A stretch of DNA of 64,000 nt from Elusimicrobiota bacterium. Its GTDB lineage: Bacteria > Elusimicrobiota > Elusimicrobia > Elusimicrobiales > UBA9959. Both the position numbers and the translations under genes were made by a program. The notes under the pieces were generated by a model. It did no database searches and had not been told where the DNA came from. It saw nothing but the letters and a program-made list of their open reading frames with translations. The stretch lies in the NCBI GenBank assembly GCA_009773155.1, contig WOVA01000009.1, forward strand, positions 82-64,081, written 5' to 3'. Shown piece by piece: positions 1 through 64,000 of the stretch (position 1 is the first letter of the stretch; each line of letters starts with the position of its first letter).

Positions 1-112
1 TGCAACTTTCAGGTTAAGTTGTCCGGGACAAGGACGCGCGGGACGCAGCCGAAAATAGCGGAGGGCCCGTACGTGTGAGGCGATCCAGTCCGAAAAACGC
101 AGAGGACGGGTA

Positions 113-1033
113 TTACCTGGGGAAGTGGGAGTAGCGGAACTGGAACATGCCGAGCAGGTCCCAGCCGCCGTCGAACATCAGGTAGGAGAGCTGGAAGTTG
201 AGCTTAAGCATGGTGCCGAGCTGCAGATTGATCAGCTTGGGGCTCATCGGGGCGCCCTGCGGTATTATTATTTCGGCCGCTATGGGGTTGTTGGGCCTGG
301 GCAGCCAGATGAAGCCGGCGAACATCGCTCCCGTAGGCACCTCGCGCCCCGTGTAGCCGTTGAGCGACAGCGCCCGCTCCGACAGGAACTCGGAAAGCAT
401 ATAGATGCTCTTGGAGAGGTCGCCGTCGGCGTAGCCCGCGTTGACCATGAACTTCGGGTGCAGGTGCTTGGTCAGGGCCAGGTAGGCCGTCGCGTAGGTG
501 TTGGTGTTCTTGTCGTCGACGGAGATAGTGGGAACGCTGGCGTTGAGAGGGTTCTGTCTGGAGTCGCGGAAAGCGAAAGTGCCCTGCGCGCCGGCGGCCA
601 TCGCCGGCCTCCAGGCGCCCTCGGTCTGTATCAGCATCTTGCCGTCGGCGCTTATGAACCAGACGCCGAGCCGGTCGATGTAGCTCTTCTTCTCCAGCGT
701 CCAGTCGAAAGAATTCTTGCCGTAGAGCCGGCCGATATAATAGGCGGCGTTGAAGTCCAGGCCGAGGCCTATTTCGTTCCTGCCCCGTCCGCGGTAGGCG
801 GTGGGCGTCAGGACGATTCCGCTGATCGGCACGGCGGCCGGCGGGTAGACGCCCGGTGTACGCTTGGACTTCGAGGGAGCCATGCCCGGAAGGCCGGCCG
901 AATCCGTTGAGACTGCGACCTCTCCCGCCGCGGGCGCAGACGGCACTGGGACACCAAGCGGCATGGTGTCCCCCGCTGATGCGGCCGCGGTGGCGCAGAG
1001 GGCGAAAAGAAAGGCTATTATCCCGGTATTCAT
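113..1033 (-). CDS. Secreted/outer-membrane hypothetical protein (beta-barrel-like, possibly YjbH-like) carrying a palindromic insertion after the signal peptide
   Basis: ATG at 1033 (MNTGIIAFLFALCATAAASA signal peptide) overlaps the pgpA stop. Alternating aromatic strands and C-terminal MFQFRYSHF. The ORF-track extension to 1537 overlaps pgpA and was not accepted. Confidence 0.6.
   Translation of the reverse strand: MNTGIIAFLFALCATAAASAGDTMPLGVPVPSAPAAGEVAVSTDSAGLPGMAPSKSKRTPGVYPPAAVPISGIVLTPTAYRGRGRNEIGLGLDFNAAYYIGRLYGKNSFDWTLEKKSYIDRLGVWFISADGKMLIQTEGAWRPAMAAGAQGTFAFRDSRQNPLNASVPTISVDDKNTNTYATAYLALTKHLHPKFMVNAGYADGDLSKSIYMLSEFLSERALSLNGYTGREVPTGAMFAGFIWLPRPNNPIAAEIIIPQGAPMSPKLINLQLGTMLKLNFQLSYLMFDGGWDLLGMFQFRYSHFPR
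946..980. repeat. Intragenic palindromic element, copy 1
   Basis: ctGGGACACCA-agcggca-TGGTGTCCCccgctgat; reads GDTMPLGVP in the 113..1033 protein. Confidence 0.9.
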
Positions 1034-1572
1034 AATACGAAGACGGTCACGAATCGCGCTATGACATTGGCGGCGATCCCGGCCATGAAGTCGTCCATAA
1101 TTATACCAAAACCGCCCTGGAGGTTCTTTTCCGCGAAGCTGATGGGCCAGGGCTTGACCGTGTCGAGGAAGCGGAAGGCGACGAAGGCGGTTATGATCGG
1201 CACCGGTTCCAGCGGCAGGAAGGCCGCGGCGGTCCAGAAGCCCAGTATCTCGTCTATGACGATGCGCGGGTCGTCGTGACCTCCGTAGGCCGCGGAGGCC
1301 CGGCCGGCTATCCAGGCCGAGAAAGGGAAGAAGGCGGCCAGCAGCGCGGCGTAGGCCCACCCCGTCGGCAGCAGCGGCAGCGCGAGCAGGGCGAGAAGCG
1401 AGCCGAGCATGCCGGCCCCGGTGCATTTTTTGAAAGGGGTCAGTGTCTGGGGGAGCAGGCCGACGAAGCAGCCGGTGGCCAGGAATTCCGTCGCCTTCCT
1501 GGCGAGAGGAGAGCGGGACTGGGACACCATGAGGCATGGTGTCCCCCGCTGATATCCGCGCGGTTCAGCCAT
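1030..1572 (-). CDS. pgpA: Phosphatidylglycerophosphatase A
   Basis: Motifs GAGMLGS, DDPRIVIDEILG, FRFLDTVKPWP and GGFGIIMDD; directly downstream of pgsA. Confidence 0.9.
   Translation of the reverse strand: MAEPRGYQRGTPCLMVSQSRSPLARKATEFLATGCFVGLLPQTLTPFKKCTGAGMLGSLLALLALPLLPTGWAYAALLAAFFPFSAWIAGRASAAYGGHDDPRIVIDEILGFWTAAAFLPLEPVPIITAFVAFRFLDTVKPWPISFAEKNLQGGFGIIMDDFMAGIAANVIARFVTVFVL
1519..1553. repeat. Intragenic palindromic element, copy 2
   Basis: ctGGGACACCATG-agg-CATGGTGTCCCccgctgat, a perfect 11-bp stem in the pgpA 5' end (reads RGTPCLMVSQ). Confidence 0.9.
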
Positions 1573-2179
1573 TCTTCTTTTCGCTCCACGACTTGCGGAG
1601 CAGTTCCCTGTGGTTGGCCAGGTAGATGACCCCGCTGATGAGCGTTACCACGGAGGCGATCACGGTCAGCCACCAGGAGGCGGGTGAGGCCCAGACGTCT
1701 ACGGCGAGGAAAAATTTGTGGGTGCCGGGATGGTCTATCACCCAGACCCTGTTGAGCAGCAGGGCCATTATGGTGAAGCCGGCGATGAGCTGTATCGTGG
1801 TCTTGAACTTGCCGGAGGCCTCGGCCTTCATGACCGAGCCATGCAGCGCCGCGAGGACCCGCAGCGTGGAGATGGTGAGCTCGCGCAGCAGTATCAGGAA
1901 GATCGCCCAGAGCGGGACGTCGAGCAGCTTGACCGAGGCGAAGGCGATGAAGGCCGACATGACCAGGATCTTGTCGGCGAAGGGGTCCGCGATGGCGCCG
2001 AAAGAGGTGGTGGTCTGGGTGCGCCTGGCGATCATGCCGTCTATAGCGTCGGAAACGCTGGCGATTATCATGACGATCAGACCTATCAGTACGGTCACGA
2101 AGGTCTTCTGTATCACCAGGAAGAAGACGGCCAGGCTCAGGACCAGCCTCGTTAAGGTTATACGGTTTGCGAGGGTCAT
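1565..2179 (-). CDS. pgsA: CDP-diacylglycerol--glycerol-3-phosphate 3-phosphatidyltransferase
   Basis: ANRITLTR start, CDP-alcohol phosphotransferase motif DAIDGMIAR...FGAIADPFADK, and GKFKT. Confidence 0.92.
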   Translation of the reverse strand: MTLANRITLTRLVLSLAVFFLVIQKTFVTVLIGLIVMIIASVSDAIDGMIARRTQTTTSFGAIADPFADKILVMSAFIAFASVKLLDVPLWAIFLILLRELTISTLRVLAALHGSVMKAEASGKFKTTIQLIAGFTIMALLLNRVWVIDHPGTHKFFLAVDVWASPASWWLTVIASVVTLISGVIYLANHRELLRKSWSEKKNG

Positions 2180-2943
2180 TTCTTGAAGTTTATTATCTCC
2201 GTGCCTTTGGGCGGCGTGAAGTCGAAAAGTTTCTCGTCCAGGCCGGCGTTGCGCTCGGTCTCGTCAAGGACGGTGCTGATCTTGGCGGATTCCACCACCA
2301 GGTCCGCCCTGGCCGGGAAATAATCCGTCGCGGAGAGCATCAGCGTAAGCGTGTAGAGTCCGCTGCGGTCTACGGGGGTGAGTATCAGTTTGACCATCCC
2401 CCCGGGGCCCGCCGGCGGCACGGCCGTCACCTTGTTGCGCGAGGCCAGCTCGGCATAGTTGCCGAAATCCATTATGCCGGAGAATCCGGAATTCTGCAGG
2501 TTCTTCCAGTCCTCCCAGCGCGTTTTCACGGCCTGGGAGTCGGCCGGCTTGTAGATCCAGATATCCTTTTTGTCCGTCACTATGATCTGGTGCGTCGGGG
2601 TCCGGTGCTCTATGCGCAGCCTGTCGGGCTTGAGATAGGAGAGAGTTCCTTCCACCTTCTGCTCCAGGCCCGCCTCCGAGAACAGTACGGTCTGTGTGAA
2701 CCCGGCCTTCAGCGAGGTCAGGGCCGAGTCCCACTCCATCAGTTTCGCCAGGACCTGATCGGTGTAAGAAGGCGTCGCGGTAGACTTCTCCACTTCGGCC
2801 TTGACGGCCGGCCGCAGAGCTTCCGGCACCGACTGCGGCGAAAGCCGCCCTGATCCGGCCGGGGCCGCTTTTTTAACCGCCGCCTCCAGCGCCGACGGAC
2901 AGGACAGGCAGGCCGCTATCGCCGCTATTAAAAATGCTCTCAT
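2176..2943 (-). CDS. lolA: Outer-membrane lipoprotein carrier LolA-like protein
   Basis: Signal peptide; SLKAGFTQT, GTLSYLKPDRLR and C-terminal LFDFTPPKGTEII; ftsK-lolA synteny. Confidence 0.8.
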   Translation of the reverse strand: MRAFLIAAIAACLSCPSALEAAVKKAAPAGSGRLSPQSVPEALRPAVKAEVEKSTATPSYTDQVLAKLMEWDSALTSLKAGFTQTVLFSEAGLEQKVEGTLSYLKPDRLRIEHRTPTHQIIVTDKKDIWIYKPADSQAVKTRWEDWKNLQNSGFSGIMDFGNYAELASRNKVTAVPPAGPGGMVKLILTPVDRSGLYTLTLMLSATDYFPARADLVVESAKISTVLDETERNAGLDEKLFDFTPPKGTEIINFKK

Positions 2944-5237
2944 TTTATCCCCTCCTGATCGGGGACACCATGCCGCATAGTGTCCCCATCCGGCTGCGCC
3001 GGGTCTGGCTGGTGATCTGCCAGGTGGCTCTCTATCTTGTCGAAGAAGATCTCCCAGCGGTTGGAGCCTTCCGGCTTGTGGATGAATTTGTTGACTTCCA
3101 GGATGCTGAGGATGTTGGTCGCGCGGGACGACGAGCCGAAATGGGCCTTGAGCAGGTCCTGCGAGACGCGGCGCCTCTCGTTTATGAGTTTCAGCGCGGC
3201 GACGAGTTCCTCGGAGGAACTGCCCTTGCCGCCGCCGGCGGTCTCGTCCTCCTCTACGAACATCGGGTAGTCCGGGCGGCCCTGCGTCTTGAGATAGTCC
3301 ACCACGCGGTTGATCTCGGCCTCGCCGACGAAGGCGCCCTGTATGCGCAGCGGCTTGGGCGAGTCCTTGGTGAGATAGAGCAGGTCTCCTTTGCCTATCA
3401 GCGCCTCGGCGCCGGAGGTGTCGAGTATGACGCGGGAATTGACCTTGGAGGTGACCTGCAGCGCTATGCGCGACGGCAGGTTGGCCTTGATGACGCCGGT
3501 GATGACGTCCACCGACGGCTGCTGGGTGGCCAGCACCAGATGTATCCCGACGGCGCGGGCCATCTGGGCCAGGCGCTGTGTGTTCTCCTCCACCACGTTC
3601 TTGGCCTGCACCATCAGGTCGGCCAGTTCGTCGATGACTACGACGATGTAGTATTCGGGCTGCTCGTTGTTGGCCGCCGCCCAGCGGTTGTAGCCGGCTA
3701 TGTTCTTGACGCGCGCTTTCTCGAACTTCTTGTAGCGCTGCATCATGACCTTGGTGAGGCAGATCAGGGTCTTGGCCGCGTCCTTGGCGTCGGTTATGAC
3801 GGAGACGGAGTCCGGGAGTACCTTAGGGTCGTAGAGATAGGGTACGTCCTGGTAGAAGGAGAGCTCTAGCCGCTTGGGGTCTATCATCACGAACTTCACT
3901 TCGTCGGGCGTGTTGCGGAACATCAGGGAGAGTATCAGCGACTGCAGGAAGACGCTCTTGCCGGAGCCGGTGGAGCCCGCGATCAGCAGGTGAGGCATGT
4001 CCTCGAGGTTGGCCAGCGCGATGGAGCCTTCGGCGTGCCGGCCTATGCCGAAAGCCAGCGGTTCCTTGCGCTCGTTGAAAGCGGGGCTTTCCAGCACCTC
4101 GCGCAGGCCGACCTTGGCCCGCTTCTGGTTGGGTATCTCGAAGCCGATGGCCGACTTGCCCGGGATAGGGGCGATCACGCGTATGCCGGCGGCCTTCATC
4201 GCCAGGGCCACGTCGTTGGCCAGCGAAACGATAGAGCTGATCTTGACGCCGGGCGCCGGGGTCACCTCGTAACGGGTGATGACGGGCCCCGGGAAGATGT
4301 CGGCTACGTGCACGATTATATCGAAACTCCTGAAAGTTTCCTCGAGCTTGGTGCGGGCGGCCTCCATCTCGTCCCTCGACGGGCCGATGACGGTCTCCCG
4401 GGCCGGCGGGTCCAGCAGGTCGGCCGCGGGCAGCTTGAAATCCTTGAAGTGGGCCGTGTAGGTCTTGGGCTTCTTGTGGGACTTTACCTTTATGGCGGGG
4501 TTCTCCCGTTCTCTTTCCTTGACCGGCAGCGGGGGCGGGGCCTTCGGCTTCTCGTCCCCGGCCGGATGCGGAGCTGGGACACCATGCGGCATGGTGTCCC
4601 CCGCCGATGCCTCGGGTATCGGTTTGGCCTCGTATTTGGGTTCCGGGCCGTCCCTCTCCGATATCAGATTGAGCCTGGACCTGAGGTCGCGGCGGGCCTG
4701 GGACCAGCTGCGGTAGTCGTCGGCGATGGCGGACCAGGAGAATCTGAGCGCCTTGCCCCAGGAGATCTTGAACAGGAGCTGTGCGCCGACCAGGAAGAGG
4801 GCGAAGGAGAATACTCCCGCGCCGGCGGCGCCGAACATCTTCTCCAGGACGTGCTCCATGTAATAACCGATATGCCCGCCGTCGAAGCCGGCGGCGGGAA
4901 AAGCTATTTCCATCAACTGCAGGCCGGAGGAGAGTGCCCCGAGCATAAGGAGTATCCCGCCGGTCAGGGTCAGCAGGCCCTTATGCGGCTTGCCGAGCTT
5001 GAGCAGTATGGCCGCCAGGCCATAGAGGAATATAAAAGGAAAAAGGTAAGCCGACTGTCCGAGGAGCCCGTGCAGCGCGCCGGAGACGGACTCCCCCACC
5101 ATTCCCTTGGAGCTGCTGCTGAAAGTCAGCCAGATCAGCCACAGGGCGAAGGCGAAGGAGAGTATCCAGTAAAGCGCCCCTATAAAGGGGGACGGGGCCC
5201 CCTTCTTGCCGGGCGCGGCGAAACTGCGTTTGAGCAT
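2940..5237 (-). CDS. ftsK: DNA translocase FtsK/SpoIIIE
   Basis: N-terminal TM domain, PGPVITRYE, HLLIAGSTGSGKS (Walker A), VVVIDELADLM, RAVGIHLVLATQ, and a C-terminal gamma-like domain. Confidence 0.95.
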   Translation of the reverse strand: MLKRSFAAPGKKGAPSPFIGALYWILSFAFALWLIWLTFSSSSKGMVGESVSGALHGLLGQSAYLFPFIFLYGLAAILLKLGKPHKGLLTLTGGILLMLGALSSGLQLMEIAFPAAGFDGGHIGYYMEHVLEKMFGAAGAGVFSFALFLVGAQLLFKISWGKALRFSWSAIADDYRSWSQARRDLRSRLNLISERDGPEPKYEAKPIPEASAGDTMPHGVPAPHPAGDEKPKAPPPLPVKERERENPAIKVKSHKKPKTYTAHFKDFKLPAADLLDPPARETVIGPSRDEMEAARTKLEETFRSFDIIVHVADIFPGPVITRYEVTPAPGVKISSIVSLANDVALAMKAAGIRVIAPIPGKSAIGFEIPNQKRAKVGLREVLESPAFNERKEPLAFGIGRHAEGSIALANLEDMPHLLIAGSTGSGKSVFLQSLILSLMFRNTPDEVKFVMIDPKRLELSFYQDVPYLYDPKVLPDSVSVITDAKDAAKTLICLTKVMMQRYKKFEKARVKNIAGYNRWAAANNEQPEYYIVVVIDELADLMVQAKNVVEENTQRLAQMARAVGIHLVLATQQPSVDVITGVIKANLPSRIALQVTSKVNSRVILDTSGAEALIGKGDLLYLTKDSPKPLRIQGAFVGEAEINRVVDYLKTQGRPDYPMFVEEDETAGGGKGSSSEELVAALKLINERRRVSQDLLKAHFGSSSRATNILSILEVNKFIHKPEGSNRWEIFFDKIESHLADHQPDPAQPDGDTMRHGVPDQEGIK
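2961..2987. repeat. Intragenic palindromic element, copy 3
   Basis: GGGGACACCATG-ccg-CATAGTGTCCCC; reads GDTMRHGVP in the FtsK C-terminal tail. Confidence 0.88.
4574..4608. repeat. Intragenic palindromic element, copy 4
   Basis: ctGGGACACCATG-cgg-CATGGTGTCCCccgccgat; reads GDTMPHGVP in the FtsK linker. Confidence 0.9.
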
Positions 5238-5250
5238 CTTTTTTACCGCC

Positions 5251-5478
5251 TTACTGCTGGCCGGCGGCGGGGCGTATGGTGTAGTTGAGGTCCTTGGGGT
5301 AGAGCTGTATCCTGCCCTGCGACATGAGCCAGCCCAGGGCGAGGTACAGGGAGGAACTGGAAAGGTGCAGCTTGAGCTTTATGTCCCATGAGGTAGTCTC
5401 GCCGGAGGCCGTGATCACGTCCATGACCTGCTCCGCCGTGCCTTTTATGCCGTCGGTGAACTTGTTGTTGTCGCTCAT
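5251..5478 (-). CDS. Small winged helix-turn-helix protein (DUF2582-like)
   Basis: 75 aa with LYLALGWL motif typical of DUF2582 wHTH proteins; in operon position. Confidence 0.7.
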   Translation of the reverse strand: MSDNNKFTDGIKGTAEQVMDVITASGETTSWDIKLKLHLSSSSLYLALGWLMSQGRIQLYPKDLNYTIRPAAGQQ

Positions 5479-5480
5479 TT

Positions 5481-5984
5481 TTATTTCTTCTTAATAAGGA
5501 AGAGGTCCTGGTTGGGCTCCACGGGCTTGCCGTTCTCCGTGAAGACCTTCAGAATGACGCAGTCCTCTTCGGCCTTGATCTCGTTGAAGACCTTCATGGC
5601 CTCGATGACGCAGATGACCTGGCCGTCCTTGACCGAGTCTCCTTCCCTGGCGTAGGGCGGGCTGGACGGGCTGGGGGAGCGGTAGAAGATGCCGGACATC
5701 GGCGCCTTTATCGTCTCTCCCTCGACCGCCGCGGGCCCGGCCGCGGGTCCGGCCGCTGGCTTCCCCTTGGAAGCCAGCGGCGCGGACTGCTGGGCCGCTC
5801 CGGGGGCGAAGACCGGTATGGGATGGAAGGTCTGCGAGTGCTTGCGGACGAGCTTAATGTAAGTCTCGTCCTTGGCGAACTCTATGACCTCGAGCTTATT
5901 GGCGCTCATGAACTGGTAGAACTTCTGTACCTGCTCGAATGCGCCGCCTGAAGCCATGTTTCCCGCTGGTTTCTTCTTGTTCAT
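5481..5984 (-). CDS. accB: Acetyl-CoA carboxylase biotin carboxyl carrier protein
   Basis: APMSGIFYRSPSP and biotinylation motif IEAMKVFNEI; start placed at MNKKKP (5984). Confidence 0.92.
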   Translation of the reverse strand: MNKKKPAGNMASGGAFEQVQKFYQFMSANKLEVIEFAKDETYIKLVRKHSQTFHPIPVFAPGAAQQSAPLASKGKPAAGPAAGPAAVEGETIKAPMSGIFYRSPSPSSPPYAREGDSVKDGQVICVIEAMKVFNEIKAEEDCVILKVFTENGKPVEPNQDLFLIKKK

Positions 5985-6012
5985 ACCTTGGTCTCCGTTC
6001 TCCTGTTGCCTT

Positions 6013-8214
6013 TTATCTGCGTCCGCGTCCGCCGCCGCCACCGCCGCCGCGGGGACCGCCGCGTCCGCCGCCGCGCGGGGCGCTGTAGTCGCGTCCGGTG
6101 TCGCCGCCGGGCAGGAGCACCCGCCTGGAGAGGCGGATCTTGCCGACATTGTCCACGTCGACCACCTTGACCTCGACTTCGTCTCCCATGTTCAGCACGT
6201 CTTCGACGCGCTCGACGCGGTTGATGTCTATCTCGGAGATGTGCAGCAGGCCTTCCTTGCCGGGCAGTATCTCCAGGAAGGCGCCGAAGTCGACTATGGA
6301 GACGACCCGGCCCTTGTAGGTCTTGCCTACCTCGGCTTCCATGGTGAAGTACTCCACCATCTGGCGGGCGGCGTCGAGGCACTTGCGGTCGACGCTGGAG
6401 ATGAAGATATTCCCGTCGTCGTCCACCTCGATGTCGGCGCCGGTCTTCTCGATGATGCCGCGGATGTTCTTGCCGCCGGGGCCTATGAACTGGCCGATCT
6501 TTTCCCTGGGGATGCTCAGCCTGGCCATGCCGGGCGCGTACTGCGAGACTTCGGCGCGCGGTTTGGGCAGGTGAGTCTCCATCAGGTCCAGGATGTGGTT
6601 GCGGCCCTTGGTGGCCTGCTCTATCGCTTCCTTAAGGATATTGAGCGGGATGCCGGAGGCCAGCTTGACGTCCATCTGGAAGGCCGTGATGCCCTTGCGG
6701 GTGCCGGCCAGCTTGAAGTCCATGTCGCCGTAATGGTCCTCGAGGCCCGCGATGTCGGAGAGCACCGCGGACCTGGAGCCGTCGGTGACCAGGCCCATCG
6801 CTATGCCCGCGCAGGCGGCCTTGAGCGGCACGCCGGCGTCGTACATGGCGAGTGACCCGCCGCAGACGGTCGCCATGGAAGACGAGCCGTTCGATTCCAG
6901 GATATCGGAAACTATCCGGATCGTGTACGGGAACTGTTCCTCGGAAGGCAGCAGCGGCAGCAATGCGCGCTTGGCCAGGGTGCCGTGGCCTATGTCGCGG
7001 CGGCTGGGGCCCCTGTCTATCCTCACTTCGCCTACGGAGAAGCTCGGGAAGTTGTAATGCAGCATGAACCTGTCGAAGGTCTTGCCTTCCAGGTCGTCGA
7101 GCATCTGCTTGTCGTCGGGCGTGCCCAGCGTGGCGACCGCCATGGCCTGCGTCTGTCCGCGCGTGAACAGCGCGGAGCCGTGCGTGCGGGCCAGGTAGCC
7201 GGCCTGCATGGTTATCTGGCGTATCTCGTCGGTCTTGCGGCCGTCGGCGCGCAGGCGCTTCTCCAGCAGTATCGAGCGGGAGACCTCGTGGACGATCTCC
7301 TCCATCAGCGTCTTGACCTGGTAGCTGGCGGTCTTTTCTGCCGGGAACCGCTCGGCGACCTCCTTGAGCAGGCCGTCCTTGATGGCGGAGATGGTGGACT
7401 CTATCACTTCTTTGGTCGGGAAGGAGTTGAGCAGTTTCGCCACCTCGGGCTTGGCCTTTTCTTCCACGATTTTCCTGATATCGGGGTTGAAGGCGGGCGC
7501 CTCTACCTTGGTCTTCTCTTTGCCGCAGAGCTCGCGCATCTCCAGCTGCATGTCGCAGAGCCTGTCGAGCTCGGGGCGCGCGGCCTCGAGAGCCGAGACC
7601 AGTTCAGTGTTCGGGATCTCTTTGCCGCCGCCTTCGACCATCAGTATGCCTTCGCGGGTGCCGGAGATCACCAGCTCCATTTCGGACGCCTCGCGCTGCT
7701 CGTTGGTCGGGTTGACCACGAACTGGCCGTCCAGCTTGCCCAGCCGTACGGCGGCCACGGGCCCGTTGAACGGGATGTCGGAGATCATCAGCGCCGCGCT
7801 GGCGGCGTTGATGGCGACGATATCGGCGGGGTTCTGGCTGTCGCTCGACATCACCATCGCCACGACCTGGGTTTCGGTATTGAAGTACTCGGGGAACAGG
7901 GGGCGCAGGGAACGGTCCACCAGGCGGGAGGTGAGTACCTCGCGCTCGCGGGCCTTGCCCTCGCGCTTGAAGAATCCGCCCGGGATCTTGCCTGCGGCGT
8001 AGGTGCGCTCCTTGTAGTCGACGCTGAGCGGCACGAACTCCGGCGGGTTCTCGCGGGGCTTCCTGGCCTGGACGGCGGCGGCGAGCACCTGCGTGTCGCC
8101 GATGCGGCCGAGGACGGAGCCGCCTGCCTGCCTGGCCAGGAGCCCGGTCTCGAAGGACATCATGGTATTGCCCACCTTGACTTCAAGGCGGGTGGGTTTA
8201 ATGTTATTGGTCAT
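6013..8214 (-). CDS. pnp: Polyribonucleotide nucleotidyltransferase (PNPase)
   Basis: GKIPGGFFKREG, HGSALFTRGQTQ, SNGSSSMA and DMDFKLAG motifs; KH and S1 domains; downstream of rpsO. Confidence 0.97.
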   Translation of the reverse strand: MTNNIKPTRLEVKVGNTMMSFETGLLARQAGGSVLGRIGDTQVLAAAVQARKPRENPPEFVPLSVDYKERTYAAGKIPGGFFKREGKAREREVLTSRLVDRSLRPLFPEYFNTETQVVAMVMSSDSQNPADIVAINAASAALMISDIPFNGPVAAVRLGKLDGQFVVNPTNEQREASEMELVISGTREGILMVEGGGKEIPNTELVSALEAARPELDRLCDMQLEMRELCGKEKTKVEAPAFNPDIRKIVEEKAKPEVAKLLNSFPTKEVIESTISAIKDGLLKEVAERFPAEKTASYQVKTLMEEIVHEVSRSILLEKRLRADGRKTDEIRQITMQAGYLARTHGSALFTRGQTQAMAVATLGTPDDKQMLDDLEGKTFDRFMLHYNFPSFSVGEVRIDRGPSRRDIGHGTLAKRALLPLLPSEEQFPYTIRIVSDILESNGSSSMATVCGGSLAMYDAGVPLKAACAGIAMGLVTDGSRSAVLSDIAGLEDHYGDMDFKLAGTRKGITAFQMDVKLASGIPLNILKEAIEQATKGRNHILDLMETHLPKPRAEVSQYAPGMARLSIPREKIGQFIGPGGKNIRGIIEKTGADIEVDDDGNIFISSVDRKCLDAARQMVEYFTMEAEVGKTYKGRVVSIVDFGAFLEILPGKEGLLHISEIDINRVERVEDVLNMGDEVEVKVVDVDNVGKIRLSRRVLLPGGDTGRDYSAPRGGGRGGPRGGGGGGGRGRR

Positions 8215-8217
8215 CGG

Positions 8218-8487
8218 TTATTTCCTCAGCCCAAGAGCTTTGATCACTTTCTTGTACTCTTCCTTGTTATGCTTCTCTATGTAGGCGAGGAAGCGTTTGC
8301 GCTTGGCGACCAGTATGGACAGTCCGCGCTTGGTGGAATGGTCCTTCTTGGCGACGGCCTGGTGTTTGGAAAGGTACAGTATTCTTTCGGTGAGGAGAGC
8401 CACCTGTACGGAGGAAGAGCCCGTGTCCGTTGGTTTGGAGGCGAATTTCTCCACTATTTCTTTGGTTTTCGCTTTGGTCATTGCCAT
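8218..8487 (-). CDS. rpsO: 30S ribosomal protein S15
   Basis: DTGSSSVQVALLT, KKDHSTKRGL and C-terminal LGLRK; 89 aa. Confidence 0.97.
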   Translation of the reverse strand: MAMTKAKTKEIVEKFASKPTDTGSSSVQVALLTERILYLSKHQAVAKKDHSTKRGLSILVAKRKRFLAYIEKHNKEEYKKVIKALGLRK

Positions 8488-8681
8488 TTTCGTGTGTCAC
8501 ACTCTCTTTTTTTAGTTTCTTATCGTTCCCTTATTATATTATTTGCCCGCTCTCCCGGTCAACCGGGCAGCCGCCTCCGCGCGCCCCGGCCGCGCGTCAC
8601 CGTCCGCGATGCGGACTGGAACGGTATTTTACCCCCGCCGAAAAGTTTGTAATATTAGTGCCGCATATAAGGAGAATAAAA

Positions 8682-10178
8682 ATGGCCCCCGCACAGAAAA
8701 TATATTCCAGCAGGATAGCCGCTTTCCTCAACAAGGAGCCGAGGGATTTCACCAGGAGGGACATCGTCCGCTACGTGAAAGCCAACGGGGTGAAACTGGT
8801 CAATTTCCGTTACGTCGCCGGCGACGGCCGGCTCAAGACGCTCAACTTCATGATCAGCGACGAGGCCTACCTCGACCGCATACTTTCGGCGGGCGAGCGG
8901 GTGGACGGCTCCAGCCTTTTCAAGGGGATGATAGACGCGGGCTCCAGCGATCTCTACGTGGTGCCGCGCTACCGCACCGCCTTCGTCAACCCTTTTTCCG
9001 CCATCCCTGCCGTGGACATCATGTGCTCCTTCTATACCGGCGACGGCAGCCCTTTCGCCGGCTCTCCCGGCGAGATACTGCGCAGGGCCGAGACGGAATT
9101 CACCAGGGTCACAGGCTGCGGGTTCCACGCGCTGGGCGAGCTCGAATACTACGTCATAGCGCCCAAGGATATACTCTACCCCGCAGCCGCCCAGCGCGGC
9201 TATCACGAGGCCCATCCCTTCGCCAAGTGGGAGGGACTGCGGACCGAGGCCATGGCGGCCATAGCCGAGGCGGGCGGGCGTATAAAGTACGGCCATTCCG
9301 AAGTGGGGCTGATACGCGGCGCCGACTCGGAGATGGCCCAGCAGGAGATAGAGTTCCTGCCGGTCCCGGCCTCCGAAGCCGCTGATCAGCTCGCCATGGC
9401 CAAGTGGATGCTTTCCGCCATCGGCCACAAGTACGGCGTCACGGTCTCCTTCGCTCCCAAGATCTCCATCGGCCACGCCGGTTCGGGCATGCATGTGCAC
9501 ACCTGCCTCATGAAGAACGGCAGGAACATAATGCAGGATAAGGGAGCGCTCTCCGTTCCGGCCCGCAAGCTCATCGCCGGCTTCATGGAGCTGGCCGCGC
9601 CCATGACCGCTTTCGGCAACACAGTGCCCACTTCCTACCTGCGGCTGGTGCCGCACCAGGAGGCGCCCACCACCGTCTGCTGGGCTTACCGCAACCGCTC
9701 GGCCCTGGTCCGCATCCCGCTGGGCTGGACGGACGCGGCCGGGATGATCAGGGACGCCAATCCGGGCTGCGAGGCCCCGAAGCTGGAGCCCGCGCAGACC
9801 GTGGAATTCCGCTCCGCCGACGGTTCCGCCAGCCTGCACTTCCTCATGGCCGGGCTCTGCGTCGCCGCCCGCCGCGGCTTCGAGCGGAAAGACGCTCTTG
9901 AATACGCCGACAAATTCTTCGTGGATAAGAATATCCACGACAGGGCTCATTCCGCGCTTATGGACAAGCTCCCCAAACTGCCCGCTTCCTGCGGCGAGTC
10001 TGCCGAGTGCCTGGAGAAGTCGCGCTCGGCTTTCGAGGAGCGCGGGGTCTTTACCCCGCAGGCCATAGACGGAATAGCCGCCCGCCTCAGGGCCTTCGAT
10101 GACCGCAATCTCAGCGAGCGGCTGTTCGGCAAGGAAGAGGAGATAAGGAAACTCGTGGAAGAGTATCTCTACTGCTGA
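8682..10178 (+). CDS. glnA: Glutamine synthetase (type I family)
   Basis: DGSS, ELEYY, HSEV, QQEI, GSGMHVH, RLVPHQEAP, NRSALVRIP and EFRSAD motifs; SD AAGGAG before ATG 8682. Confidence 0.9.
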   Translation: MAPAQKIYSSRIAAFLNKEPRDFTRRDIVRYVKANGVKLVNFRYVAGDGRLKTLNFMISDEAYLDRILSAGERVDGSSLFKGMIDAGSSDLYVVPRYRTAFVNPFSAIPAVDIMCSFYTGDGSPFAGSPGEILRRAETEFTRVTGCGFHALGELEYYVIAPKDILYPAAAQRGYHEAHPFAKWEGLRTEAMAAIAEAGGRIKYGHSEVGLIRGADSEMAQQEIEFLPVPASEAADQLAMAKWMLSAIGHKYGVTVSFAPKISIGHAGSGMHVHTCLMKNGRNIMQDKGALSVPARKLIAGFMELAAPMTAFGNTVPTSYLRLVPHQEAPTTVCWAYRNRSALVRIPLGWTDAAGMIRDANPGCEAPKLEPAQTVEFRSADGSASLHFLMAGLCVAARRGFERKDALEYADKFFVDKNIHDRAHSALMDKLPKLPASCGESAECLEKSRSAFEERGVFTPQAIDGIAARLRAFDDRNLSERLFGKEEEIRKLVEEYLYC

Positions 10179-11383
10179 TGAAGGGACTTGGAAGACGCGT
10201 GCGGCAGCTCGCCGCGAGGGTCGCGTACAGGGAGAGGGCCATAGCCGCTTTCGCTATCGCCGCGGCCGCCATGATCACGGCCGGGCTGTTCCTAGCCGGC
10301 AGGGGCTCGATCTTTCTCCCTTCCCCCCCGGTGTTCATCATTTCCAGCGGCCCCATAACGGGCATGCTCTCCTCCCACCTCTCGGCGGCCGGCCTCCCGG
10401 CGGCCGAGACCGCGGGCATATCCGCCGCGCTGCGGAAAAAGCTGAACCTGCGCAGGCTTTCCCCTTCCGACGAGTACGGGGTGGTCCTTTCCACCTCGGG
10501 AGTTCTGGTCAACGCCTATGTCCTCAAGGGTATATCCCGCTACCTGGTCCGCCCGGCCGACGGCGGCTACTCCCTTGAGGTATCCTCCCTCGCGGTGACG
10601 GAGGAGACCCTGCGCGTCAAAGGCGCGATAGCCTCCTCGCTCTGGGAGTCGATGAGCGCCTCGGGCGTGCCGGCCGCGACCATACTGGATTTCGCCGACA
10701 TTTTCTCCTGGTCGATAGACTTCCTGACCGAAGTGCGCGAGGGAGATTCCTATGAGGTGGTCTACGAGCAGCGCACGGCGGAGAACGGCCGCAGCGCCGG
10801 CAGGCGGATACTGGCGGGGGTGTATGACGGAAAAGGGACGGGCCGTAAGCGCGCCTTCCGCCACGGCGCCGGCTATTACGACGAGAAGGGCGAGTCGCTG
10901 CGCAGCCTGTTCCTCCGCGCGCCGCTGCAGTACAGGCGCATCTCCTCCTATTTCACCCACGCGCGCCGCCACCCGATACTCAAGATAGTGCGTCCCCATC
11001 TCGGCATCGATTACGCCGCCCCGACGGGCACCCCGGTCTCTTCCGTCGCCGACGGCGTCGTTACCTTCGTCGGCTGGAAAGGCGGCTTCGGCCGCTATGT
11101 GGAAGTAAAACACGCGCTGGGTTATGTGACGATCTACGGTCATCTCCACCGCTACGCCGCCGGGCTGAAGCGGGGCAGGAGGGTAAAGCAGGGCGACGTG
11201 ATAGCCTATGTCGGCTCCACCGGCCTCTCGACGGGACCCCATCTCGATTTCAGGATAAAGGCCAATGGCCGCTACGTCAATTTCCTCACGATGAAACACC
11301 GCTCTTCGGGCGGGCTTCCGGTAAAGGACAAGACGGCCTTCCTGGCCGAAGCCAGGCGCCTGCTGCCCTCCGAATTCGATTGA
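10178..11383 (+). CDS. M23 family peptidoglycan DD-metalloendopeptidase
   Basis: HLGIDYAAPTGTPV, YGHL and STGPHLDF; N-terminal TM segment. Confidence 0.9.
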   Translation: MKGLGRRVRQLAARVAYRERAIAAFAIAAAAMITAGLFLAGRGSIFLPSPPVFIISSGPITGMLSSHLSAAGLPAAETAGISAALRKKLNLRRLSPSDEYGVVLSTSGVLVNAYVLKGISRYLVRPADGGYSLEVSSLAVTEETLRVKGAIASSLWESMSASGVPAATILDFADIFSWSIDFLTEVREGDSYEVVYEQRTAENGRSAGRRILAGVYDGKGTGRKRAFRHGAGYYDEKGESLRSLFLRAPLQYRRISSYFTHARRHPILKIVRPHLGIDYAAPTGTPVSSVADGVVTFVGWKGGFGRYVEVKHALGYVTIYGHLHRYAAGLKRGRRVKQGDVIAYVGSTGLSTGPHLDFRIKANGRYVNFLTMKHRSSGGLPVKDKTAFLAEARRLLPSEFD

Positions 11384-11395
11384 TCCGCTGCCGCC

Positions 11396-11959
11396 TCAGC
11401 TTTTTTTGAGGATTTCCTCTATGGAGGCCCGGATCTCCTTCTCGAAGGAGGGGTCGTAGCCGGCCCAGAGATCGTGGACCTTGTGGTTCCTGTCGAGCAG
11501 GAAGAGGTAGGGCACGCCGCGTGTCTGGTAGGCGCGCGCCGTTGCGGCCGCGTCGTAGGCGACGGGGAAAGTTATGGCGAAATCCTTCACGAAGCGCGCG
11601 GCCGGGGCCGCTTCGCGCTCGTGCGCGGCCGCCACGACGGCGAGGCCCCGTCCGCCGTACTCGGCGTGTATGGACTGCACGAAGGGCGCGGCCTTGCGGC
11701 AGTAGGGGCAGGTCTCCGTGAAGAACTTTATCATAACGGGCTTGCCGGCGTAGGCCGCCAGGTCCAGCCTGCCGCCCTTGTGATCGGGCAGGTTGAACCA
11801 GGTGGGGCCTTTGACATAGCCCGGCGTCGCGGCCGATGGAGTCGCTTCAACGGCGGCTTCGGCGGCCTTCTGCATGGCGGCGCCCGGCTCCTGGCATTTG
11901 CCGCAGCCGGCGGCCAGCAGCGCGGCGGGAAGTATTATGGCGGCGAGCAGAAATCTCAT
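11396..11959 (-). CDS. TlpA/ResA-like thiol-disulfide redoxin lipoprotein
   Basis: Lipobox LAAGC, CPYC active site and cis-Pro GVP. Confidence 0.85.
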   Translation of the reverse strand: MRFLLAAIILPAALLAAGCGKCQEPGAAMQKAAEAAVEATPSAATPGYVKGPTWFNLPDHKGGRLDLAAYAGKPVMIKFFTETCPYCRKAAPFVQSIHAEYGGRGLAVVAAAHEREAAPAARFVKDFAITFPVAYDAAATARAYQTRGVPYLFLLDRNHKVHDLWAGYDPSFEKEIRASIEEILKKS

Positions 11960-12003
11960 TTGATTCCGATTCTCCTTAGAACGCGTCTTTGGCGGCACCG
12001 CGT

Positions 12004-13239
12004 CTATTCTATTATTTTTCCGAGCAGGTCAAACAGCCGGTTGGCGGAAGAGAGGCGTATGTGATCGCGCGTGCCTCTGAAGAAAGCCTTATGCGTGCCG
12101 ACGCCCCGGGGCCCGCATATCCCGAAGAACACCGTGCCGACGGGCTTCTCCGGAGTTCCCCCTCCCGGGCCGGCGACGCCGGTGACCGAGCCCGCGTAAT
12201 CGGAGCCGAAGGCGCGCCGTGCGCCCCTGGCCATCGCGGCGGCGCACCCGGCGGAGACCGCCCCGTGGCGTTCGAGGAGCGCCTGCGGGACCCCGAGCAG
12301 CCGGGTCTTGGAGGCGTTGGAATAAGCGACCGTTCCGCCCAGGAAGAGATCCGAACTGCCGGCCTCGTCGGTCATCAGCTTCGAGGCCAGGCCCCCCGTG
12401 CAGGACTCGGCCAGCGCCAGAGTCTTTCCCCCGGCCCTCAGAAGGCGCCCCAGCGCCTGATGCCGGCCTTCGCCCGTTTCCGAATAGACGGCCGCTCCCA
12501 GCGTCCGGCGCGCGGCTTTTTTCACTGCGGCCAGCTTCCTTATTGCCAGCGCGGGCGTGCGGCCGGAGACCGTGAAACCGAACTCGATCTCGTCGGCGCC
12601 GGCCAGTATGGTGAAATCGGCTCCCGGGAAGGCGCGCAGTACCGGGCGCAGCAGGCGCTCCGCCTGCACCTCCTTCAGCCCGGCGGCCTTCAGCCTTGCG
12701 GATAAAACGGTCCCGGGCTTGAGTCCGAAGAACGAGACTATCTCCTCCGCGAGTCCGTCGCCGAACATCGGTTCCCATTCGCGCAGCGGCCCGGGCAGCA
12801 GCGCCAGCATCCGGCGGCCGCGCCTGACCACCTGGCCGAAGGCCGTGCCGTTGCGGTTGCTTATGGCGCGGGCCCCCTCCAGGATGACCGCCTGGTCCGC
12901 CATGTTGGGCGGCAGCTTATCCAGCGCGTAGCGGCGGCGCAGTTCGGCGGCGCATTCGGGCGACGACCTTAGCCGGAGCCCTAGGGCCCGCGCCGCGGCC
13001 CGTCTCGTGAGGTCGTCGAAAGTGGGGCCCAGCCCGCCGCAGGTTATGACCAGCGGGCAGGATGCCATGGCTTCCCGGATGGAGCGTGTTATAAGAGGGA
13101 GGTCGTCGCGTAGCGACCTTTCGCCGCGCAGCGCGACGCCGAGTTCCCGGAGCCTGGCCGCGAACAGCGGCGAGTAAAGGTTGACCTTGGACGAGACCAG
13201 TTCGGATCCGGTGCAGAGAAGTTCGGCTTCGGCCCTCAT
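12004..13239 (-). CDS. cinA: CinA family protein (MoCF-like domain plus NMN deamidase PncC)
   Basis: GSEL, GGLGPTFDDLT, AESCTGG, GAVS and TGVAGPGGG...KPVGTV. Confidence 0.92.
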   Translation of the reverse strand: MRAEAELLCTGSELVSSKVNLYSPLFAARLRELGVALRGERSLRDDLPLITRSIREAMASCPLVITCGGLGPTFDDLTRRAAARALGLRLRSSPECAAELRRRYALDKLPPNMADQAVILEGARAISNRNGTAFGQVVRRGRRMLALLPGPLREWEPMFGDGLAEEIVSFFGLKPGTVLSARLKAAGLKEVQAERLLRPVLRAFPGADFTILAGADEIEFGFTVSGRTPALAIRKLAAVKKAARRTLGAAVYSETGEGRHQALGRLLRAGGKTLALAESCTGGLASKLMTDEAGSSDLFLGGTVAYSNASKTRLLGVPQALLERHGAVSAGCAAAMARGARRAFGSDYAGSVTGVAGPGGGTPEKPVGTVFFGICGPRGVGTHKAFFRGTRDHIRLSSANRLFDLLGKIIE

Positions 13240-13243
13240 GTTA

Positions 13244-14062
13244 TCAACTCCCGCCCCGGCGGGGCGTTCCCGCGCGCTCCGGCCGGCCGGTCTCCCTTGC
13301 GCGCGAGAGTATTTTTCCCAGAAGCGCCGCCGCGGCCTCCGGACAGGGGACCCGGTGCGAAGCGGCTGTCTTCTTTCCGGCCGGTCCGACGAAGACCGTG
13401 ACCGCCCTGCCGCGCAGCGCCCTGAAGGCGTCCTCGTCGGTCACGTCGTCGCCCATGTAGAAACCCGCCCCGCCGTTCCGGGCCAGTATCAGCCTGCAGG
13501 CCGCGCCTTTGTGAAAATCCGCTTTCGCCCTGAGTTCCAGGACTTTCTTGCCCGCTCCGGTCCTGACGCCCGGCAGCCGCGAGAGACGCTCGAGGGCGCG
13601 CTTTGCCGGCGGGTAGAAGCGGGCTTTCTCCGGCATCGCCAGGGCCCTGTGCAGCGCTTCGGCGCACTGCTCGCGGTCGTACGGGTTCACGACCAGCGCG
13701 TCGGTGAGCTCGCGGGCCGCGCCCGTGAAGTCGCTCAGCATGAGGACGCCGGTGCCGTCGATCTTGGAAGAGACGAATTCCTTGGCCACGAGGTTCATGC
13801 CGTCGTGCAGAGAGGTCACCATACAGACGGAGGAAAGACGGTAGAGCGCGATTATCTCTTCGTAGGAGACATGGCGCCGGGTCAGCACCACGGGCGTCCA
13901 GTTCTCGGTGGAATGCTTCCAGTTGATGCGCTCCACGATAGCGTTTATTTCGTCGTTTACGTCCTTGTACTTCTGCACGTGGATGCGGCTGATCTCGCCT
14001 ATCTGAAGGTAGTTGCCGAGCTTTTCCCGGACGAGGTTCTCGAGGTCGGCGGAAGTCCACAT
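13244..14062 (-). pseudogene. Internally deleted, in-frame fused remnant of trehalose-6-phosphate synthase (OtsA) and phosphatase (OtsB)
   Basis: OtsA C-terminal motifs (TSLHDGMNLVAKEF, LSDFTGAA, VNPYD) and OtsB C-terminal motifs (GKKVLELR, KGAA, YMGDDVTDEDAF) in only 272 aa. The OtsA N-domain and the OtsB DxDGT motif are absent. Confidence 0.75.
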
Positions 14063-14227
14063 ATCGTCCTCCAGGCGTTCCCGCGGAATCGCGCATCCGG
14101 TAAATTATAAATACTTAGCCGGGGCGGCGCAAGGAAAAGACCAATACTTGTATAATAATATCGGACTACAGGGGACGCCCATGTCGGCGCAGGCCAGGCT
14201 CAAAAGGATAATATCGGGGGACTTCCA

Positions 14228-16342
14228 ATGAACAATCTTGACTGGCTGCTGGTTTTAACGGGCGTGTTCGCGGCGGGCGCGGCCTACGCCGGCGGGACGC
14301 GCCCGGCGCCGCCGAAGGCCGACAGGATCCCCCACCGCCTGGAGAAGCACGGCCATGTCCGGACGGACGATTATTTCTGGCTGCGCGACAGGGAGAACCC
14401 CGGGGTCCTGAAATACCTCAAAGCCGAGAACGCTTACGCGGACGCCGCCCTCGCCCACGTGAAGAAGCCCGCCGCTTCCCTGTTCAGGGAGATGAAATCC
14501 AGGATAAAGAAGGACGACTCGACCCCCCCGTTCAAGGACGGCCCGTACTATTACTATACCCGTTATAAAAAAGGCGCCGAATACCCGCTGTACTGCCGCC
14601 GCGCGGTATCGCCGCCGGGCAAAGAGGAGGTCCTTCTCGACGTGAACAAGGAAGCCGAAGGCCACGCCTTCTTCGACGCCCGGTTCCCGGTGATGAGCCC
14701 GGACCACAATATAATGGCCTGGGCCGCCGATACAAAAGGCCGCCGCTTTTACGATGTTCGTTTTAAGGACCTGCGCACCGGGAAGATCCTGCCCGACCGG
14801 CTGGAGAGCGTGACTCCCAACCTCGCCTGGGCGGAGGACGGCCGGACGCTCTTCTACGCGAAGCAGCACCCGGAGACCCTGCGCTGGGAAAGGGTATTCA
14901 GGCATGAGCTCGGTTCCTCCGCAGATGCCGAGGTCTATTACGAGCCCGACGAGACTTTCACCGCCTTCGTCGCCAGGTCGCGCAGCCGGAAATACCTTTT
15001 CATAGGTTCTCAGGCCACGCTTACCACCGAGTACAGGTATCTCGACGCCTCCTCGCCGGCAGGCGAATGGAAGCTGTTCCTGCCGCGCGAGCGGGGCCTG
15101 GAATACGCGCCGGAGCACGCCGGCGACAGGTTCTATGTCCTGCATAACCGGAACGCCAGGAATTTCATGCTCTCCGAAGCCGCCGACCTGCCGGCCGGCC
15201 CCGGGCCGTGGCGGGACTTCCTTCCCCACCGCGAGGACACTCTCATAGAGGACGTGAACGCCTTCAGGGACTGGCTGGTCGTGTCCGAAAGGCGCGGCGG
15301 CCTGCCGTGGATCCGGATAATGAGCCGTTCGGGCGCGGGGGAGCATTACCTGGAATTCGACGATCCCGCCTACCTCGCCTCCTTCGGGGTCAACGCGGAA
15401 TACGGTTCGGGACTGCTGCGCTTCGATTACGAGTCGCTGACTACGCCGGACTCCGTCTACGACTACGATATGGCTTCGCGCGGGCGGAAGCTCCTCAAGC
15501 GGCAGGAAGTCCTGGGCGGGTTCAGGCCGGAGGATTATGTCTCGGAGCGCGTCTGGGCGCCGGCCAGGGACGGGGCGAAGATCCCGGTCTCGCTGGTCTA
15601 CCGGAAGGATCTCCGTAGAGAGGCCGGTACGCCGATGCATATCTATTCCTACGGCTCATACGGCTCCAATTCAGACCCCTATTTCAGCTCGGTCAGGCTC
15701 TCGCTGCTCGACCGGGGTTTCGTCTGCGCCATACCGCATGTCCGCGGCGGTTCCGAGCTGGGACGCGGCTGGTACGAGGACGGCCGCCAGCGGAAGAAGA
15801 TGAATACTTTCAACGACTTCATCGACGCCACGGAGTACCTGGTGAAGGCGGGCTACGCCTCCCGCGGCCGCGTGCACGCGGAGGGAGGCTCCGCCGGCGG
15901 ACTGCTGGTCGGGGCGGTCCTTAACATGGCCCCGGAAGGGCTCTATAAGTCGGCGATAGCCGAAGTCCCGTTCGTAGATATTGTCACGACCATGAGCGAC
16001 GACAGCATCCCGCTTACCGCCGGGGAATACGACGAATGGGGCGATCCCGGCGTCAAAGAGGATTACGAGTATATGCTCTCCTACTCCCCTTACGACAATG
16101 TCCGCGCCCGCGCCTACCCGAACATTTTTATCACCGCCGGCCTGCACGATTCCCAGGTGCAGTACTGGGAGCCGGCCAAGTGGGCGGCCAGTCTGCGAGC
16201 AATGAAGACCGACGACAACCTCCTGGTCCTCAAGACCGACATGGAGGTCGGCCACGGCGGCAAGTCCGGCCGGTTCGAGGTCCTTAAACTGGTCGCGCTG
16301 CAGTACGCCTTCATGCTGGACCTGGAGGGCATAAGGAAGTGA
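14228..16342 (+). CDS. ptrB: Oligopeptidase B (S9A), with N-terminal signal-like segment
   Basis: HGHVRTDDYFWLR, catalytic GGSAGG, DSQVQYWEPAKW and GHGG. Confidence 0.93.
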   Translation: MNNLDWLLVLTGVFAAGAAYAGGTRPAPPKADRIPHRLEKHGHVRTDDYFWLRDRENPGVLKYLKAENAYADAALAHVKKPAASLFREMKSRIKKDDSTPPFKDGPYYYYTRYKKGAEYPLYCRRAVSPPGKEEVLLDVNKEAEGHAFFDARFPVMSPDHNIMAWAADTKGRRFYDVRFKDLRTGKILPDRLESVTPNLAWAEDGRTLFYAKQHPETLRWERVFRHELGSSADAEVYYEPDETFTAFVARSRSRKYLFIGSQATLTTEYRYLDASSPAGEWKLFLPRERGLEYAPEHAGDRFYVLHNRNARNFMLSEAADLPAGPGPWRDFLPHREDTLIEDVNAFRDWLVVSERRGGLPWIRIMSRSGAGEHYLEFDDPAYLASFGVNAEYGSGLLRFDYESLTTPDSVYDYDMASRGRKLLKRQEVLGGFRPEDYVSERVWAPARDGAKIPVSLVYRKDLRREAGTPMHIYSYGSYGSNSDPYFSSVRLSLLDRGFVCAIPHVRGGSELGRGWYEDGRQRKKMNTFNDFIDATEYLVKAGYASRGRVHAEGGSAGGLLVGAVLNMAPEGLYKSAIAEVPFVDIVTTMSDDSIPLTAGEYDEWGDPGVKEDYEYMLSYSPYDNVRARAYPNIFITAGLHDSQVQYWEPAKWAASLRAMKTDDNLLVLKTDMEVGHGGKSGRFEVLKLVALQYAFMLDLEGIRK

Positions 16343-16343
16343 A

Positions 16344-17900
16344 ATGGTAAGTTATAAAGCGAAGATCCTGGCCGTAGACGACGACCCGACGATGGTGGAA
16401 CTCATCGCCTCGGGGCTCTCAAGGCACGGCTACCTTATAGTCCGGGCCCATTCGGGCGAGGAGGCCGCGGAGAAGGCCTCCGCCGAGCGGTTCGATATAG
16501 CCGTCCTGGACATCATGATGCCGGGCTGGGACGGCATCAGGACGCTGGGCGAGCTCAAGAAGATCGACCCCGAGATAGAGGTCATCATGGCCACCGGCCA
16601 CGGGTCCGTCGGCACCGCGGTGCAGAGCCTGCGCAAGGGAGCCTTCGACTATATAAGCAAGCCTTTCCTCCTCAAGGAGCTCGAGGCCGTAGTTGAAAAG
16701 GCCCTGGAGAAGCGCAAGTTCTCGGAGCTGGCCCGCGCGATCTTCTCCACGCTGGACCCCGACGAGCTGCTGCGCATCGTCCTGGATTCGGCCGCCCGCA
16801 TCCTCAAGGCCGACGACTCCGCCCTGGCCCTGACCGGTCCCGGCGGGGAGATAAAGCTTTCCGCGGTCGACGGCCTGGAGGACGAGGGCCGCAGGGCCTG
16901 CAGGCTGGAACTGTGCGCCCGCGCCCTCTCGAGCCTGCGCGGCGAGGGCGCCTGGCGCCTTGTAGTGGTAGAGTCGCCCGCGTCCGACCGCCGCTTCGCC
17001 GGGGTGGCCCGCGCGGAAGAAATTAAGCACTCAATGTTCATGCCGCTGACCTCGGGCGACAGGCCGGCGGGGCTCATAAACCTAAATCGCACCGCTTTCG
17101 ACGAGCCTTTTTCGGAGAACGACATGCAGCGGGCCCGCATCTTCGGCTCGCTGGTGAGCCTGTCGCTCAAGAACGCCGACCTCTACGGCCGACTGAAGGA
17201 GACGCAGTCCAAACTGGTCCAGGCCGAGAAGATGTCGGCGCTGGGCCAGCTGGCCGGCGGCATCGCCCACGAGATAAACAACCCGCTCTCCGGCATCCTG
17301 GGCCTCGCCCAGCTTGTCCTGGAAAAGACGGAGCCCGGCAGCCAGAGCGAGCGGGACCTTAAGGAGATAGAGAAAGAGGTTTTCCGCTGCAAGAAGATAA
17401 TAACTTCGCTCCTTTCTTTCGCCCGTCAGCGCCCTTCGGTTCTTGAGCCGACGGACCTTAACGCCGCCGTTGAGGAGACGCTGGTCCTCTGCGCGCGCCA
17501 GCTGGAGCTCAGGAATATTGCGGTGGAGAAATCCCTGTCCGCCGGGATCCCCCCGGTAAAGGCCGATTTTCAGCAGCTGATGCAGGTGTTCCTCAATCTC
17601 TTCAATAACGCCATGGACGCGATGCCCGACGGCGGAAAGCTCAGGGTCGTCACGCGTCCCGGCTTTTCCCCTTCGGGCCGCCCGTCCGTGCTGGCGCAGG
17701 TGGAGGACAGCGGCCCCGGGATACCGTCCGACACGCTGGGCAAGGTCTTCGATCCTTTCTTCACCACCAAGCCCGTCGGCAAGGGGACGGGGCTCGGTCT
17801 TTCGGTCTGTCACGGGATAGTAGAAAGGCATGACGGCGTCATAGAGGCCGAGTCGCTGCCGGCCGGCGGCACCGTCTTCACCGTCTATCTCCCGGTCTGA
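16344..17900 (+). CDS. Hybrid signal-transduction protein: receiver-GAF-histidine kinase
   Basis: REC (VDDD, DIMMPG, KPF), GAF-like middle, [29 protein letters not shown] and GTGLGL. Confidence 0.92.
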
Positions 17901-17920
17901 CCTCCGGGTTTTTTACCACC

Positions 17921-18820
17921 TCACCTGAGCCCGCATTCGTCGGCCGCCCGCCGCTCGTCTTCGGCCAGCTCCGCGAGCCTTCCCTTCTCCCCGTCCGTAA
18001 GCGGCGCCGCGGTCCCGGAGCGGTAGTACGACTTCAGGGTCCCGTAGAAAGCTTTCCTGAGCTCCGGGTCCGGGATCTCGGCCCCCGGATTCCGGGTGAG
18101 CCTGACCCTGGCGAACCCGGGCTCGCGCATCTTCAGCGCCCAGAAACGGGCTTTCTGGTGCAGAAGGGCCGTCTGCCTGGCGATCAGCCGCCCGTACAAG
18201 CCTTCGCAACGGTCCGCGGAGTCGGGGCCGGGGGCGTCCCTGAAAGTGCCGGGGTAGACGGCGATATCCTTGAAATCCAGATCGAGACGCTCTATGTCAG
18301 GCAGCGGCACCAGGAACTGCATGACCTCCGGCAGCAGGTCCCAGTGCCTGTCCGTCTCCCCCTCGAGCGCGTGCAGGATCTCGCCGCTGCGGGGGTTGAC
18401 CAGGCGGGCCGTTATCCTGAGCTTCTCTCCCGTCCCGAAGATCGTGCCGGTTATGACGGCTTCCACTGCCGCCAGTCCGCCGGGCTTCCCGTTCTCTTCT
18501 GCGGCGCCGGAATGACCGAGGCGCTGTTCGCGCAGCAGGGACTCCAGGCGGCTGCGCTCGAAGACGCTGGCCTTGCCCGCGCGCGAGAGATGCTCGGTCA
18601 GTTTCTCGGCGGCGTATTCGCTCTCCTCTTCGGTGGCGCGCGCGCGCCGGCTGAAGCCGGCCATGGCCACCGTCTTTATCTTTTTAGCCGTCATGGACGA
18701 GGAGAACTCGGCCGCCATCCTGCGGTATACCTCGTCGGGGGCCGGGGCCGCGGAGAGGGGCCGGGAGTGGAGGAGGAGGAGCGCGGTCAATAAGGCCGAA
18801 AGATAAATGCCCATTTTCAT
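17921..18820 (-). CDS. Exported protein with FlgO/CsgG-like N-terminal domain
   Basis: Signal peptide; VFERSRLESLLREQ...AVITGT...ITARLVN pattern; SD GGAGG. Confidence 0.7.
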   Translation of the reverse strand: MKMGIYLSALLTALLLLHSRPLSAAPAPDEVYRRMAAEFSSSMTAKKIKTVAMAGFSRRARATEEESEYAAEKLTEHLSRAGKASVFERSRLESLLREQRLGHSGAAEENGKPGGLAAVEAVITGTIFGTGEKLRITARLVNPRSGEILHALEGETDRHWDLLPEVMQFLVPLPDIERLDLDFKDIAVYPGTFRDAPGPDSADRCEGLYGRLIARQTALLHQKARFWALKMREPGFARVRLTRNPGAEIPDPELRKAFYGTLKSYYRSGTAAPLTDGEKGRLAELAEDERRAADECGLR

Positions 18821-18886
18821 ACCCCCTCCTTTGTGGGGATATTATACGGGGAGGATGTAAGGGAATTTCCCGGAAAACGTCAAATC

Positions 18887-19576
18887 TTATTCAAATTTGT
18901 AGCCGTGACCGGTGACGCTGGTTATGCGCGCGCCGGCTTCCGCCCCCAGCTTCTTGCGAAGGGAGGAGACGTGCACCCCGACGGTGTGAGGGTCATTGTA
19001 GGAGGCCGGGTCGTAGCCCCAGACCGTCTCGAGGAGGTAGGGGACGGCGAGTATTCTCCCGGCCTCTCCCACCAGCAGCGCGAGCAGGTCGAACTCCTTG
19101 CGCGTCAGCCTGACCGGGCCGCCGCCGACGGAGACCGTCCTGGCGGAGGGGTCTATCGATATGTTCCCGTTCTCCAGTTTGCCGCCCCTGCCGCGGGCCG
19201 CGGCGTAGCGCTTGAGCACGGCTTTTATCTTGGCCAGCAGTACCGGCAGCGAGACCGGCTTGAGGACATAGTCGTCGGCGCCGCGCTCGTACCCCTCTAC
19301 GATGTCCTCGTCCTGCACCTTGCGCCCGGAGATTATTATGACCGGGGTCGAGGCGAGTTCGGGCGTCTCTTTTATTATCCGGCACAGGGCGAAGCCGTCG
19401 AGACCGGCCATCTCCGCGTCGGTCACCACCAGGTCGGGGCGGGACTCCCTGGCCATGATGACGGCCTCGGAGCCGTTGTCCGTGAAGATCACCTGGTAAC
19501 CTTTGCCCTCGAGGTAGCGCCTCGCGGAATCGATTATCACCTTTTCGTCGTCCACCAGCAGTATTTTCTCGGACAT
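18887..19576 (-). CDS. OmpR/PhoB family response regulator
   Basis: LLVDDE, GADDYVLKP, LTRKEFDLL, VHVSSLRKKL and GHGYKF. Confidence 0.93.
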   Translation of the reverse strand: MSEKILLVDDEKVIIDSARRYLEGKGYQVIFTDNGSEAVIMARESRPDLVVTDAEMAGLDGFALCRIIKETPELASTPVIIISGRKVQDEDIVEGYERGADDYVLKPVSLPVLLAKIKAVLKRYAAARGRGGKLENGNISIDPSARTVSVGGGPVRLTRKEFDLLALLVGEAGRILAVPYLLETVWGYDPASYNDPHTVGVHVSSLRKKLGAEAGARITSVTGHGYKFE

Positions 19577-19588
19577 GGGTAAATGAGA

Positions 19589-20302
19589 TTACAATTTTGA
19601 CGCGCGCCGGGCAAGCAGGCGCATCAGTCCCAGCGCCTGTTTCAGCCCGGCTATGTCCTGGACGGCGCGCCTGACCTGGGCCGGAGACTTGCCGCCGCCG
19701 GTGCGCTCGAGGAAGGCCGCTATCTCTTCGGCCGCGGCCTCGAGTTCACGCGGGGACGCCTCCGGCTTCTCCCGCCCGGCGGCCCCGCGCGTCGCGCCCG
19801 CGTCCCTCCCCGCCAGCTCATAGCAGACCACGGCCACGGCGTGCCCCAGGTTCATCGAGGGCTGCGCGTCATCGGTAGGGACCGCTATGATGGCCCGGCA
19901 ATGCGAGAGGTCAGCTTCCGTCAGGCCGTGTTTCTCCGGCCCGAATACTAGCGCGGTCCGCCCGCCGCCAGAGTTCTTCCTTATATATCGCGCGGCCAGC
20001 GGCAGCGGTATGACTTCCCTGTCCGGGCTGCGCCTGTTGAGCGCGGAAGTCCCCAGCACCAGCGAACAGCCATCCGCCGCGGAAGGGATGGACCCGGATA
20101 CAGCCGCCCGCTCCAGTAGATGTCCGGCCCCGACCGCCGCCCGGTTCTCAGTCAGCGCCTCTTTCCAGACCGGCGGGTGGGGCGCGGCCACTGCCAGGTC
20201 CGACAGGCCGAAGTTAGCCATGGCCCTGGCCACGGCCCCGATATTTATAGGGTTCCGCGGGCGGGCCAGTATTATCCTTAGAGGGATCGCTTTTGGGGTC
20301 AC
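19589..20302 (-). CDS. trmJ: SpoU/TrmJ-LasT family tRNA methyltransferase
   Basis: NIGAVARAMANFG, LVFGPEKHGL and PSMNLGHAV; GTG start inferred at 20302. Confidence 0.8.
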   Translation of the reverse strand: MTPKAIPLRIILARPRNPINIGAVARAMANFGLSDLAVAAPHPPVWKEALTENRAAVGAGHLLERAAVSGSIPSAADGCSLVLGTSALNRRSPDREVIPLPLAARYIRKNSGGGRTALVFGPEKHGLTEADLSHCRAIIAVPTDDAQPSMNLGHAVAVVCYELAGRDAGATRGAAGREKPEASPRELEAAAEEIAAFLERTGGGKSPAQVRRAVQDIAGLKQALGLMRLLARRASKL

Positions 20303-20334
20303 GTTATATTCTACCAAACGAGCCGGCACAGGTG

Positions 20335-20395
20335 GGGTCAAAGGGCCTATGGACGCATAGGACCTTTGGTCCTTGCGAAATAGGGCTTTTGTCCA
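20335..20395. promoter_or_regulatory. Three GGNNN-WWW-GNNCC boxes spaced 23-25 bp (candidate regulator sites)
   Basis: gggtc-aaa-gggcc (20335), ggacc-ttt-ggtcc (20360) and gggct-ttt-gtcca (20383); a similar pair occurs at 39569-39607. Confidence 0.4.
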
Positions 20396-20518
20396 TAAGG
20401 TATATCTGCCGTGTGTAATCCCCGGGATAGGCCGGGGAGTATCCACCTCCGGACCTTAATCCGGATTCACCACTCGGCGCGGAATACCAGGCGTTGTAAG
20501 TCTTGCTGAGGTGGATAT

Positions 20519-21511
20519 ATGGCCCGTTCAGCGTCGAATCGTGTCGCGGCAGTCCTGAAGTCCGTTATCGCATCGTTCCTCCTTTCCGTGTTCCTTTATG
20601 CCCCGGCGCGTGCCGGCGAAGCTTTCGATTCGCTGGTTGCCCTGACCGCGGCGTCCGAAGCCTCCGCTTTCCTTTCACCCCTGCCGGAGACGGAACTTCC
20701 CGAAGCCACGCTGCTCCGCCTTGCCCCGGGCCTCAGCGTCTATTTCGTGAGCGTCGGCCAGGGCGACGCCATATACATGGAGTTCCCCGACGGGAAGAAC
20801 GCCCTGATAGACGGCGGCCCCGCTTCTTCTTCCTCCGGTCCGCTGGCGCTCTTCCTTAAAGAGCGCGGCGTGTCTTCCATAGACCACGTCGTACTGACCC
20901 ACCCGCACGCCGATCACTACAAGGGGCTGCAGCACGTCTTCTCCAACTATACCGTGGGAGCCTTCTACGACACCCGCGTCGACAATTCCGGCGCTACCGG
21001 CGACGACACTCTCAGGTCGGCGGTGGCGGCGCTGGGAGTCACGACCTACCACCCCGCGCCGGGCGACACCCTCGACTGGTCCGCGGGCGCGGAGATCGAA
21101 GTGCTCAACTCCTGCCACGAGCCTTTCTCCAGCAAGAACAGCGAGACGCTCAATGACTGCTCTATTGTGCTGCGCCTGGCCTACGGCGAGGCCTCCCTCC
21201 TCTTCACCGGCGACGCCGGGGAGAAGGTGGAGGAGCGGCTGGTGGAGGAGTACGGCGACGCTCTCCGCTCCAGGGTGCTTAAAGTCGGCCATCACGGCAG
21301 CAGGTATTCGTCCACCTCCGCTTTCCTCGCGGCCGTGCGGCCGGAGCTGGCCTATATCAGTGTCGGCAAGAATAACTACGACCATCCCCATGCCGATGCC
21401 CGCTCCCGCCTGCTGGAGGCCGGCGCCGAGATCTTCCGCACCGACCTCTCCGGGACGCAGGAGTTCCTGGCTCCCCTTCCTCTTCTTTGCATGGCCGAAG
21501 CCGCCGAATAG
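20519..21511 (+). CDS. Exported MBL-fold hydrolase (ComEC/Rec2-like beta-lactamase domain)
   Basis: VGQGDA, LIDGG, THPHADH, NDCSIV, FTGD, KVGHHGS and HP; signal peptide. Confidence 0.88.
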   Translation: MARSASNRVAAVLKSVIASFLLSVFLYAPARAGEAFDSLVALTAASEASAFLSPLPETELPEATLLRLAPGLSVYFVSVGQGDAIYMEFPDGKNALIDGGPASSSSGPLALFLKERGVSSIDHVVLTHPHADHYKGLQHVFSNYTVGAFYDTRVDNSGATGDDTLRSAVAALGVTTYHPAPGDTLDWSAGAEIEVLNSCHEPFSSKNSETLNDCSIVLRLAYGEASLLFTGDAGEKVEERLVEEYGDALRSRVLKVGHHGSRYSSTSAFLAAVRPELAYISVGKNNYDHPHADARSRLLEAGAEIFRTDLSGTQEFLAPLPLLCMAEAAE

Positions 21512-21534
21512 CGCGGTCATATATAAAGTGTAGA

Positions 21535-21568
21535 CGGGGGGCGCGACAACGTAGTGTCGCACCCCCCG
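21535..21568. terminator. GC-rich hairpin between convergent genes (terminator or REP-like)
   Basis: cggggggcgcgaca-acgtag-tgtcgcaccccccg, 13 of 14 bp paired, preceded by GTAG at 21530. Confidence 0.55.
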
Positions 21569-21597
21569 CCCTTATTTCCCCTTCTTTAAAAGCGATT

Positions 21598-22350
21598 TTA
21601 AAGCGTTTCTATGGTTTCCGCTTCGGCGTAGAAGGCCGCGTGGTCCGAAAGGTTGCGCCAGGCGCCGGCGTGCAGGGCGCTCGCTTCCAGCACCCGCAGC
21701 CCCCGCAGGTATATCCTGTCCAGGGGGAAGCAGGGGAAGGCGCAGGGGAAGGTGCGCAGCTTGGCCCCGTGCAGTTCATATCCGGCGTCGCTCATCCCCA
21801 GCCTGGTCTCCAGTTCGTCGCGCTTCTTCTTGCGCCATTCGTTGAAGTCGCCCGCCACCACCAGCGGCTCGCCCGGGGGCACGTGCTTCTCCAGGTAGCC
21901 GGCTATCAGCGAGAGCTGCTTGACCCGCGAGACGCGCAGCAGCCCCAGGTGCACGCAGAGCGTGTGCAGCGTCCGGCCGCCGGGCAGCTCCAGCGCCGCG
22001 TAGAGCGAGCCGCGCTTCTCCAGCCGGTTGGTGGAGATGTCGGTCCGTTCGGTGAGCAGTATCGGGAACCTTGAAACGATCGCGTTGCCGTGATGGCCCG
22101 CGGCGTAGACCGCGTTGCGGCCGTAGACATGGTCGAAGCCGGCGGCCCCGGCCAGGTACTCGTGCTGGGGCCGGGAGGGCCAATGGGCGTATTTCGCCGC
22201 CTTGCGCACGTTCTCCCCCACCGCCTCCTGCAGGAAGATCACGTCCGCCCCGGTGGCGTGGATGCATTTTTCCAGCGCCGGCAGCGAAAAACGGCGGTTG
22301 AGCGGCGAGAAGCCCTTGTGCAGGTTTATAGTCAGGAATTTCAGTCGCAT
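21598..22350 (-). CDS. Endonuclease/exonuclease/phosphatase family protein (YbhP-like)
   Basis: TINLHKG, LQE, HHGNAIVSRFP, VHLGL, GDFNEW, LDRIY and SDH. Confidence 0.9.
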   Translation of the reverse strand: MRLKFLTINLHKGFSPLNRRFSLPALEKCIHATGADVIFLQEAVGENVRKAAKYAHWPSRPQHEYLAGAAGFDHVYGRNAVYAAGHHGNAIVSRFPILLTERTDISTNRLEKRGSLYAALELPGGRTLHTLCVHLGLLRVSRVKQLSLIAGYLEKHVPPGEPLVVAGDFNEWRKKKRDELETRLGMSDAGYELHGAKLRTFPCAFPCFPLDRIYLRGLRVLEASALHAGAWRNLSDHAAFYAEAETIETL

Positions 22351-22492
22351 TTTCCTCTCCCCATCCCCAGATTATACCCCCCAAGGCCGTGATTGTCCAC
22401 CGGTATAAGGATTTAGTATCATATAAGCAAGGTCCCCCAAGGACCGGGCCGGCCAAACCGGCCAATCCAGAGTATCCAGGAGCACACCGAAC

Positions 22493-25285
22493 ATGCCCAA
22501 AACGGCCGTTATGAAAAAACCAGCGCAGAAAGTCAGCAAGTCTTCTCTTTCCAAGAAACTCGTGTACTTTTTCGGCGGCGGCAAAGCCGACGGCAAAGAG
22601 TCCATGAAGAACCTGCTCGGCGGCAAGGGCGCCAACCTCGCCGAGATGGCCGGCCACCCGGCCCTTAAGCTCCCCGTTCCCCCGGGCTTCACCATCACCA
22701 CCGAGCTCTGCGCCTACTACTGGGCCAACAAGCGCGCCTACCCCAGGCAGCTCAAGGCCGAGGTCGAGAAGAACCTGCGCCGCATCGAGGAACTGACCGG
22801 CAAGAAGTTCGGCGACCCCAAAAACCCGCTGCTCGTCTCCGTGCGCTCCGGCGCCCGAAAGTCGATGCCGGGCATGATGGAGACCATACTCAACTGCGGT
22901 CTCACCGAAGCGACGATCCCCGGCCTCATAGAGCTCACCAAGAACCCCCGCTTCGTCTACGATTCCTACCGCCGCCTGATCATGATGTACTCCGACGTCG
23001 TCATGGAGAAGGGCGCGGGCATCGAGGCCGAGGATAATAACGGCATCCGCAAGCAGCTCGAGCGCGTCATGGACGCCATGAAGCAGAAGCGCGGCGCCAA
23101 GTCCGACACCGACCTCAAGGCCGGGGACCTCAAGGAGCTCACCGTCCTCTTCAAGGCGAAGATCAAGGAAGTTCTGGGCAAGGAATTCCCGGACGACCAC
23201 ATGGCCCAGCTCTGGGGCTCGATCGGCGCCGTGTTCGCCTCCTGGATGGGCAACAAGGCCGTGCAGTACCGCAAGATCGAGAAGATCCCCGCCGAGTGGG
23301 GCACCGCCGTCAACGTGCAGTCGATGGTGTTCGGCAACATGGGCGACACCTCCGCCACCGGCGTGGCCTTCACCCGCGACCCCGGCACCGGCGAGAACTA
23401 CTTCTACGGCGAGTTCCTGGAGAACGCGCAGGGCGAGGACGTCGTGGCCGGCATCCGCACCCCGCACCCGGTCAACAGCCAGAGCCGCAACGAGAAGTCC
23501 AGGCATCTCAAGACCATGGAAGAGATGATGCCCGCCTGCTACAGGGAGCTGGCCGCCATCCGCGCCAAGCTCGAGAAGCATTACCGGGACATGCTCGACG
23601 TCGAATTCACCGTCGAGAACGGCCGCCTCTGGATGCTGCAGTGCCGCGTGGGCAAGCGCAACGGCCCGGCCGCCGTACGCATGGCGCTCGACATGTACAG
23701 GGAGAAGCTGGCCACCCGCGACGAGGTGTTGCACCGCGTCACCGGCGACCAGCTCAACGAGCTCCTGCTCCCCATCATAGACCCCAAGGCCGAGGCGACC
23801 ACCCGGCCGCTGGGCAAGGGCCTCCCGGCCGGCCCCGGCGGAGCCGTGGGTATGGTGGTCTTCAACGCCGCCGACGCCGTGAAGTGGAATAAAGAAGGCA
23901 AGAAGGTCATCCTCGTCCGCGAGGAGACCAACCCCGAGGACGTCGAGGGCATGAGGGCCGCCGAGGCCATACTGACCGCCCGCGGCGGCATGACCAGCCA
24001 CGCGGCGCTCGTAGCCCGCGGCTGGGGCAAGTGCTGCGTGGTAGGCTGCGACGCCATCGAGCTAGAACACGGCACCAAGGCCTTCAAGATCGGCTCCGAG
24101 ACCGTGAAAGAGGGCGACTGGGTCTCGCTCAACGGTTCCAAGGGCACCATCTACAAGGGCAAGATGCCGCTGGTCGAGCCCGGCGCCGAGACCAAGAAGA
24201 CCCTGGGCGAATTCCTGAAGCTCTGCAACCAGGTGCGCGCGCTGAAAGTCTGGACCAACGCGGACACCCCCGCGGATTCCGCGCAGGCCCGCGAGTACGG
24301 CGCCGAGGGCATCGGCCTGTTCCGCATAGAGCACATGTTCTACGGCAAGGGCTCCGACGCGGCGCTGTTCCAGCTGCGCAAGATGATCATGTCGAAGACT
24401 CTCGAGGAGCGCAAGGCCGCCCTCAACGACCTCTTCCCGTACATGAAGAACGACCTCAAGGCTACCTTCAAGGTGATGGAAGGCATGCACGTGACGGTCC
24501 GCCTGATGGACCCGCCGCTGCATGAGTTCGTCCCCCACCAGAAGGAGAAGCTGCAGGAGCTGGGCCAGGCGCTGGGCATCTCCTACGAGGAGCTCGAGAC
24601 GCGCGCCACCGCGCTGCGCGAGTCCAACCCGATGATGGGCCACCGCGGCGTGCGCCTGGGCGTCACCTATCCCGAGATCACCGAGATGCAGACCCGCGCC
24701 ATACTGGAAGCGGCCGCCGAGCTGATCAAGGAAGGCGTCAAGGTGTACCCGGATATCATGATCCCGGTCGTCTCCCTCGAGAACGAGGTGACGGACCAGA
24801 CCGCGATCATCCACCGCACCTACGCCGAGGTCTACAAGAAGCACGGCGTGAAGGTGAACTACATGGTCGGCACGATGATAGAGATCCCGCGCGCCTGCCT
24901 GCTGGCCGGCCGCCTGGCCGAGACCATGGAGTTCTTCTCCTTCGGCACCAACGACCTCACGCAGATGACGTTCGGTTATTCCCGCGACGACTCGGGGTAC
25001 TTCCTTAAGGAGTACATCGACAAGAAGATCATCCCGGTCGATCCGTTCCAGACGATAGACCAGGACGGCGTGGGCGAGCTGATCAAGATCACGGTCGAGC
25101 GCGGCCGCAAGACCCGCAAGGACCTCAAGATCGGCATCTGCGGCGAGCAGGGCGGCGAGCCGGTTTCCGTGGAGTTCTGCCACAAGGCCGGGCTCAACTA
25201 CGTGAGCTGCTCCCCGTTCCGCGTTCCGATAGCCATACTGTCGGCCGCGCAGGCGCAGTTGAGGTTCCCCCGGAAGAACAAGTAG
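22493..25285 (+). CDS. ppdK: Pyruvate, phosphate dikinase
   Basis: LLGGKGANLAEM, SVRSGA, GGMTSHAA (phospho-His), GTMIEIPRA and FSFGTNDLTQ. Confidence 0.97.
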   Translation: MPKTAVMKKPAQKVSKSSLSKKLVYFFGGGKADGKESMKNLLGGKGANLAEMAGHPALKLPVPPGFTITTELCAYYWANKRAYPRQLKAEVEKNLRRIEELTGKKFGDPKNPLLVSVRSGARKSMPGMMETILNCGLTEATIPGLIELTKNPRFVYDSYRRLIMMYSDVVMEKGAGIEAEDNNGIRKQLERVMDAMKQKRGAKSDTDLKAGDLKELTVLFKAKIKEVLGKEFPDDHMAQLWGSIGAVFASWMGNKAVQYRKIEKIPAEWGTAVNVQSMVFGNMGDTSATGVAFTRDPGTGENYFYGEFLENAQGEDVVAGIRTPHPVNSQSRNEKSRHLKTMEEMMPACYRELAAIRAKLEKHYRDMLDVEFTVENGRLWMLQCRVGKRNGPAAVRMALDMYREKLATRDEVLHRVTGDQLNELLLPIIDPKAEATTRPLGKGLPAGPGGAVGMVVFNAADAVKWNKEGKKVILVREETNPEDVEGMRAAEAILTARGGMTSHAALVARGWGKCCVVGCDAIELEHGTKAFKIGSETVKEGDWVSLNGSKGTIYKGKMPLVEPGAETKKTLGEFLKLCNQVRALKVWTNADTPADSAQAREYGAEGIGLFRIEHMFYGKGSDAALFQLRKMIMSKTLEERKAALNDLFPYMKNDLKATFKVMEGMHVTVRLMDPPLHEFVPHQKEKLQELGQALGISYEELETRATALRESNPMMGHRGVRLGVTYPEITEMQTRAILEAAAELIKEGVKVYPDIMIPVVSLENEVTDQTAIIHRTYAEVYKKHGVKVNYMVGTMIEIPRACLLAGRLAETMEFFSFGTNDLTQMTFGYSRDDSGYFLKEYIDKKIIPVDPFQTIDQDGVGELIKITVERGRKTRKDLKIGICGEQGGEPVSVEFCHKAGLNYVSCSPFRVPIAILSAAQAQLRFPRKNK

Positions 25286-25304
25286 TCTTCGCGGGTCAGC
25301 AGCA

Positions 25305-25337
25305 GGGGCCGGCCGGCCCTGTCGGGCGGCCGGCCCC
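25305..25337 (+). terminator. Stable hairpin downstream of ppdK
   Basis: ggggccggccg-gccc-tgtc-ggg-cggccggcccc; weak U tract. Confidence 0.45.
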
Positions 25338-25355
25338 CTCGATTTTGAAGGGACA

Positions 25356-26006
25356 GTGAAGAAGAACGGACAGAAATATTTCCCCCTCGTGGTCTCCGCC
25401 CCTTCCGGCGGCGGCAAGTCCACGGTCAGGACGGAACTGCTCAAGCGCGATCCCCGCTTCGGCTTCAGCATCACCTGCACCACCCGCGCCCCCCGGCCGG
25501 GAGAGAAGGACGGGCGGGACTATTATTTCGTGAGCGCGCGAGAGTTCGACAACCTGAGGAAGGACGGCAAGCTGCTGGAGTGGGCCAATGTGCACGGCAA
25601 TCTTTACGGCACGCCGGTCAAGTCGGTGCGCGACGTGCTGGCCGGCGGCCGCATCCCGGTCATGACCATAGACGTGAAGGGCGCGCGCTCGGTGCGCCGC
25701 CTCTTCCCCGAGGCCGTGACGGTCTTCCTGCTGCCGCCCTCCCTGGATACGCTGCGCCGCCGGCTGGCCGGGCGCGGCGAGGCGCCGGAGAGCATCAGCG
25801 TGCGCATGCGCACGGCCGCGGCCGAGCTGAGCGAGGCGCGTAGCTTCGGCTACATCGTCTACAACGACACGCTGGAGAAGGCCGTCGAGGACGTGATAGG
25901 CATCGCCGACGCGGAGTGCCGCCGGGCCCGCCTCAACATGGACGCCGTTAAAAGATTCGAAACAGACCTGAAGAAACTTAATTCCCCGCGACGGAGGAAA
26001 AAATGA
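25356..26006 (+). CDS. gmk: Guanylate kinase
   Basis: SAPSGGGKST, TTRAPRPGE.DG.DYYF and HGNLYGT; GTG start. Confidence 0.95.
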   Translation: MKKNGQKYFPLVVSAPSGGGKSTVRTELLKRDPRFGFSITCTTRAPRPGEKDGRDYYFVSAREFDNLRKDGKLLEWANVHGNLYGTPVKSVRDVLAGGRIPVMTIDVKGARSVRRLFPEAVTVFLLPPSLDTLRRRLAGRGEAPESISVRMRTAAAELSEARSFGYIVYNDTLEKAVEDVIGIADAECRRARLNMDAVKRFETDLKKLNSPRRRKK

Positions 26007-26296
26007 CCATTGAAAAGATCAGCGATACCGAGCTCCTCGAGAAGAAGATCTGCGACTACGGGACCTCGAAGTACAAGGACCTGGTGGTGGCGATGACATG
26101 GGCGCGCGTCATAAAGCGCCAGGAGGAGAACCGGACCCTTCCGATGGCGCAGCTCATAGAAAAAGCGCTGCTGGATATAGTCGACAATCGCATTACCCCC
26201 GAGCATGTGGAAGAAGCCACGGTCAAGCAGGCCGCCGACGCCGCCGCGCGCGACTCCGCCCCCCGGCGCCGCGAGCCCCGCATCTCCGTCGATTGA
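26003..26296 (+). CDS. rpoZ: Probable RNA polymerase omega subunit (divergent)
   Basis: Coupled to gmk (conserved gmk-rpoZ synteny); SKY..VVA...AR and ..KALLDI resemble omega motifs. Confidence 0.6.
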   Translation: MTIEKISDTELLEKKICDYGTSKYKDLVVAMTWARVIKRQEENRTLPMAQLIEKALLDIVDNRITPEHVEEATVKQAADAAARDSAPRRREPRISVD

Positions 26297-26305
26297 GGCC
26301 GCGCG

Positions 26306-27115
26306 ATGAAGAAAGCGCTGGCCCGCGACCTCGCCGCCCATATCAGGCGCATCGACGAGGAACTGCATCTCTCACCGCATGAGCTGCCCGGCGGGGCCGC
26401 CGCCCGGCCCCTCAAGAAACCCGCCGCCCGTCGGCCCGCCGCCGCGGCGTCCGCGCCGGCCTCCGCGCCGGTCCCGGCCTCCTCTTTCGGCGAGCTGGAG
26501 AAGGAAGTGAAGTCCTGCCGCCGCTGCGCGCTGGGCAGCCACCGTCTCAACGCCGTGTTCGGCGTGGGCTCGCCTAAGGCGAGGGTGATGTTCGTCGGCG
26601 AGGGCCCCGGCTTCCAGGAAGACCACCAGGGCGAGCCTTTCGTGGGCCGCTCCGGCCAGCTGCTCGACAAGATACTCGATACCGTCCTGGGCCTGAAGCG
26701 TTCCGAAGTCTACATCGCCAATATAGTCAAGTGCCACCCGATGGTCAACCCGGACAACCCGGAGAGCCACGGCAACGACCGCCCCCCGTCGCCCGAGGAG
26801 ATAGCGGTATGCCGTCCCTACCTGGAGCGTCAGATCGCGCTGATCAAGCCGGGCTGCATAGTGACGCTCGGCTCGGTGGCGACCAAGGTCCTGCTGGGCG
26901 TGGAGGAAGGTATCTCCAAGATCCGGGGCAAGTGGTACGTCTATCCCCGGAACCTGTTCGGCGGCGACGCCGATATAAAGCTTCTGCCTACCTATCATCC
27001 CGCCGCGCTACTGCGCAATCCCAAACTTAAGCTGGATACCTGGGAGGACATGAAAATGCTCAAGTCTTTCCTGGAGTCCGAAGCCGGCGGAGGCGCCGGC
27101 CCCATGGCCGGCTGA
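26306..27115 (+). CDS. Uracil-DNA glycosylase family 4 (4Fe-4S)
   Basis: CRRC, VGEGPG, PFVGRSGQLL, NIVKC and TYHPAALLR. Confidence 0.92.
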   Translation: MKKALARDLAAHIRRIDEELHLSPHELPGGAAARPLKKPAARRPAAAASAPASAPVPASSFGELEKEVKSCRRCALGSHRLNAVFGVGSPKARVMFVGEGPGFQEDHQGEPFVGRSGQLLDKILDTVLGLKRSEVYIANIVKCHPMVNPDNPESHGNDRPPSPEEIAVCRPYLERQIALIKPGCIVTLGSVATKVLLGVEEGISKIRGKWYVYPRNLFGGDADIKLLPTYHPAALLRNPKLKLDTWEDMKMLKSFLESEAGGGAGPMAG

Positions 27116-27147
27116 CCCGCCGGTTTCTTCCGCAGTCCTCCGGAGCG

Positions 27148-35595: not shown

Positions 35596-36411
35596 TCAGG
35601 CCGTCTTTTCAATAGAGGCCGCTGCAGAGTCCGCTGTCATCCTTCGGCGGCGGAGCGAGGTGAAGACGCCCGCGCCGGCCATGACGGCGAAGAGCACCAC
35701 GGCCAGGCGCATGGACGTCAGCAGGCCCTCGGCGTCGCCGGGGCCCAGGCGCGTCTTGCCCAGTACTATCGAGAAGATGAGCAGCACCACCGCCATGCTG
35801 AACATCTGGCCGGTCAGGCGCATGGTGGACAGGGCGGCGTAGGCGACCGAGTAACAGCGGGGCTCCACTGCGCTCATGGCGGCGTTGGTATTGGGCGAGG
35901 AGAAAAGAGCCAGTCCGAAGCCCAGCACTGCCAGCGCCAGCGCCAGGTAGGGCACCGGCGTGGACGGGCCGGCTACGATGAACATGAGTATTCCGGCGGC
36001 GGTGACGCCCATGCCGGCCGAGGCTATTCCCCCGGCGTCGCGGCGGTCGGAGAGCCGCCCGGCCAGCGGCGAGAAGACGGCCATGAACACCGGCTGCACG
36101 GCCAGCAGCAGCGGCCCGGTGGCCGAGAGGGCGCAGAGTATGGAGGCGAGGGTAAAAACATAATAGCCGATGATGAAGACGCGGCGGCGTCCGTAGATAT
36201 CGGCGGCGCGGCCCGCCGGGATCAGGAGGGCGCAGGCGGCCAGCAGGAAGGACAGCGACACCCAGCCCATCTGTGCCGCGCTAAGACCCAGGTCCAGCGC
36301 CATGGCGGGAAGGGCGATATTGATGGCCCCCAGCGTGAAAGGAGTGGCGAACGCGGCGATCATCGTCATGAAGAGCACGTCGCGGCGCGCGTCGGGGCTG
36401 TGACCGGTCAT
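35596..36411 (-). pseudogene. Internally deleted MFS (DHA2-like) transporter, 271 aa
   Basis: N-terminal INIALP and GRAADIYGRRR are joined directly to C-terminal QPVFMAVFSPLAGRLSDR and FSSPNTNAAM; the central TM helices are missing. Confidence 0.7.
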
Positions 36412-36453
36412 GGCATATATTTTATAATTTATCGTCGGTATTAAGGAGAGACC

Positions 36454-37011
36454 ATGAACAGGGAAGAAGCTTTGACGCTCCTGCGTGAGCACGTTAAGAA
36501 CGAGAACATGATAAAGCATTGCCTGGCTTCCGAAGCCGTGCTGCGCGCGCTGGCCGCGCGCCTGGGCCAGGACCCGGAGAAATGGGCGCTGGCGGGCCTG
36601 CTGCACGACATAGACGTGGAACTGACCGGCGGCGATATGCTGCGCCACACGCACGAGGCCGCGCGCCTGCTCAAAGAACAGGGCCTCCCCGACGACCTGG
36701 TGGAGGCCGTGCTGCTGCACAACGAGACCGCCCATCCCGGCAGGTCCCGCACCGACGCTTTCCATACCGCGCTGGCCGCCGGCGAGACTATAACCGGCCT
36801 GATAATGGCCACCGCCATGGTCTATCCCGACAAGAAGGTCGCCTCGGTGAAGCCGTCCTCTATCGTAAAGAGGATGAAGGACAAGCGCTTCGCCGCCTCC
36901 GTCAACCGCGACACCATCCGCGAGTGCGAGAAACTGGGGCTCACCCTGGAGCAGTTCGTGGAACTCTCGCTCGACGCGATGAAGGGCGTCTCGGCCGAAC
37001 TGGGGCTCTGA
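36454..37011 (+). CDS. HDIG-domain metal-dependent hydrolase
   Basis: KHCLA, GLLHDID, HN and FAASVNRDTI; SD AAGGAG. Confidence 0.88.
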   Translation: MNREEALTLLREHVKNENMIKHCLASEAVLRALAARLGQDPEKWALAGLLHDIDVELTGGDMLRHTHEAARLLKEQGLPDDLVEAVLLHNETAHPGRSRTDAFHTALAAGETITGLIMATAMVYPDKKVASVKPSSIVKRMKDKRFAASVNRDTIRECEKLGLTLEQFVELSLDAMKGVSAELGL

Positions 37012-37018
37012 GCGCCGC

Positions 37019-38572
37019 ATGAAAGGCCCGCGCCGCCTCCTGCCGGTACTCTTCCTGCTGCTGCCCGCCGCGGCGGCCGCGGATAAAGTCGTCGTCTACC
37101 ATACCAGCGACGTTCACGGCTGGTATTCCGCCCGTCCCGCCGAGTGGGACAACGACAACCCGTCCCGCCTCATCGGCGGTTTCGCCGCGCTGTCGGCGCG
37201 CGTGAAAAAAGAGAAGCGCCCCGTCCTGCTGCTGGATTCCGGCGACATGTTCCAGGGCACGCCCGAGGGCATACTCACGCGCGGCCTGGCCAGCGTGGAG
37301 CTGATGAACGCGCTGGGCTACGCGGCGACGGTGCCGGGCAACCACGAGTACGATTACGGCGAGGGGCAGTTGAAGGTCCTGGCCTCCAGCGCGTCCTTTC
37401 CCGTGCTGGGCGCTAACATCTATCTGAAAGAGACGGGCGCGGTGCCCGCTCACCTGAAGCCCTATACGATAGTGGAGCGAGGAGGCAAAAAGATCGCCGT
37501 GCTCGGCCTGGCCGGCCGGCATACGGCCACTTCTACGCTGCCGCAAAACGTCGCTCACCTGGATTTCCGCGACGAGGCCGCCGAGGCGGCCCGCTGGCTT
37601 ACCGAGATACGCCGGAGCAGCCCGGCCGCCGTGGTGCTGCTGATACACCTGGGCCTGGACGAGCGGCTCAGTCTCCGGCGGGTGGATATCTCCACCTGGA
37701 CCTTCGCCGCGGCACCTCCAGGCACGCTCCGCGTGGCGCGGTCGGCGCCGGGCTTCGACCTGGTGCTGGGCGGGCATAACCATACCGCGCTGCTGAATGG
37801 ATACCGTGACCCGGTCACGGGTACGGTGTTCGGCGAGAGCGGCTACGGCCTTTCCTATACCACCCGGGCCGAGCTGGACTTCGACGACACCACCGGCGAA
37901 TTGAAGAGCGTAGAGGCGGCGCTGGTGCCGCTCTGGACGGACGAGACCGGCGAGGACGCCGCCGTGCTGGAGATGATAGCCGGCTTCAGGGCGGACGTGG
38001 AGCGCGAGATGGGCCGCGTTCTGGGCCGGGCGGCCGATGACCTGCCGCAGGATCCCGGCTGGCTGGATTCGCCCGTCGGCAATCTCCTCTGCGACCTGAC
38101 GCGCGCCGCCGCGGGCGCGGACATCGCCCTGCATAATACCAAGGCGATACGGGCGCCCATACGCAAAGGCGAAGTGCGCCTGCGCGACCTGCAGCAGTCG
38201 CTGCCGTTCGAGAATACGATAGTGACGATGAGGCTTTACGGGTCGGACCTCAAGCGCATCATGGCCGACAATATCAGACACGGCCGCAGTTTCATGCAGG
38301 TCTCGGGCCTCGAAGTCGAGTTCCGCTCCGGCGAAGGTCCCCGCCCGGCGGTGATGCGCCTGCTGAGCGGCGGCCGCGAGATAAAGGACGGCGACGACTT
38401 CCTGGTGGCCACCAACAGTTACCTCTCCGGCGGCGGCGACCACGCGGCCGGTTTCGCGGCGGGCAGGGAAGTCGCGGATACGATGAAGCCGGTCCGGGGC
38501 GTTATCGAGGACGCCCTGGCCAGGGGGCCGCTTAAGGCTCCGGCCGGAGGCAGGATCAGGCGCCTGAAATAA
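37019..38572 (+). CDS. Exported bifunctional metallophosphatase/5'-nucleotidase (UshA-like)
   Basis: Signal peptide; HTSDVHG, DSGD, GNHEYDYG, GGHNH, LPFEN and QVSG. Confidence 0.92.
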   Translation: MKGPRRLLPVLFLLLPAAAAADKVVVYHTSDVHGWYSARPAEWDNDNPSRLIGGFAALSARVKKEKRPVLLLDSGDMFQGTPEGILTRGLASVELMNALGYAATVPGNHEYDYGEGQLKVLASSASFPVLGANIYLKETGAVPAHLKPYTIVERGGKKIAVLGLAGRHTATSTLPQNVAHLDFRDEAAEAARWLTEIRRSSPAAVVLLIHLGLDERLSLRRVDISTWTFAAAPPGTLRVARSAPGFDLVLGGHNHTALLNGYRDPVTGTVFGESGYGLSYTTRAELDFDDTTGELKSVEAALVPLWTDETGEDAAVLEMIAGFRADVEREMGRVLGRAADDLPQDPGWLDSPVGNLLCDLTRAAAGADIALHNTKAIRAPIRKGEVRLRDLQQSLPFENTIVTMRLYGSDLKRIMADNIRHGRSFMQVSGLEVEFRSGEGPRPAVMRLLSGGREIKDGDDFLVATNSYLSGGGDHAAGFAAGREVADTMKPVRGVIEDALARGPLKAPAGGRIRRLK

Positions 38573-38597
38573 CGCCTGCCGCGCGCCGCCGCAAATA

Positions 38598-38629
38598 AAA
38601 AGGCCCGCCGGTCGCCCGGCGGGCCTTTT
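38598..38629. terminator. Bidirectional intrinsic terminator
   Basis: aaaaggcccgccgg-tcgc-ccggcgggcctttt between convergent genes. Confidence 0.9.
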
Positions 38630-38649
38630 CATTTGGGCTGTCGCCCGTC

Positions 38650-39507
38650 TTACTGGTAGAAGTACATGTTGAGGAGGTAGTTGTAGGTCGTCTCCCCGAC
38701 GGTGAAGGGCTCGGTCAGCTTGTGGGTCCTGGAGCCGAGGAACTCTTTGTCGTTCTCTACGAGGAACTTCCTGTATTCCTCCAGCTTCTGCGCGGCGGCG
38801 GCCTCGTCGGTCGCGACCTTGGACTTGAAGCCCAGCTCCTTGCCGATGTAGAGCATGGTGAAGGAGTTGTCCCTGCGGATTATGTTGACGCCGGCGGTCT
38901 CGAGCAGGTCGTAGTCGATATCCTCGCCCTTCTTGAGTATGCGCATCTGCTTCTCATGGTCGTCGTTCTCGTCGCCCCTGGTTACGTAGTAGAGCACGAA
39001 GGTCGGGCGCAGCGCGTCGGACTTGACGTAGAAGGACGCTTTCACGGGGAGGCCGTTCTTTTCAAGGGCGGCTTCCATCGACGTCTTCAGGTTGTGCATC
39101 TCGGTAGGGTTGAGCGCGTCGTAGTTGAGTTTGTCGGCTATGAGGCGGCGCAGTACCAGGCCTTTGGGCGAGGTGTAATTGACTATGCCCATCTGTATGT
39201 CGGCCTTGTAGGTGACCTCGCCGACGACCATGCCCGCGGCCTGCAGTATCGGGTTCCACATCGCGGTGAATTCGGCGAACTCGGCCTCGGTCTTCGCGTA
39301 GGAGATCAGGCGGCTCTTGAGCGCCTGGGGCATGAGGTGAAGGCTGGTGAGGACGCCGGACTTGTCCAGCGCGGTCTCCGGCTCCTGCGCCTCGGGCAAC
39401 GCGAACTCGGCGGCGGTCACGTCTTTGACGGTGACGGCGTCGAGCTGAAAGCTGGCGGCCTGAAGCGGCGCGGAAAACAGTACTAGGGCGGCTGCTATTT
39501 TGAACAT
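38650..39507 (-). CDS. Exported hypothetical protein
   Basis: Signal peptide MFKIAAALVLFSAPLQA, SD GGAGG and strongly biased codon usage. Confidence 0.75.
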   Translation of the reverse strand: MFKIAAALVLFSAPLQAASFQLDAVTVKDVTAAEFALPEAQEPETALDKSGVLTSLHLMPQALKSRLISYAKTEAEFAEFTAMWNPILQAAGMVVGEVTYKADIQMGIVNYTSPKGLVLRRLIADKLNYDALNPTEMHNLKTSMEAALEKNGLPVKASFYVKSDALRPTFVLYYVTRGDENDDHEKQMRILKKGEDIDYDLLETAGVNIIRRDNSFTMLYIGKELGFKSKVATDEAAAAQKLEEYRKFLVENDKEFLGSRTHKLTEPFTVGETTYNYLLNMYFYQ

Positions 39508-39568
39508 TTATTCCCCTCCGTAACTTGGCTTACCTGTATATTTTACATTAAAGGCCCCGGCGGTTTAA

Positions 39569-39607
39569 GGGCTTTAGGACCCATGCTCCGGCCGGGACTA
39601 AAGACCC
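39569..39607. promoter_or_regulatory. Pair of GGNNN-WWW-GNNCC boxes 25 bp apart, upstream of the 38650..39507 gene
   Basis: gggctttaggaccc (39569) and gggactaaagaccc (39594). Confidence 0.4.
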
Positions 39608-39617
39608 ATAAGGGCAG

Positions 39618-40823
39618 TCAGGTTCTTGCGGCCCGCTCCTGGTTTTCCCAGGGGCCGAAGGCCCGGCCGGTGGACGAGAGCGAGCCGATGAACTTCCGGG
39701 TCCGCGGCGTGATCGGCGGCGGCTCGCTGGCGGCCAGCGGCGTGCCGGGCAGCGGCATGAAGGAATGAGCGTGGATCTTTGCCCCCAGCGGCAGCAGCGC
39801 TTCTATGAGGGATATGGTCGCTTTTTCGTCCGCCGGGGTTTCATCGGGCAGGCCGAAGATGAAGTCCACCACCGGCTTTATGCCGCTCGCGGCGCAGAGG
39901 CGGGCGGCCCGCAGCACGGCGCCCGCGTCATGGCCGCGGCCCAGCTTCTCCAGCAGCCGGTCGCTGCCCGTCTGCGCGCCTATCACCAGCGCCCGGTTGT
40001 CGGCGTAGGCCTTGAGCAGCATGAGGGTCTCGGGCGTGACATGGTCGGGCCTCACCTCGGACGGAAAAGAGCCGAAGAAAATACGCCCGCCGGGACCGGC
40101 CGCCTCGCGCGCGGACCTGAGGAGGTTCTCCAGCGCCGTCAGGTTCAGCCTCTTCCCGTCGGGAGAACCGTAGGAGAAAGCGTCGGGGCTGATGAAGCGG
40201 TGGTCGCGCATCTCGAGGGCGCTCATCGCCTCCAGCCAGCTCCGTATCTTGCCGACCGAGCGGTGGCGTTGCCCGGCGCCGAACAGGAAGGAGGTCTGGC
40301 AGTAGGCGCAGGCGTAGGGACAGCCGCGGGTTATCTCCACCGGCGAGAACCGGCCCCAGCGCAGAGAGCCCGGCGGGAAGGAGTCCAGGTCCGCCGGAGA
40401 GGAGGCCGTTATCACCCGGCCGTCGGGGATATCCCCCCGGGCCAGCGAGCGGACGAAGGCCGGCAGCGTAGCCTCGGCCTCTCCGCGGAAAACGAAGTCG
40501 AAGCCGGCCTCCAGCGTGCCGCCCGGGTCCCCGGACGGATGCGGCCCGCCGGCGATAAGGACGACCTTTTTCCCGAAGGTTTCGTCCAGCGCCGCGGCCG
40601 CGGAGGCGGCGGCCGGCGCGGACAGCGTGGAGAAGGAAAGGGCGGCGACCGCGGTCTCGCCGGCGGCCAGCGCAGCGGCGGTCTCGAAGAGCAGCGAGGG
40701 GACGTCTTGGGCGAAGCGGACGCTGAATCCTTCGGCTGGCAGCGATTCCAGCGCGCCGGAGAGTGCCGCCAGGCTGTATATGTTCTCCCTGGCCGAGAGG
40801 AAGACGAGCGTGACCGGCTTCAT
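39618..40823 (-). CDS. B12-binding-domain radical SAM protein (TIGR04013-like)
   Basis: GGPHPSG, GEAE, EITRGCPYACAYC, FGSFPSEVRP and FMPLPGTP; start 40823 overlaps the upstream stop. Confidence 0.85.
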   Translation of the reverse strand: MKPVTLVFLSARENIYSLAALSGALESLPAEGFSVRFAQDVPSLLFETAAALAAGETAVAALSFSTLSAPAAASAAAALDETFGKKVVLIAGGPHPSGDPGGTLEAGFDFVFRGEAEATLPAFVRSLARGDIPDGRVITASSPADLDSFPPGSLRWGRFSPVEITRGCPYACAYCQTSFLFGAGQRHRSVGKIRSWLEAMSALEMRDHRFISPDAFSYGSPDGKRLNLTALENLLRSAREAAGPGGRIFFGSFPSEVRPDHVTPETLMLLKAYADNRALVIGAQTGSDRLLEKLGRGHDAGAVLRAARLCAASGIKPVVDFIFGLPDETPADEKATISLIEALLPLGAKIHAHSFMPLPGTPLAASEPPPITPRTRKFIGSLSSTGRAFGPWENQERAART

Positions 40824-41587
40824 TCTTCCGCCGGCGGTTCCTGGTCTTCCGCCTCTTCCCCGGCGTCGTCCGCCGCCGTCAGGCGGGGCCGGTCGGCCCG
40901 GTCCTTGAGTCTGCAATAGGCGATGGCCGCGGCGCAGTTGAGCCAGGGGATGAAGACGAAATTCTTGAGCGCGTGGCCGGCCACGTCCCAGAAGCCGGTC
41001 TTGAACGTCACCGACGGGGCCTTGACGGAGCCTAGGTCTATCATAGACGGGGCGAAGACCTCTATGAGCACCATCAGCCCGAGCACCGGCAGCAGGTCCG
41101 TCCGGTGCCCCTGCGTTATCGCGGCGCTGCGCAGGAAACATTCCCTGACCGGCAGGTTTTCGTCCACCAGCGCGTACTCGCCGAAGGAGTAGGCCAGCAT
41201 GATGAGTATGCCGGGCACTATCAGCAGCATGAACCCGCCCAGCAGCATCATCGAGAATATGAGGGTGAAGGCCAGGGCCCTAAAATATATCGAGAAGCCG
41301 TAGAATATGTCGCGCAGCGATTCCCGGCCCCTGGCGGCCTTTATGTAGAAAAGGGCCACGCCCGCTTCGATGGGTATTATGACCGCCGTCATCCACGCGT
41401 AGGCGGGCCAGACGCTGCCGAACCTGTCGGCGAGGAAATAGACCGGCACGGAGAGCAGCGGCACGGCCAGTATGGCCGGGACCAGCCGGGGCAGCATCCC
41501 CGCATAGAAATCCCAGCCGTCCGCCAGCCAGGCCAGGCCGCTGTTGCCGCGGCCCCGCCCCGCCGGGACATTTTCAGGAGTTTCCAT
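40820..41587 (-). CDS. Integral membrane protein (DUF975-like)
   Basis: Multiple TM segments; LLIVPGI and S..ITQG pattern. Confidence 0.7.
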   Translation of the reverse strand: METPENVPAGRGRGNSGLAWLADGWDFYAGMLPRLVPAILAVPLLSVPVYFLADRFGSVWPAYAWMTAVIIPIEAGVALFYIKAARGRESLRDIFYGFSIYFRALAFTLIFSMMLLGGFMLLIVPGILIMLAYSFGEYALVDENLPVRECFLRSAAITQGHRTDLLPVLGLMVLIEVFAPSMIDLGSVKAPSVTFKTGFWDVAGHALKNFVFIPWLNCAAAIAYCRLKDRADRPRLTAADDAGEEAEDQEPPAEE

Positions 41588-41654
41588 TGCGGAGTAATTC
41601 TAATAAATACGGAACGCCCGTGACAGAGGCCCCAGGAATAAATAAAATGGGGAT

Positions 41655-42395
41655 ATGAATACCATCGCAACGATAGTCGCCTGCTCTCTTTTCCTGATCT
41701 CCTCTCTGCCAGCCTCCGCGGAGATCACTTCCGGAAGGGTGAAACTCCTCGATAAACCCGGAGGCAAGGTCATCGTTAAGCTCAGGAAGAATACCTTTGT
41801 TGAATGCGCCCCGGTTTCGGGCGGCTGGCAGCTGACCGGGCTGGTCTCGCTGATAGACAAGGGCGACTATAACCCTTTCACCGGCCTGATACGAGCGAAG
41901 AGCCCCCTCTATAACGAGGAGAGCGCGAAGATAGGCGAGGTCCTGACCGATGTGCGCGCCTGGCTGATAGAGGAGAAGAGCGGCCGCGCTATGCTGAGCT
42001 TCACGGGCTTCCTGAAGGAGGGCGAAATACGCCGGGATTCCCGGGTCGAGTACGCCCTGTCGAAGCTGGCGGAGGGCGCGCGGCGCGGGCTCACCCAGGA
42101 GGATTTCCGGGGGCACTTCGAGGATTTTTCTTACGAGGCCTGGGCGGGCCGGGGCTCGCTGCGCAGCTGGATGCTGAAGGACCACTGGATGGGCAGGGCG
42201 GCGCCCGGGCCGCGCATGATACTGATCTTCGACGGCGAGCGGCTGAGCGCCGCCATACATTCCCGCCCGCTGGACACCAGGAAGTTCAGGCCCGGCGAGG
42301 GTCCGCGCGGCTATCACATGACCTGGTTCGAGGGCATGCCCGAGACCGCCAAGGCCCGCATCCGCGACTTCTACTACCCCCTCGCCGAGAAATAA
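41655..42395 (+). CDS. Exported hypothetical protein
   Basis: Signal peptide ending ASA; overlaps the lipA 3' end convergently by 22 bp. Confidence 0.65.
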   Translation: MNTIATIVACSLFLISSLPASAEITSGRVKLLDKPGGKVIVKLRKNTFVECAPVSGGWQLTGLVSLIDKGDYNPFTGLIRAKSPLYNEESAKIGEVLTDVRAWLIEEKSGRAMLSFTGFLKEGEIRRDSRVEYALSKLAEGARRGLTQEDFRGHFEDFSYEAWAGRGSLRSWMLKDHWMGRAAPGPRMILIFDGERLSAAIHSRPLDTRKFRPGEGPRGYHMTWFEGMPETAKARIRDFYYPLAEK

Positions 42396-43264
42396 GGAAC
42401 AGCCTGGGAGTAGAGCCGGCCGGCGCGGTAGGAGCTGCGCACGAGCGGGCCGGCCAGGGCGGCCCTGAAGCCGAGCTCGACGGCCCGGCGCTGCCAGGCC
42501 TCGAACTCCATGGGTGTGTAATACCGTTTTACTTCGAAGTGTCCCTTTGACGGCGCCAGGTACTGCCCCAGCGTCACCAGGTCGCAGCCGGCGGAGACCG
42601 CGTCCCTTAGCGCCGCCTCCAGTTCCGCGTCCGTCTCGCCTAATCCCAGCATGAAGCCGGTCTTGACCAGCGAGGCCGGCCTGTACTTTTTCGCGTCCGA
42701 GAGGAACTCCAGCGAGCGGCGGTAATCGGCGCCCTTGCGCACGGCGTAGAGCGACGGCACGGTCTCCAGGTTGTGTCCCAGCACGTCGGGGCCGGCGTCC
42801 AGCACCGTCCTGAGCGCGACGCCGTCGCCGCCGAAGTCGGGTATCAGCGGCTCGGTCTTAACGCCCGGCGCGGACTTTTTAAGCGCCGCCAGCGTCGCCG
42901 CGAAATGGGACGCGCCGCCGTCGGGCAGGTCGTCGCGGGTGGGAGAGGTGAAGACGACATAGTTGAGCGCCCAGCGCCGCGCCAGTTCCCCCACCCGCGC
43001 AGGCTCGCCCGGGTCCGGCGCCAGCGGCTTCTTCTTGGACACAGCGCAGAAAGCGCAGGCGCGTGTGCAGATATCTCCGAGTAAGAGGAAAGTGGCTTCG
43101 CCCTCGGCGAAACATTTTCCCTTGTTGGGGCAGAGCGCCGAATCGCAGACGGTGTGCAGCCGCGCGCCGGCCAGGTCGCCGGCGGTGTCGCGGGCCGGCG
43201 CGCCGCGGAGCCCGGATTTGCTCTTCCGGACTTCCGCGACGATCCAGTCGGGGTAGACTCCCAT
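42374..43264 (-). CDS. lipA: Lipoyl synthase
   Basis: TVCDSALCPNKGKC, CTRACAFC, RDDLPDGG, HNLETV and GPLVRSSY. Confidence 0.94.
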   Translation of the reverse strand: MGVYPDWIVAEVRKSKSGLRGAPARDTAGDLAGARLHTVCDSALCPNKGKCFAEGEATFLLLGDICTRACAFCAVSKKKPLAPDPGEPARVGELARRWALNYVVFTSPTRDDLPDGGASHFAATLAALKKSAPGVKTEPLIPDFGGDGVALRTVLDAGPDVLGHNLETVPSLYAVRKGADYRRSLEFLSDAKKYRPASLVKTGFMLGLGETDAELEAALRDAVSAGCDLVTLGQYLAPSKGHFEVKRYYTPMEFEAWQRRAVELGFRAALAGPLVRSSYRAGRLYSQAVPYFSARG

Positions 43265-43265
43265 C

Positions 43266-45047
43266 TTATTGCGTTATCTTGAGGTGAAGCTCTTTGAGCT
43301 GACGCTCGTCTATCGCGGAGGGCGCGTCGCTCATCAGGCAGGAGCCGCTGGCCGTCTTGGGGAAGGCTATGACGTCGCGTATCGAGTCGGTGCCGCAGAG
43401 TATGCCGATGAGCCGGTCGAAGCCGATGCCTATCCCGCCGTGCGGCGGCGCGCCGAAGTCCAGCGCGTTCACTATCATGCCGAAGCGGCGCTGTACCTCT
43501 TCTTTCGAATAGCCCATCAGGCCGAAGATCTTTTCCTGCACGGCCCGGCTGTGGTTGCGCACGGAGCCGGAGCCTAGCTCTACGCCGTTGAGGACCAGGT
43601 CGTACTGGCAGGAGCGCATGCCGCCGGGGTCGGTGTCGAGCATCGGCAGTTCCTCGGTCAGCGGCGCGGTGAACGGGTTGTGCGTGAAAGTCCAATGACC
43701 GCTCTCGGCGTCCTTTTCGAGCAGCGGGAAGTGGCGCACCCACAGGAAGGCCCATTTGCGGGCCTGGGCGGGCTTGAGTTTCTTTATCAGTTCATTGCGC
43801 ACCAGCCCGAGCTGCGGCGCGGCCTGGGCCGCGGGGCCGGTCACCATGAAGACGATGTCCCCCTCCTTCATATCGAAGAAGTCCTTCACGGACGAGGTCT
43901 CGGCCTCGGAGAGGAATTTAAGCGCCGGGGATTCGAGCTTTCCGTCCTTGAGCCTGAACCAGAGCAGGCCCTTCGCCCCGGCCTTCTTGACGGTCTCGGT
44001 GAGCTTGTCTGTCTCGCCTCGAGAATAGACGGCCGCGCCGCCTTCGCCTTTGACGCCGCGCACCACGCCGCCCGCGGCCAGCGCCTCGGCGAATACCTTG
44101 AAGCCGGAAGCCTTGAAGAGCTGCGAACAATCCTGTATCTCCAGCTCGTAACGCAGGTCGGGCTTGTCCGAGCCGTAGCGCAGCATGGCGTCGGCGAACT
44201 CCATCTCCGGGAAAGGCGTCTCTATGTTTTCGCCCAGTCCGGAGAAGACGGCGCCGAGCATGTCCTCCACTACTGCGGCTACGTCCCGCTCGGTCACGAA
44301 GGACATCTCCACGTCTATCTGAGTGTGCTCGGGCTGGCGGTCGGCGCGCAGGTCCTCGTCTCGCAGCGCGCGGGCCAGCTGGAAGTAGCGGTCCATGCCG
44401 GCCACCATCAGCAGCTGCTTGAACACCTGCGGGGACTGGGGCAGGGCGTAGAAATGGCCCGGGTTCATGCGCGACGGCACGACATAGTCGCGCGCGCCCT
44501 CCGGCGTGGACCTGGTCAGCATAGGGGTCTCTATCTCGTTGAAGCCTTTGGCGAGCAGGTTGGAGCGGACCAGGCCGGCCACCTTGCTGCGCAGGACGAG
44601 GTTGCGGGCGACCTTGCCGCGGCGCAGGTCCAGGTAGCGGTACTTGAGGCGCGTGTCCTCCAGGACGCCGGCGTGCTCGCCGAGGTCGAAAGGCAGCGGC
44701 TGCGAAATATTGAGCGTCTCTATCTTTTCGGCGACCAGCTCTATCCCGCCGGTGGGCATCTTCGGGTTGACCATACCCTGCGGCCGCGGCGTCACTTTGC
44801 CGGTCACGCGCAGAACATATTCCGCCTTGGACTCCTCGGCCGCCTGGAAGGCCGCCGTGCCGGGGTTGGCCACGACCTGGGTGACGCCGTAGAGGTCGCG
44901 CAGGCTGATGAACAGCACTCCGCCGTGATTGCGCTTGGAGTCCATCCAGCCGCAGAGGGTCGCCGTCTTTCCGGCGTCGGCGTCACGCAGGGCGCCGCAG
45001 TCATGGGTGCGCAGATTCGTCTTGTTATGGTCGGGTCCGGTGGTCAT
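43266..45047 (-). CDS. aspS: Aspartate--tRNA ligase (non-discriminating-type signatures)
   Basis: RTHDCG, YRYLDLR, STPEGARD, PQSPQ, RDEDLRADRQPE and PPHGGIGIGFDR. Confidence 0.96.
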   Translation of the reverse strand: MTTGPDHNKTNLRTHDCGALRDADAGKTATLCGWMDSKRNHGGVLFISLRDLYGVTQVVANPGTAAFQAAEESKAEYVLRVTGKVTPRPQGMVNPKMPTGGIELVAEKIETLNISQPLPFDLGEHAGVLEDTRLKYRYLDLRRGKVARNLVLRSKVAGLVRSNLLAKGFNEIETPMLTRSTPEGARDYVVPSRMNPGHFYALPQSPQVFKQLLMVAGMDRYFQLARALRDEDLRADRQPEHTQIDVEMSFVTERDVAAVVEDMLGAVFSGLGENIETPFPEMEFADAMLRYGSDKPDLRYELEIQDCSQLFKASGFKVFAEALAAGGVVRGVKGEGGAAVYSRGETDKLTETVKKAGAKGLLWFRLKDGKLESPALKFLSEAETSSVKDFFDMKEGDIVFMVTGPAAQAAPQLGLVRNELIKKLKPAQARKWAFLWVRHFPLLEKDAESGHWTFTHNPFTAPLTEELPMLDTDPGGMRSCQYDLVLNGVELGSGSVRNHSRAVQEKIFGLMGYSKEEVQRRFGMIVNALDFGAPPHGGIGIGFDRLIGILCGTDSIRDVIAFPKTASGSCLMSDAPSAIDERQLKELHLKITQ

Positions 45048-45077
45048 AGCTCTCCTGGGACGGCTGCTTCGCCGTTT

Positions 45078-46328
45078 TCAGACGGGTTTGGCGGTCAGCC
45101 TGGAGGCGAGGCCCGCGAAAGGAACGCTCTCCTGTCCGGCCTGTCCTTTGAGGGGTTTGAGCGAACAGGCGCCGGCCTTCAGTTCGTCCTCGCCGATGAT
45201 GACGGCGAAGTCGGCCCCGCTCCTGTCGGCGGAGCGCATCTGGGATTTAAGGCTGAGGTCGAAATTGGAATAATCGGCGGCGATGCCGACCGCGCGCAGG
45301 TCCGACATCAGCCGGAAGGCCTCGAGGCCGGCCTCTTTGCCGGAGGCGACGAAGAAGGCCGCGGGACCGTTCTCCTCGGGCGCGGCTCCGGCCGACCTGA
45401 TGACCAGCGCGGCGCGGTCCAGGCCCATGGCCCAGCCCACCGACGGGGCGGCGGGGCCGCCCATGGATTTTATCAGGTCGTCGTAGCGGCCGCCGCCGGC
45501 CACCGCGTCCTGGGCGCCCAGCGCGCCGGCCTTAACCTCGAAGACCGTGCGGGTGTAATAGTCCAGCCCGCGCACCATCGTACGGTTGACCTTGTAGTCC
45601 ACCCCGGCGGCTTTGAGCAGCGCCTGGGTGCGGTCGAAATGCTCCACGCAGCCGGGACAGAGATCCATGCGCGGCGCCTTGTCGGCCAGCCAGGGACCGT
45701 CCACCTTGCAGTCCAGCGCGCGCATCGGGTTGCGGTCCACGCGGCGCTTGCACGCCTCGCATAGGGCCTCCGTGTTGAGCTTGAGATAGCCCAGCAGCGT
45801 CTCGCGGTAGGCCCGGCGGCATTCAGAGCAGCCCAGGGTGTTGAGCTCCACCGTGCAGCCCGGCGCGCCGGCTTTTTCGAGGACCTTTACCAACAGGGCG
45901 ATGGATTCCGCGTCGGCCGAAGGCGAAGCGTTGCCGATGCACTCCACTCCTATCTGGGTGAACTCGCGGTAGCGCCCGGCCTGGGGCCGCTCGGCGCGGA
46001 ACATCGGGCCGATATAAAAAAGCTTGGCGTTGCGCCCGCCCTGCGACAGGTTCTGCTCTATGTAGGCGCGGGCAACGCCGGGGGTGCCCTCGGGCCGCAT
46101 CGCCACTTCGCGCCCGCCGCCGTCGGTGAAGGCGTACATTTCCTTCTCGACTATGTCGGTGGTATCGCCGGTGGATTTTACGAAGAGCTCTTTTGTTTCC
46201 AGCGTGGGGATGCGTATCTCCCGGTAGCCGTGCAGGCGGAAGACCTCCCGCGCCGCCGCCTCGATGGCGGAGAAAAGCTCGGAGTCGGGCGGCAGTATGT
46301 CCCGGAAGCCGCGCAGCGTACGGCTCAT
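45078..46328 (-). CDS. hisS: Histidine--tRNA ligase
   Basis: RGFRD, KEMY, RPEGT, FRAERPQAGRYREF, VRGLDYY and GGGRYD. Confidence 0.96.
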   Translation of the reverse strand: MSRTLRGFRDILPPDSELFSAIEAAAREVFRLHGYREIRIPTLETKELFVKSTGDTTDIVEKEMYAFTDGGGREVAMRPEGTPGVARAYIEQNLSQGGRNAKLFYIGPMFRAERPQAGRYREFTQIGVECIGNASPSADAESIALLVKVLEKAGAPGCTVELNTLGCSECRRAYRETLLGYLKLNTEALCEACKRRVDRNPMRALDCKVDGPWLADKAPRMDLCPGCVEHFDRTQALLKAAGVDYKVNRTMVRGLDYYTRTVFEVKAGALGAQDAVAGGGRYDDLIKSMGGPAAPSVGWAMGLDRAALVIRSAGAAPEENGPAAFFVASGKEAGLEAFRLMSDLRAVGIAADYSNFDLSLKSQMRSADRSGADFAVIIGEDELKAGACSLKPLKGQAGQESVPFAGLASRLTAKPV

Positions 46329-47002
46329 CCGCGCGCCATGGCGGCCATGGACTGCAGCCTGGCCTTGCTCTTTACAAGGATGCGTCCGCGCTGGTAGTCT
46401 ATGATCCCGCTGCGCTTGAGCGAGTTGACGGCCCGGCAGACCGGCACGCGGGTGGTGCCCAGGTATTCGGCCAGTTCGCCCTGGCCGATGGCCACGGTCA
46501 GCGGGCCCGCCTTGGACTTGGCTTCGAGCTCGAGTATCGCCGAGGCCAGCCGTCCCAGGATATTGTGGAACAGCATGGACTCCACTTCTTTATTGGCCTT
46601 GTCAAGGCGCTCTACCAGGGTGCGGATGATCTTCATGCTGAAGTCGGCGTGGCGCATGACAAGTTTTCCGAAGTTCTGCTTGGAGATTACCAGCAGTTCC
46701 GTGTCCTCGACGGCCTGGGCCGAGGCGGAACGGATCTTGCCGCCCAGCAGCGACATCTCGCCGAAGAAATCCCCTTTGCCCAGGAAGGCGAACGTCTTTT
46801 TCTTGCCCCCGCCGAGCGAGGTGAAGATCTTTATCTTTCCGGCGTTGAGGATGAAGAAGTTCTTCCCCACCTCTTCCTTGTTGAAGACCATGTCCCCGGC
46901 CTTGTAGCGCCGCACGGTGGCTATCTTTACGATGTGGTTAAGGTCGGGCCTGCCGAGCCCCTTGAGGAAGGTTACTCTCTCGAGCGCCTTGTGCAGTGTC
47001 AT
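46325..47002 (-). CDS. Crp/Fnr family transcriptional regulator
   Basis: cNMP-binding FFGEMSL...RSASA and C-terminal HTH (ELAEYLGTTR..VCR); start 47002 overlaps the upstream stop. Confidence 0.9.
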   Translation of the reverse strand: MTLHKALERVTFLKGLGRPDLNHIVKIATVRRYKAGDMVFNKEEVGKNFFILNAGKIKIFTSLGGGKKKTFAFLGKGDFFGEMSLLGGKIRSASAQAVEDTELLVISKQNFGKLVMRHADFSMKIIRTLVERLDKANKEVESMLFHNILGRLASAILELEAKSKAGPLTVAIGQGELAEYLGTTRVPVCRAVNSLKRSGIIDYQRGRILVKSKARLQSMAAMARG

Positions 47003-47679
47003 TTCTTTTCCTTCATCTCCATACCGCACTTGGGGCATTTACCGGGCTTGTCCGACTCGGCGCAATTCATGGGGCAGGCGTACTTTGCGGCGGCTTTCTC
47101 GCCAGATTTCGCCGGCTTTTCCTTGGCGTGGTCTCCGGCGCACTTGTGGCCTCCGGCCGCGTACTTCACCTGCATCGCCTTTACGGTCTCCGGCTTCTTG
47201 GACGCGAGGACGATCTTCACGCCCGCGGGGGTGTTAGCGAATTTGGCCGTGGCGTCCTTGGGCAGGCAGGAGCAGTTGCCGCCGGCGTAGTGCACCGCGG
47301 TCAGTTCCTGCAGCCTGGCTATCGCTTCCTTGCCCTTGGCGGCCAGCGTCAGTTCAACGCCGTCTTTCGTGTTCTTCACGGTCTTCGCGACGCCTTCCAT
47401 CTGCTTGGGGCAGGCGGCCTTGGACTCCTTGCCCTTGCCGCAGTCGTGGCCCTTTTCGTCTTTCATCCCGGGGCAATCGTGCTTCTTCCCGGCTTCGGCC
47501 TTTGCGCCGGGACAGTCGTGCTTGGCTCCCTCGGCGGCCTGCTTGGCCATGGGGCATTCGACTTTGGCGGCGGCTTTGGTTTCTCCGGCCTTCTTGTCCC
47601 CCGGGCATTTGCCGCAATGGGCGTAGGCGGTCATCGCGACCGCGAAAAATATAATACCCGCAAGTAAGTCTTTCTTCAT
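46999..47679 (-). CDS. Exported Cys/His-rich metal-binding protein with C-terminal heavy-metal-binding domain
   Basis: Signal peptide; HCGKC, repeated HDCPG and C-terminal YACPMNC...PGKCPKCGM. Confidence 0.75.
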   Translation of the reverse strand: MKKDLLAGIIFFAVAMTAYAHCGKCPGDKKAGETKAAAKVECPMAKQAAEGAKHDCPGAKAEAGKKHDCPGMKDEKGHDCGKGKESKAACPKQMEGVAKTVKNTKDGVELTLAAKGKEAIARLQELTAVHYAGGNCSCLPKDATAKFANTPAGVKIVLASKKPETVKAMQVKYAAGGHKCAGDHAKEKPAKSGEKAAAKYACPMNCAESDKPGKCPKCGMEMKEKK

Positions 47680-47804
47680 GGTAAGCTCCCTGTTCTTCGT
47701 TAGTCGTTTCAATGGCGGCAATGGCCGCGCGATAATTATATAAATTTAATAAGGTGTGTGGTTTGAAAAAGGCCGGGACCGGCGCGGCGGGGTGCCGCCC
47801 GGGG

Positions 47805-47847
47805 TTGACAAATATGCGGCGTATGTAAGATAATGATAACCGTTATC
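47805..47847 (+). promoter_or_regulatory. Sigma70 promoter of fur overlapped by a Fur box
   Basis: TTGACA at 47805-47810; GATAATGATAACCGTTATC at 47829-47847 matches the canonical Fur box 17/19 and covers the -10 region. Confidence 0.85.
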
Positions 47848-47849
47848 AT

Positions 47850-48281
47850 ATGGCGAGAAAGAAACCCGAAGTCAATTCATGCGACTGCCAGGGCGCCCGC
47901 AAAAGCCGGCGCCGCGACGCGGTGCTGGACGCCGTAGCGTCCAGCGACGGCCATCTCAGCGCCGAGGAAGTCCACCGCGAGGCTAAAAAGCGGCTTCCCG
48001 GCATCGGGATAGCCACGGTGTACCGCTCGCTCAAATGCCTGTGCGGCTGCGGCAAGGTCTCCGAGTTCATCCCCCCGGACGGCGTGGCCCGCTACGAAGC
48101 TGCCGGCTCCAGGGGCCATCACGACCACCTGGTCTGCACGGCCTGCGGCTGTTTCGTGGAGGCGGTGGACCCGGAAATAGAGCGGCTTCAGGAGCGCCTG
48201 GCCGCCAGGCACGGCTTCCGCCTGGAAGGTCACCGGCTGGAGATATACGGCCTCTGCGCCTGCTGCGCGCGAAAGAAGTAG
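47850..48281 (+). CDS. fur: Fur family transcriptional repressor
   Basis: HLSAEE, IGIATVYRSL, HHDHLVCTACG and YGLCACC. Confidence 0.9.
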   Translation: MARKKPEVNSCDCQGARKSRRRDAVLDAVASSDGHLSAEEVHREAKKRLPGIGIATVYRSLKCLCGCGKVSEFIPPDGVARYEAAGSRGHHDHLVCTACGCFVEAVDPEIERLQERLAARHGFRLEGHRLEIYGLCACCARKK

Positions 48282-48305
48282 GTATATATTTTTTAGTTTC
48301 AATAT

Positions 48306-48324
48306 GATAATGATTCTCATAATC
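48306..48324. promoter_or_regulatory. Second Fur box
   Basis: GATAATGATTCTCATAATC (16/19 to consensus) in the AT-rich spacer upstream of the 48361 gene. Confidence 0.8.
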
Positions 48325-48360
48325 ATATGATAAGAAAGCGAAAAGGAGACGAAAGACGAC

Positions 48361-49101
48361 ATGAAAAAGAACACGCAGTGAGCTGTAATAGCGGCCATGC
48401 TGGCCGCCCTGATGACGACGGCGGCGGCGGGGCCGGCTAAGGCCGACCCGCGCACCTTCGTCTGGACCTACGAGTACATGACGATGCACGCGGGAAAGGC
48501 GGAGCTGGGGTACTACGCGACCGCCGAAGTGGCGGACACCTCCGTCCCCGAGAACTCCACCTGGAAGCACAGGGTGGAGCTGGAATACGGCCTGACCGAC
48601 AGGACAGACCTGTCGCTCTACCAGATGTTCAGCCAGGCCAGCACGGCGACTACAAATACGTTCCGCTACGACGGGATGAAGCTGCGCGCGCGCCATCGCC
48701 TGGCCGAGAAGGGCGAGCTGCCCCTGGACACGCTGCTCTACGCCGAGTACAAGCGCGGCACCGACCTCTCGGCCCAGGGCTCCCTGGAAGCCAAGCTGAT
48801 ACTCGCAAAGGACCTGGGCAGGCTGAGGCTGGCCTATAACCAGGTGGCGGAGTTCCCCCTCGAGCGGCCTTCGGACGCGGAACACCGCTTCTCGGCCGGA
48901 GCCGGATGGAAATTCACGGACACCGTCAGGGCCGGCCTGGAGGCGACCGGCGTCTACGGGGCGGATAAGTACAATCTGGGCCCTACCGTCAACTTCAGGG
49001 CTCCCGACATGAAGGGCTGGGTCAGCCTGGGCCAGCTCTACGGTCTGAACCCGGGCAGCAAGGACTCGCAGACGCGGCTGCTGCTGGGCGTGCCGTTCTG
49101 A
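48361..49101 (+). CDS. Fur-regulated outer-membrane beta-barrel-like protein; in-frame TGA at codon 7 (open from 48397)
   Basis: SD AGGAG plus ATG 48361 gives MKKNTQ*AVIAAMLAAL... Mature part has ELEYGLTD, amphipathic strands and a C-terminal Phe. Confidence 0.7.
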
Positions 49102-49153
49102 TATACAGCCCGGCAGGGCCCCGTCCGGGACCCTGCCGGGCATACCGACGGAT

Positions 49154-49492
49154 ATGAAATATCTCCTGGACCTTTACGTTTTCGAAATTCTCGGCGTCCT
49201 CGCGGTCCTGTCGCTGGCGTCGGAGGCCGCCGGGAGAAGAGGCGCCGGCTCCGCCCGGATAAAGCTCGCCTGGAACTGGTTCCTTCTGATATCCTTCGCC
49301 GCCTGCGTACTGACGGGATTCGGACTTTTTATCCCGATGGCGAAAGAGACCTCCAGGCTGGTTTTCAAGTTCCATCTCTGGACCGGCGCGGCCTGCGCCT
49401 GGGCCGGGCTTTATCACACGGCCCTGCGCACGAAGGGGATGCTCCCCTCCCCGGCCGCCGGTCGCGGACTGGCGAGAACCGCGAAGAAGTAA
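49154..49492 (+). CDS. Small membrane protein (DUF4405-like, possibly heme-binding His pair)
   Basis: Three hydrophobic segments; LTG...H.W.G.......H pattern. Confidence 0.6.
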   Translation: MKYLLDLYVFEILGVLAVLSLASEAAGRRGAGSARIKLAWNWFLLISFAACVLTGFGLFIPMAKETSRLVFKFHLWTGAACAWAGLYHTALRTKGMLPSPAAGRGLARTAKK

Positions 49493-49528
49493 GGCGTGCA
49501 GTGCCAGTTGCGGATGGAATATTCCGCG

Positions 49529-50089
49529 TTATTTCTTCTCCTTCATGTCCATGCCGCACTTGGGGCAGCGGCCGGGCTTTTCGGACTGCACGCAGCCCAT
49601 AGGGCAGGAGTATTTTTTCGCGGCAGGCTGTTCCTTCTTCTTCTCCACCAGGTCCATGCCGCACTTGGGGCAGCGGCCGGGCTTATCGGATTCCGCGCAG
49701 CCCATGGGGCAGACATACTTCTTCTTGACGGCCTTTTCCTTTACCGCGTATTTTTCCGGTTCCGCGGCGAAGGATCCGTCGCAGCCGGGGCAGCAGAAAT
49801 AATAGACCCTGTCCTTGTATGACATGGAGATAGTGTCTTTGTCCACCTTGACCTTCTCCCCCGTTACCGGGCAGACGGCGCTTTTGCCTATCTCCGCCCT
49901 GGTCACCTTCCTGTAGGCGGCCTCCGCTTTTTTGGCGGCGGCGGCCGCTTTCCCGGCCTTGGCCGGCGCCTCTTTTTTGACGGCCTGGTGCTTGTGGCCC
50001 TCATGACCGCTATGGTCGTGCTGGGCGTAGGCCGCCCCCGCCAGCAGCAGCGGCGTCAGCAGCGCTGTTATCATCATGTTCCGTTTCAT
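49529..50089 (-). CDS. Exported YHS-domain protein with two heavy-metal-binding domains
   Basis: Signal peptide, His-rich HDHSGHEGHKH, CPVTG...YYFCCPGC..F..EPEKY and two CPMGC...CPKCGM units. Confidence 0.85.
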   Translation of the reverse strand: MKRNMMITALLTPLLLAGAAYAQHDHSGHEGHKHQAVKKEAPAKAGKAAAAAKKAEAAYRKVTRAEIGKSAVCPVTGEKVKVDKDTISMSYKDRVYYFCCPGCDGSFAAEPEKYAVKEKAVKKKYVCPMGCAESDKPGRCPKCGMDLVEKKKEQPAAKKYSCPMGCVQSEKPGRCPKCGMDMKEKK

Positions 50090-50301
50090 GCTTCCTCCTT
50101 ATCCCGATCCCGGCAGCAGCCGCCTTCGGCGGCCTGTTCCTGCCCGTAAAGCTCTTCGGCCCGGCAGCAGATGCGCTCTTTGTCGGCCGCCACCCTGCCG
50201 CAGCCGGGACAGATATACCTGGCGTTCCTGGCCGCTTCTTTCAATTCCCCGAACAGTTCTTTCTTGTCCGCCATCTCGCATAGATGCGCTTTCTTTTCCA
50301 T
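50086..50301 (-). CDS. Small Cys-rich (zinc-ribbon-like) protein
   Basis: 71 aa; HLC, YICPGCGRVA, ICC and GGCC; SD GGAGG; coupled to the YHS gene. Confidence 0.7.
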   Translation of the reverse strand: MEKKAHLCEMADKKELFGELKEAARNARYICPGCGRVAADKERICCRAEELYGQEQAAEGGCCRDRDKEEA

Positions 50302-50314
50302 ACTCGCCCTCCTC

Positions 50315-51412
50315 CTAATACCGCGTCAGCGTTCTGTCTATCCTCCCGGACCAGGCGTCCAGGCCGCCTTCCAGCACGGAAACGTCCGTAAAGCCCCCGG
50401 CCTTAAGGGCGCGCCAGGCCGCGACGGCCTTGCTCCGGCCCTTGCAGTAGAGGACTATCTCCTCCTGTTGTCCTAAGCCGGCTCCGGTCCTAAGCAGTTC
50501 TTCGTGGTCCACCCACTCGTCGCCGGCGATATGGACCAGGTCGTGCTCCCATTCATAGCGCAGGTCCAGCAGGCGGGGCGGGCGCGGGCCGGACAGTTTG
50601 TCCCTGAGCGCTTCGGGCGTGATATAGTCCGGTTCGACGGACTTCAGGAACGCGCGATCGGCGGAAGCTCTGGCGCCGCAGACCGGGCAATCCTCCCTGC
50701 GCTTCAGTTCGGCGACGGTGAAGCCGCCGAGGCGGAAGTCCAGCATGACGAACCTGTCCCTGAGCGTCTCGAAGCCGAGTATCAGTTTCAGCACTTCCAG
50801 CGCCTGCATGGAGGCTACGGCGCCCGCCGCCGGCCCCATCACGCCCGCTTCCGCGCAGACCTGGGCCTCGGCGTCCTCCGTCCGGGGGCATAGGCAGGCC
50901 AGGCAGGCCCCGCGGCCCGGTGAGAAGACGGTCAACTGCCCTTCGAACTGGTAGACGGCCGCGTGCACATAGGTCTTCCCGAGCTCCAGGCAGGCCCGGT
51001 TTATGGCCGCGCGCGCCGTGAAATTGTCGGTGCAGTCGGCGATGTAATCATAGCCGGCCAGCGCGCCGCTCATGTTCCCGGATGTCAGCAGGCCCTCCCG
51101 GGTGTTGACCCTGATCCCCGGGTTTATTTCCGCCAGTTTCCGCGCGGCCAGCCCGGTCTTGAGCTTTCCCACGTCGTCCGTGCCGTAAACGAACTGGCGG
51201 TGCAGGTTGGACAGTTCGACGGGGCCGAAGTCGAAGACGCCTATCTCCCCCACGCCCGCGCCGGCCAGGTATGCCATGACTATATTCCCCAGGCCGCCGG
51301 CGCCGACCACGGCCACCCTGGCGGCTTTGAGCCTTTCCTGCCCCTCCGGCCCCACGCCCGGTATCACCAGCTGGCGGGAATAGCGTATGAGTTCTTCCTT
51401 CGACAGGGTCAT
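50315..51412 (-). CDS. MoeB/ThiF E1-like adenylyltransferase fused to a rhodanese domain (MoeZ-type)
   Basis: RYSRQ, VGAGGLG, SNLHRQ, DCTDNF, CLAC, CAEAGV, CPVCG and rhodanese YCKGRSKA...LEGGLDAW. Confidence 0.9.
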   Translation of the reverse strand: MTLSKEELIRYSRQLVIPGVGPEGQERLKAARVAVVGAGGLGNIVMAYLAGAGVGEIGVFDFGPVELSNLHRQFVYGTDDVGKLKTGLAARKLAEINPGIRVNTREGLLTSGNMSGALAGYDYIADCTDNFTARAAINRACLELGKTYVHAAVYQFEGQLTVFSPGRGACLACLCPRTEDAEAQVCAEAGVMGPAAGAVASMQALEVLKLILGFETLRDRFVMLDFRLGGFTVAELKRREDCPVCGARASADRAFLKSVEPDYITPEALRDKLSGPRPPRLLDLRYEWEHDLVHIAGDEWVDHEELLRTGAGLGQQEEIVLYCKGRSKAVAAWRALKAGGFTDVSVLEGGLDAWSGRIDRTLTRY

Positions 51413-51413
51413 A

Positions 51414-52553
51414 TCATTTCAAGGCCCGCGCCAGGTCCTCCAGCAGGTCGTCGGAATTCTCGATGCCCGCGGAGAGGCGGACCAGGCCCGCGGTTATCCC
51501 GCGCTTGAGGCGGTCGCGCTCCGGTATCGCGGCGTGCGTCATCGCCGCCGGGTAGCAGGCGAGCGACTCCACGCCGCCGAGACTCTCGGCCAGCGAGAAG
51601 ATCTTCAACCGCCTGAAGAAGCTCTCCGCCGCCGGCCGTCCCCCTTTGAGTTCGAAGCCGACCATGCCGCCGCAGCCGTCCATCTGGCGGCCGGCCAGCT
51701 CATGCCCCGGGTGGCTTTCCAGGCCGGGATAATAGACCTTCGACACCGCGGGATGGCGCGAGAGCGCCGCCGCGATCGCGAAGGCGTTGGCTTCGTGCGC
51801 CTTCATGCGCACGGACAAAGTCTTGATGCCGCGCAGCGTCAGCCAGGCGTCCCACGGCCCGGGTACCGCGCCGGCGGCGTTCTGGTAGAACTTCACCGCC
51901 TCGAAAACGCACTTGTCTTTGATCGCCAGCAGGCCGCCTATCACGTCGCTGTGGCCGCCGAGGTACTTGGTGGAACTGTGCACCACTATGTCGGCGCCCA
52001 GTTCCGCGGGCCGCTGGAAATACGGGGTGGCGAAGGTATTGTCCACGGCGAGCAGCGCTTTTCCTTTGCGGGCCGTCTCCGCTACGGCCGCTATGTCGGT
52101 GATATTGAGCAGCGGGTTGGTGGGTGTTTCCACCCAGACCAGGCGCGTACTGCGGCGCATGGCCCTTTTGAACGAGGCGGGGTCTTTGGAGTCGGCGTAG
52201 GATATCTCCAGCCCCCAGTGCCGGAAGACCTTCTCAAAGAGCCGGTATGTCCCGCCGTAGAGGTCGTCGCCGGCCACAACATGGTCGCCCTTCTTCAGCA
52301 GGCCGCCCAGCACGGCCGTTTCGGCCGCCAGGCCCGAAGCGAAAGCCAGGCCGTATTTAACCCCTTCCAGCGCCGCTATGCAGTCCTCCAGCGCCTTCCT
52401 CGTCGGGTTGCCGGTGCGGGAGTATTCCCAGCCCCGGTCGCGCCCGATGCCGTCCTGCTTATAAGTGGAGGTCTGGTATACCGGCACGCTGACCGAACCG
52501 GTCTGCCTGTCGGCCGCCTGGCCCGCGTGTATCAGCGCCGTCTCGAAGTTCAT
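51414..52553 (-). CDS. Cystathionine gamma-lyase/gamma-synthase (trans-sulfuration PLP enzyme)
   Basis: YQTSTY, YSRTGNPT, YGGT, ETPTNP, DNTFATP, HSSTKYLGGHSD and AESLGGVESL. Confidence 0.92.
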   Translation of the reverse strand: MNFETALIHAGQAADRQTGSVSVPVYQTSTYKQDGIGRDRGWEYSRTGNPTRKALEDCIAALEGVKYGLAFASGLAAETAVLGGLLKKGDHVVAGDDLYGGTYRLFEKVFRHWGLEISYADSKDPASFKRAMRRSTRLVWVETPTNPLLNITDIAAVAETARKGKALLAVDNTFATPYFQRPAELGADIVVHSSTKYLGGHSDVIGGLLAIKDKCVFEAVKFYQNAAGAVPGPWDAWLTLRGIKTLSVRMKAHEANAFAIAAALSRHPAVSKVYYPGLESHPGHELAGRQMDGCGGMVGFELKGGRPAAESFFRRLKIFSLAESLGGVESLACYPAAMTHAAIPERDRLKRGITAGLVRLSAGIENSDDLLEDLARALK

Positions 52554-53542
52554 ATAACGGTCTCCCTGGGCAGGCCGCGGCCGGCCAGCCAATCGTCGTC
52601 GTACATTTTTGAAAGATACTTGTTGCCGGTGTCGCAGACGAATGTGACTACGCGTTTGGGCGTTTTACTCTCCCGGCAGTAACGCAGGGCCGCCGCCAGC
52701 AGCGTTCCCGAAGAGGAGCCGGCCAGCACGCCCTCGGCGCGCAGCAGTTCCCGCGCGGCGGCGAAACTCTCGGCATCGGTCACCGTATAGGCCCCGGCCA
52801 CGCGCGACAGGTCGGCTATCGGAGGAATGAAGTCCTCGCCTATGCCTTCCACCAGCCAGGAGCCGGCCTTTCCCGTCGTTCCGTCCCTGACGTAGCCGGC
52901 CAGCACCGAGCCCGCCGGGTCGGCCAGGACGAATTCGGCGGCGGGCGATACGCGCGAGAAATAGCGGGAGAGGCCGGTCATGGTGCCGCCGGAACCTACT
53001 CCGCATACGATGGCGTCGACCTTATGGTCCATCTGTTCCCATATCTCCGGGCCCGTAGTCTTTTCGTGCGCGTCCGGGTTGGCGGGATTGGCGAACTGGT
53101 TGATGTAGAAGCTGTCCGGAGTTTCCCCGGCTATGCGCTCCGCCATTTCCTGGTAGTACTCGGGGTGGCCCTTCTCCACGTCGGAGCGGGTAACCACTAT
53201 CCGGGCGCCGAGCGCGCGCAGGTGGGAGATCTTCTCCCGGCTCATCTTGTCGGGGATCACGAGGGTAAGGTTGTAGCCCTTCTGCGCGGCCACCAGCGCC
53301 AGGCCCAGGCCCGTGTTGCCCGCGGTGGCCTCCACCAGCGTGGAGCCGGGGCGCAGTTTCCCTTCCTTCTCGGCGGCGGTGATCATGGAGAGCGCTATCC
53401 GGTCCTTAATGGAGCCGCCGGGGTTCTGGCACTCCAGTTTCAGGAAAAGTTCGCACCTGCCCGCGTCCAGCTTCCGCGCCTTCAGCAGCGGCGTATTCCC
53501 TATCAGGTCGAGCACGGTGCCGGTATTTCTGGTTTCTTCCAT
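52550..53542 (-). CDS. Cystathionine beta-synthase / cysteine synthase family PLP enzyme
   Basis: IGNTPL, KLECQNPGGSIKDR, EATAGNTG, NQFANPAN, GSGGT, VEGIG and DTGNKYLSK (CBS-type motifs). Confidence 0.9.
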   Translation of the reverse strand: MEETRNTGTVLDLIGNTPLLKARKLDAGRCELFLKLECQNPGGSIKDRIALSMITAAEKEGKLRPGSTLVEATAGNTGLGLALVAAQKGYNLTLVIPDKMSREKISHLRALGARIVVTRSDVEKGHPEYYQEMAERIAGETPDSFYINQFANPANPDAHEKTTGPEIWEQMDHKVDAIVCGVGSGGTMTGLSRYFSRVSPAAEFVLADPAGSVLAGYVRDGTTGKAGSWLVEGIGEDFIPPIADLSRVAGAYTVTDAESFAAARELLRAEGVLAGSSSGTLLAAALRYCRESKTPKRVVTFVCDTGNKYLSKMYDDDWLAGRGLPRETVI

Positions 53543-53557
53543 GACGGTTCTCCCGTA

Positions 53558-55762
53558 CTACAACTTCAGCTTTCTGAGGCGCAGGGAGTTGACGACAACG
53601 GAAACGGAACTCATCGCCATGGCTCCCCCCGCGAAGTAAGGCGGTATCAACAGCCCCCAGACGGGATACAGGACGCCGGCGGCCAGGGGCACGAGCGCCG
53701 CGTTATAGGCGAAGGCCCAGACGAGGTTCTGCGTTATATTGCGCCTGATCGCTTTTGCGAGTTTTAAAGCCTGCGCCACGCCCGCTATGCCGTTGTGCAT
53801 GAGGGTGATGTCGCTGGCCTTGACGGCTATGTCCGCGCCTGACCTGAGGGCTATTCCTATGTCCGCTTCCGAAAGGGCGGCGGCATCGTTGAAACCGTCC
53901 CCCACAAACGCCACCTTCGCGCCCAGGGCTTTGTGGCGCATGATTATGCCGCTCTTCTCTTCCGGGAAGATCTCGGCGTAAAATTCTTCGATCCCCAGGG
54001 TCCCGGCCAGGGCCTCCACGGCGGCCCGCCTGTCGCCGGAAGCTATTACCGGCTTTATGCCCATAGCGGTCAGTCCGGCCACCAGCCCGGCGGCTTCCGG
54101 CCTGAGCGTGTCGGAAAGTTCGGCGTAGCCCCTGAAGATCCCGTTCTCCGCGAGCAGCAGCAGAGAGCCGGCGGAAGCCTTTATCTCCGCCGCCGCCTCG
54201 TCCGGCACCGGCACGCCAAGTTCGGCGAACCACTTGGCGCTGCCGGCCATGATCTCGCCGCCGCCAGCCTTCACTTTAATTCCCTTGCCCGGCACCGCTT
54301 CAACGGAGTCCGGTTTCCGATGGACAATATGGCGTTCCCGGGCGTATAGCCGCACCGCCTCGGCGAAGGGATGTTCGGAGCTCTCTTCCGCGCTCAGCAG
54401 GAGCGACAGGAACTGCGGCTCGCTTATCGCCCGCGGGCGCACGGCGGAGACTTTCATGCGCCCTTCCGTAAGCGTTCCGGTCTTGTCGAAGATGATAACG
54501 TCTATTTTCGGAATGCGTTCAAGCGCTTCCGCGTTATTGATCAGCATCCCGAGTTCCGCCGCCCGGCCGAAGCCCACGGACACCGCCATCGGCACCGCCA
54601 GGCCCATGGCGCAGGGGCAGGCCACGGCCAGTACCGCCGCGAAAACGCCGACGGCGCGCGGGAGGTCGGCGTAATGAAGCCACACTCCGCCCGCGCCAAG
54701 GGCCAGCAGGATAACGGCCGGCACGAAATACGACGAGATGCGGTCCACCAGCCGCTGCACGGAGTTCTTGCCCGCCTGGCTTTCTTCCACGGCCTTGATG
54801 ATCTTCATCAGCGCCATGTCCTCTCCCACGCCGGTGGCGGTGAACTCCAGCGCGCCGGTCTTGTTTATGGTCCCGGCGTAGAGCTTCGCCCCCGGCGCCT
54901 TGTCCTGCGGCACCGGCTCGCCGGTCAGCAGAGCCTCGTCCACGCTGGAGAAACCGCCGAGGACGGCGCCGTCCACCGGCACCTGCTCGCCGGGGCGCAG
55001 GCGTATGACGTCCCCGGGCAGAATGCTTTCCGCCGGCACCACTTCCTCGGCGCCGTCCTTAAGGCGCCTGGCGGTTTTCGGCGCTAATTTAAAAAGCCCG
55101 GACACGGCCTCCGCGGCTTTGCTTTTGGAGCGCGCCTCCAGCCAGCGTCCGAGGTTTATAAAAGTTATCAGCATGGCCACTTCATGCCATTGGGCGTGCT
55201 GGTGCGCGCCGGCGAGGCGCGGGAAGAAGGTTATGGCCAGACCGTAGAAAAATATGACGCTGGTGCTCAGGGAAACCAGCGTGTTCATGTCGGCGGTGCG
55301 GGCTTTAAGCGCCCGCAGCAGGCCTGCGTGGAAATGGGAGCCGCACCAGCCCCAGGCCAGGGCCGCCGCCGCCATGACCGTATACGGCGGCAGGTCCGCG
55401 GCGAGTTCCAGCAGTGTGTAGCCGGTCAGGGCCAGCGCGGCCAGGAATTTTACCCGGAACAGGCGTTTCTCCTCTTCCAGGCCGGCCGTGGCGATATTCT
55501 CCGCCTTGGCCGGCGACTCCAGGACGCCCAGGGCTTTATAGCCCAGTTCGGCTATCCGGTCCGCGAGCTGCGCCGGTCCGACCCCGGCGGGGTCGTATAG
55601 AATAAAGGCGGTTCTGGAGGGCAGGTTTACGGATACCCGTTTCATGCCCGGAACTTTTTCCAGGCCTGTTTCGATGCGGCTTACGCAGCTGGCGCAATGT
55701 ACGCCTTCGAGCGGGATCACCGCTTTTTTCAGGTTTTCTTCCGGGCTGACGAGGCGCTTCAT
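53558..55762 (-). CDS. copA: Copper-translocating P1B-type ATPase
   Basis: HMA HCASC, TGEP, CPCAMG, DKTGT, SEHP, GDGFND, YN and MAMSSVSV (P1B-1 signature). Confidence 0.93.
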   Translation of the reverse strand: MKRLVSPEENLKKAVIPLEGVHCASCVSRIETGLEKVPGMKRVSVNLPSRTAFILYDPAGVGPAQLADRIAELGYKALGVLESPAKAENIATAGLEEEKRLFRVKFLAALALTGYTLLELAADLPPYTVMAAAALAWGWCGSHFHAGLLRALKARTADMNTLVSLSTSVIFFYGLAITFFPRLAGAHQHAQWHEVAMLITFINLGRWLEARSKSKAAEAVSGLFKLAPKTARRLKDGAEEVVPAESILPGDVIRLRPGEQVPVDGAVLGGFSSVDEALLTGEPVPQDKAPGAKLYAGTINKTGALEFTATGVGEDMALMKIIKAVEESQAGKNSVQRLVDRISSYFVPAVILLALGAGGVWLHYADLPRAVGVFAAVLAVACPCAMGLAVPMAVSVGFGRAAELGMLINNAEALERIPKIDVIIFDKTGTLTEGRMKVSAVRPRAISEPQFLSLLLSAEESSEHPFAEAVRLYARERHIVHRKPDSVEAVPGKGIKVKAGGGEIMAGSAKWFAELGVPVPDEAAAEIKASAGSLLLLAENGIFRGYAELSDTLRPEAAGLVAGLTAMGIKPVIASGDRRAAVEALAGTLGIEEFYAEIFPEEKSGIIMRHKALGAKVAFVGDGFNDAAALSEADIGIALRSGADIAVKASDITLMHNGIAGVAQALKLAKAIRRNITQNLVWAFAYNAALVPLAAGVLYPVWGLLIPPYFAGGAMAMSSVSVVVNSLRLRKLKL

Positions 55763-55787
55763 AAATTGATTCCCGCTCCCTCTCTGG

Positions 55788-58700
55788 TCAAGTATACTGC
55801 CGCATCTCGTCGGACGCCCCTGTTTCGCGCTTCTTCCACAGGTAGAACACCACCGGGTAGACCAGCAGTTCAAGCGCGAAGCTGGTGAACAGGCCGCCTA
55901 TCATCGGCGCGGCTATGCGCTTCATCACGTCGGCCCCCGTGCCCAGCGACCACATTATGGGGATAAGTCCCATGAAGGCGGTCATCACGGTCATCATCTT
56001 GGGCCGCACGCGCTTGACCGCGCCGTGCACGACGGCTTCCTGGAGGTTTTTCAGCGTGAACGGGCGCCCGCTCTTGCGGAGTTCCTCGTAAGCGAGGTCC
56101 AGGTAGAGCAGCATGAACATGCCGGTCTCGGCGTCTAGGCCCATCAGGGCGATCATGCCCACCCAGACCGCTATCGACATGTTATAGTCGAGCAGCCAGA
56201 CGAACCACACGGCCCCGATGAGCGAGAACGGCACGGCCAGCAGGACGATGCCGGTCTTGACCGCCGACTTCGTGTTCATGTAGATCAGCAGGCAGATAAG
56301 GAAGAGAGTGAGCGGCAGCACGAACGTCAGGCGCTCGCGCACGCGGAGCATGTTCTCGTACTGCCCGCTCCATTGCAGCGAATATCCCGGCGGCAGCTTC
56401 ACGTGGCCGGCCACCATGCGCTTGGCGTTCTTCACGTAGGTCCCCACGTCCACGCCCGCGATGTCCACGTAGACGTAGCCGGAGAGCAGGCCGTTCTCGT
56501 TGCGTATCATCGCGGGGCCCGAGCGGAAGACGATGTCGGCCAGCTGGCCCAGCGGCACGTTCACCCCGTTCTCCGCCGTAACCAGCACGCGCCTGAGCTT
56601 GTCGACGTCGTCGCGGAAATCCCGGGCGTAGCGCACGTTGACGGAGTAGCGCTCCCGGCCCTCCACCGTGGTGGTCAGGTTCTGGCCGCCGATGGCGGTC
56701 ATCAGCGCCATCTGCGCCTCTTTCACGGTAAGGCCGTAGCGGGCGAGCTGGTCGCGCCGCAGCTCGAAGTCGAGGAAGTAGCCGCCGGCGGTGCGCTCGG
56801 CGTAGACGCTGCGGGTGCCCTTGACCTGGCGCACGATCCGCTCCACCTCCAGGCCGGTCTCCTCTATGGTCTTGAGGTCCGAGCCGAAGATCTTGATGCC
56901 CACGGGGGTGCGCACGCCGGTGCTGAGCATGTCGATGCGGGCTTTTATCGGCATGGTCCAGGCGTTGGATACCCCGGGGAACCGCATTTTCGAATCTATT
57001 TCGTCTATCAGTTCGTCCCAGGTCATCCTGTCGTACCAGACCCGGCGCAGCGCCGCTTTAAGGAACTCCGGCGCCCAGGACGAGTACCAGCGGTCCTTGC
57101 CGCGCCACTGGTCCATCGGCTTGAGCACCGCGACCGTCTCCATCATCGAGAACGGCGCGGGGTCGGTGGAGGTGTCCGCGCGGCCCGCCTTGCCGTGGAC
57201 GCGCTCCACTTCCGGGATGGATTTGAGTATCCTGTCCTGCGCCTGCATAAGCCGCTGCGCCTCGGTGATCGAGATGCCGGGCAGGGTGGTCGGCATATAG
57301 AGGATAGTGCCTTCGTTGAGCGGGGGCATGAACTCGGAGCCGATCTTAAGATAGACGGGTATAGTGGTGAGCACCAGGACCAGCGCTCCCGCCAGCACCT
57401 TTCGCGGGTGTTCCAGCGTCCAGCGGCAGACGGGCTCGTAGACCCTGAAGAGCCGCCGCGAGACCGGGTGCTTTTCCTCGGGATAATATTTCCCTACGGT
57501 GACGGCGTTGACCAGGCCGGAGAGCCAGGCCGGACGGAAATGGACATAGTCCATGCGGGTGAACATCATGCGCAGCGCCGGGTCCAGCGTTATGGCCAGT
57601 ATGGCGGCGACGAACATCGTCAGGTTCTTGGTGTAGGCCAGCGGCTTGAAGAGGCGGCCTTCCTGGTCCACAAGGGTGAAGATCGGCAGGAAAGCCACGG
57701 CTATCACCAGCAGGGCGTAGAAGACCGACGGGCCCACCTCCTGCAGCGCCTCCAGGCGCACGGCGTGGAAGTCGCCTTTGCGCCCCCCGGCCTCCCAGTG
57801 TTCCAGTTTCTTGTAGGCGTTCTCCACCTCGACTATGGCGCCGTCCACCAGCACGCCTATGGAGATGGCTATGCCGGCCAGCGACATGATGTTGGAACTG
57901 ATGCCGGCCAGGTACATCGGGATGAAGGCCAGCAGGACCGCCACCGGGATGGTCACGATGGGTATTATCGCCGAGGGGATGTGCCAGAGGAAGAAAAGTA
58001 TGACAAGGCTGACTATTATCATCTCCACCGTGAGCTGGCTTTTGAGCGTGGCGATGGCGCGCTTGATGAGGTCGGAGCGGTCGTACGTGGTCAGTATCTC
58101 CATCCCTTCCGGCAGCGAGGTCTTTATTTCCTCCAGGCGTTCCTTGACGCGCTCTATCACGGTGAGCGCGTTCTCGCCGTGGCGCATGACCACTATGCCG
58201 CCCACGGCGTCCCCCTCGCCGTCGAGGTCCCCGAGGCCGCGGCGCATTTCCGGCGCGGCCGTCACCTTCGCCACGCTTTTGACCAGGACGGGGGTGCCGC
58301 CGGGGCCGCGGGCGGCCACCACTATCTCCTCTATGTCCCTTATGGATTTGGCGTAGCCCCTGCCGCGGATCATGTACTCGGCGCCGGCGTACTCTATCAG
58401 GCGGGCGCCGGTCTCCTCGTTCCCCTCCTGTACGGCCTTCATGACCGCGCCGATCGAAATTCCGTGGGCGGCCAGCGCGTCCGGATCGAGGTTGACCTGG
58501 TACTGCTTCTGGAAGCCGCCGAAAGCCGCCACCTCGGCCACGCCCGGCACCGACTGCAGCTGGTAGCGCAGGTTCCAGTCCTGGAAGGAACGCAGTTCGG
58601 CCAGGTCGTGGCGGCCGGTCCTGTCCACGAGGGCGTACTGGTAGATCCAGCCCACGCCGGTGGCGTCGGGGCCCAGCTCGGTCCTGACGCCGTCGGGCAG

Positions 58701-59057
58701 CTGCGGCAGGATCTTGCTGAGGTATTCCAGCACGCGCGAGCGCGCCCAGTAGATGTCGGTGCCGTCCTCGAAGATGACGTAGACGTAGGAGAAGCCGAAA
58801 TCGGAGAAGCCGCGGATGGTCTTCACGCCGGGCAGGCCGAGCAGGGAGGCAATGACCGGGTAGGTGACCTGGTCCTCGATGACGTCCGGCGAGCGGTCCC
58901 ACCGGGAGTAGACGATGACCTGCGTGTCGGAGAGGTCCGGTATGGCGTCGAGACTGATGTTCTTTACGGAGTAGACGCCCGCCGCGACCGCGGCCAGCGC
59001 TATTATCAGCACCAGTACCCGGTTATTGGCGGAGAAAGATATGATGTTCCGTATCAT
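55788..59057 (-). CDS. cusA: Heavy-metal efflux RND permease, CusA type
   Basis: DAIPDLSDTQV, YWARSRVLE, GPDATGVG, YMPTTLPG, PFSMMET, PIKARIDML and RIAAPMIGG. Confidence 0.94.
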   Translation of the reverse strand: MIRNIISFSANNRVLVLIIALAAVAAGVYSVKNISLDAIPDLSDTQVIVYSRWDRSPDVIEDQVTYPVIASLLGLPGVKTIRGFSDFGFSYVYVIFEDGTDIYWARSRVLEYLSKILPQLPDGVRTELGPDATGVGWIYQYALVDRTGRHDLAELRSFQDWNLRYQLQSVPGVAEVAAFGGFQKQYQVNLDPDALAAHGISIGAVMKAVQEGNEETGARLIEYAGAEYMIRGRGYAKSIRDIEEIVVAARGPGGTPVLVKSVAKVTAAPEMRRGLGDLDGEGDAVGGIVVMRHGENALTVIERVKERLEEIKTSLPEGMEILTTYDRSDLIKRAIATLKSQLTVEMIIVSLVILFFLWHIPSAIIPIVTIPVAVLLAFIPMYLAGISSNIMSLAGIAISIGVLVDGAIVEVENAYKKLEHWEAGGRKGDFHAVRLEALQEVGPSVFYALLVIAVAFLPIFTLVDQEGRLFKPLAYTKNLTMFVAAILAITLDPALRMMFTRMDYVHFRPAWLSGLVNAVTVGKYYPEEKHPVSRRLFRVYEPVCRWTLEHPRKVLAGALVLVLTTIPVYLKIGSEFMPPLNEGTILYMPTTLPGISITEAQRLMQAQDRILKSIPEVERVHGKAGRADTSTDPAPFSMMETVAVLKPMDQWRGKDRWYSSWAPEFLKAALRRVWYDRMTWDELIDEIDSKMRFPGVSNAWTMPIKARIDMLSTGVRTPVGIKIFGSDLKTIEETGLEVERIVRQVKGTRSVYAERTAGGYFLDFELRRDQLARYGLTVKEAQMALMTAIGGQNLTTTVEGRERYSVNVRYARDFRDDVDKLRRVLVTAENGVNVPLGQLADIVFRSGPAMIRNENGLLSGYVYVDIAGVDVGTYVKNAKRMVAGHVKLPPGYSLQWSGQYENMLRVRERLTFVLPLTLFLICLLIYMNTKSAVKTGIVLLAVPFSLIGAVWFVWLLDYNMSIAVWVGMIALMGLDAETGMFMLLYLDLAYEELRKSGRPFTLKNLQEAVVHGAVKRVRPKMMTVMTAFMGLIPIMWSLGTGADVMKRIAAPMIGGLFTSFALELLVYPVVFYLWKKRETGASDEMRQYT

Positions 59058-59064
59058 AAGCCTG

Positions 59065-60210
59065 TCAGTCCCCCAGGGCCGCCCGCATCCTGGACTCCGA
59101 GTCTATCAGGAAGTTGGCCGAGGTCACTACCTTCTCTCCGGCGGAGACGCCCGAGCGCACCTCCACGTAGTCCCCGCCCCGCCTGCCGGTGCGGACCTCG
59201 CGCGGCTCGAAGACGCCGCCGTCCTTCATAACGAAGACCAGCTCCTTCTCGCCCGTGTCGAGCACGGCGCCGGCGGGCACCGTCAGCGCCGTGCCGAGGC
59301 CGGCCTCTATGCGGACCTCCACGTACATCTCCGGGCGCAGTTCCAGGGCCGGGTTCTCCGTTTCTATCCTGGCGCGCAGGGTGCGCGTCTCCCCGGAAAG
59401 TACCGGGTCCAGCGAGCGCACGACGCCGTAAAAATCCCTGCCCGGCCAGGCGCGGGACCGTATGGCGGCCTTCTGGCCCGGCTTCACGGCCGCGGAGTCG
59501 TATTCGTAGACCTGCGCGTAAACCCAGGCCCGCTCGCGCGGCAGCAGCAGGTTCTCGAAACTCGCGGAGTCCCCTTCGGCCTCCGCCAGCTGGCCTTCGT
59601 CGAGGCCGAGCTGCAGCAGCCGCAGCCTGGCGGCGTCAGCCAGCGCGGCCGCCCGTTCCCTGGCGTCCGGCCAGCCGCTCCGCTTCATGCGGTCGCGCGC
59701 GGCCGCGGCCTCGCGGTATTCGGTCACGGCGCTGTAGAGAGCGGGATCGTACGCGACCTTTCCGGTGGCGCTGATCGTCCTGGCCAGGCCGCGCCAGGCG
59801 GCGACGCCGGTCTTGAGGCCTATCAGCTGCTGTTTTTCCGGCGTGAGCGTGACCATGCCGTGCCCCGGAACCTGCGACTTGCGCTCCCCGCCGGCCGCGG
59901 CTTCCTTTTTGACGAGGTGCATGTTGCAGATCGGGCAGTCGCCCGGCCTGTCCGAGGTAACGTCCGGGTGCATCGGGCAGTAGTACAGATCCGCCGGCGG
60001 CGCGGGAGCCTCTTTCTTTACCAGATGCATATTGCAGATCGGGCAGTCTCCCGGACTGTCGGAGGTGACGTCCGGGTGCATCGGGCAGTAGTACAGTTCG
60101 GCCTGCGTGTGAGCGCGGCCGCCGTCGTAGTGCTTCCAGGCGGCGTAGCCGCCTCCGAGCAGCAGCGCCGCTCCCAGCGCGGCGGCGGCGAGTCTTGACC
60201 TGGAAATCAT
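59065..60210 (-). CDS. cusB: RND periplasmic adaptor, CusB type, with two heavy-metal-binding domains
   Basis: Two YYCPMHP...CPICNMHL units, ETRTLRAR, LRPEMY and ANFLIDSES. Confidence 0.88.
   Translation of the reverse strand: MISRSRLAAAALGAALLLGGGYAAWKHYDGGRAHTQAELYYCPMHPDVTSDSPGDCPICNMHLVKKEAPAPPADLYYCPMHPDVTSDRPGDCPICNMHLVKKEAAAGGERKSQVPGHGMVTLTPEKQQLIGLKTGVAAWRGLARTISATGKVAYDPALYSAVTEYREAAAARDRMKRSGWPDARERAAALADAARLRLLQLGLDEGQLAEAEGDSASFENLLLPRERAWVYAQVYEYDSAAVKPGQKAAIRSRAWPGRDFYGVVRSLDPVLSGETRTLRARIETENPALELRPEMYVEVRIEAGLGTALTVPAGAVLDTGEKELVFVMKDGGVFEPREVRTGRRGGDYVEVRSGVSAGEKVVTSANFLIDSESRMRAALGD
59900..60096 (-). repeat. Tandem duplication (108-bp period) encoding two HMBD units in cusB
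   Basis: Near-identical units at about 59900-59988 and 60008-60096 (LYYCPMHPDVTSDxPGDCPICNMHLVKKEA). Confidence 0.85.
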
Positions 60211-61430
60211 AAGCCTTCTCCTGTTATGGACATTTTGCGGGCCCGCCAATAGGCGTACTCGGCCCGGGACCGGTAAGATTCGCGTTGTACTTCCAGCAGC
60301 GCGCGGCCGGCCTCGATGAGTTCGAGGAAAGATGTCTGCCCGGCCTCGTAAGAAGTCCGGGATGCCTTGAGCGCCTGTTCGGCCTGCAGGACGGCGGAGT
60401 CATAGATATGGATGAGGTTGGCGCAGCAGTCCAGCTCCAGCACCGCGGACTTGAGCTCCAGCAGCAGCGCGTTGCGGGCGGCGTTGTATTCCGCCTCGGC
60501 CATGGCCCGCTCCGCCTTGGCCTCCCGCAGTTCCGCCTTGTTGCGGCCGAACCATAAGGGCAAGGTCAACCCCAGCGACATGTCGTAAGTGCCGTCCATC
60601 GCGGCGCTGTCGGCGGAGCGGCGCCGCAGCCCCACCATGAAGTCCGGCGCGTAGCCGGCCTTGGCCCGCGTCACTTTGCTGTCGTAAGCCCCGACCCTGG
60701 CCCTGAGCGCCTTGAGCAGGGGATTGTCGGCCAGCGCCGCCGCTTCCAGGGCGGCGTAATCGGCGGGTTCCGGCGAGAAATCCTCCTCCTCCGGAGCGCC
60801 GACGGCGGCGGCCGGCGGGCGGTTGCGCAGCGCGTTGAGCCGCGCCGCCGCGATTCCCTTTTTCTGTGTCGCTTCCAGCAGCAGTCCCTGCGCCTTTGAA
60901 AGCTCGACCTGCGCTTTCAGCGCGTCGGCCTGGGAGCCCCGCCCGGCCGCGTAGCGGCTTTCGGCGGCCCGCGCGAAGCCGCGCAGGAGCTCCAGGTTCT
61001 CCGTGTAAAGGCGCTCTGTGCGGGTCGACAGCAGGTAGTTGTGAAAGGCTTCCACCGCCTCCGCCAGCACCTTGTTGGCGCGTTCCCCGGAGAGCCCCTT
61101 GTAATATGAGCTTTCGCCCAGCGCGGCGTTCCTCGCCAGCCGGGACTTGTAGGGATTCCTGAATTCCTGCCGCACGGCGATCGTCCGCTCCGCGGCGCCG
61201 GCCCCCAGCGGGCCGTCGGCGTACATGCGCTCGAATTCAAGGACAGGGTCCATCGGCAGCCAGGACTGGCGTACCCGGGCGGCGGCGGCTTTTGAGAGGC
61301 CGGCCGCGGCGGCTATCTCCGGGTTGGCGGCCCTGACCTCCTCCAGGAACGACTGGAGGGCAAGGCGCGGCCCCTCCCCAGCGCAGAGTGTTGGCGTTAA
61401 AAATAAAAAAAACGCGACGATCGGTTTCAT
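60207..61430 (-). CDS. TolC/CusC family outer-membrane efflux protein
   Basis: Signal peptide; ANPEI, RYAAG...D.LKAQ, LTLPLW and YEAGQTSFLELI. Confidence 0.9.
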   Translation of the reverse strand: MKPIVAFFLFLTPTLCAGEGPRLALQSFLEEVRAANPEIAAAAGLSKAAAARVRQSWLPMDPVLEFERMYADGPLGAGAAERTIAVRQEFRNPYKSRLARNAALGESSYYKGLSGERANKVLAEAVEAFHNYLLSTRTERLYTENLELLRGFARAAESRYAAGRGSQADALKAQVELSKAQGLLLEATQKKGIAAARLNALRNRPPAAAVGAPEEEDFSPEPADYAALEAAALADNPLLKALRARVGAYDSKVTRAKAGYAPDFMVGLRRRSADSAAMDGTYDMSLGLTLPLWFGRNKAELREAKAERAMAEAEYNAARNALLLELKSAVLELDCCANLIHIYDSAVLQAEQALKASRTSYEAGQTSFLELIEAGRALLEVQRESYRSRAEYAYWRARKMSITGEGL

Positions 61431-61437
61431 AACTCCC

Positions 61438-61689
61438 TCATCTCAGCCTGGCCGCCAGGGCGTTGAGCCCGGGCAGATGGTAAAGCACGACTCCGGCCAG
61501 CACCAGCAGGTAGGCGAGACCGGTCAGGACAGCGGCCTTCGCGAGCTTCCGTCCCCGGTCCGTGATGGACGGGTCTTTAAGCGCCAGCACGCCGAAGGCC
61601 ACTGCCATAGCGGCTTTCTCCACCCCGAAAAAATGAATAAAAGAGAATACCCCCATTGTAAGGGCGGCCAGGGCCAGTTTAGTGGACAT
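61438..61689 (-). CDS. Small membrane protein
   Basis: MSTKLALAALTMGVFSFIHFFGVEKA...; start overlaps the anti-sigma stop; 3 hydrophobic segments. Confidence 0.65.
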   Translation of the reverse strand: MSTKLALAALTMGVFSFIHFFGVEKAAMAVAFGVLALKDPSITDRGRKLAKAAVLTGLAYLLVLAGVVLYHLPGLNALAARLR

Positions 61690-62221
61690 AAGTTTTCTCC
61701 ATAGCGCAGGACTTGCACGGGCAAAGATGGCCCTTCCCGGCTTCGCGCATGCAGCCGCACAGATAGGCGGAGCATTCGTTGCAGAGCCTGGCCACCGCCA
61801 CGGGGTTGATGATGCTGGAGGGCCGGAGCATCTGCGCCACGGTCTTTTTCGCCAGTTCCCCGCGCTGAACGCTTTCAAGGGCGCCGGCGTTGAGCGCGAA
61901 AGTAAGGGCGTTGAGCAGTATGAACGCCGAGAGCGCGACGGCGGCGGGGGCCGGCAGCCGCAGGAAGCGCAGCAGGGAGGACCGTTCCCGCTCCAGCGCC
62001 GCGGCGGCCGCGGCTACTCGCGCGGCGAAGAAAGGAGGCGGCTCCGCGGCCGGCAGGGCCCGCAGGCCGCTTTCGGCCGTCCGCATCCGGTCAAGGGCGG
62101 CGGCGCAGGAGGGGCAGCCTTTGAGATGTTCTTCCAGCCGGCCCGCTCCGGCCGGTGTAAGCTCGCCGTCCATATAGGCCGACAGGTTCCGCAGGTGTCC
62201 GCAGTTTTTCTGGTCGGGCAT
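61679..62221 (-). CDS. Zinc-finger (HxxxCxxC) anti-sigma factor with a Cys-rich C-terminal domain
   Basis: LSAYMDGEL...HLKGCPSC, one TM segment and C-terminal CNEC...CGC...CPCKSC. Confidence 0.85.
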   Translation of the reverse strand: MPDQKNCGHLRNLSAYMDGELTPAGAGRLEEHLKGCPSCAAALDRMRTAESGLRALPAAEPPPFFAARVAAAAAALERERSSLLRFLRLPAPAAVALSAFILLNALTFALNAGALESVQRGELAKKTVAQMLRPSSIINPVAVARLCNECSAYLCGCMREAGKGHLCPCKSCAMEKTYVH

Positions 62222-62271
62222 AGATTTGTCCTCTACGCCTTTCAACGCAGGAACGGCCGGAAACTTGCGGC

Positions 62272-62850
62272 CTATCTTTTGAGTTTTTTCGCCAGGGTCT
62301 GCCTGGCGCGGAAAAGAAGCGATTCTACCGAAGGAACTGTTAGGTTCATTATCTCGGCTATCTCCGCGTAGGAGCGGTCCTCGTAGACCCGCAGAAGAAT
62401 GGCGGTGCGCTGCGAATCCGGCAGGGCGCCCAGCGCCGCGGCCGCCGCCTCTTCGCCCTGGGCCTTCTCCATAAGCTGTTCGGGCGAAGCGTCGCCCGCG
62501 GGGTCAAGGCCGCGCTCCGACGCGGCGTCCAGGCTGGAGACGGGAGCGCGGGCGTACCGGGAGGCGGCGCGCCTGCCGCTGTCGACGGCCAGGTTGTAGG
62601 CGAAGCGGAAGATAATGGTGGAGAGGGCGGCCCTGGGTTCCAGGGCGGGCGAAGCCCGGTAAAGGCGGAGGAAGGTTTCCTGCGCCAGGTCCTCGGCCGT
62701 CCCGCGGTCGCGTGTGTAGCGGTAGAGGAAATTTATCAGCCTGCCGGCATACTTCTCCACGATGCGCGCGAAGGCGGACTCGTCGCCTCCGTTGAAGGCG
62801 GCGATCAGGTCGAAATCCTCCGGCAGGTCCGGCTTCCGCTCTTCGCTCAT
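62272..62850 (-). CDS. ECF RNA polymerase sigma factor
   Basis: AEDLAQETFLR and LPDSQR...SYAEIAEIM...SVESLLFRAR. Confidence 0.93.
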   Translation of the reverse strand: MSEERKPDLPEDFDLIAAFNGGDESAFARIVEKYAGRLINFLYRYTRDRGTAEDLAQETFLRLYRASPALEPRAALSTIIFRFAYNLAVDSGRRAASRYARAPVSSLDAASERGLDPAGDASPEQLMEKAQGEEAAAAALGALPDSQRTAILLRVYEDRSYAEIAEIMNLTVPSVESLLFRARQTLAKKLKR

Positions 62851-62901
62851 TAGACTATTCTACTTTATCGGGCCGCCGACCGAGGCCGTTGGTTCGGCCG
62901 C

Positions 62902-64000: not shown

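Follow-up and report, generated by a model that had tools for sequence, protein, structure and literature searches.

Copper/silver pump genes in one family of uncultured bacteria from groundwater have taken up genes for enzymes that would make cysteine and sulfide from methionine-derived sulfur, an arrangement that suggests a putative resistance strategy in which metal export is paired with a supply of thiols or sulfide. In the stretch of Elusimicrobiota DNA analysed here (64,000 nucleotides, referred to as the window), a cassette encoding a cystathionine beta-synthase (CBS), a cystathionine gamma-lyase-type enzyme (CGL) and a MoeZ-like sulfurtransferase lies between the pump genes and genes for periplasmic Cys-rich binders, with junctions of the translational-coupling type. 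Linkage of the Cu/Ag efflux operon with CBS–CGL(–MoeZ) is conserved in at least six genera of the host family. Our tentative explanation, which we rate at slightly below an even chance, is that the cassette would provide cysteine and reduced sulfur in a metal-induced and sulfide-independent manner.

Gene order and junctions

Twelve co-directional genes with gaps of at most 50 nt and four stop/start overlaps occupy positions 49529..62850 of the minus strand (open reading frames with refined start codons). From 5' to 3' they encode an ECF sigma factor, an anti-sigma factor, a small membrane protein, an outer-membrane factor (OMF), CusB, CusA, CopA, CBS, CGL, MoeZ, a 71-aa Cys-rich protein (Cys71) and a YHS/HMBD protein. 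The original prediction of such a twelve-gene run on this strand is borne out, both in its coordinates and in its gene families, which were assigned by Pfam and NCBIfam profile matches. Two start codons required revision: the predicted CopA start was corrected to 55762, and for CGL a TTG at 52592 was rejected in favour of the ATG at 52553. The upstream junctions measure +50 (sigma to anti-sigma), -11 (to the small membrane protein), +7 (to OMF), -4 (to CusB, ATGA), +7 (to CusA) and +25 nt (to CopA). From CopA to the YHS/HMBD gene every junction falls between -4 and +15 nt, i.e. +15 (CopA–CBS), -4 (CBS–CGL, ATGA), +1 (CGL–MoeZ), +13 (MoeZ–Cys71) and -4 nt (Cys71–YHS/HMBD, ATGA). A simple scan of positions 49529 to 53558 on the minus strand found neither a sigma-70-like promoter nor a terminator-like site, and the CopA–CBS junction contains no unusual hairpin (z -0.83).

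Regulators and efflux pump

The ECF-type sigma factor (62272..62850, minus strand; Sigma70_r2 and r4_2; TIGR02937 92.1, cut-off 42.9) has orthologues at the head of the related loci fetched from the family. Its start codon is preceded, at a distance of 6-9 nt, by a conserved AT-rich element, AAAGTAGAAT (62857..62866, minus strand), which resembles a -10 box and would then imply a leaderless or near-leaderless sigma transcript. Of 8 aligned upstream regions of the sigma gene, 7 contain the element; in the window an exact match occurs once only, and with at most one mismatch there are 9 matches as against 2.3 expected. Among 25 family loci scanned, AAGTARAAT is present just 5' of the sigma gene, matched in strand and position, in 11, with 5 more matches elsewhere or without a sigma match for comparison. 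The anti-sigma factor (61679..62221, minus strand; zf-HC2, 42.1 bits; reading frame open to 62245) has a zf-HC2 domain at its N-terminus (H-x3-C-x2-C), a single transmembrane helix and, at the C-terminus, a Cys-rich tail in which seven Cys and a His are invariant among 14 aligned orthologues (C-x2-C-x3-C-x-C...H...C-x-C-x2-C); this factor is likely to be the extracytoplasmic Cu/Ag sensor. Overlapping the anti-sigma stop by 11 nt is the start of the gene for a small membrane protein of 83 aa with two helices and a weak DUF4190 match (61438..61689, minus strand), which is conserved in related loci.

The pump genes, all on the minus strand, begin with an OMF of the TolC/OEP family (60207..61430; PF02321, 121.7 bits). 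Its stop is overlapped by the start of a CusB-type membrane fusion protein (59065..60210) with two N-terminal HMBD and an HlyD_D23 domain, which at 114 bits stays under the cut-off of the CusB model NF007303. CusA (55788..59057) belongs to the Cu(I)/Ag(I)-type heavy-metal RND pumps (TIGR00914 1067, cut-off 701) and scores 1003 bits to E. coli CusA versus 464 to ZneA, and the residues aligned with the three metal-site methionines of E. coli CusA, at what we take to be their residue numbers, are Met here as well. CopA, a P1B-type Cu(I) ATPase (53558..55762; TIGR01511 515, cut-off 397), has the HMA CxxC, CPC and DKTGT motifs and a GGGAG upstream of its ATG. Its position is unique to this genome, since no relative examined has a CopA orthologue between cusA and CBS.

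The sulfur cassette and the Cys-rich binders

CBS (52550..53542, minus strand; PALP, 264 bits) carries the PLP-Lys motif SIKDR, and its best PDB matches are CBS enzymes, Mtb Rv1077 among them. The family predicted for it therefore stands, but it is not a full-length CBS: its 330 aa comprise the catalytic core only (TIGR01137, 359.5 bits, covering model positions 4-322 of 457), and the Bateman/CBS-pair module that its orthologues of 455-467 aa in relatives have kept is missing. CGL (51414..52553, minus strand) is a PLP enzyme of the cystathionine gamma-lyase/synthase family (PF01053 504 bits; NF005871 533.6, cut-off 513) with the PLP-Lys motif SSTKY, and its best PDB matches are CGLs, including bacterial ones. 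It is the genome's only true Cys_Met_Meta_PP enzyme, the other matches scoring about 31-33 bits. The MoeZ-like adenylyltransferase/sulfurtransferase (50315..51412, minus strand; ThiF 241.5 bits, Rhodanese 50 bits) has the motifs GAGGLG, CLAC/CPVC and the rhodanese loop CKGRSK, reaches 252 against the NCBIfam MoeZ model (cut-off 647), and is the only MoeB/ThiF-type E1 of its kind in the genome.

Cys71 (50086..50301, minus strand) is a cytoplasmic protein of an unnamed family, without a Pfam or NCBIfam match; its 135 database relatives are all 'hypothetical' and mostly from Elusimicrobia, and four Cys (C8, C31, C34, C45) are invariant among nine aligned homologues. Its gene usually lies directly 5' of a YHS/HMBD gene, wherever that gene is located. 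Cys71 was also considered as a partner of MoeZ and rejected, because it travels with the YHS/HMBD gene and has no conserved C-terminal Gly-Gly. The YHS/HMBD protein itself (49529..50089, minus strand) is His-rich, contains 6.5% Cys, one YHS and two HMBD domains (Pfam) and a signal-peptide-like N-terminus, and is thus of the secreted type. The gene for another secreted Cys-rich protein, with an HMBD at the C-terminus (46999..47721, minus strand; Pfam), makes up, together with that for a Crp-family regulator (46325-47038), a 3' end that is conserved in the clusters of relatives; 12 of the family loci fetched have this HMBD240–Crp pair behind the cluster. A convergent trio (47850..49492, plus strand) is inserted between the two binder genes here; it encodes a Fur-family regulator (PF01475, 103 bits), a protein of 234 aa not assigned to any family and a membrane protein of 112 aa, and the same trio occurs in two relatives (G003, G060). 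The operon's binders contain 5.3-9.9% Cys versus 0.81% for open reading frames of at least 300 aa in the genome.

Elsewhere in the genome are a CysE–CysK pair and a gene for SAH hydrolase. At 100% completeness, a search for sulfite reductase (NIR_SIR) and for a Sat-type ATP sulfurylase found neither. Since CysE–CysK is present without a sulfite reductase, normal cysteine synthesis depends on free sulfide. MoaE and a JAMM/Mec+ peptidase were likewise not found in the genome, ThiG gave only a partial match of 23.6 bits, and with these functions and sulfite reductase missing, MoeZ does not appear to serve the synthesis of molybdenum cofactor or thiamin. The genome encodes a single ThiS/SAMP-like protein, with GG at its C-terminus, and no further MoeB, and in relatives the ThiS-like gene adjoins a separate short MoeB.

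Conservation of the linkage

Among 80 Elusimicrobiaceae-type MAGs searched, 22 contain CGL orthologues, at 23 loci, four of which are cut by contig ends. In 15 of the 19 uncut loci a CusA-type RND gene of the same orientation has CGL within about 5 kb on its 3' side, and the other four are beside or near copper genes: one just 5' of TolC–CusB–CusA, one with the pump 19 kb away on the same contig and the cluster's Crp gene following CGL, and two adjoining CsoR/YHS/HMA genes. No uncut locus has readable flanks away from metal genes, and even the most divergent family CGLs (58-68% identity) adjoin copper genes. Thus, the neighbourhood survey proposed together with the original prediction finds the linkage not to be unique to this genome. 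In 79 background CGL loci from metagenomes (53-62% identity; 726 kb of flanks, 38 loci with at least 5 kb on one side), a CBS neighbour is present 31 times and a CusA, CusB, TolC, CopA or YHS/HMBD neighbour not once; recurrent in the family and absent from this background, the arrangement exceeds chance. The cassette sits behind two RND types, a CusA with 73-95% identity and a relative at 40% (G002, G060), and its order relative to the binder genes differs between loci, so the linkage has survived rearrangement.

The combined efflux–sulfur system first proposed holds in its gene identities and its linkage, but not as a conserved unit of twelve genes: CGL is constant, CBS usual, MoeZ frequent, CopA is found here only, and nine related Cus operons without the cassette make it dispensable. 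Of the 15 pump-linked cassettes, six have no MoeZ (G003, G055, G060, G065:C20, G068:C11; broken in G090). In 18 of 23 loci, MoeZ orthologues adjoin a PLP enzyme that makes cysteine, 15 times after CBS–CGL and three times after a true CysK (G019, G003, G075), and also occur in non-metal settings, beside FecR/MFS, xanthine dehydrogenase or NadA genes. CGL without any CBS orthologue is found in G055 (cusA–CGL–HMBD–Crp) and G043/G044. A promoter-like conserved element, TTTGATACAAT, precedes CBS in G074, G062 and G066, and in the first two a strong, terminator-like hairpin with a U-tract separates CBS from the preceding gene (z -3.7 and -4.6); the cassette can therefore be a separate transcription unit there and may have its own promoter. 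All family CGLs fall into one clade (SH-aLRT 99), so the linkage may stem from one event and the loci are not independent.

Proposed function and alternatives

The following explanation builds on what was observed: the identities of the genes, their intact catalytic motifs, the tight junctions, the conserved synteny and the inventory of the genome. The whole run would be a Cu(I)/Ag(I) stress operon, in which the ECF sigma factor, freed by a membrane-bound anti-sigma factor whose outer tail is rich in Cys, would drive the tripartite CusCBA pump, CopA as its reinforcement and the secreted Cys-rich YHS/HMBD binders. The sulfur-amino-acid cassette inserted between pump and binder genes would here be read together with both. 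CBS and CGL would convert homocysteine from the methionine/SAM cycle, with serine, to cysteine, a route that needs no free sulfide; because Cu(I)/Ag(I) would titrate free sulfide, the cassette would keep cysteine available under metal stress. Cysteine, together with H2S or persulfide from side reactions of both enzymes, may buffer metals in the cytoplasm and feed the operon's own Cys-rich proteins. MoeZ, the optional third member, probably carries protein-bound sulfur, either as a rhodanese persulfide or as a thiocarboxylate on the single ThiS/SAMP-like protein that the genome encodes. What we infer is that the genes are co-transcribed, which metal induces them, in which direction the flux runs and what MoeZ does, this last step being the weakest. 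At the level of sequence, the conserved linkage, its absence from the background, the position between pump and binders and the coupling-type junctions argue for a functional coupling of cassette and efflux.

The main rival, which we consider rather unlikely, is that the cassette would be a dedicated sulfide or persulfide generator with a net conversion of homocysteine to H2S. CBS would condense cysteine with homocysteine, freeing H2S, CGL would split cystathionine to cysteine or desulfhydrate cysteine or homocysteine, and the sulfide or sulfane sulfur, possibly via the rhodanese domain of MoeZ, would precipitate or complex Cu(I)/Ag(I) intracellularly, in the periplasm or extracellularly, with exported metal barred from re-entry. 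This would suit CGL as the one constant member, also directly behind cusA (G055) or beside CsoR/YHS/HMA genes (G043/G044) in genomes where, for want of a CBS orthologue, it cannot complete the conversion of homocysteine to cysteine; for these loci sulfide release from cysteine or homocysteine is the better fit. Both enzymes belong to canonical CBS and CGL clades, whose members are known bacterial H2S producers with an established chemistry, the best PDB matches include bacterial CGLs, and the short CBS here lacks the regulatory module. Cd sulfide formation via CGL-type enzymes or methionine-derived sulfur is also reported (PMC7912247). However, the variant CysK–MoeZ pairs (G019, G003, G075) would use up sulfide instead of making it, the sulfur appears to rest on imported methionine, which makes sulfide a costly product, and neither a sulfide exporter nor a mineral-nucleating function is evident.

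It is less probable still that coupling is absent, i.e. that reverse-transsulfuration genes and MoeZ are accessory metabolic genes that on one occasion entered a site prone to recombination behind cusA and have since travelled with it as passengers, by inheritance or exchange. With a single CGL clade, much of the pattern could go back to one insertion, and the nine cassette-free Cus operons, the promoter-like element in three relatives with the hairpin in two, and the non-metal settings of MoeZ orthologues agree with this; yet the linkage has been kept over six genera, two pump types and several gene orders and cassette compositions, the most divergent CGLs still adjoin copper genes, no readable family locus lies away from them, and here the genes are joined by 4-nt overlaps or gaps of at most 15 nt, with binder genes on the far side. 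Very improbable, finally, is MoeZ as the key enzyme, thiocarboxylating a small carrier for CysO/CysM-like protein-bound cysteine synthesis or for a thio-acid copper chelator, with CBS and CGL as auxiliaries. Its ThiF–rhodanese architecture with an active-site Cys, the one GG-ending ThiS/SAMP-like protein in a genome with no other MoeB, and the pairing with true CysK in three relatives speak for such a role. Against it, the loci read contain no carrier gene in or beside them, the genome search found no JAMM/Mec+ peptidase, Cys71 lacks a conserved Gly-Gly and moves with the YHS/HMBD gene, the ThiS-like gene of relatives has its own short MoeB, six pump-linked cassettes do without MoeZ, and no other chelator-biosynthesis genes were seen.

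Comparison with known systems

With E. coli CusCFBA the run shares a CusA-like RND pump (1003 bits) with aligned metal-site Met, a CusB-type adaptor and an OMF in one operon. There, however, control is by the two-component system CusRS and not by an ECF sigma/anti-sigma pair at the head; in place of CusF, of which none was seen here, there are HMBD on CusB and separate secreted YHS/HMBD proteins; and CBS–CGL–MoeZ within the gene run is a feature of the Elusimicrobiota operon. The nickel–cobalt RND operons cnrYXH-CBA and nccYXH-CBA of Cupriavidus metallidurans likewise have an ECF sigma factor and an anti-sigma factor of the membrane at their head; they serve another metal class, use a separate CnrX-type sensor instead of a Cys-rich tail on the anti-sigma factor and, to our knowledge, include no sulfur-metabolism genes. 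The stress-induced, thiocarboxylate-dependent cysteine pathway of M. tuberculosis (CysO–CysM–Mec+ with MoeZ) likewise ties a ThiF–rhodanese enzyme to stress-time cysteine synthesis that bypasses free sulfide, whereas here the locus has no carrier gene, no JAMM peptidase was found in the genome, and the PLP enzyme is of the CBS type and not CysM.

Reverse transsulfuration pairs such as M. tuberculosis Rv1077/Rv1079 and B. subtilis MccA/MccB consist of the same two enzyme families encoded side by side, and bacterial CBS–CGL pairs are also known as sources of H2S. In contrast to the background loci, none of 79 with metal genes nearby, the pair here is enclosed by genes of a Cu/Ag efflux operon, and the CBS of this genus no longer has a Bateman module. 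The CGL of S. maltophilia is said to act in metal (Cd) sulfide biomineralisation. For Pseudomonas sp. GC01, Cd sulfide biomineralisation by a CGL-type enzyme or methionine-derived sulfur has been described (PMC7912247), so that in these cases, too, detoxification of a soft metal relies on a CGL-family enzyme or on reduced sulfur derived from methionine; there the metal is cadmium, and no linkage of the genes to an efflux operon is reported. In Acidithiobacillus caldus, the SscR/CsoR copper–RSS circuit joins copper efflux and reactive-sulfur metabolism into one stress response (PMC12455602); this link is made by regulators and their regulon and involves other enzymes, whereas the Elusimicrobiota case would be a physical operon fusion with CBS/CGL.

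Organization of the gene run

Genomes of the host family are denoted by G and a number (G000 being the host MAG), contigs by C and fetched loci by L, with L coordinates counted within the locus. The window comes from a 2.76-Mb MAG, in which it is contig C16; this MAG has 93 contigs and a marker-gene completeness of 100%. Its close relatives carry the labels Elusimicrobia, Elusimicrobiales or Elusimicrobiaceae and come from groundwater and similar sources; a sequencing-run search found matching DNA in six groundwater or drinking-water metagenome data sets from three studies. Twelve minus-strand genes, running from 62850 to 49529, encode by Pfam and NCBIfam, in this order, an ECF sigma factor, an anti-sigma factor, a small membrane protein (with a weak Pfam match to DUF4190), a TolC/OEP-type outer-membrane factor (OMF), CusB, CusA, CopA, a cystathionine beta-synthase (CBS) core, a cystathionine gamma-lyase-type enzyme (CGL), a ThiF-rhodanese protein (MoeZ), a 71-aa protein without a family in either database (Cys71) and a secreted protein with a YHS and two HMBD modules. 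The original prediction of twelve co-directional genes of these families with gaps of 50 nt or less proved correct at all junctions once start codons had been refined. Stop and start overlap at four of them, by 11 nt between the genes for the anti-sigma factor and the small membrane protein, and as ATGA at OMF-CusB, CBS-CGL and Cys71-YHS/HMBD.

Located 51 nt upstream of the sigma gene and on the same strand, a gene at 62902-63894 (-) encodes a 330-aa protein with no Pfam or NCBIfam match, which has a counterpart at the same position in G002 only (74% identity). At 47850-49492 (+), a convergent trio between two binder genes, i.e. genes for secreted Cys-rich YHS/HMBD proteins, encodes a Cys-rich Fur-family regulator, a 234-aa protein of no assigned family and a membrane protein of 112 aa; this trio is also kept in G003 and G060.

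A copper/silver pump under putative ECF control

CusA scores 1067.3 bits against TIGR00914 (cut-off 701) and is far closer to E. coli CusA (1003.6 bits) than to the zinc pump ZneA (463.9 bits). When the residue numbers that we take to mark the Cu(I)/Ag(I) three-methionine site of E. coli CusA are used to place these positions in the alignment, the query has Met at 3/3 of them. Both this site and the greater closeness to CusA than to ZneA assign the pump to the Cu(I)/Ag(I) substrate class. CusB remains below its subfamily cut-off (NF007303, 114.4 vs 390) and that of the generic RND_mfp model (90.7 vs 94.9), meets Pfam HlyD_D23 and CusB_dom_1 and carries two HMBD modules, and by these matches it is classed as an adaptor of the right kind, though a divergent one. 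CopA (TIGR01511, 515.2 vs cut-off 397) has CASC, the CxxC of its N-terminal HMA domain, at residue 60, CPC at 419 and DKTGT at 463; its position between cusA and the CBS gene is found in the window only. At the G002 locus (L026), an XdhC-family (XdhC_C) gene at 14844-15671 lies 3' of the YHS/HMBD gene and is followed at 16014-18440 by a gene for a CopA with an N-terminal YHS and two HMBD modules. In several relatives, cusA is directly followed by the gene of a membrane protein of about 63-68 aa, whose helix is Met-rich and whose His-rich tail terminates in GHAH or EHAH (L106 at about 3240-3430; L060:7809-8015; L064:7542-7733); this protein is absent from the window and is possibly a small periplasmic metal-handling peptide.

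At the head of the run, the ECF sigma factor (TIGR02937, 92.1 vs cut-off 42.9) consists of sigma-70 regions 2 and 4 only, and the anti-sigma factor scores 42.1 against zf-HC2 (cut-off 22.2). In the latter, a cytoplasmic H-x3-C-x2-C motif precedes a single membrane helix, beyond which the protein ends in a tail (61679-61800, -) of the pattern C-x2-C-x3-C-x-C...H...C-x-C-x2-C; the 14 orthologues aligned share all three features, with the seven Cys and one His of the tail invariant throughout. This tail could plausibly serve as an extracytoplasmic sensor of soft metals (Cu/Ag), and may represent an undescribed module on an ECF anti-sigma factor. The sole conserved element upstream of the sigma gene is an AT-rich box, AAAGTARAAT (62857-62866, -), which is located 6-9 nt before the start codon between diverging flanks and occurs at the same place in L026, L028, L062, L065, L070, L075, L092, L093, L096, L104 and L107; it looks like the -10 element of a leaderless or near-leaderless sigma mRNA. 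In the window, the upstream gene contains at its 3' end one string resembling the ECF-type promoter GGAAC-N16-CGTT, which is not conserved in G002.

The sulfur enzymes and the 71-aa protein

Catalytic and metal-binding motifs are intact across the examined enzymes of the run. The CBS (52550-53542, -) scores 359.5 against TIGR01137 (cut-off 510) and covers only positions 4-322 of the 457 in the model. Most CBS proteins of relatives (for instance L028:4210-5577) have 455-467 aa, match the whole model and keep the C-terminal Bateman (CBS-pair) module that has been lost in the window genome, G002 and G060, leaving a 330-aa core; a full-length relative with this module is also below the cut-off (427.5). 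The best PDB matches are CBS enzymes, and the sequence contains SIKDR at residue 44, presumably with the PLP-lysine, as well as GNTG at 75 and GSGGT at 183, which we take to be the phosphate-binding glycine loop motifs. We therefore treat this protein as a CBS-clade catalytic core with a predicted substrate choice. Membership of the CGL in the Cys/Met PLP family is certain, and its reaction specificity is a prediction: it scores above the cut-off of the MetB-type cystathionine gamma-synthase model (NF005871, 533.6 vs 513) and below that of the bifunctional CGL/homocysteine desulfhydrase model (NF005810, 502 vs 594), and its top PDB matches are mostly CGLs. The MoeZ-like protein has the ThiF plus rhodanese architecture with GxGxxG, the Zn cysteines and the rhodanese loop CKGRSK, and scores 252.3 against NF005902 (cut-off 647) and 260.4 against NF006444 (cut-off 449). 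Among its orthologues, that of G008 (L030:13059-14090) has an in-frame deletion of about 18 residues, and the frame is split in two in G090 (L075:4674-5823), which reflects either a frameshift or an assembly error.

Cys71 (50086-50301, -; relatives at L060:8048-8227, L062:8637-8816, L107:13136-13339 and others) belongs to an unnamed family with four invariant Cys, whose 135 database relatives are all annotated as 'hypothetical' and are mostly from Elusimicrobia; in the ESM Atlas it falls into unnamed clusters only, with scores below 0.9. Its gene is usually located directly upstream of a secreted YHS/HMBD gene. As a sulfur carrier for MoeZ it was rejected, since it has four invariant Cys instead of a conserved C-terminal Gly-Gly and its position tracks that of the YHS/HMBD gene.

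Linkage between pump and sulfur genes within one family

An important point is whether the sulfur genes, i.e. the CBS-CGL(-MoeZ) cassette, accompany the pump beyond the host genome. In 80 species-level genomes of the host family, up to 20 kb were fetched around CGL and CusA orthologues and all window proteins were mapped by tblastn. Of these genomes, 22 have CGL orthologues, at 23 loci in all; four of the loci end at contig edges and 19 are readable, and 15 of the latter have a CusA-type RND gene within about 5 kb upstream on the same strand. At 13 of these 15 loci the pump is a CusA orthologue (73-95% identity), and in G002 and G060 the CGL gene lies behind a different RND pump (40% identity) with an unchanged sigma/anti-sigma head. 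The complete CBS-CGL-MoeZ set has the pump together with sigma and/or anti-sigma genes upstream at all ten loci where 5 kb or more of upstream sequence is available. Other arrangements are a CGL gene directly upstream of TolC-CusB-CusA in G007, CBS-CGL-Crp (Crp being a Crp-family regulator gene) on the cusA contig at a distance of 19 kb in G010, and, in the two genomes with the most divergent CGLs (58-61%), G043 and G044, a CGL gene that adjoins CsoR-type repressor, YHS and HMA genes. CGL genes of genus g13 (L113:6779-7759; L112:4038-4798) are found beside a CsoR-type metal-sensitive repressor, YHS and CopZ-like HMA genes, and are preceded by a periplasmic binding-protein gene of the Phosphonate-bd family.

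MoeZ orthologues (at least 58% identity) were found at 23 loci in 21 of the 80 family genomes. Across the phylum, a sample of 401 genomes showed them in 9 of 46 family genomes and in none of 354 others, nor did 12 genome-contig loci, all from Elusimicrobia, include a close MoeZ relative beyond the family.

A control was provided by the 80 metagenome loci that matched the CGL protein best. One is a close relative (CGL 89% identical), with CBS-like, CGL and MoeZ genes on a 2.7-kb contig; the other 79 show 53-62% identity, and 38 of these extend for 5 kb or more to one side. A CBS gene is nearby in 31 of the 79, whereas their 726 kb of flanks contain no match to MoeZ, CusA, CusB, TolC, CopA, YHS or HMBD. 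The synteny within the family, set against this empty control, indicates that the linkage of pump and CGL is real and lineage-specific and no general property of CGL genes. A gene-neighbourhood survey for cus/cop genes beside cbs-cgl-moeZ had been proposed along with the original prediction, and it establishes that the arrangement recurs in the family and is thus not confined to G000.

Modularity and history of the cassette

Conservation concerns, above all, a frame of sigma, anti-sigma, small membrane protein, OMF, CusB and CusA genes followed by those for secreted YHS/HMBD proteins, which often ends with a second HMBD protein and a Crp-family regulator. The sulfur genes are wholly missing from this neighbourhood at nine CusA-orthologue loci with a readable downstream region (G009, G054, G015, G081, G086, G065:C15, G079, G053 and G093). 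Where present, the cassette usually has cusA on one side and binder genes on the other; in G066, G074, G062 and G090 it is placed 3' of the binder genes and of a radical SAM/SPASM gene, which thus separates the HMBD binders from CBS (L062:9570-10784; L060:9083-10297; L064:9519-10733; L075:8462-9679 (-)). The radical SAM/SPASM enzyme of these four relatives is peptide-maturase-like, with all NCBIfam models below cut-off, and no substrate peptide was identified.

The content of the cassette varies as well. CBS-CGL-MoeZ is found in G000, G002, G020, G008, G066, G074, G062, G072, G067 and G090 (with the broken frame in G090), CBS-CGL without MoeZ in G060, G065:C20 and G068:C11, a second, shorter type of CBS with CGL in G003 and G010, and CGL alone in G055, the genome of which has no CBS orthologue. 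G019, G003 and G075 have MoeZ directly behind a true CysK, which scores above the TIGR01139 cut-off, and G057, G092 and others have it in unrelated surroundings.

A quick maximum-likelihood tree was built from 102 CGLs (22 from the family and 80 from metagenomes, with two partial family CGLs at contig edges left out). In it, the 22 family CGLs and the one close metagenome relative form a single clade (SH-aLRT 99), within which the branching disagrees with genus labels. The simplest history is one origin followed by rearrangement and exchange inside the family. The family loci are therefore not independent observations; the weight lies in a linkage that has survived many rearrangements.

Transcription units

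A simple scan found no promoter- or terminator-like sites on the coding strand in the sulfur-gene stretch of the window, and the CopA-CBS junction shows no unusual folding. In the window, G020, G072, G067, G003, G055 and G090, the first cassette gene follows the preceding gene after 10-85 nt with no evident terminator. In G074 and G062, a strong hairpin (z -3.7 and -4.6) and then a U-tract are located between the radical SAM gene and CBS, with stem differences that preserve pairing. The hairpin is followed by a conserved TTTGATACAAT element, which resembles an extended -10 box, both lying just 5' of CBS (L062:10805-10840; L064:10752-10781), and with this layout the cassette may be transcribed on its own. 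For G066 (L060) the reading covers the TTTGATACAAT element, which is present there too. The sequencing-run search listed no RNA data sets with window DNA.

Sulfur metabolism of the host and possible roles of the cassette

The operon CGL is the sole true Cys/Met-family PLP enzyme of the host genome, so the host has no further route of transsulfuration or direct sulfhydrylation and probably imports methionine; homocysteine is available from the SAM cycle, since SAH hydrolase is encoded. A CysE-CysK pair is present elsewhere in the genome, in which neither the sulfite-reductase hemoprotein family nor a Sat-type ATP sulfurylase was found, so that ordinary cysteine synthesis seems to depend on outside sulfide.

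Both thiols and sulfide are ligands for soft metals, so Cu(I) or Ag(I) outside the cell would increase thiol demand and at the same time remove the source of sulfur from an organism that seems incapable of producing its own sulfide; the operon's own Cys-rich binders, which contain 5.3-9.9% Cys compared with 0.81% genome-wide, would contribute a share of that demand. A methionine-to-cysteine route induced together with the pump would meet thiol demand and sulfur loss at once, and the CysK-MoeZ pairing in some relatives would follow the same theme of cysteine supply, with the sulfur being carried in bound form. We tentatively favour this reading of the cassette as a metal-induced, methionine-derived supply of cysteine and thiols, giving it a little short of an even chance. 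Its main rival, that the cassette serves to generate sulfide or persulfide as such, is the less probable of the two and draws on CGL being the invariant cassette member, able to occur without CBS, and on CBS and CGL belonging to clades known as bacterial sources of H2S. Supply of cysteine and production of sulfide are compatible with each other. A more elaborate and rather unlikely version takes the cassette as a metal-triggered source of sulfide within the efflux operon, a 'pump and precipitate' form of resistance that is programmed genetically. Here a CBS/CGL cycle would recycle cysteine and convert homocysteine to H2S, MoeZ would hold part of the sulfur as bound sulfane or thiocarboxylate sulfur, and sulfide would meet Cu(I)/Ag(I) delivered by Cus and CopA at the envelope, where the secreted YHS/HMBD proteins would provide capture sites, with Cu2S or Ag2S forming outside of the cytoplasm.

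That the sulfur genes are mere passengers in the pump operon is improbable and is weakened by a linkage that has lasted through the rearrangements described here. Still more doubtful, to the point of being very unlikely, is a thiocarboxylate pathway centred on MoeZ, for which carrier and peptidase are missing: the loci read contain no ORF for a Gly-Gly carrier or JAMM peptidase as in CysO-CysM-Mec+, and the genome gave 0 matches to MoaE, 0 to the Prok-JAB/JAMM peptidase and only a 23.6-bit partial match to ThiG, so that MoeZ is without molybdopterin, thiazole or CysO/Mec+ partners here. A housekeeping role of MoeZ in molybdenum-cofactor or thiamin synthesis was rejected for G000 on the same absence of MoaE and partial ThiG match. 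The only ThiS-family protein of the genome is a 99-aa SAMP/MoaD-like protein with a C-terminal Gly-Gly (ending PPVSGG), encoded on a separate contig (C10:17473-17769, -; L033:1498-1797); its gene lies between a Mur-ligase-like gene, the end of which it overlaps, and a flavodiiron-type gene that comes after it. Relatives carry the orthologue directly behind a separate short MoeB that is missing from G000. Further biosynthetic genes for a thio-acid chelator (PDTC-like) were not seen at the locus.

Overall, metal export and a sulfur response are joined in a single gene run across a family of uncultured groundwater bacteria, with the sulfur part acting as a plug-in cassette. If this coupling is functional, it would provide a natural design for 'export plus thiol/sulfide supply' and a direct test of cysteine supply versus sulfide release as protection against soft metals, and it would show how bacteria unable to make sulfide cope once metals strip it from their surroundings, with a bearing on metal cycling in aquifers and drinking water as well as on engineered metal recovery.

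Comparison with known systems

Copper and silver are toxic largely by attacking thiols and iron-sulfur clusters, and in many bacteria copper stress turns on cysteine synthesis via separate regulons. Control of RND metal pumps by an ECF sigma factor and its anti-sigma factor is familiar from systems of the cnr/ncc type. In Acidithiobacillus caldus, copper stress is connected with reactive sulfur species through regulation (PMC12455602), a link also mentioned in a review (PMC13467558), and a Pseudomonas is reported to form CdS from methionine-derived sulfur (PMC7912247). A search of full texts, largely outside the subscription journals, returned no description of cbs, cgl or moeZ within a cus/cop operon, Elusimicrobia included. 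Every part of the system described here is already known singly, i.e. CusCBA, CopA, ECF/anti-sigma control, reverse transsulfuration by CBS and CGL, and MoeZ; their combination, with its predicted function, is, as far as searched, limited to one family of uncultured bacteria.
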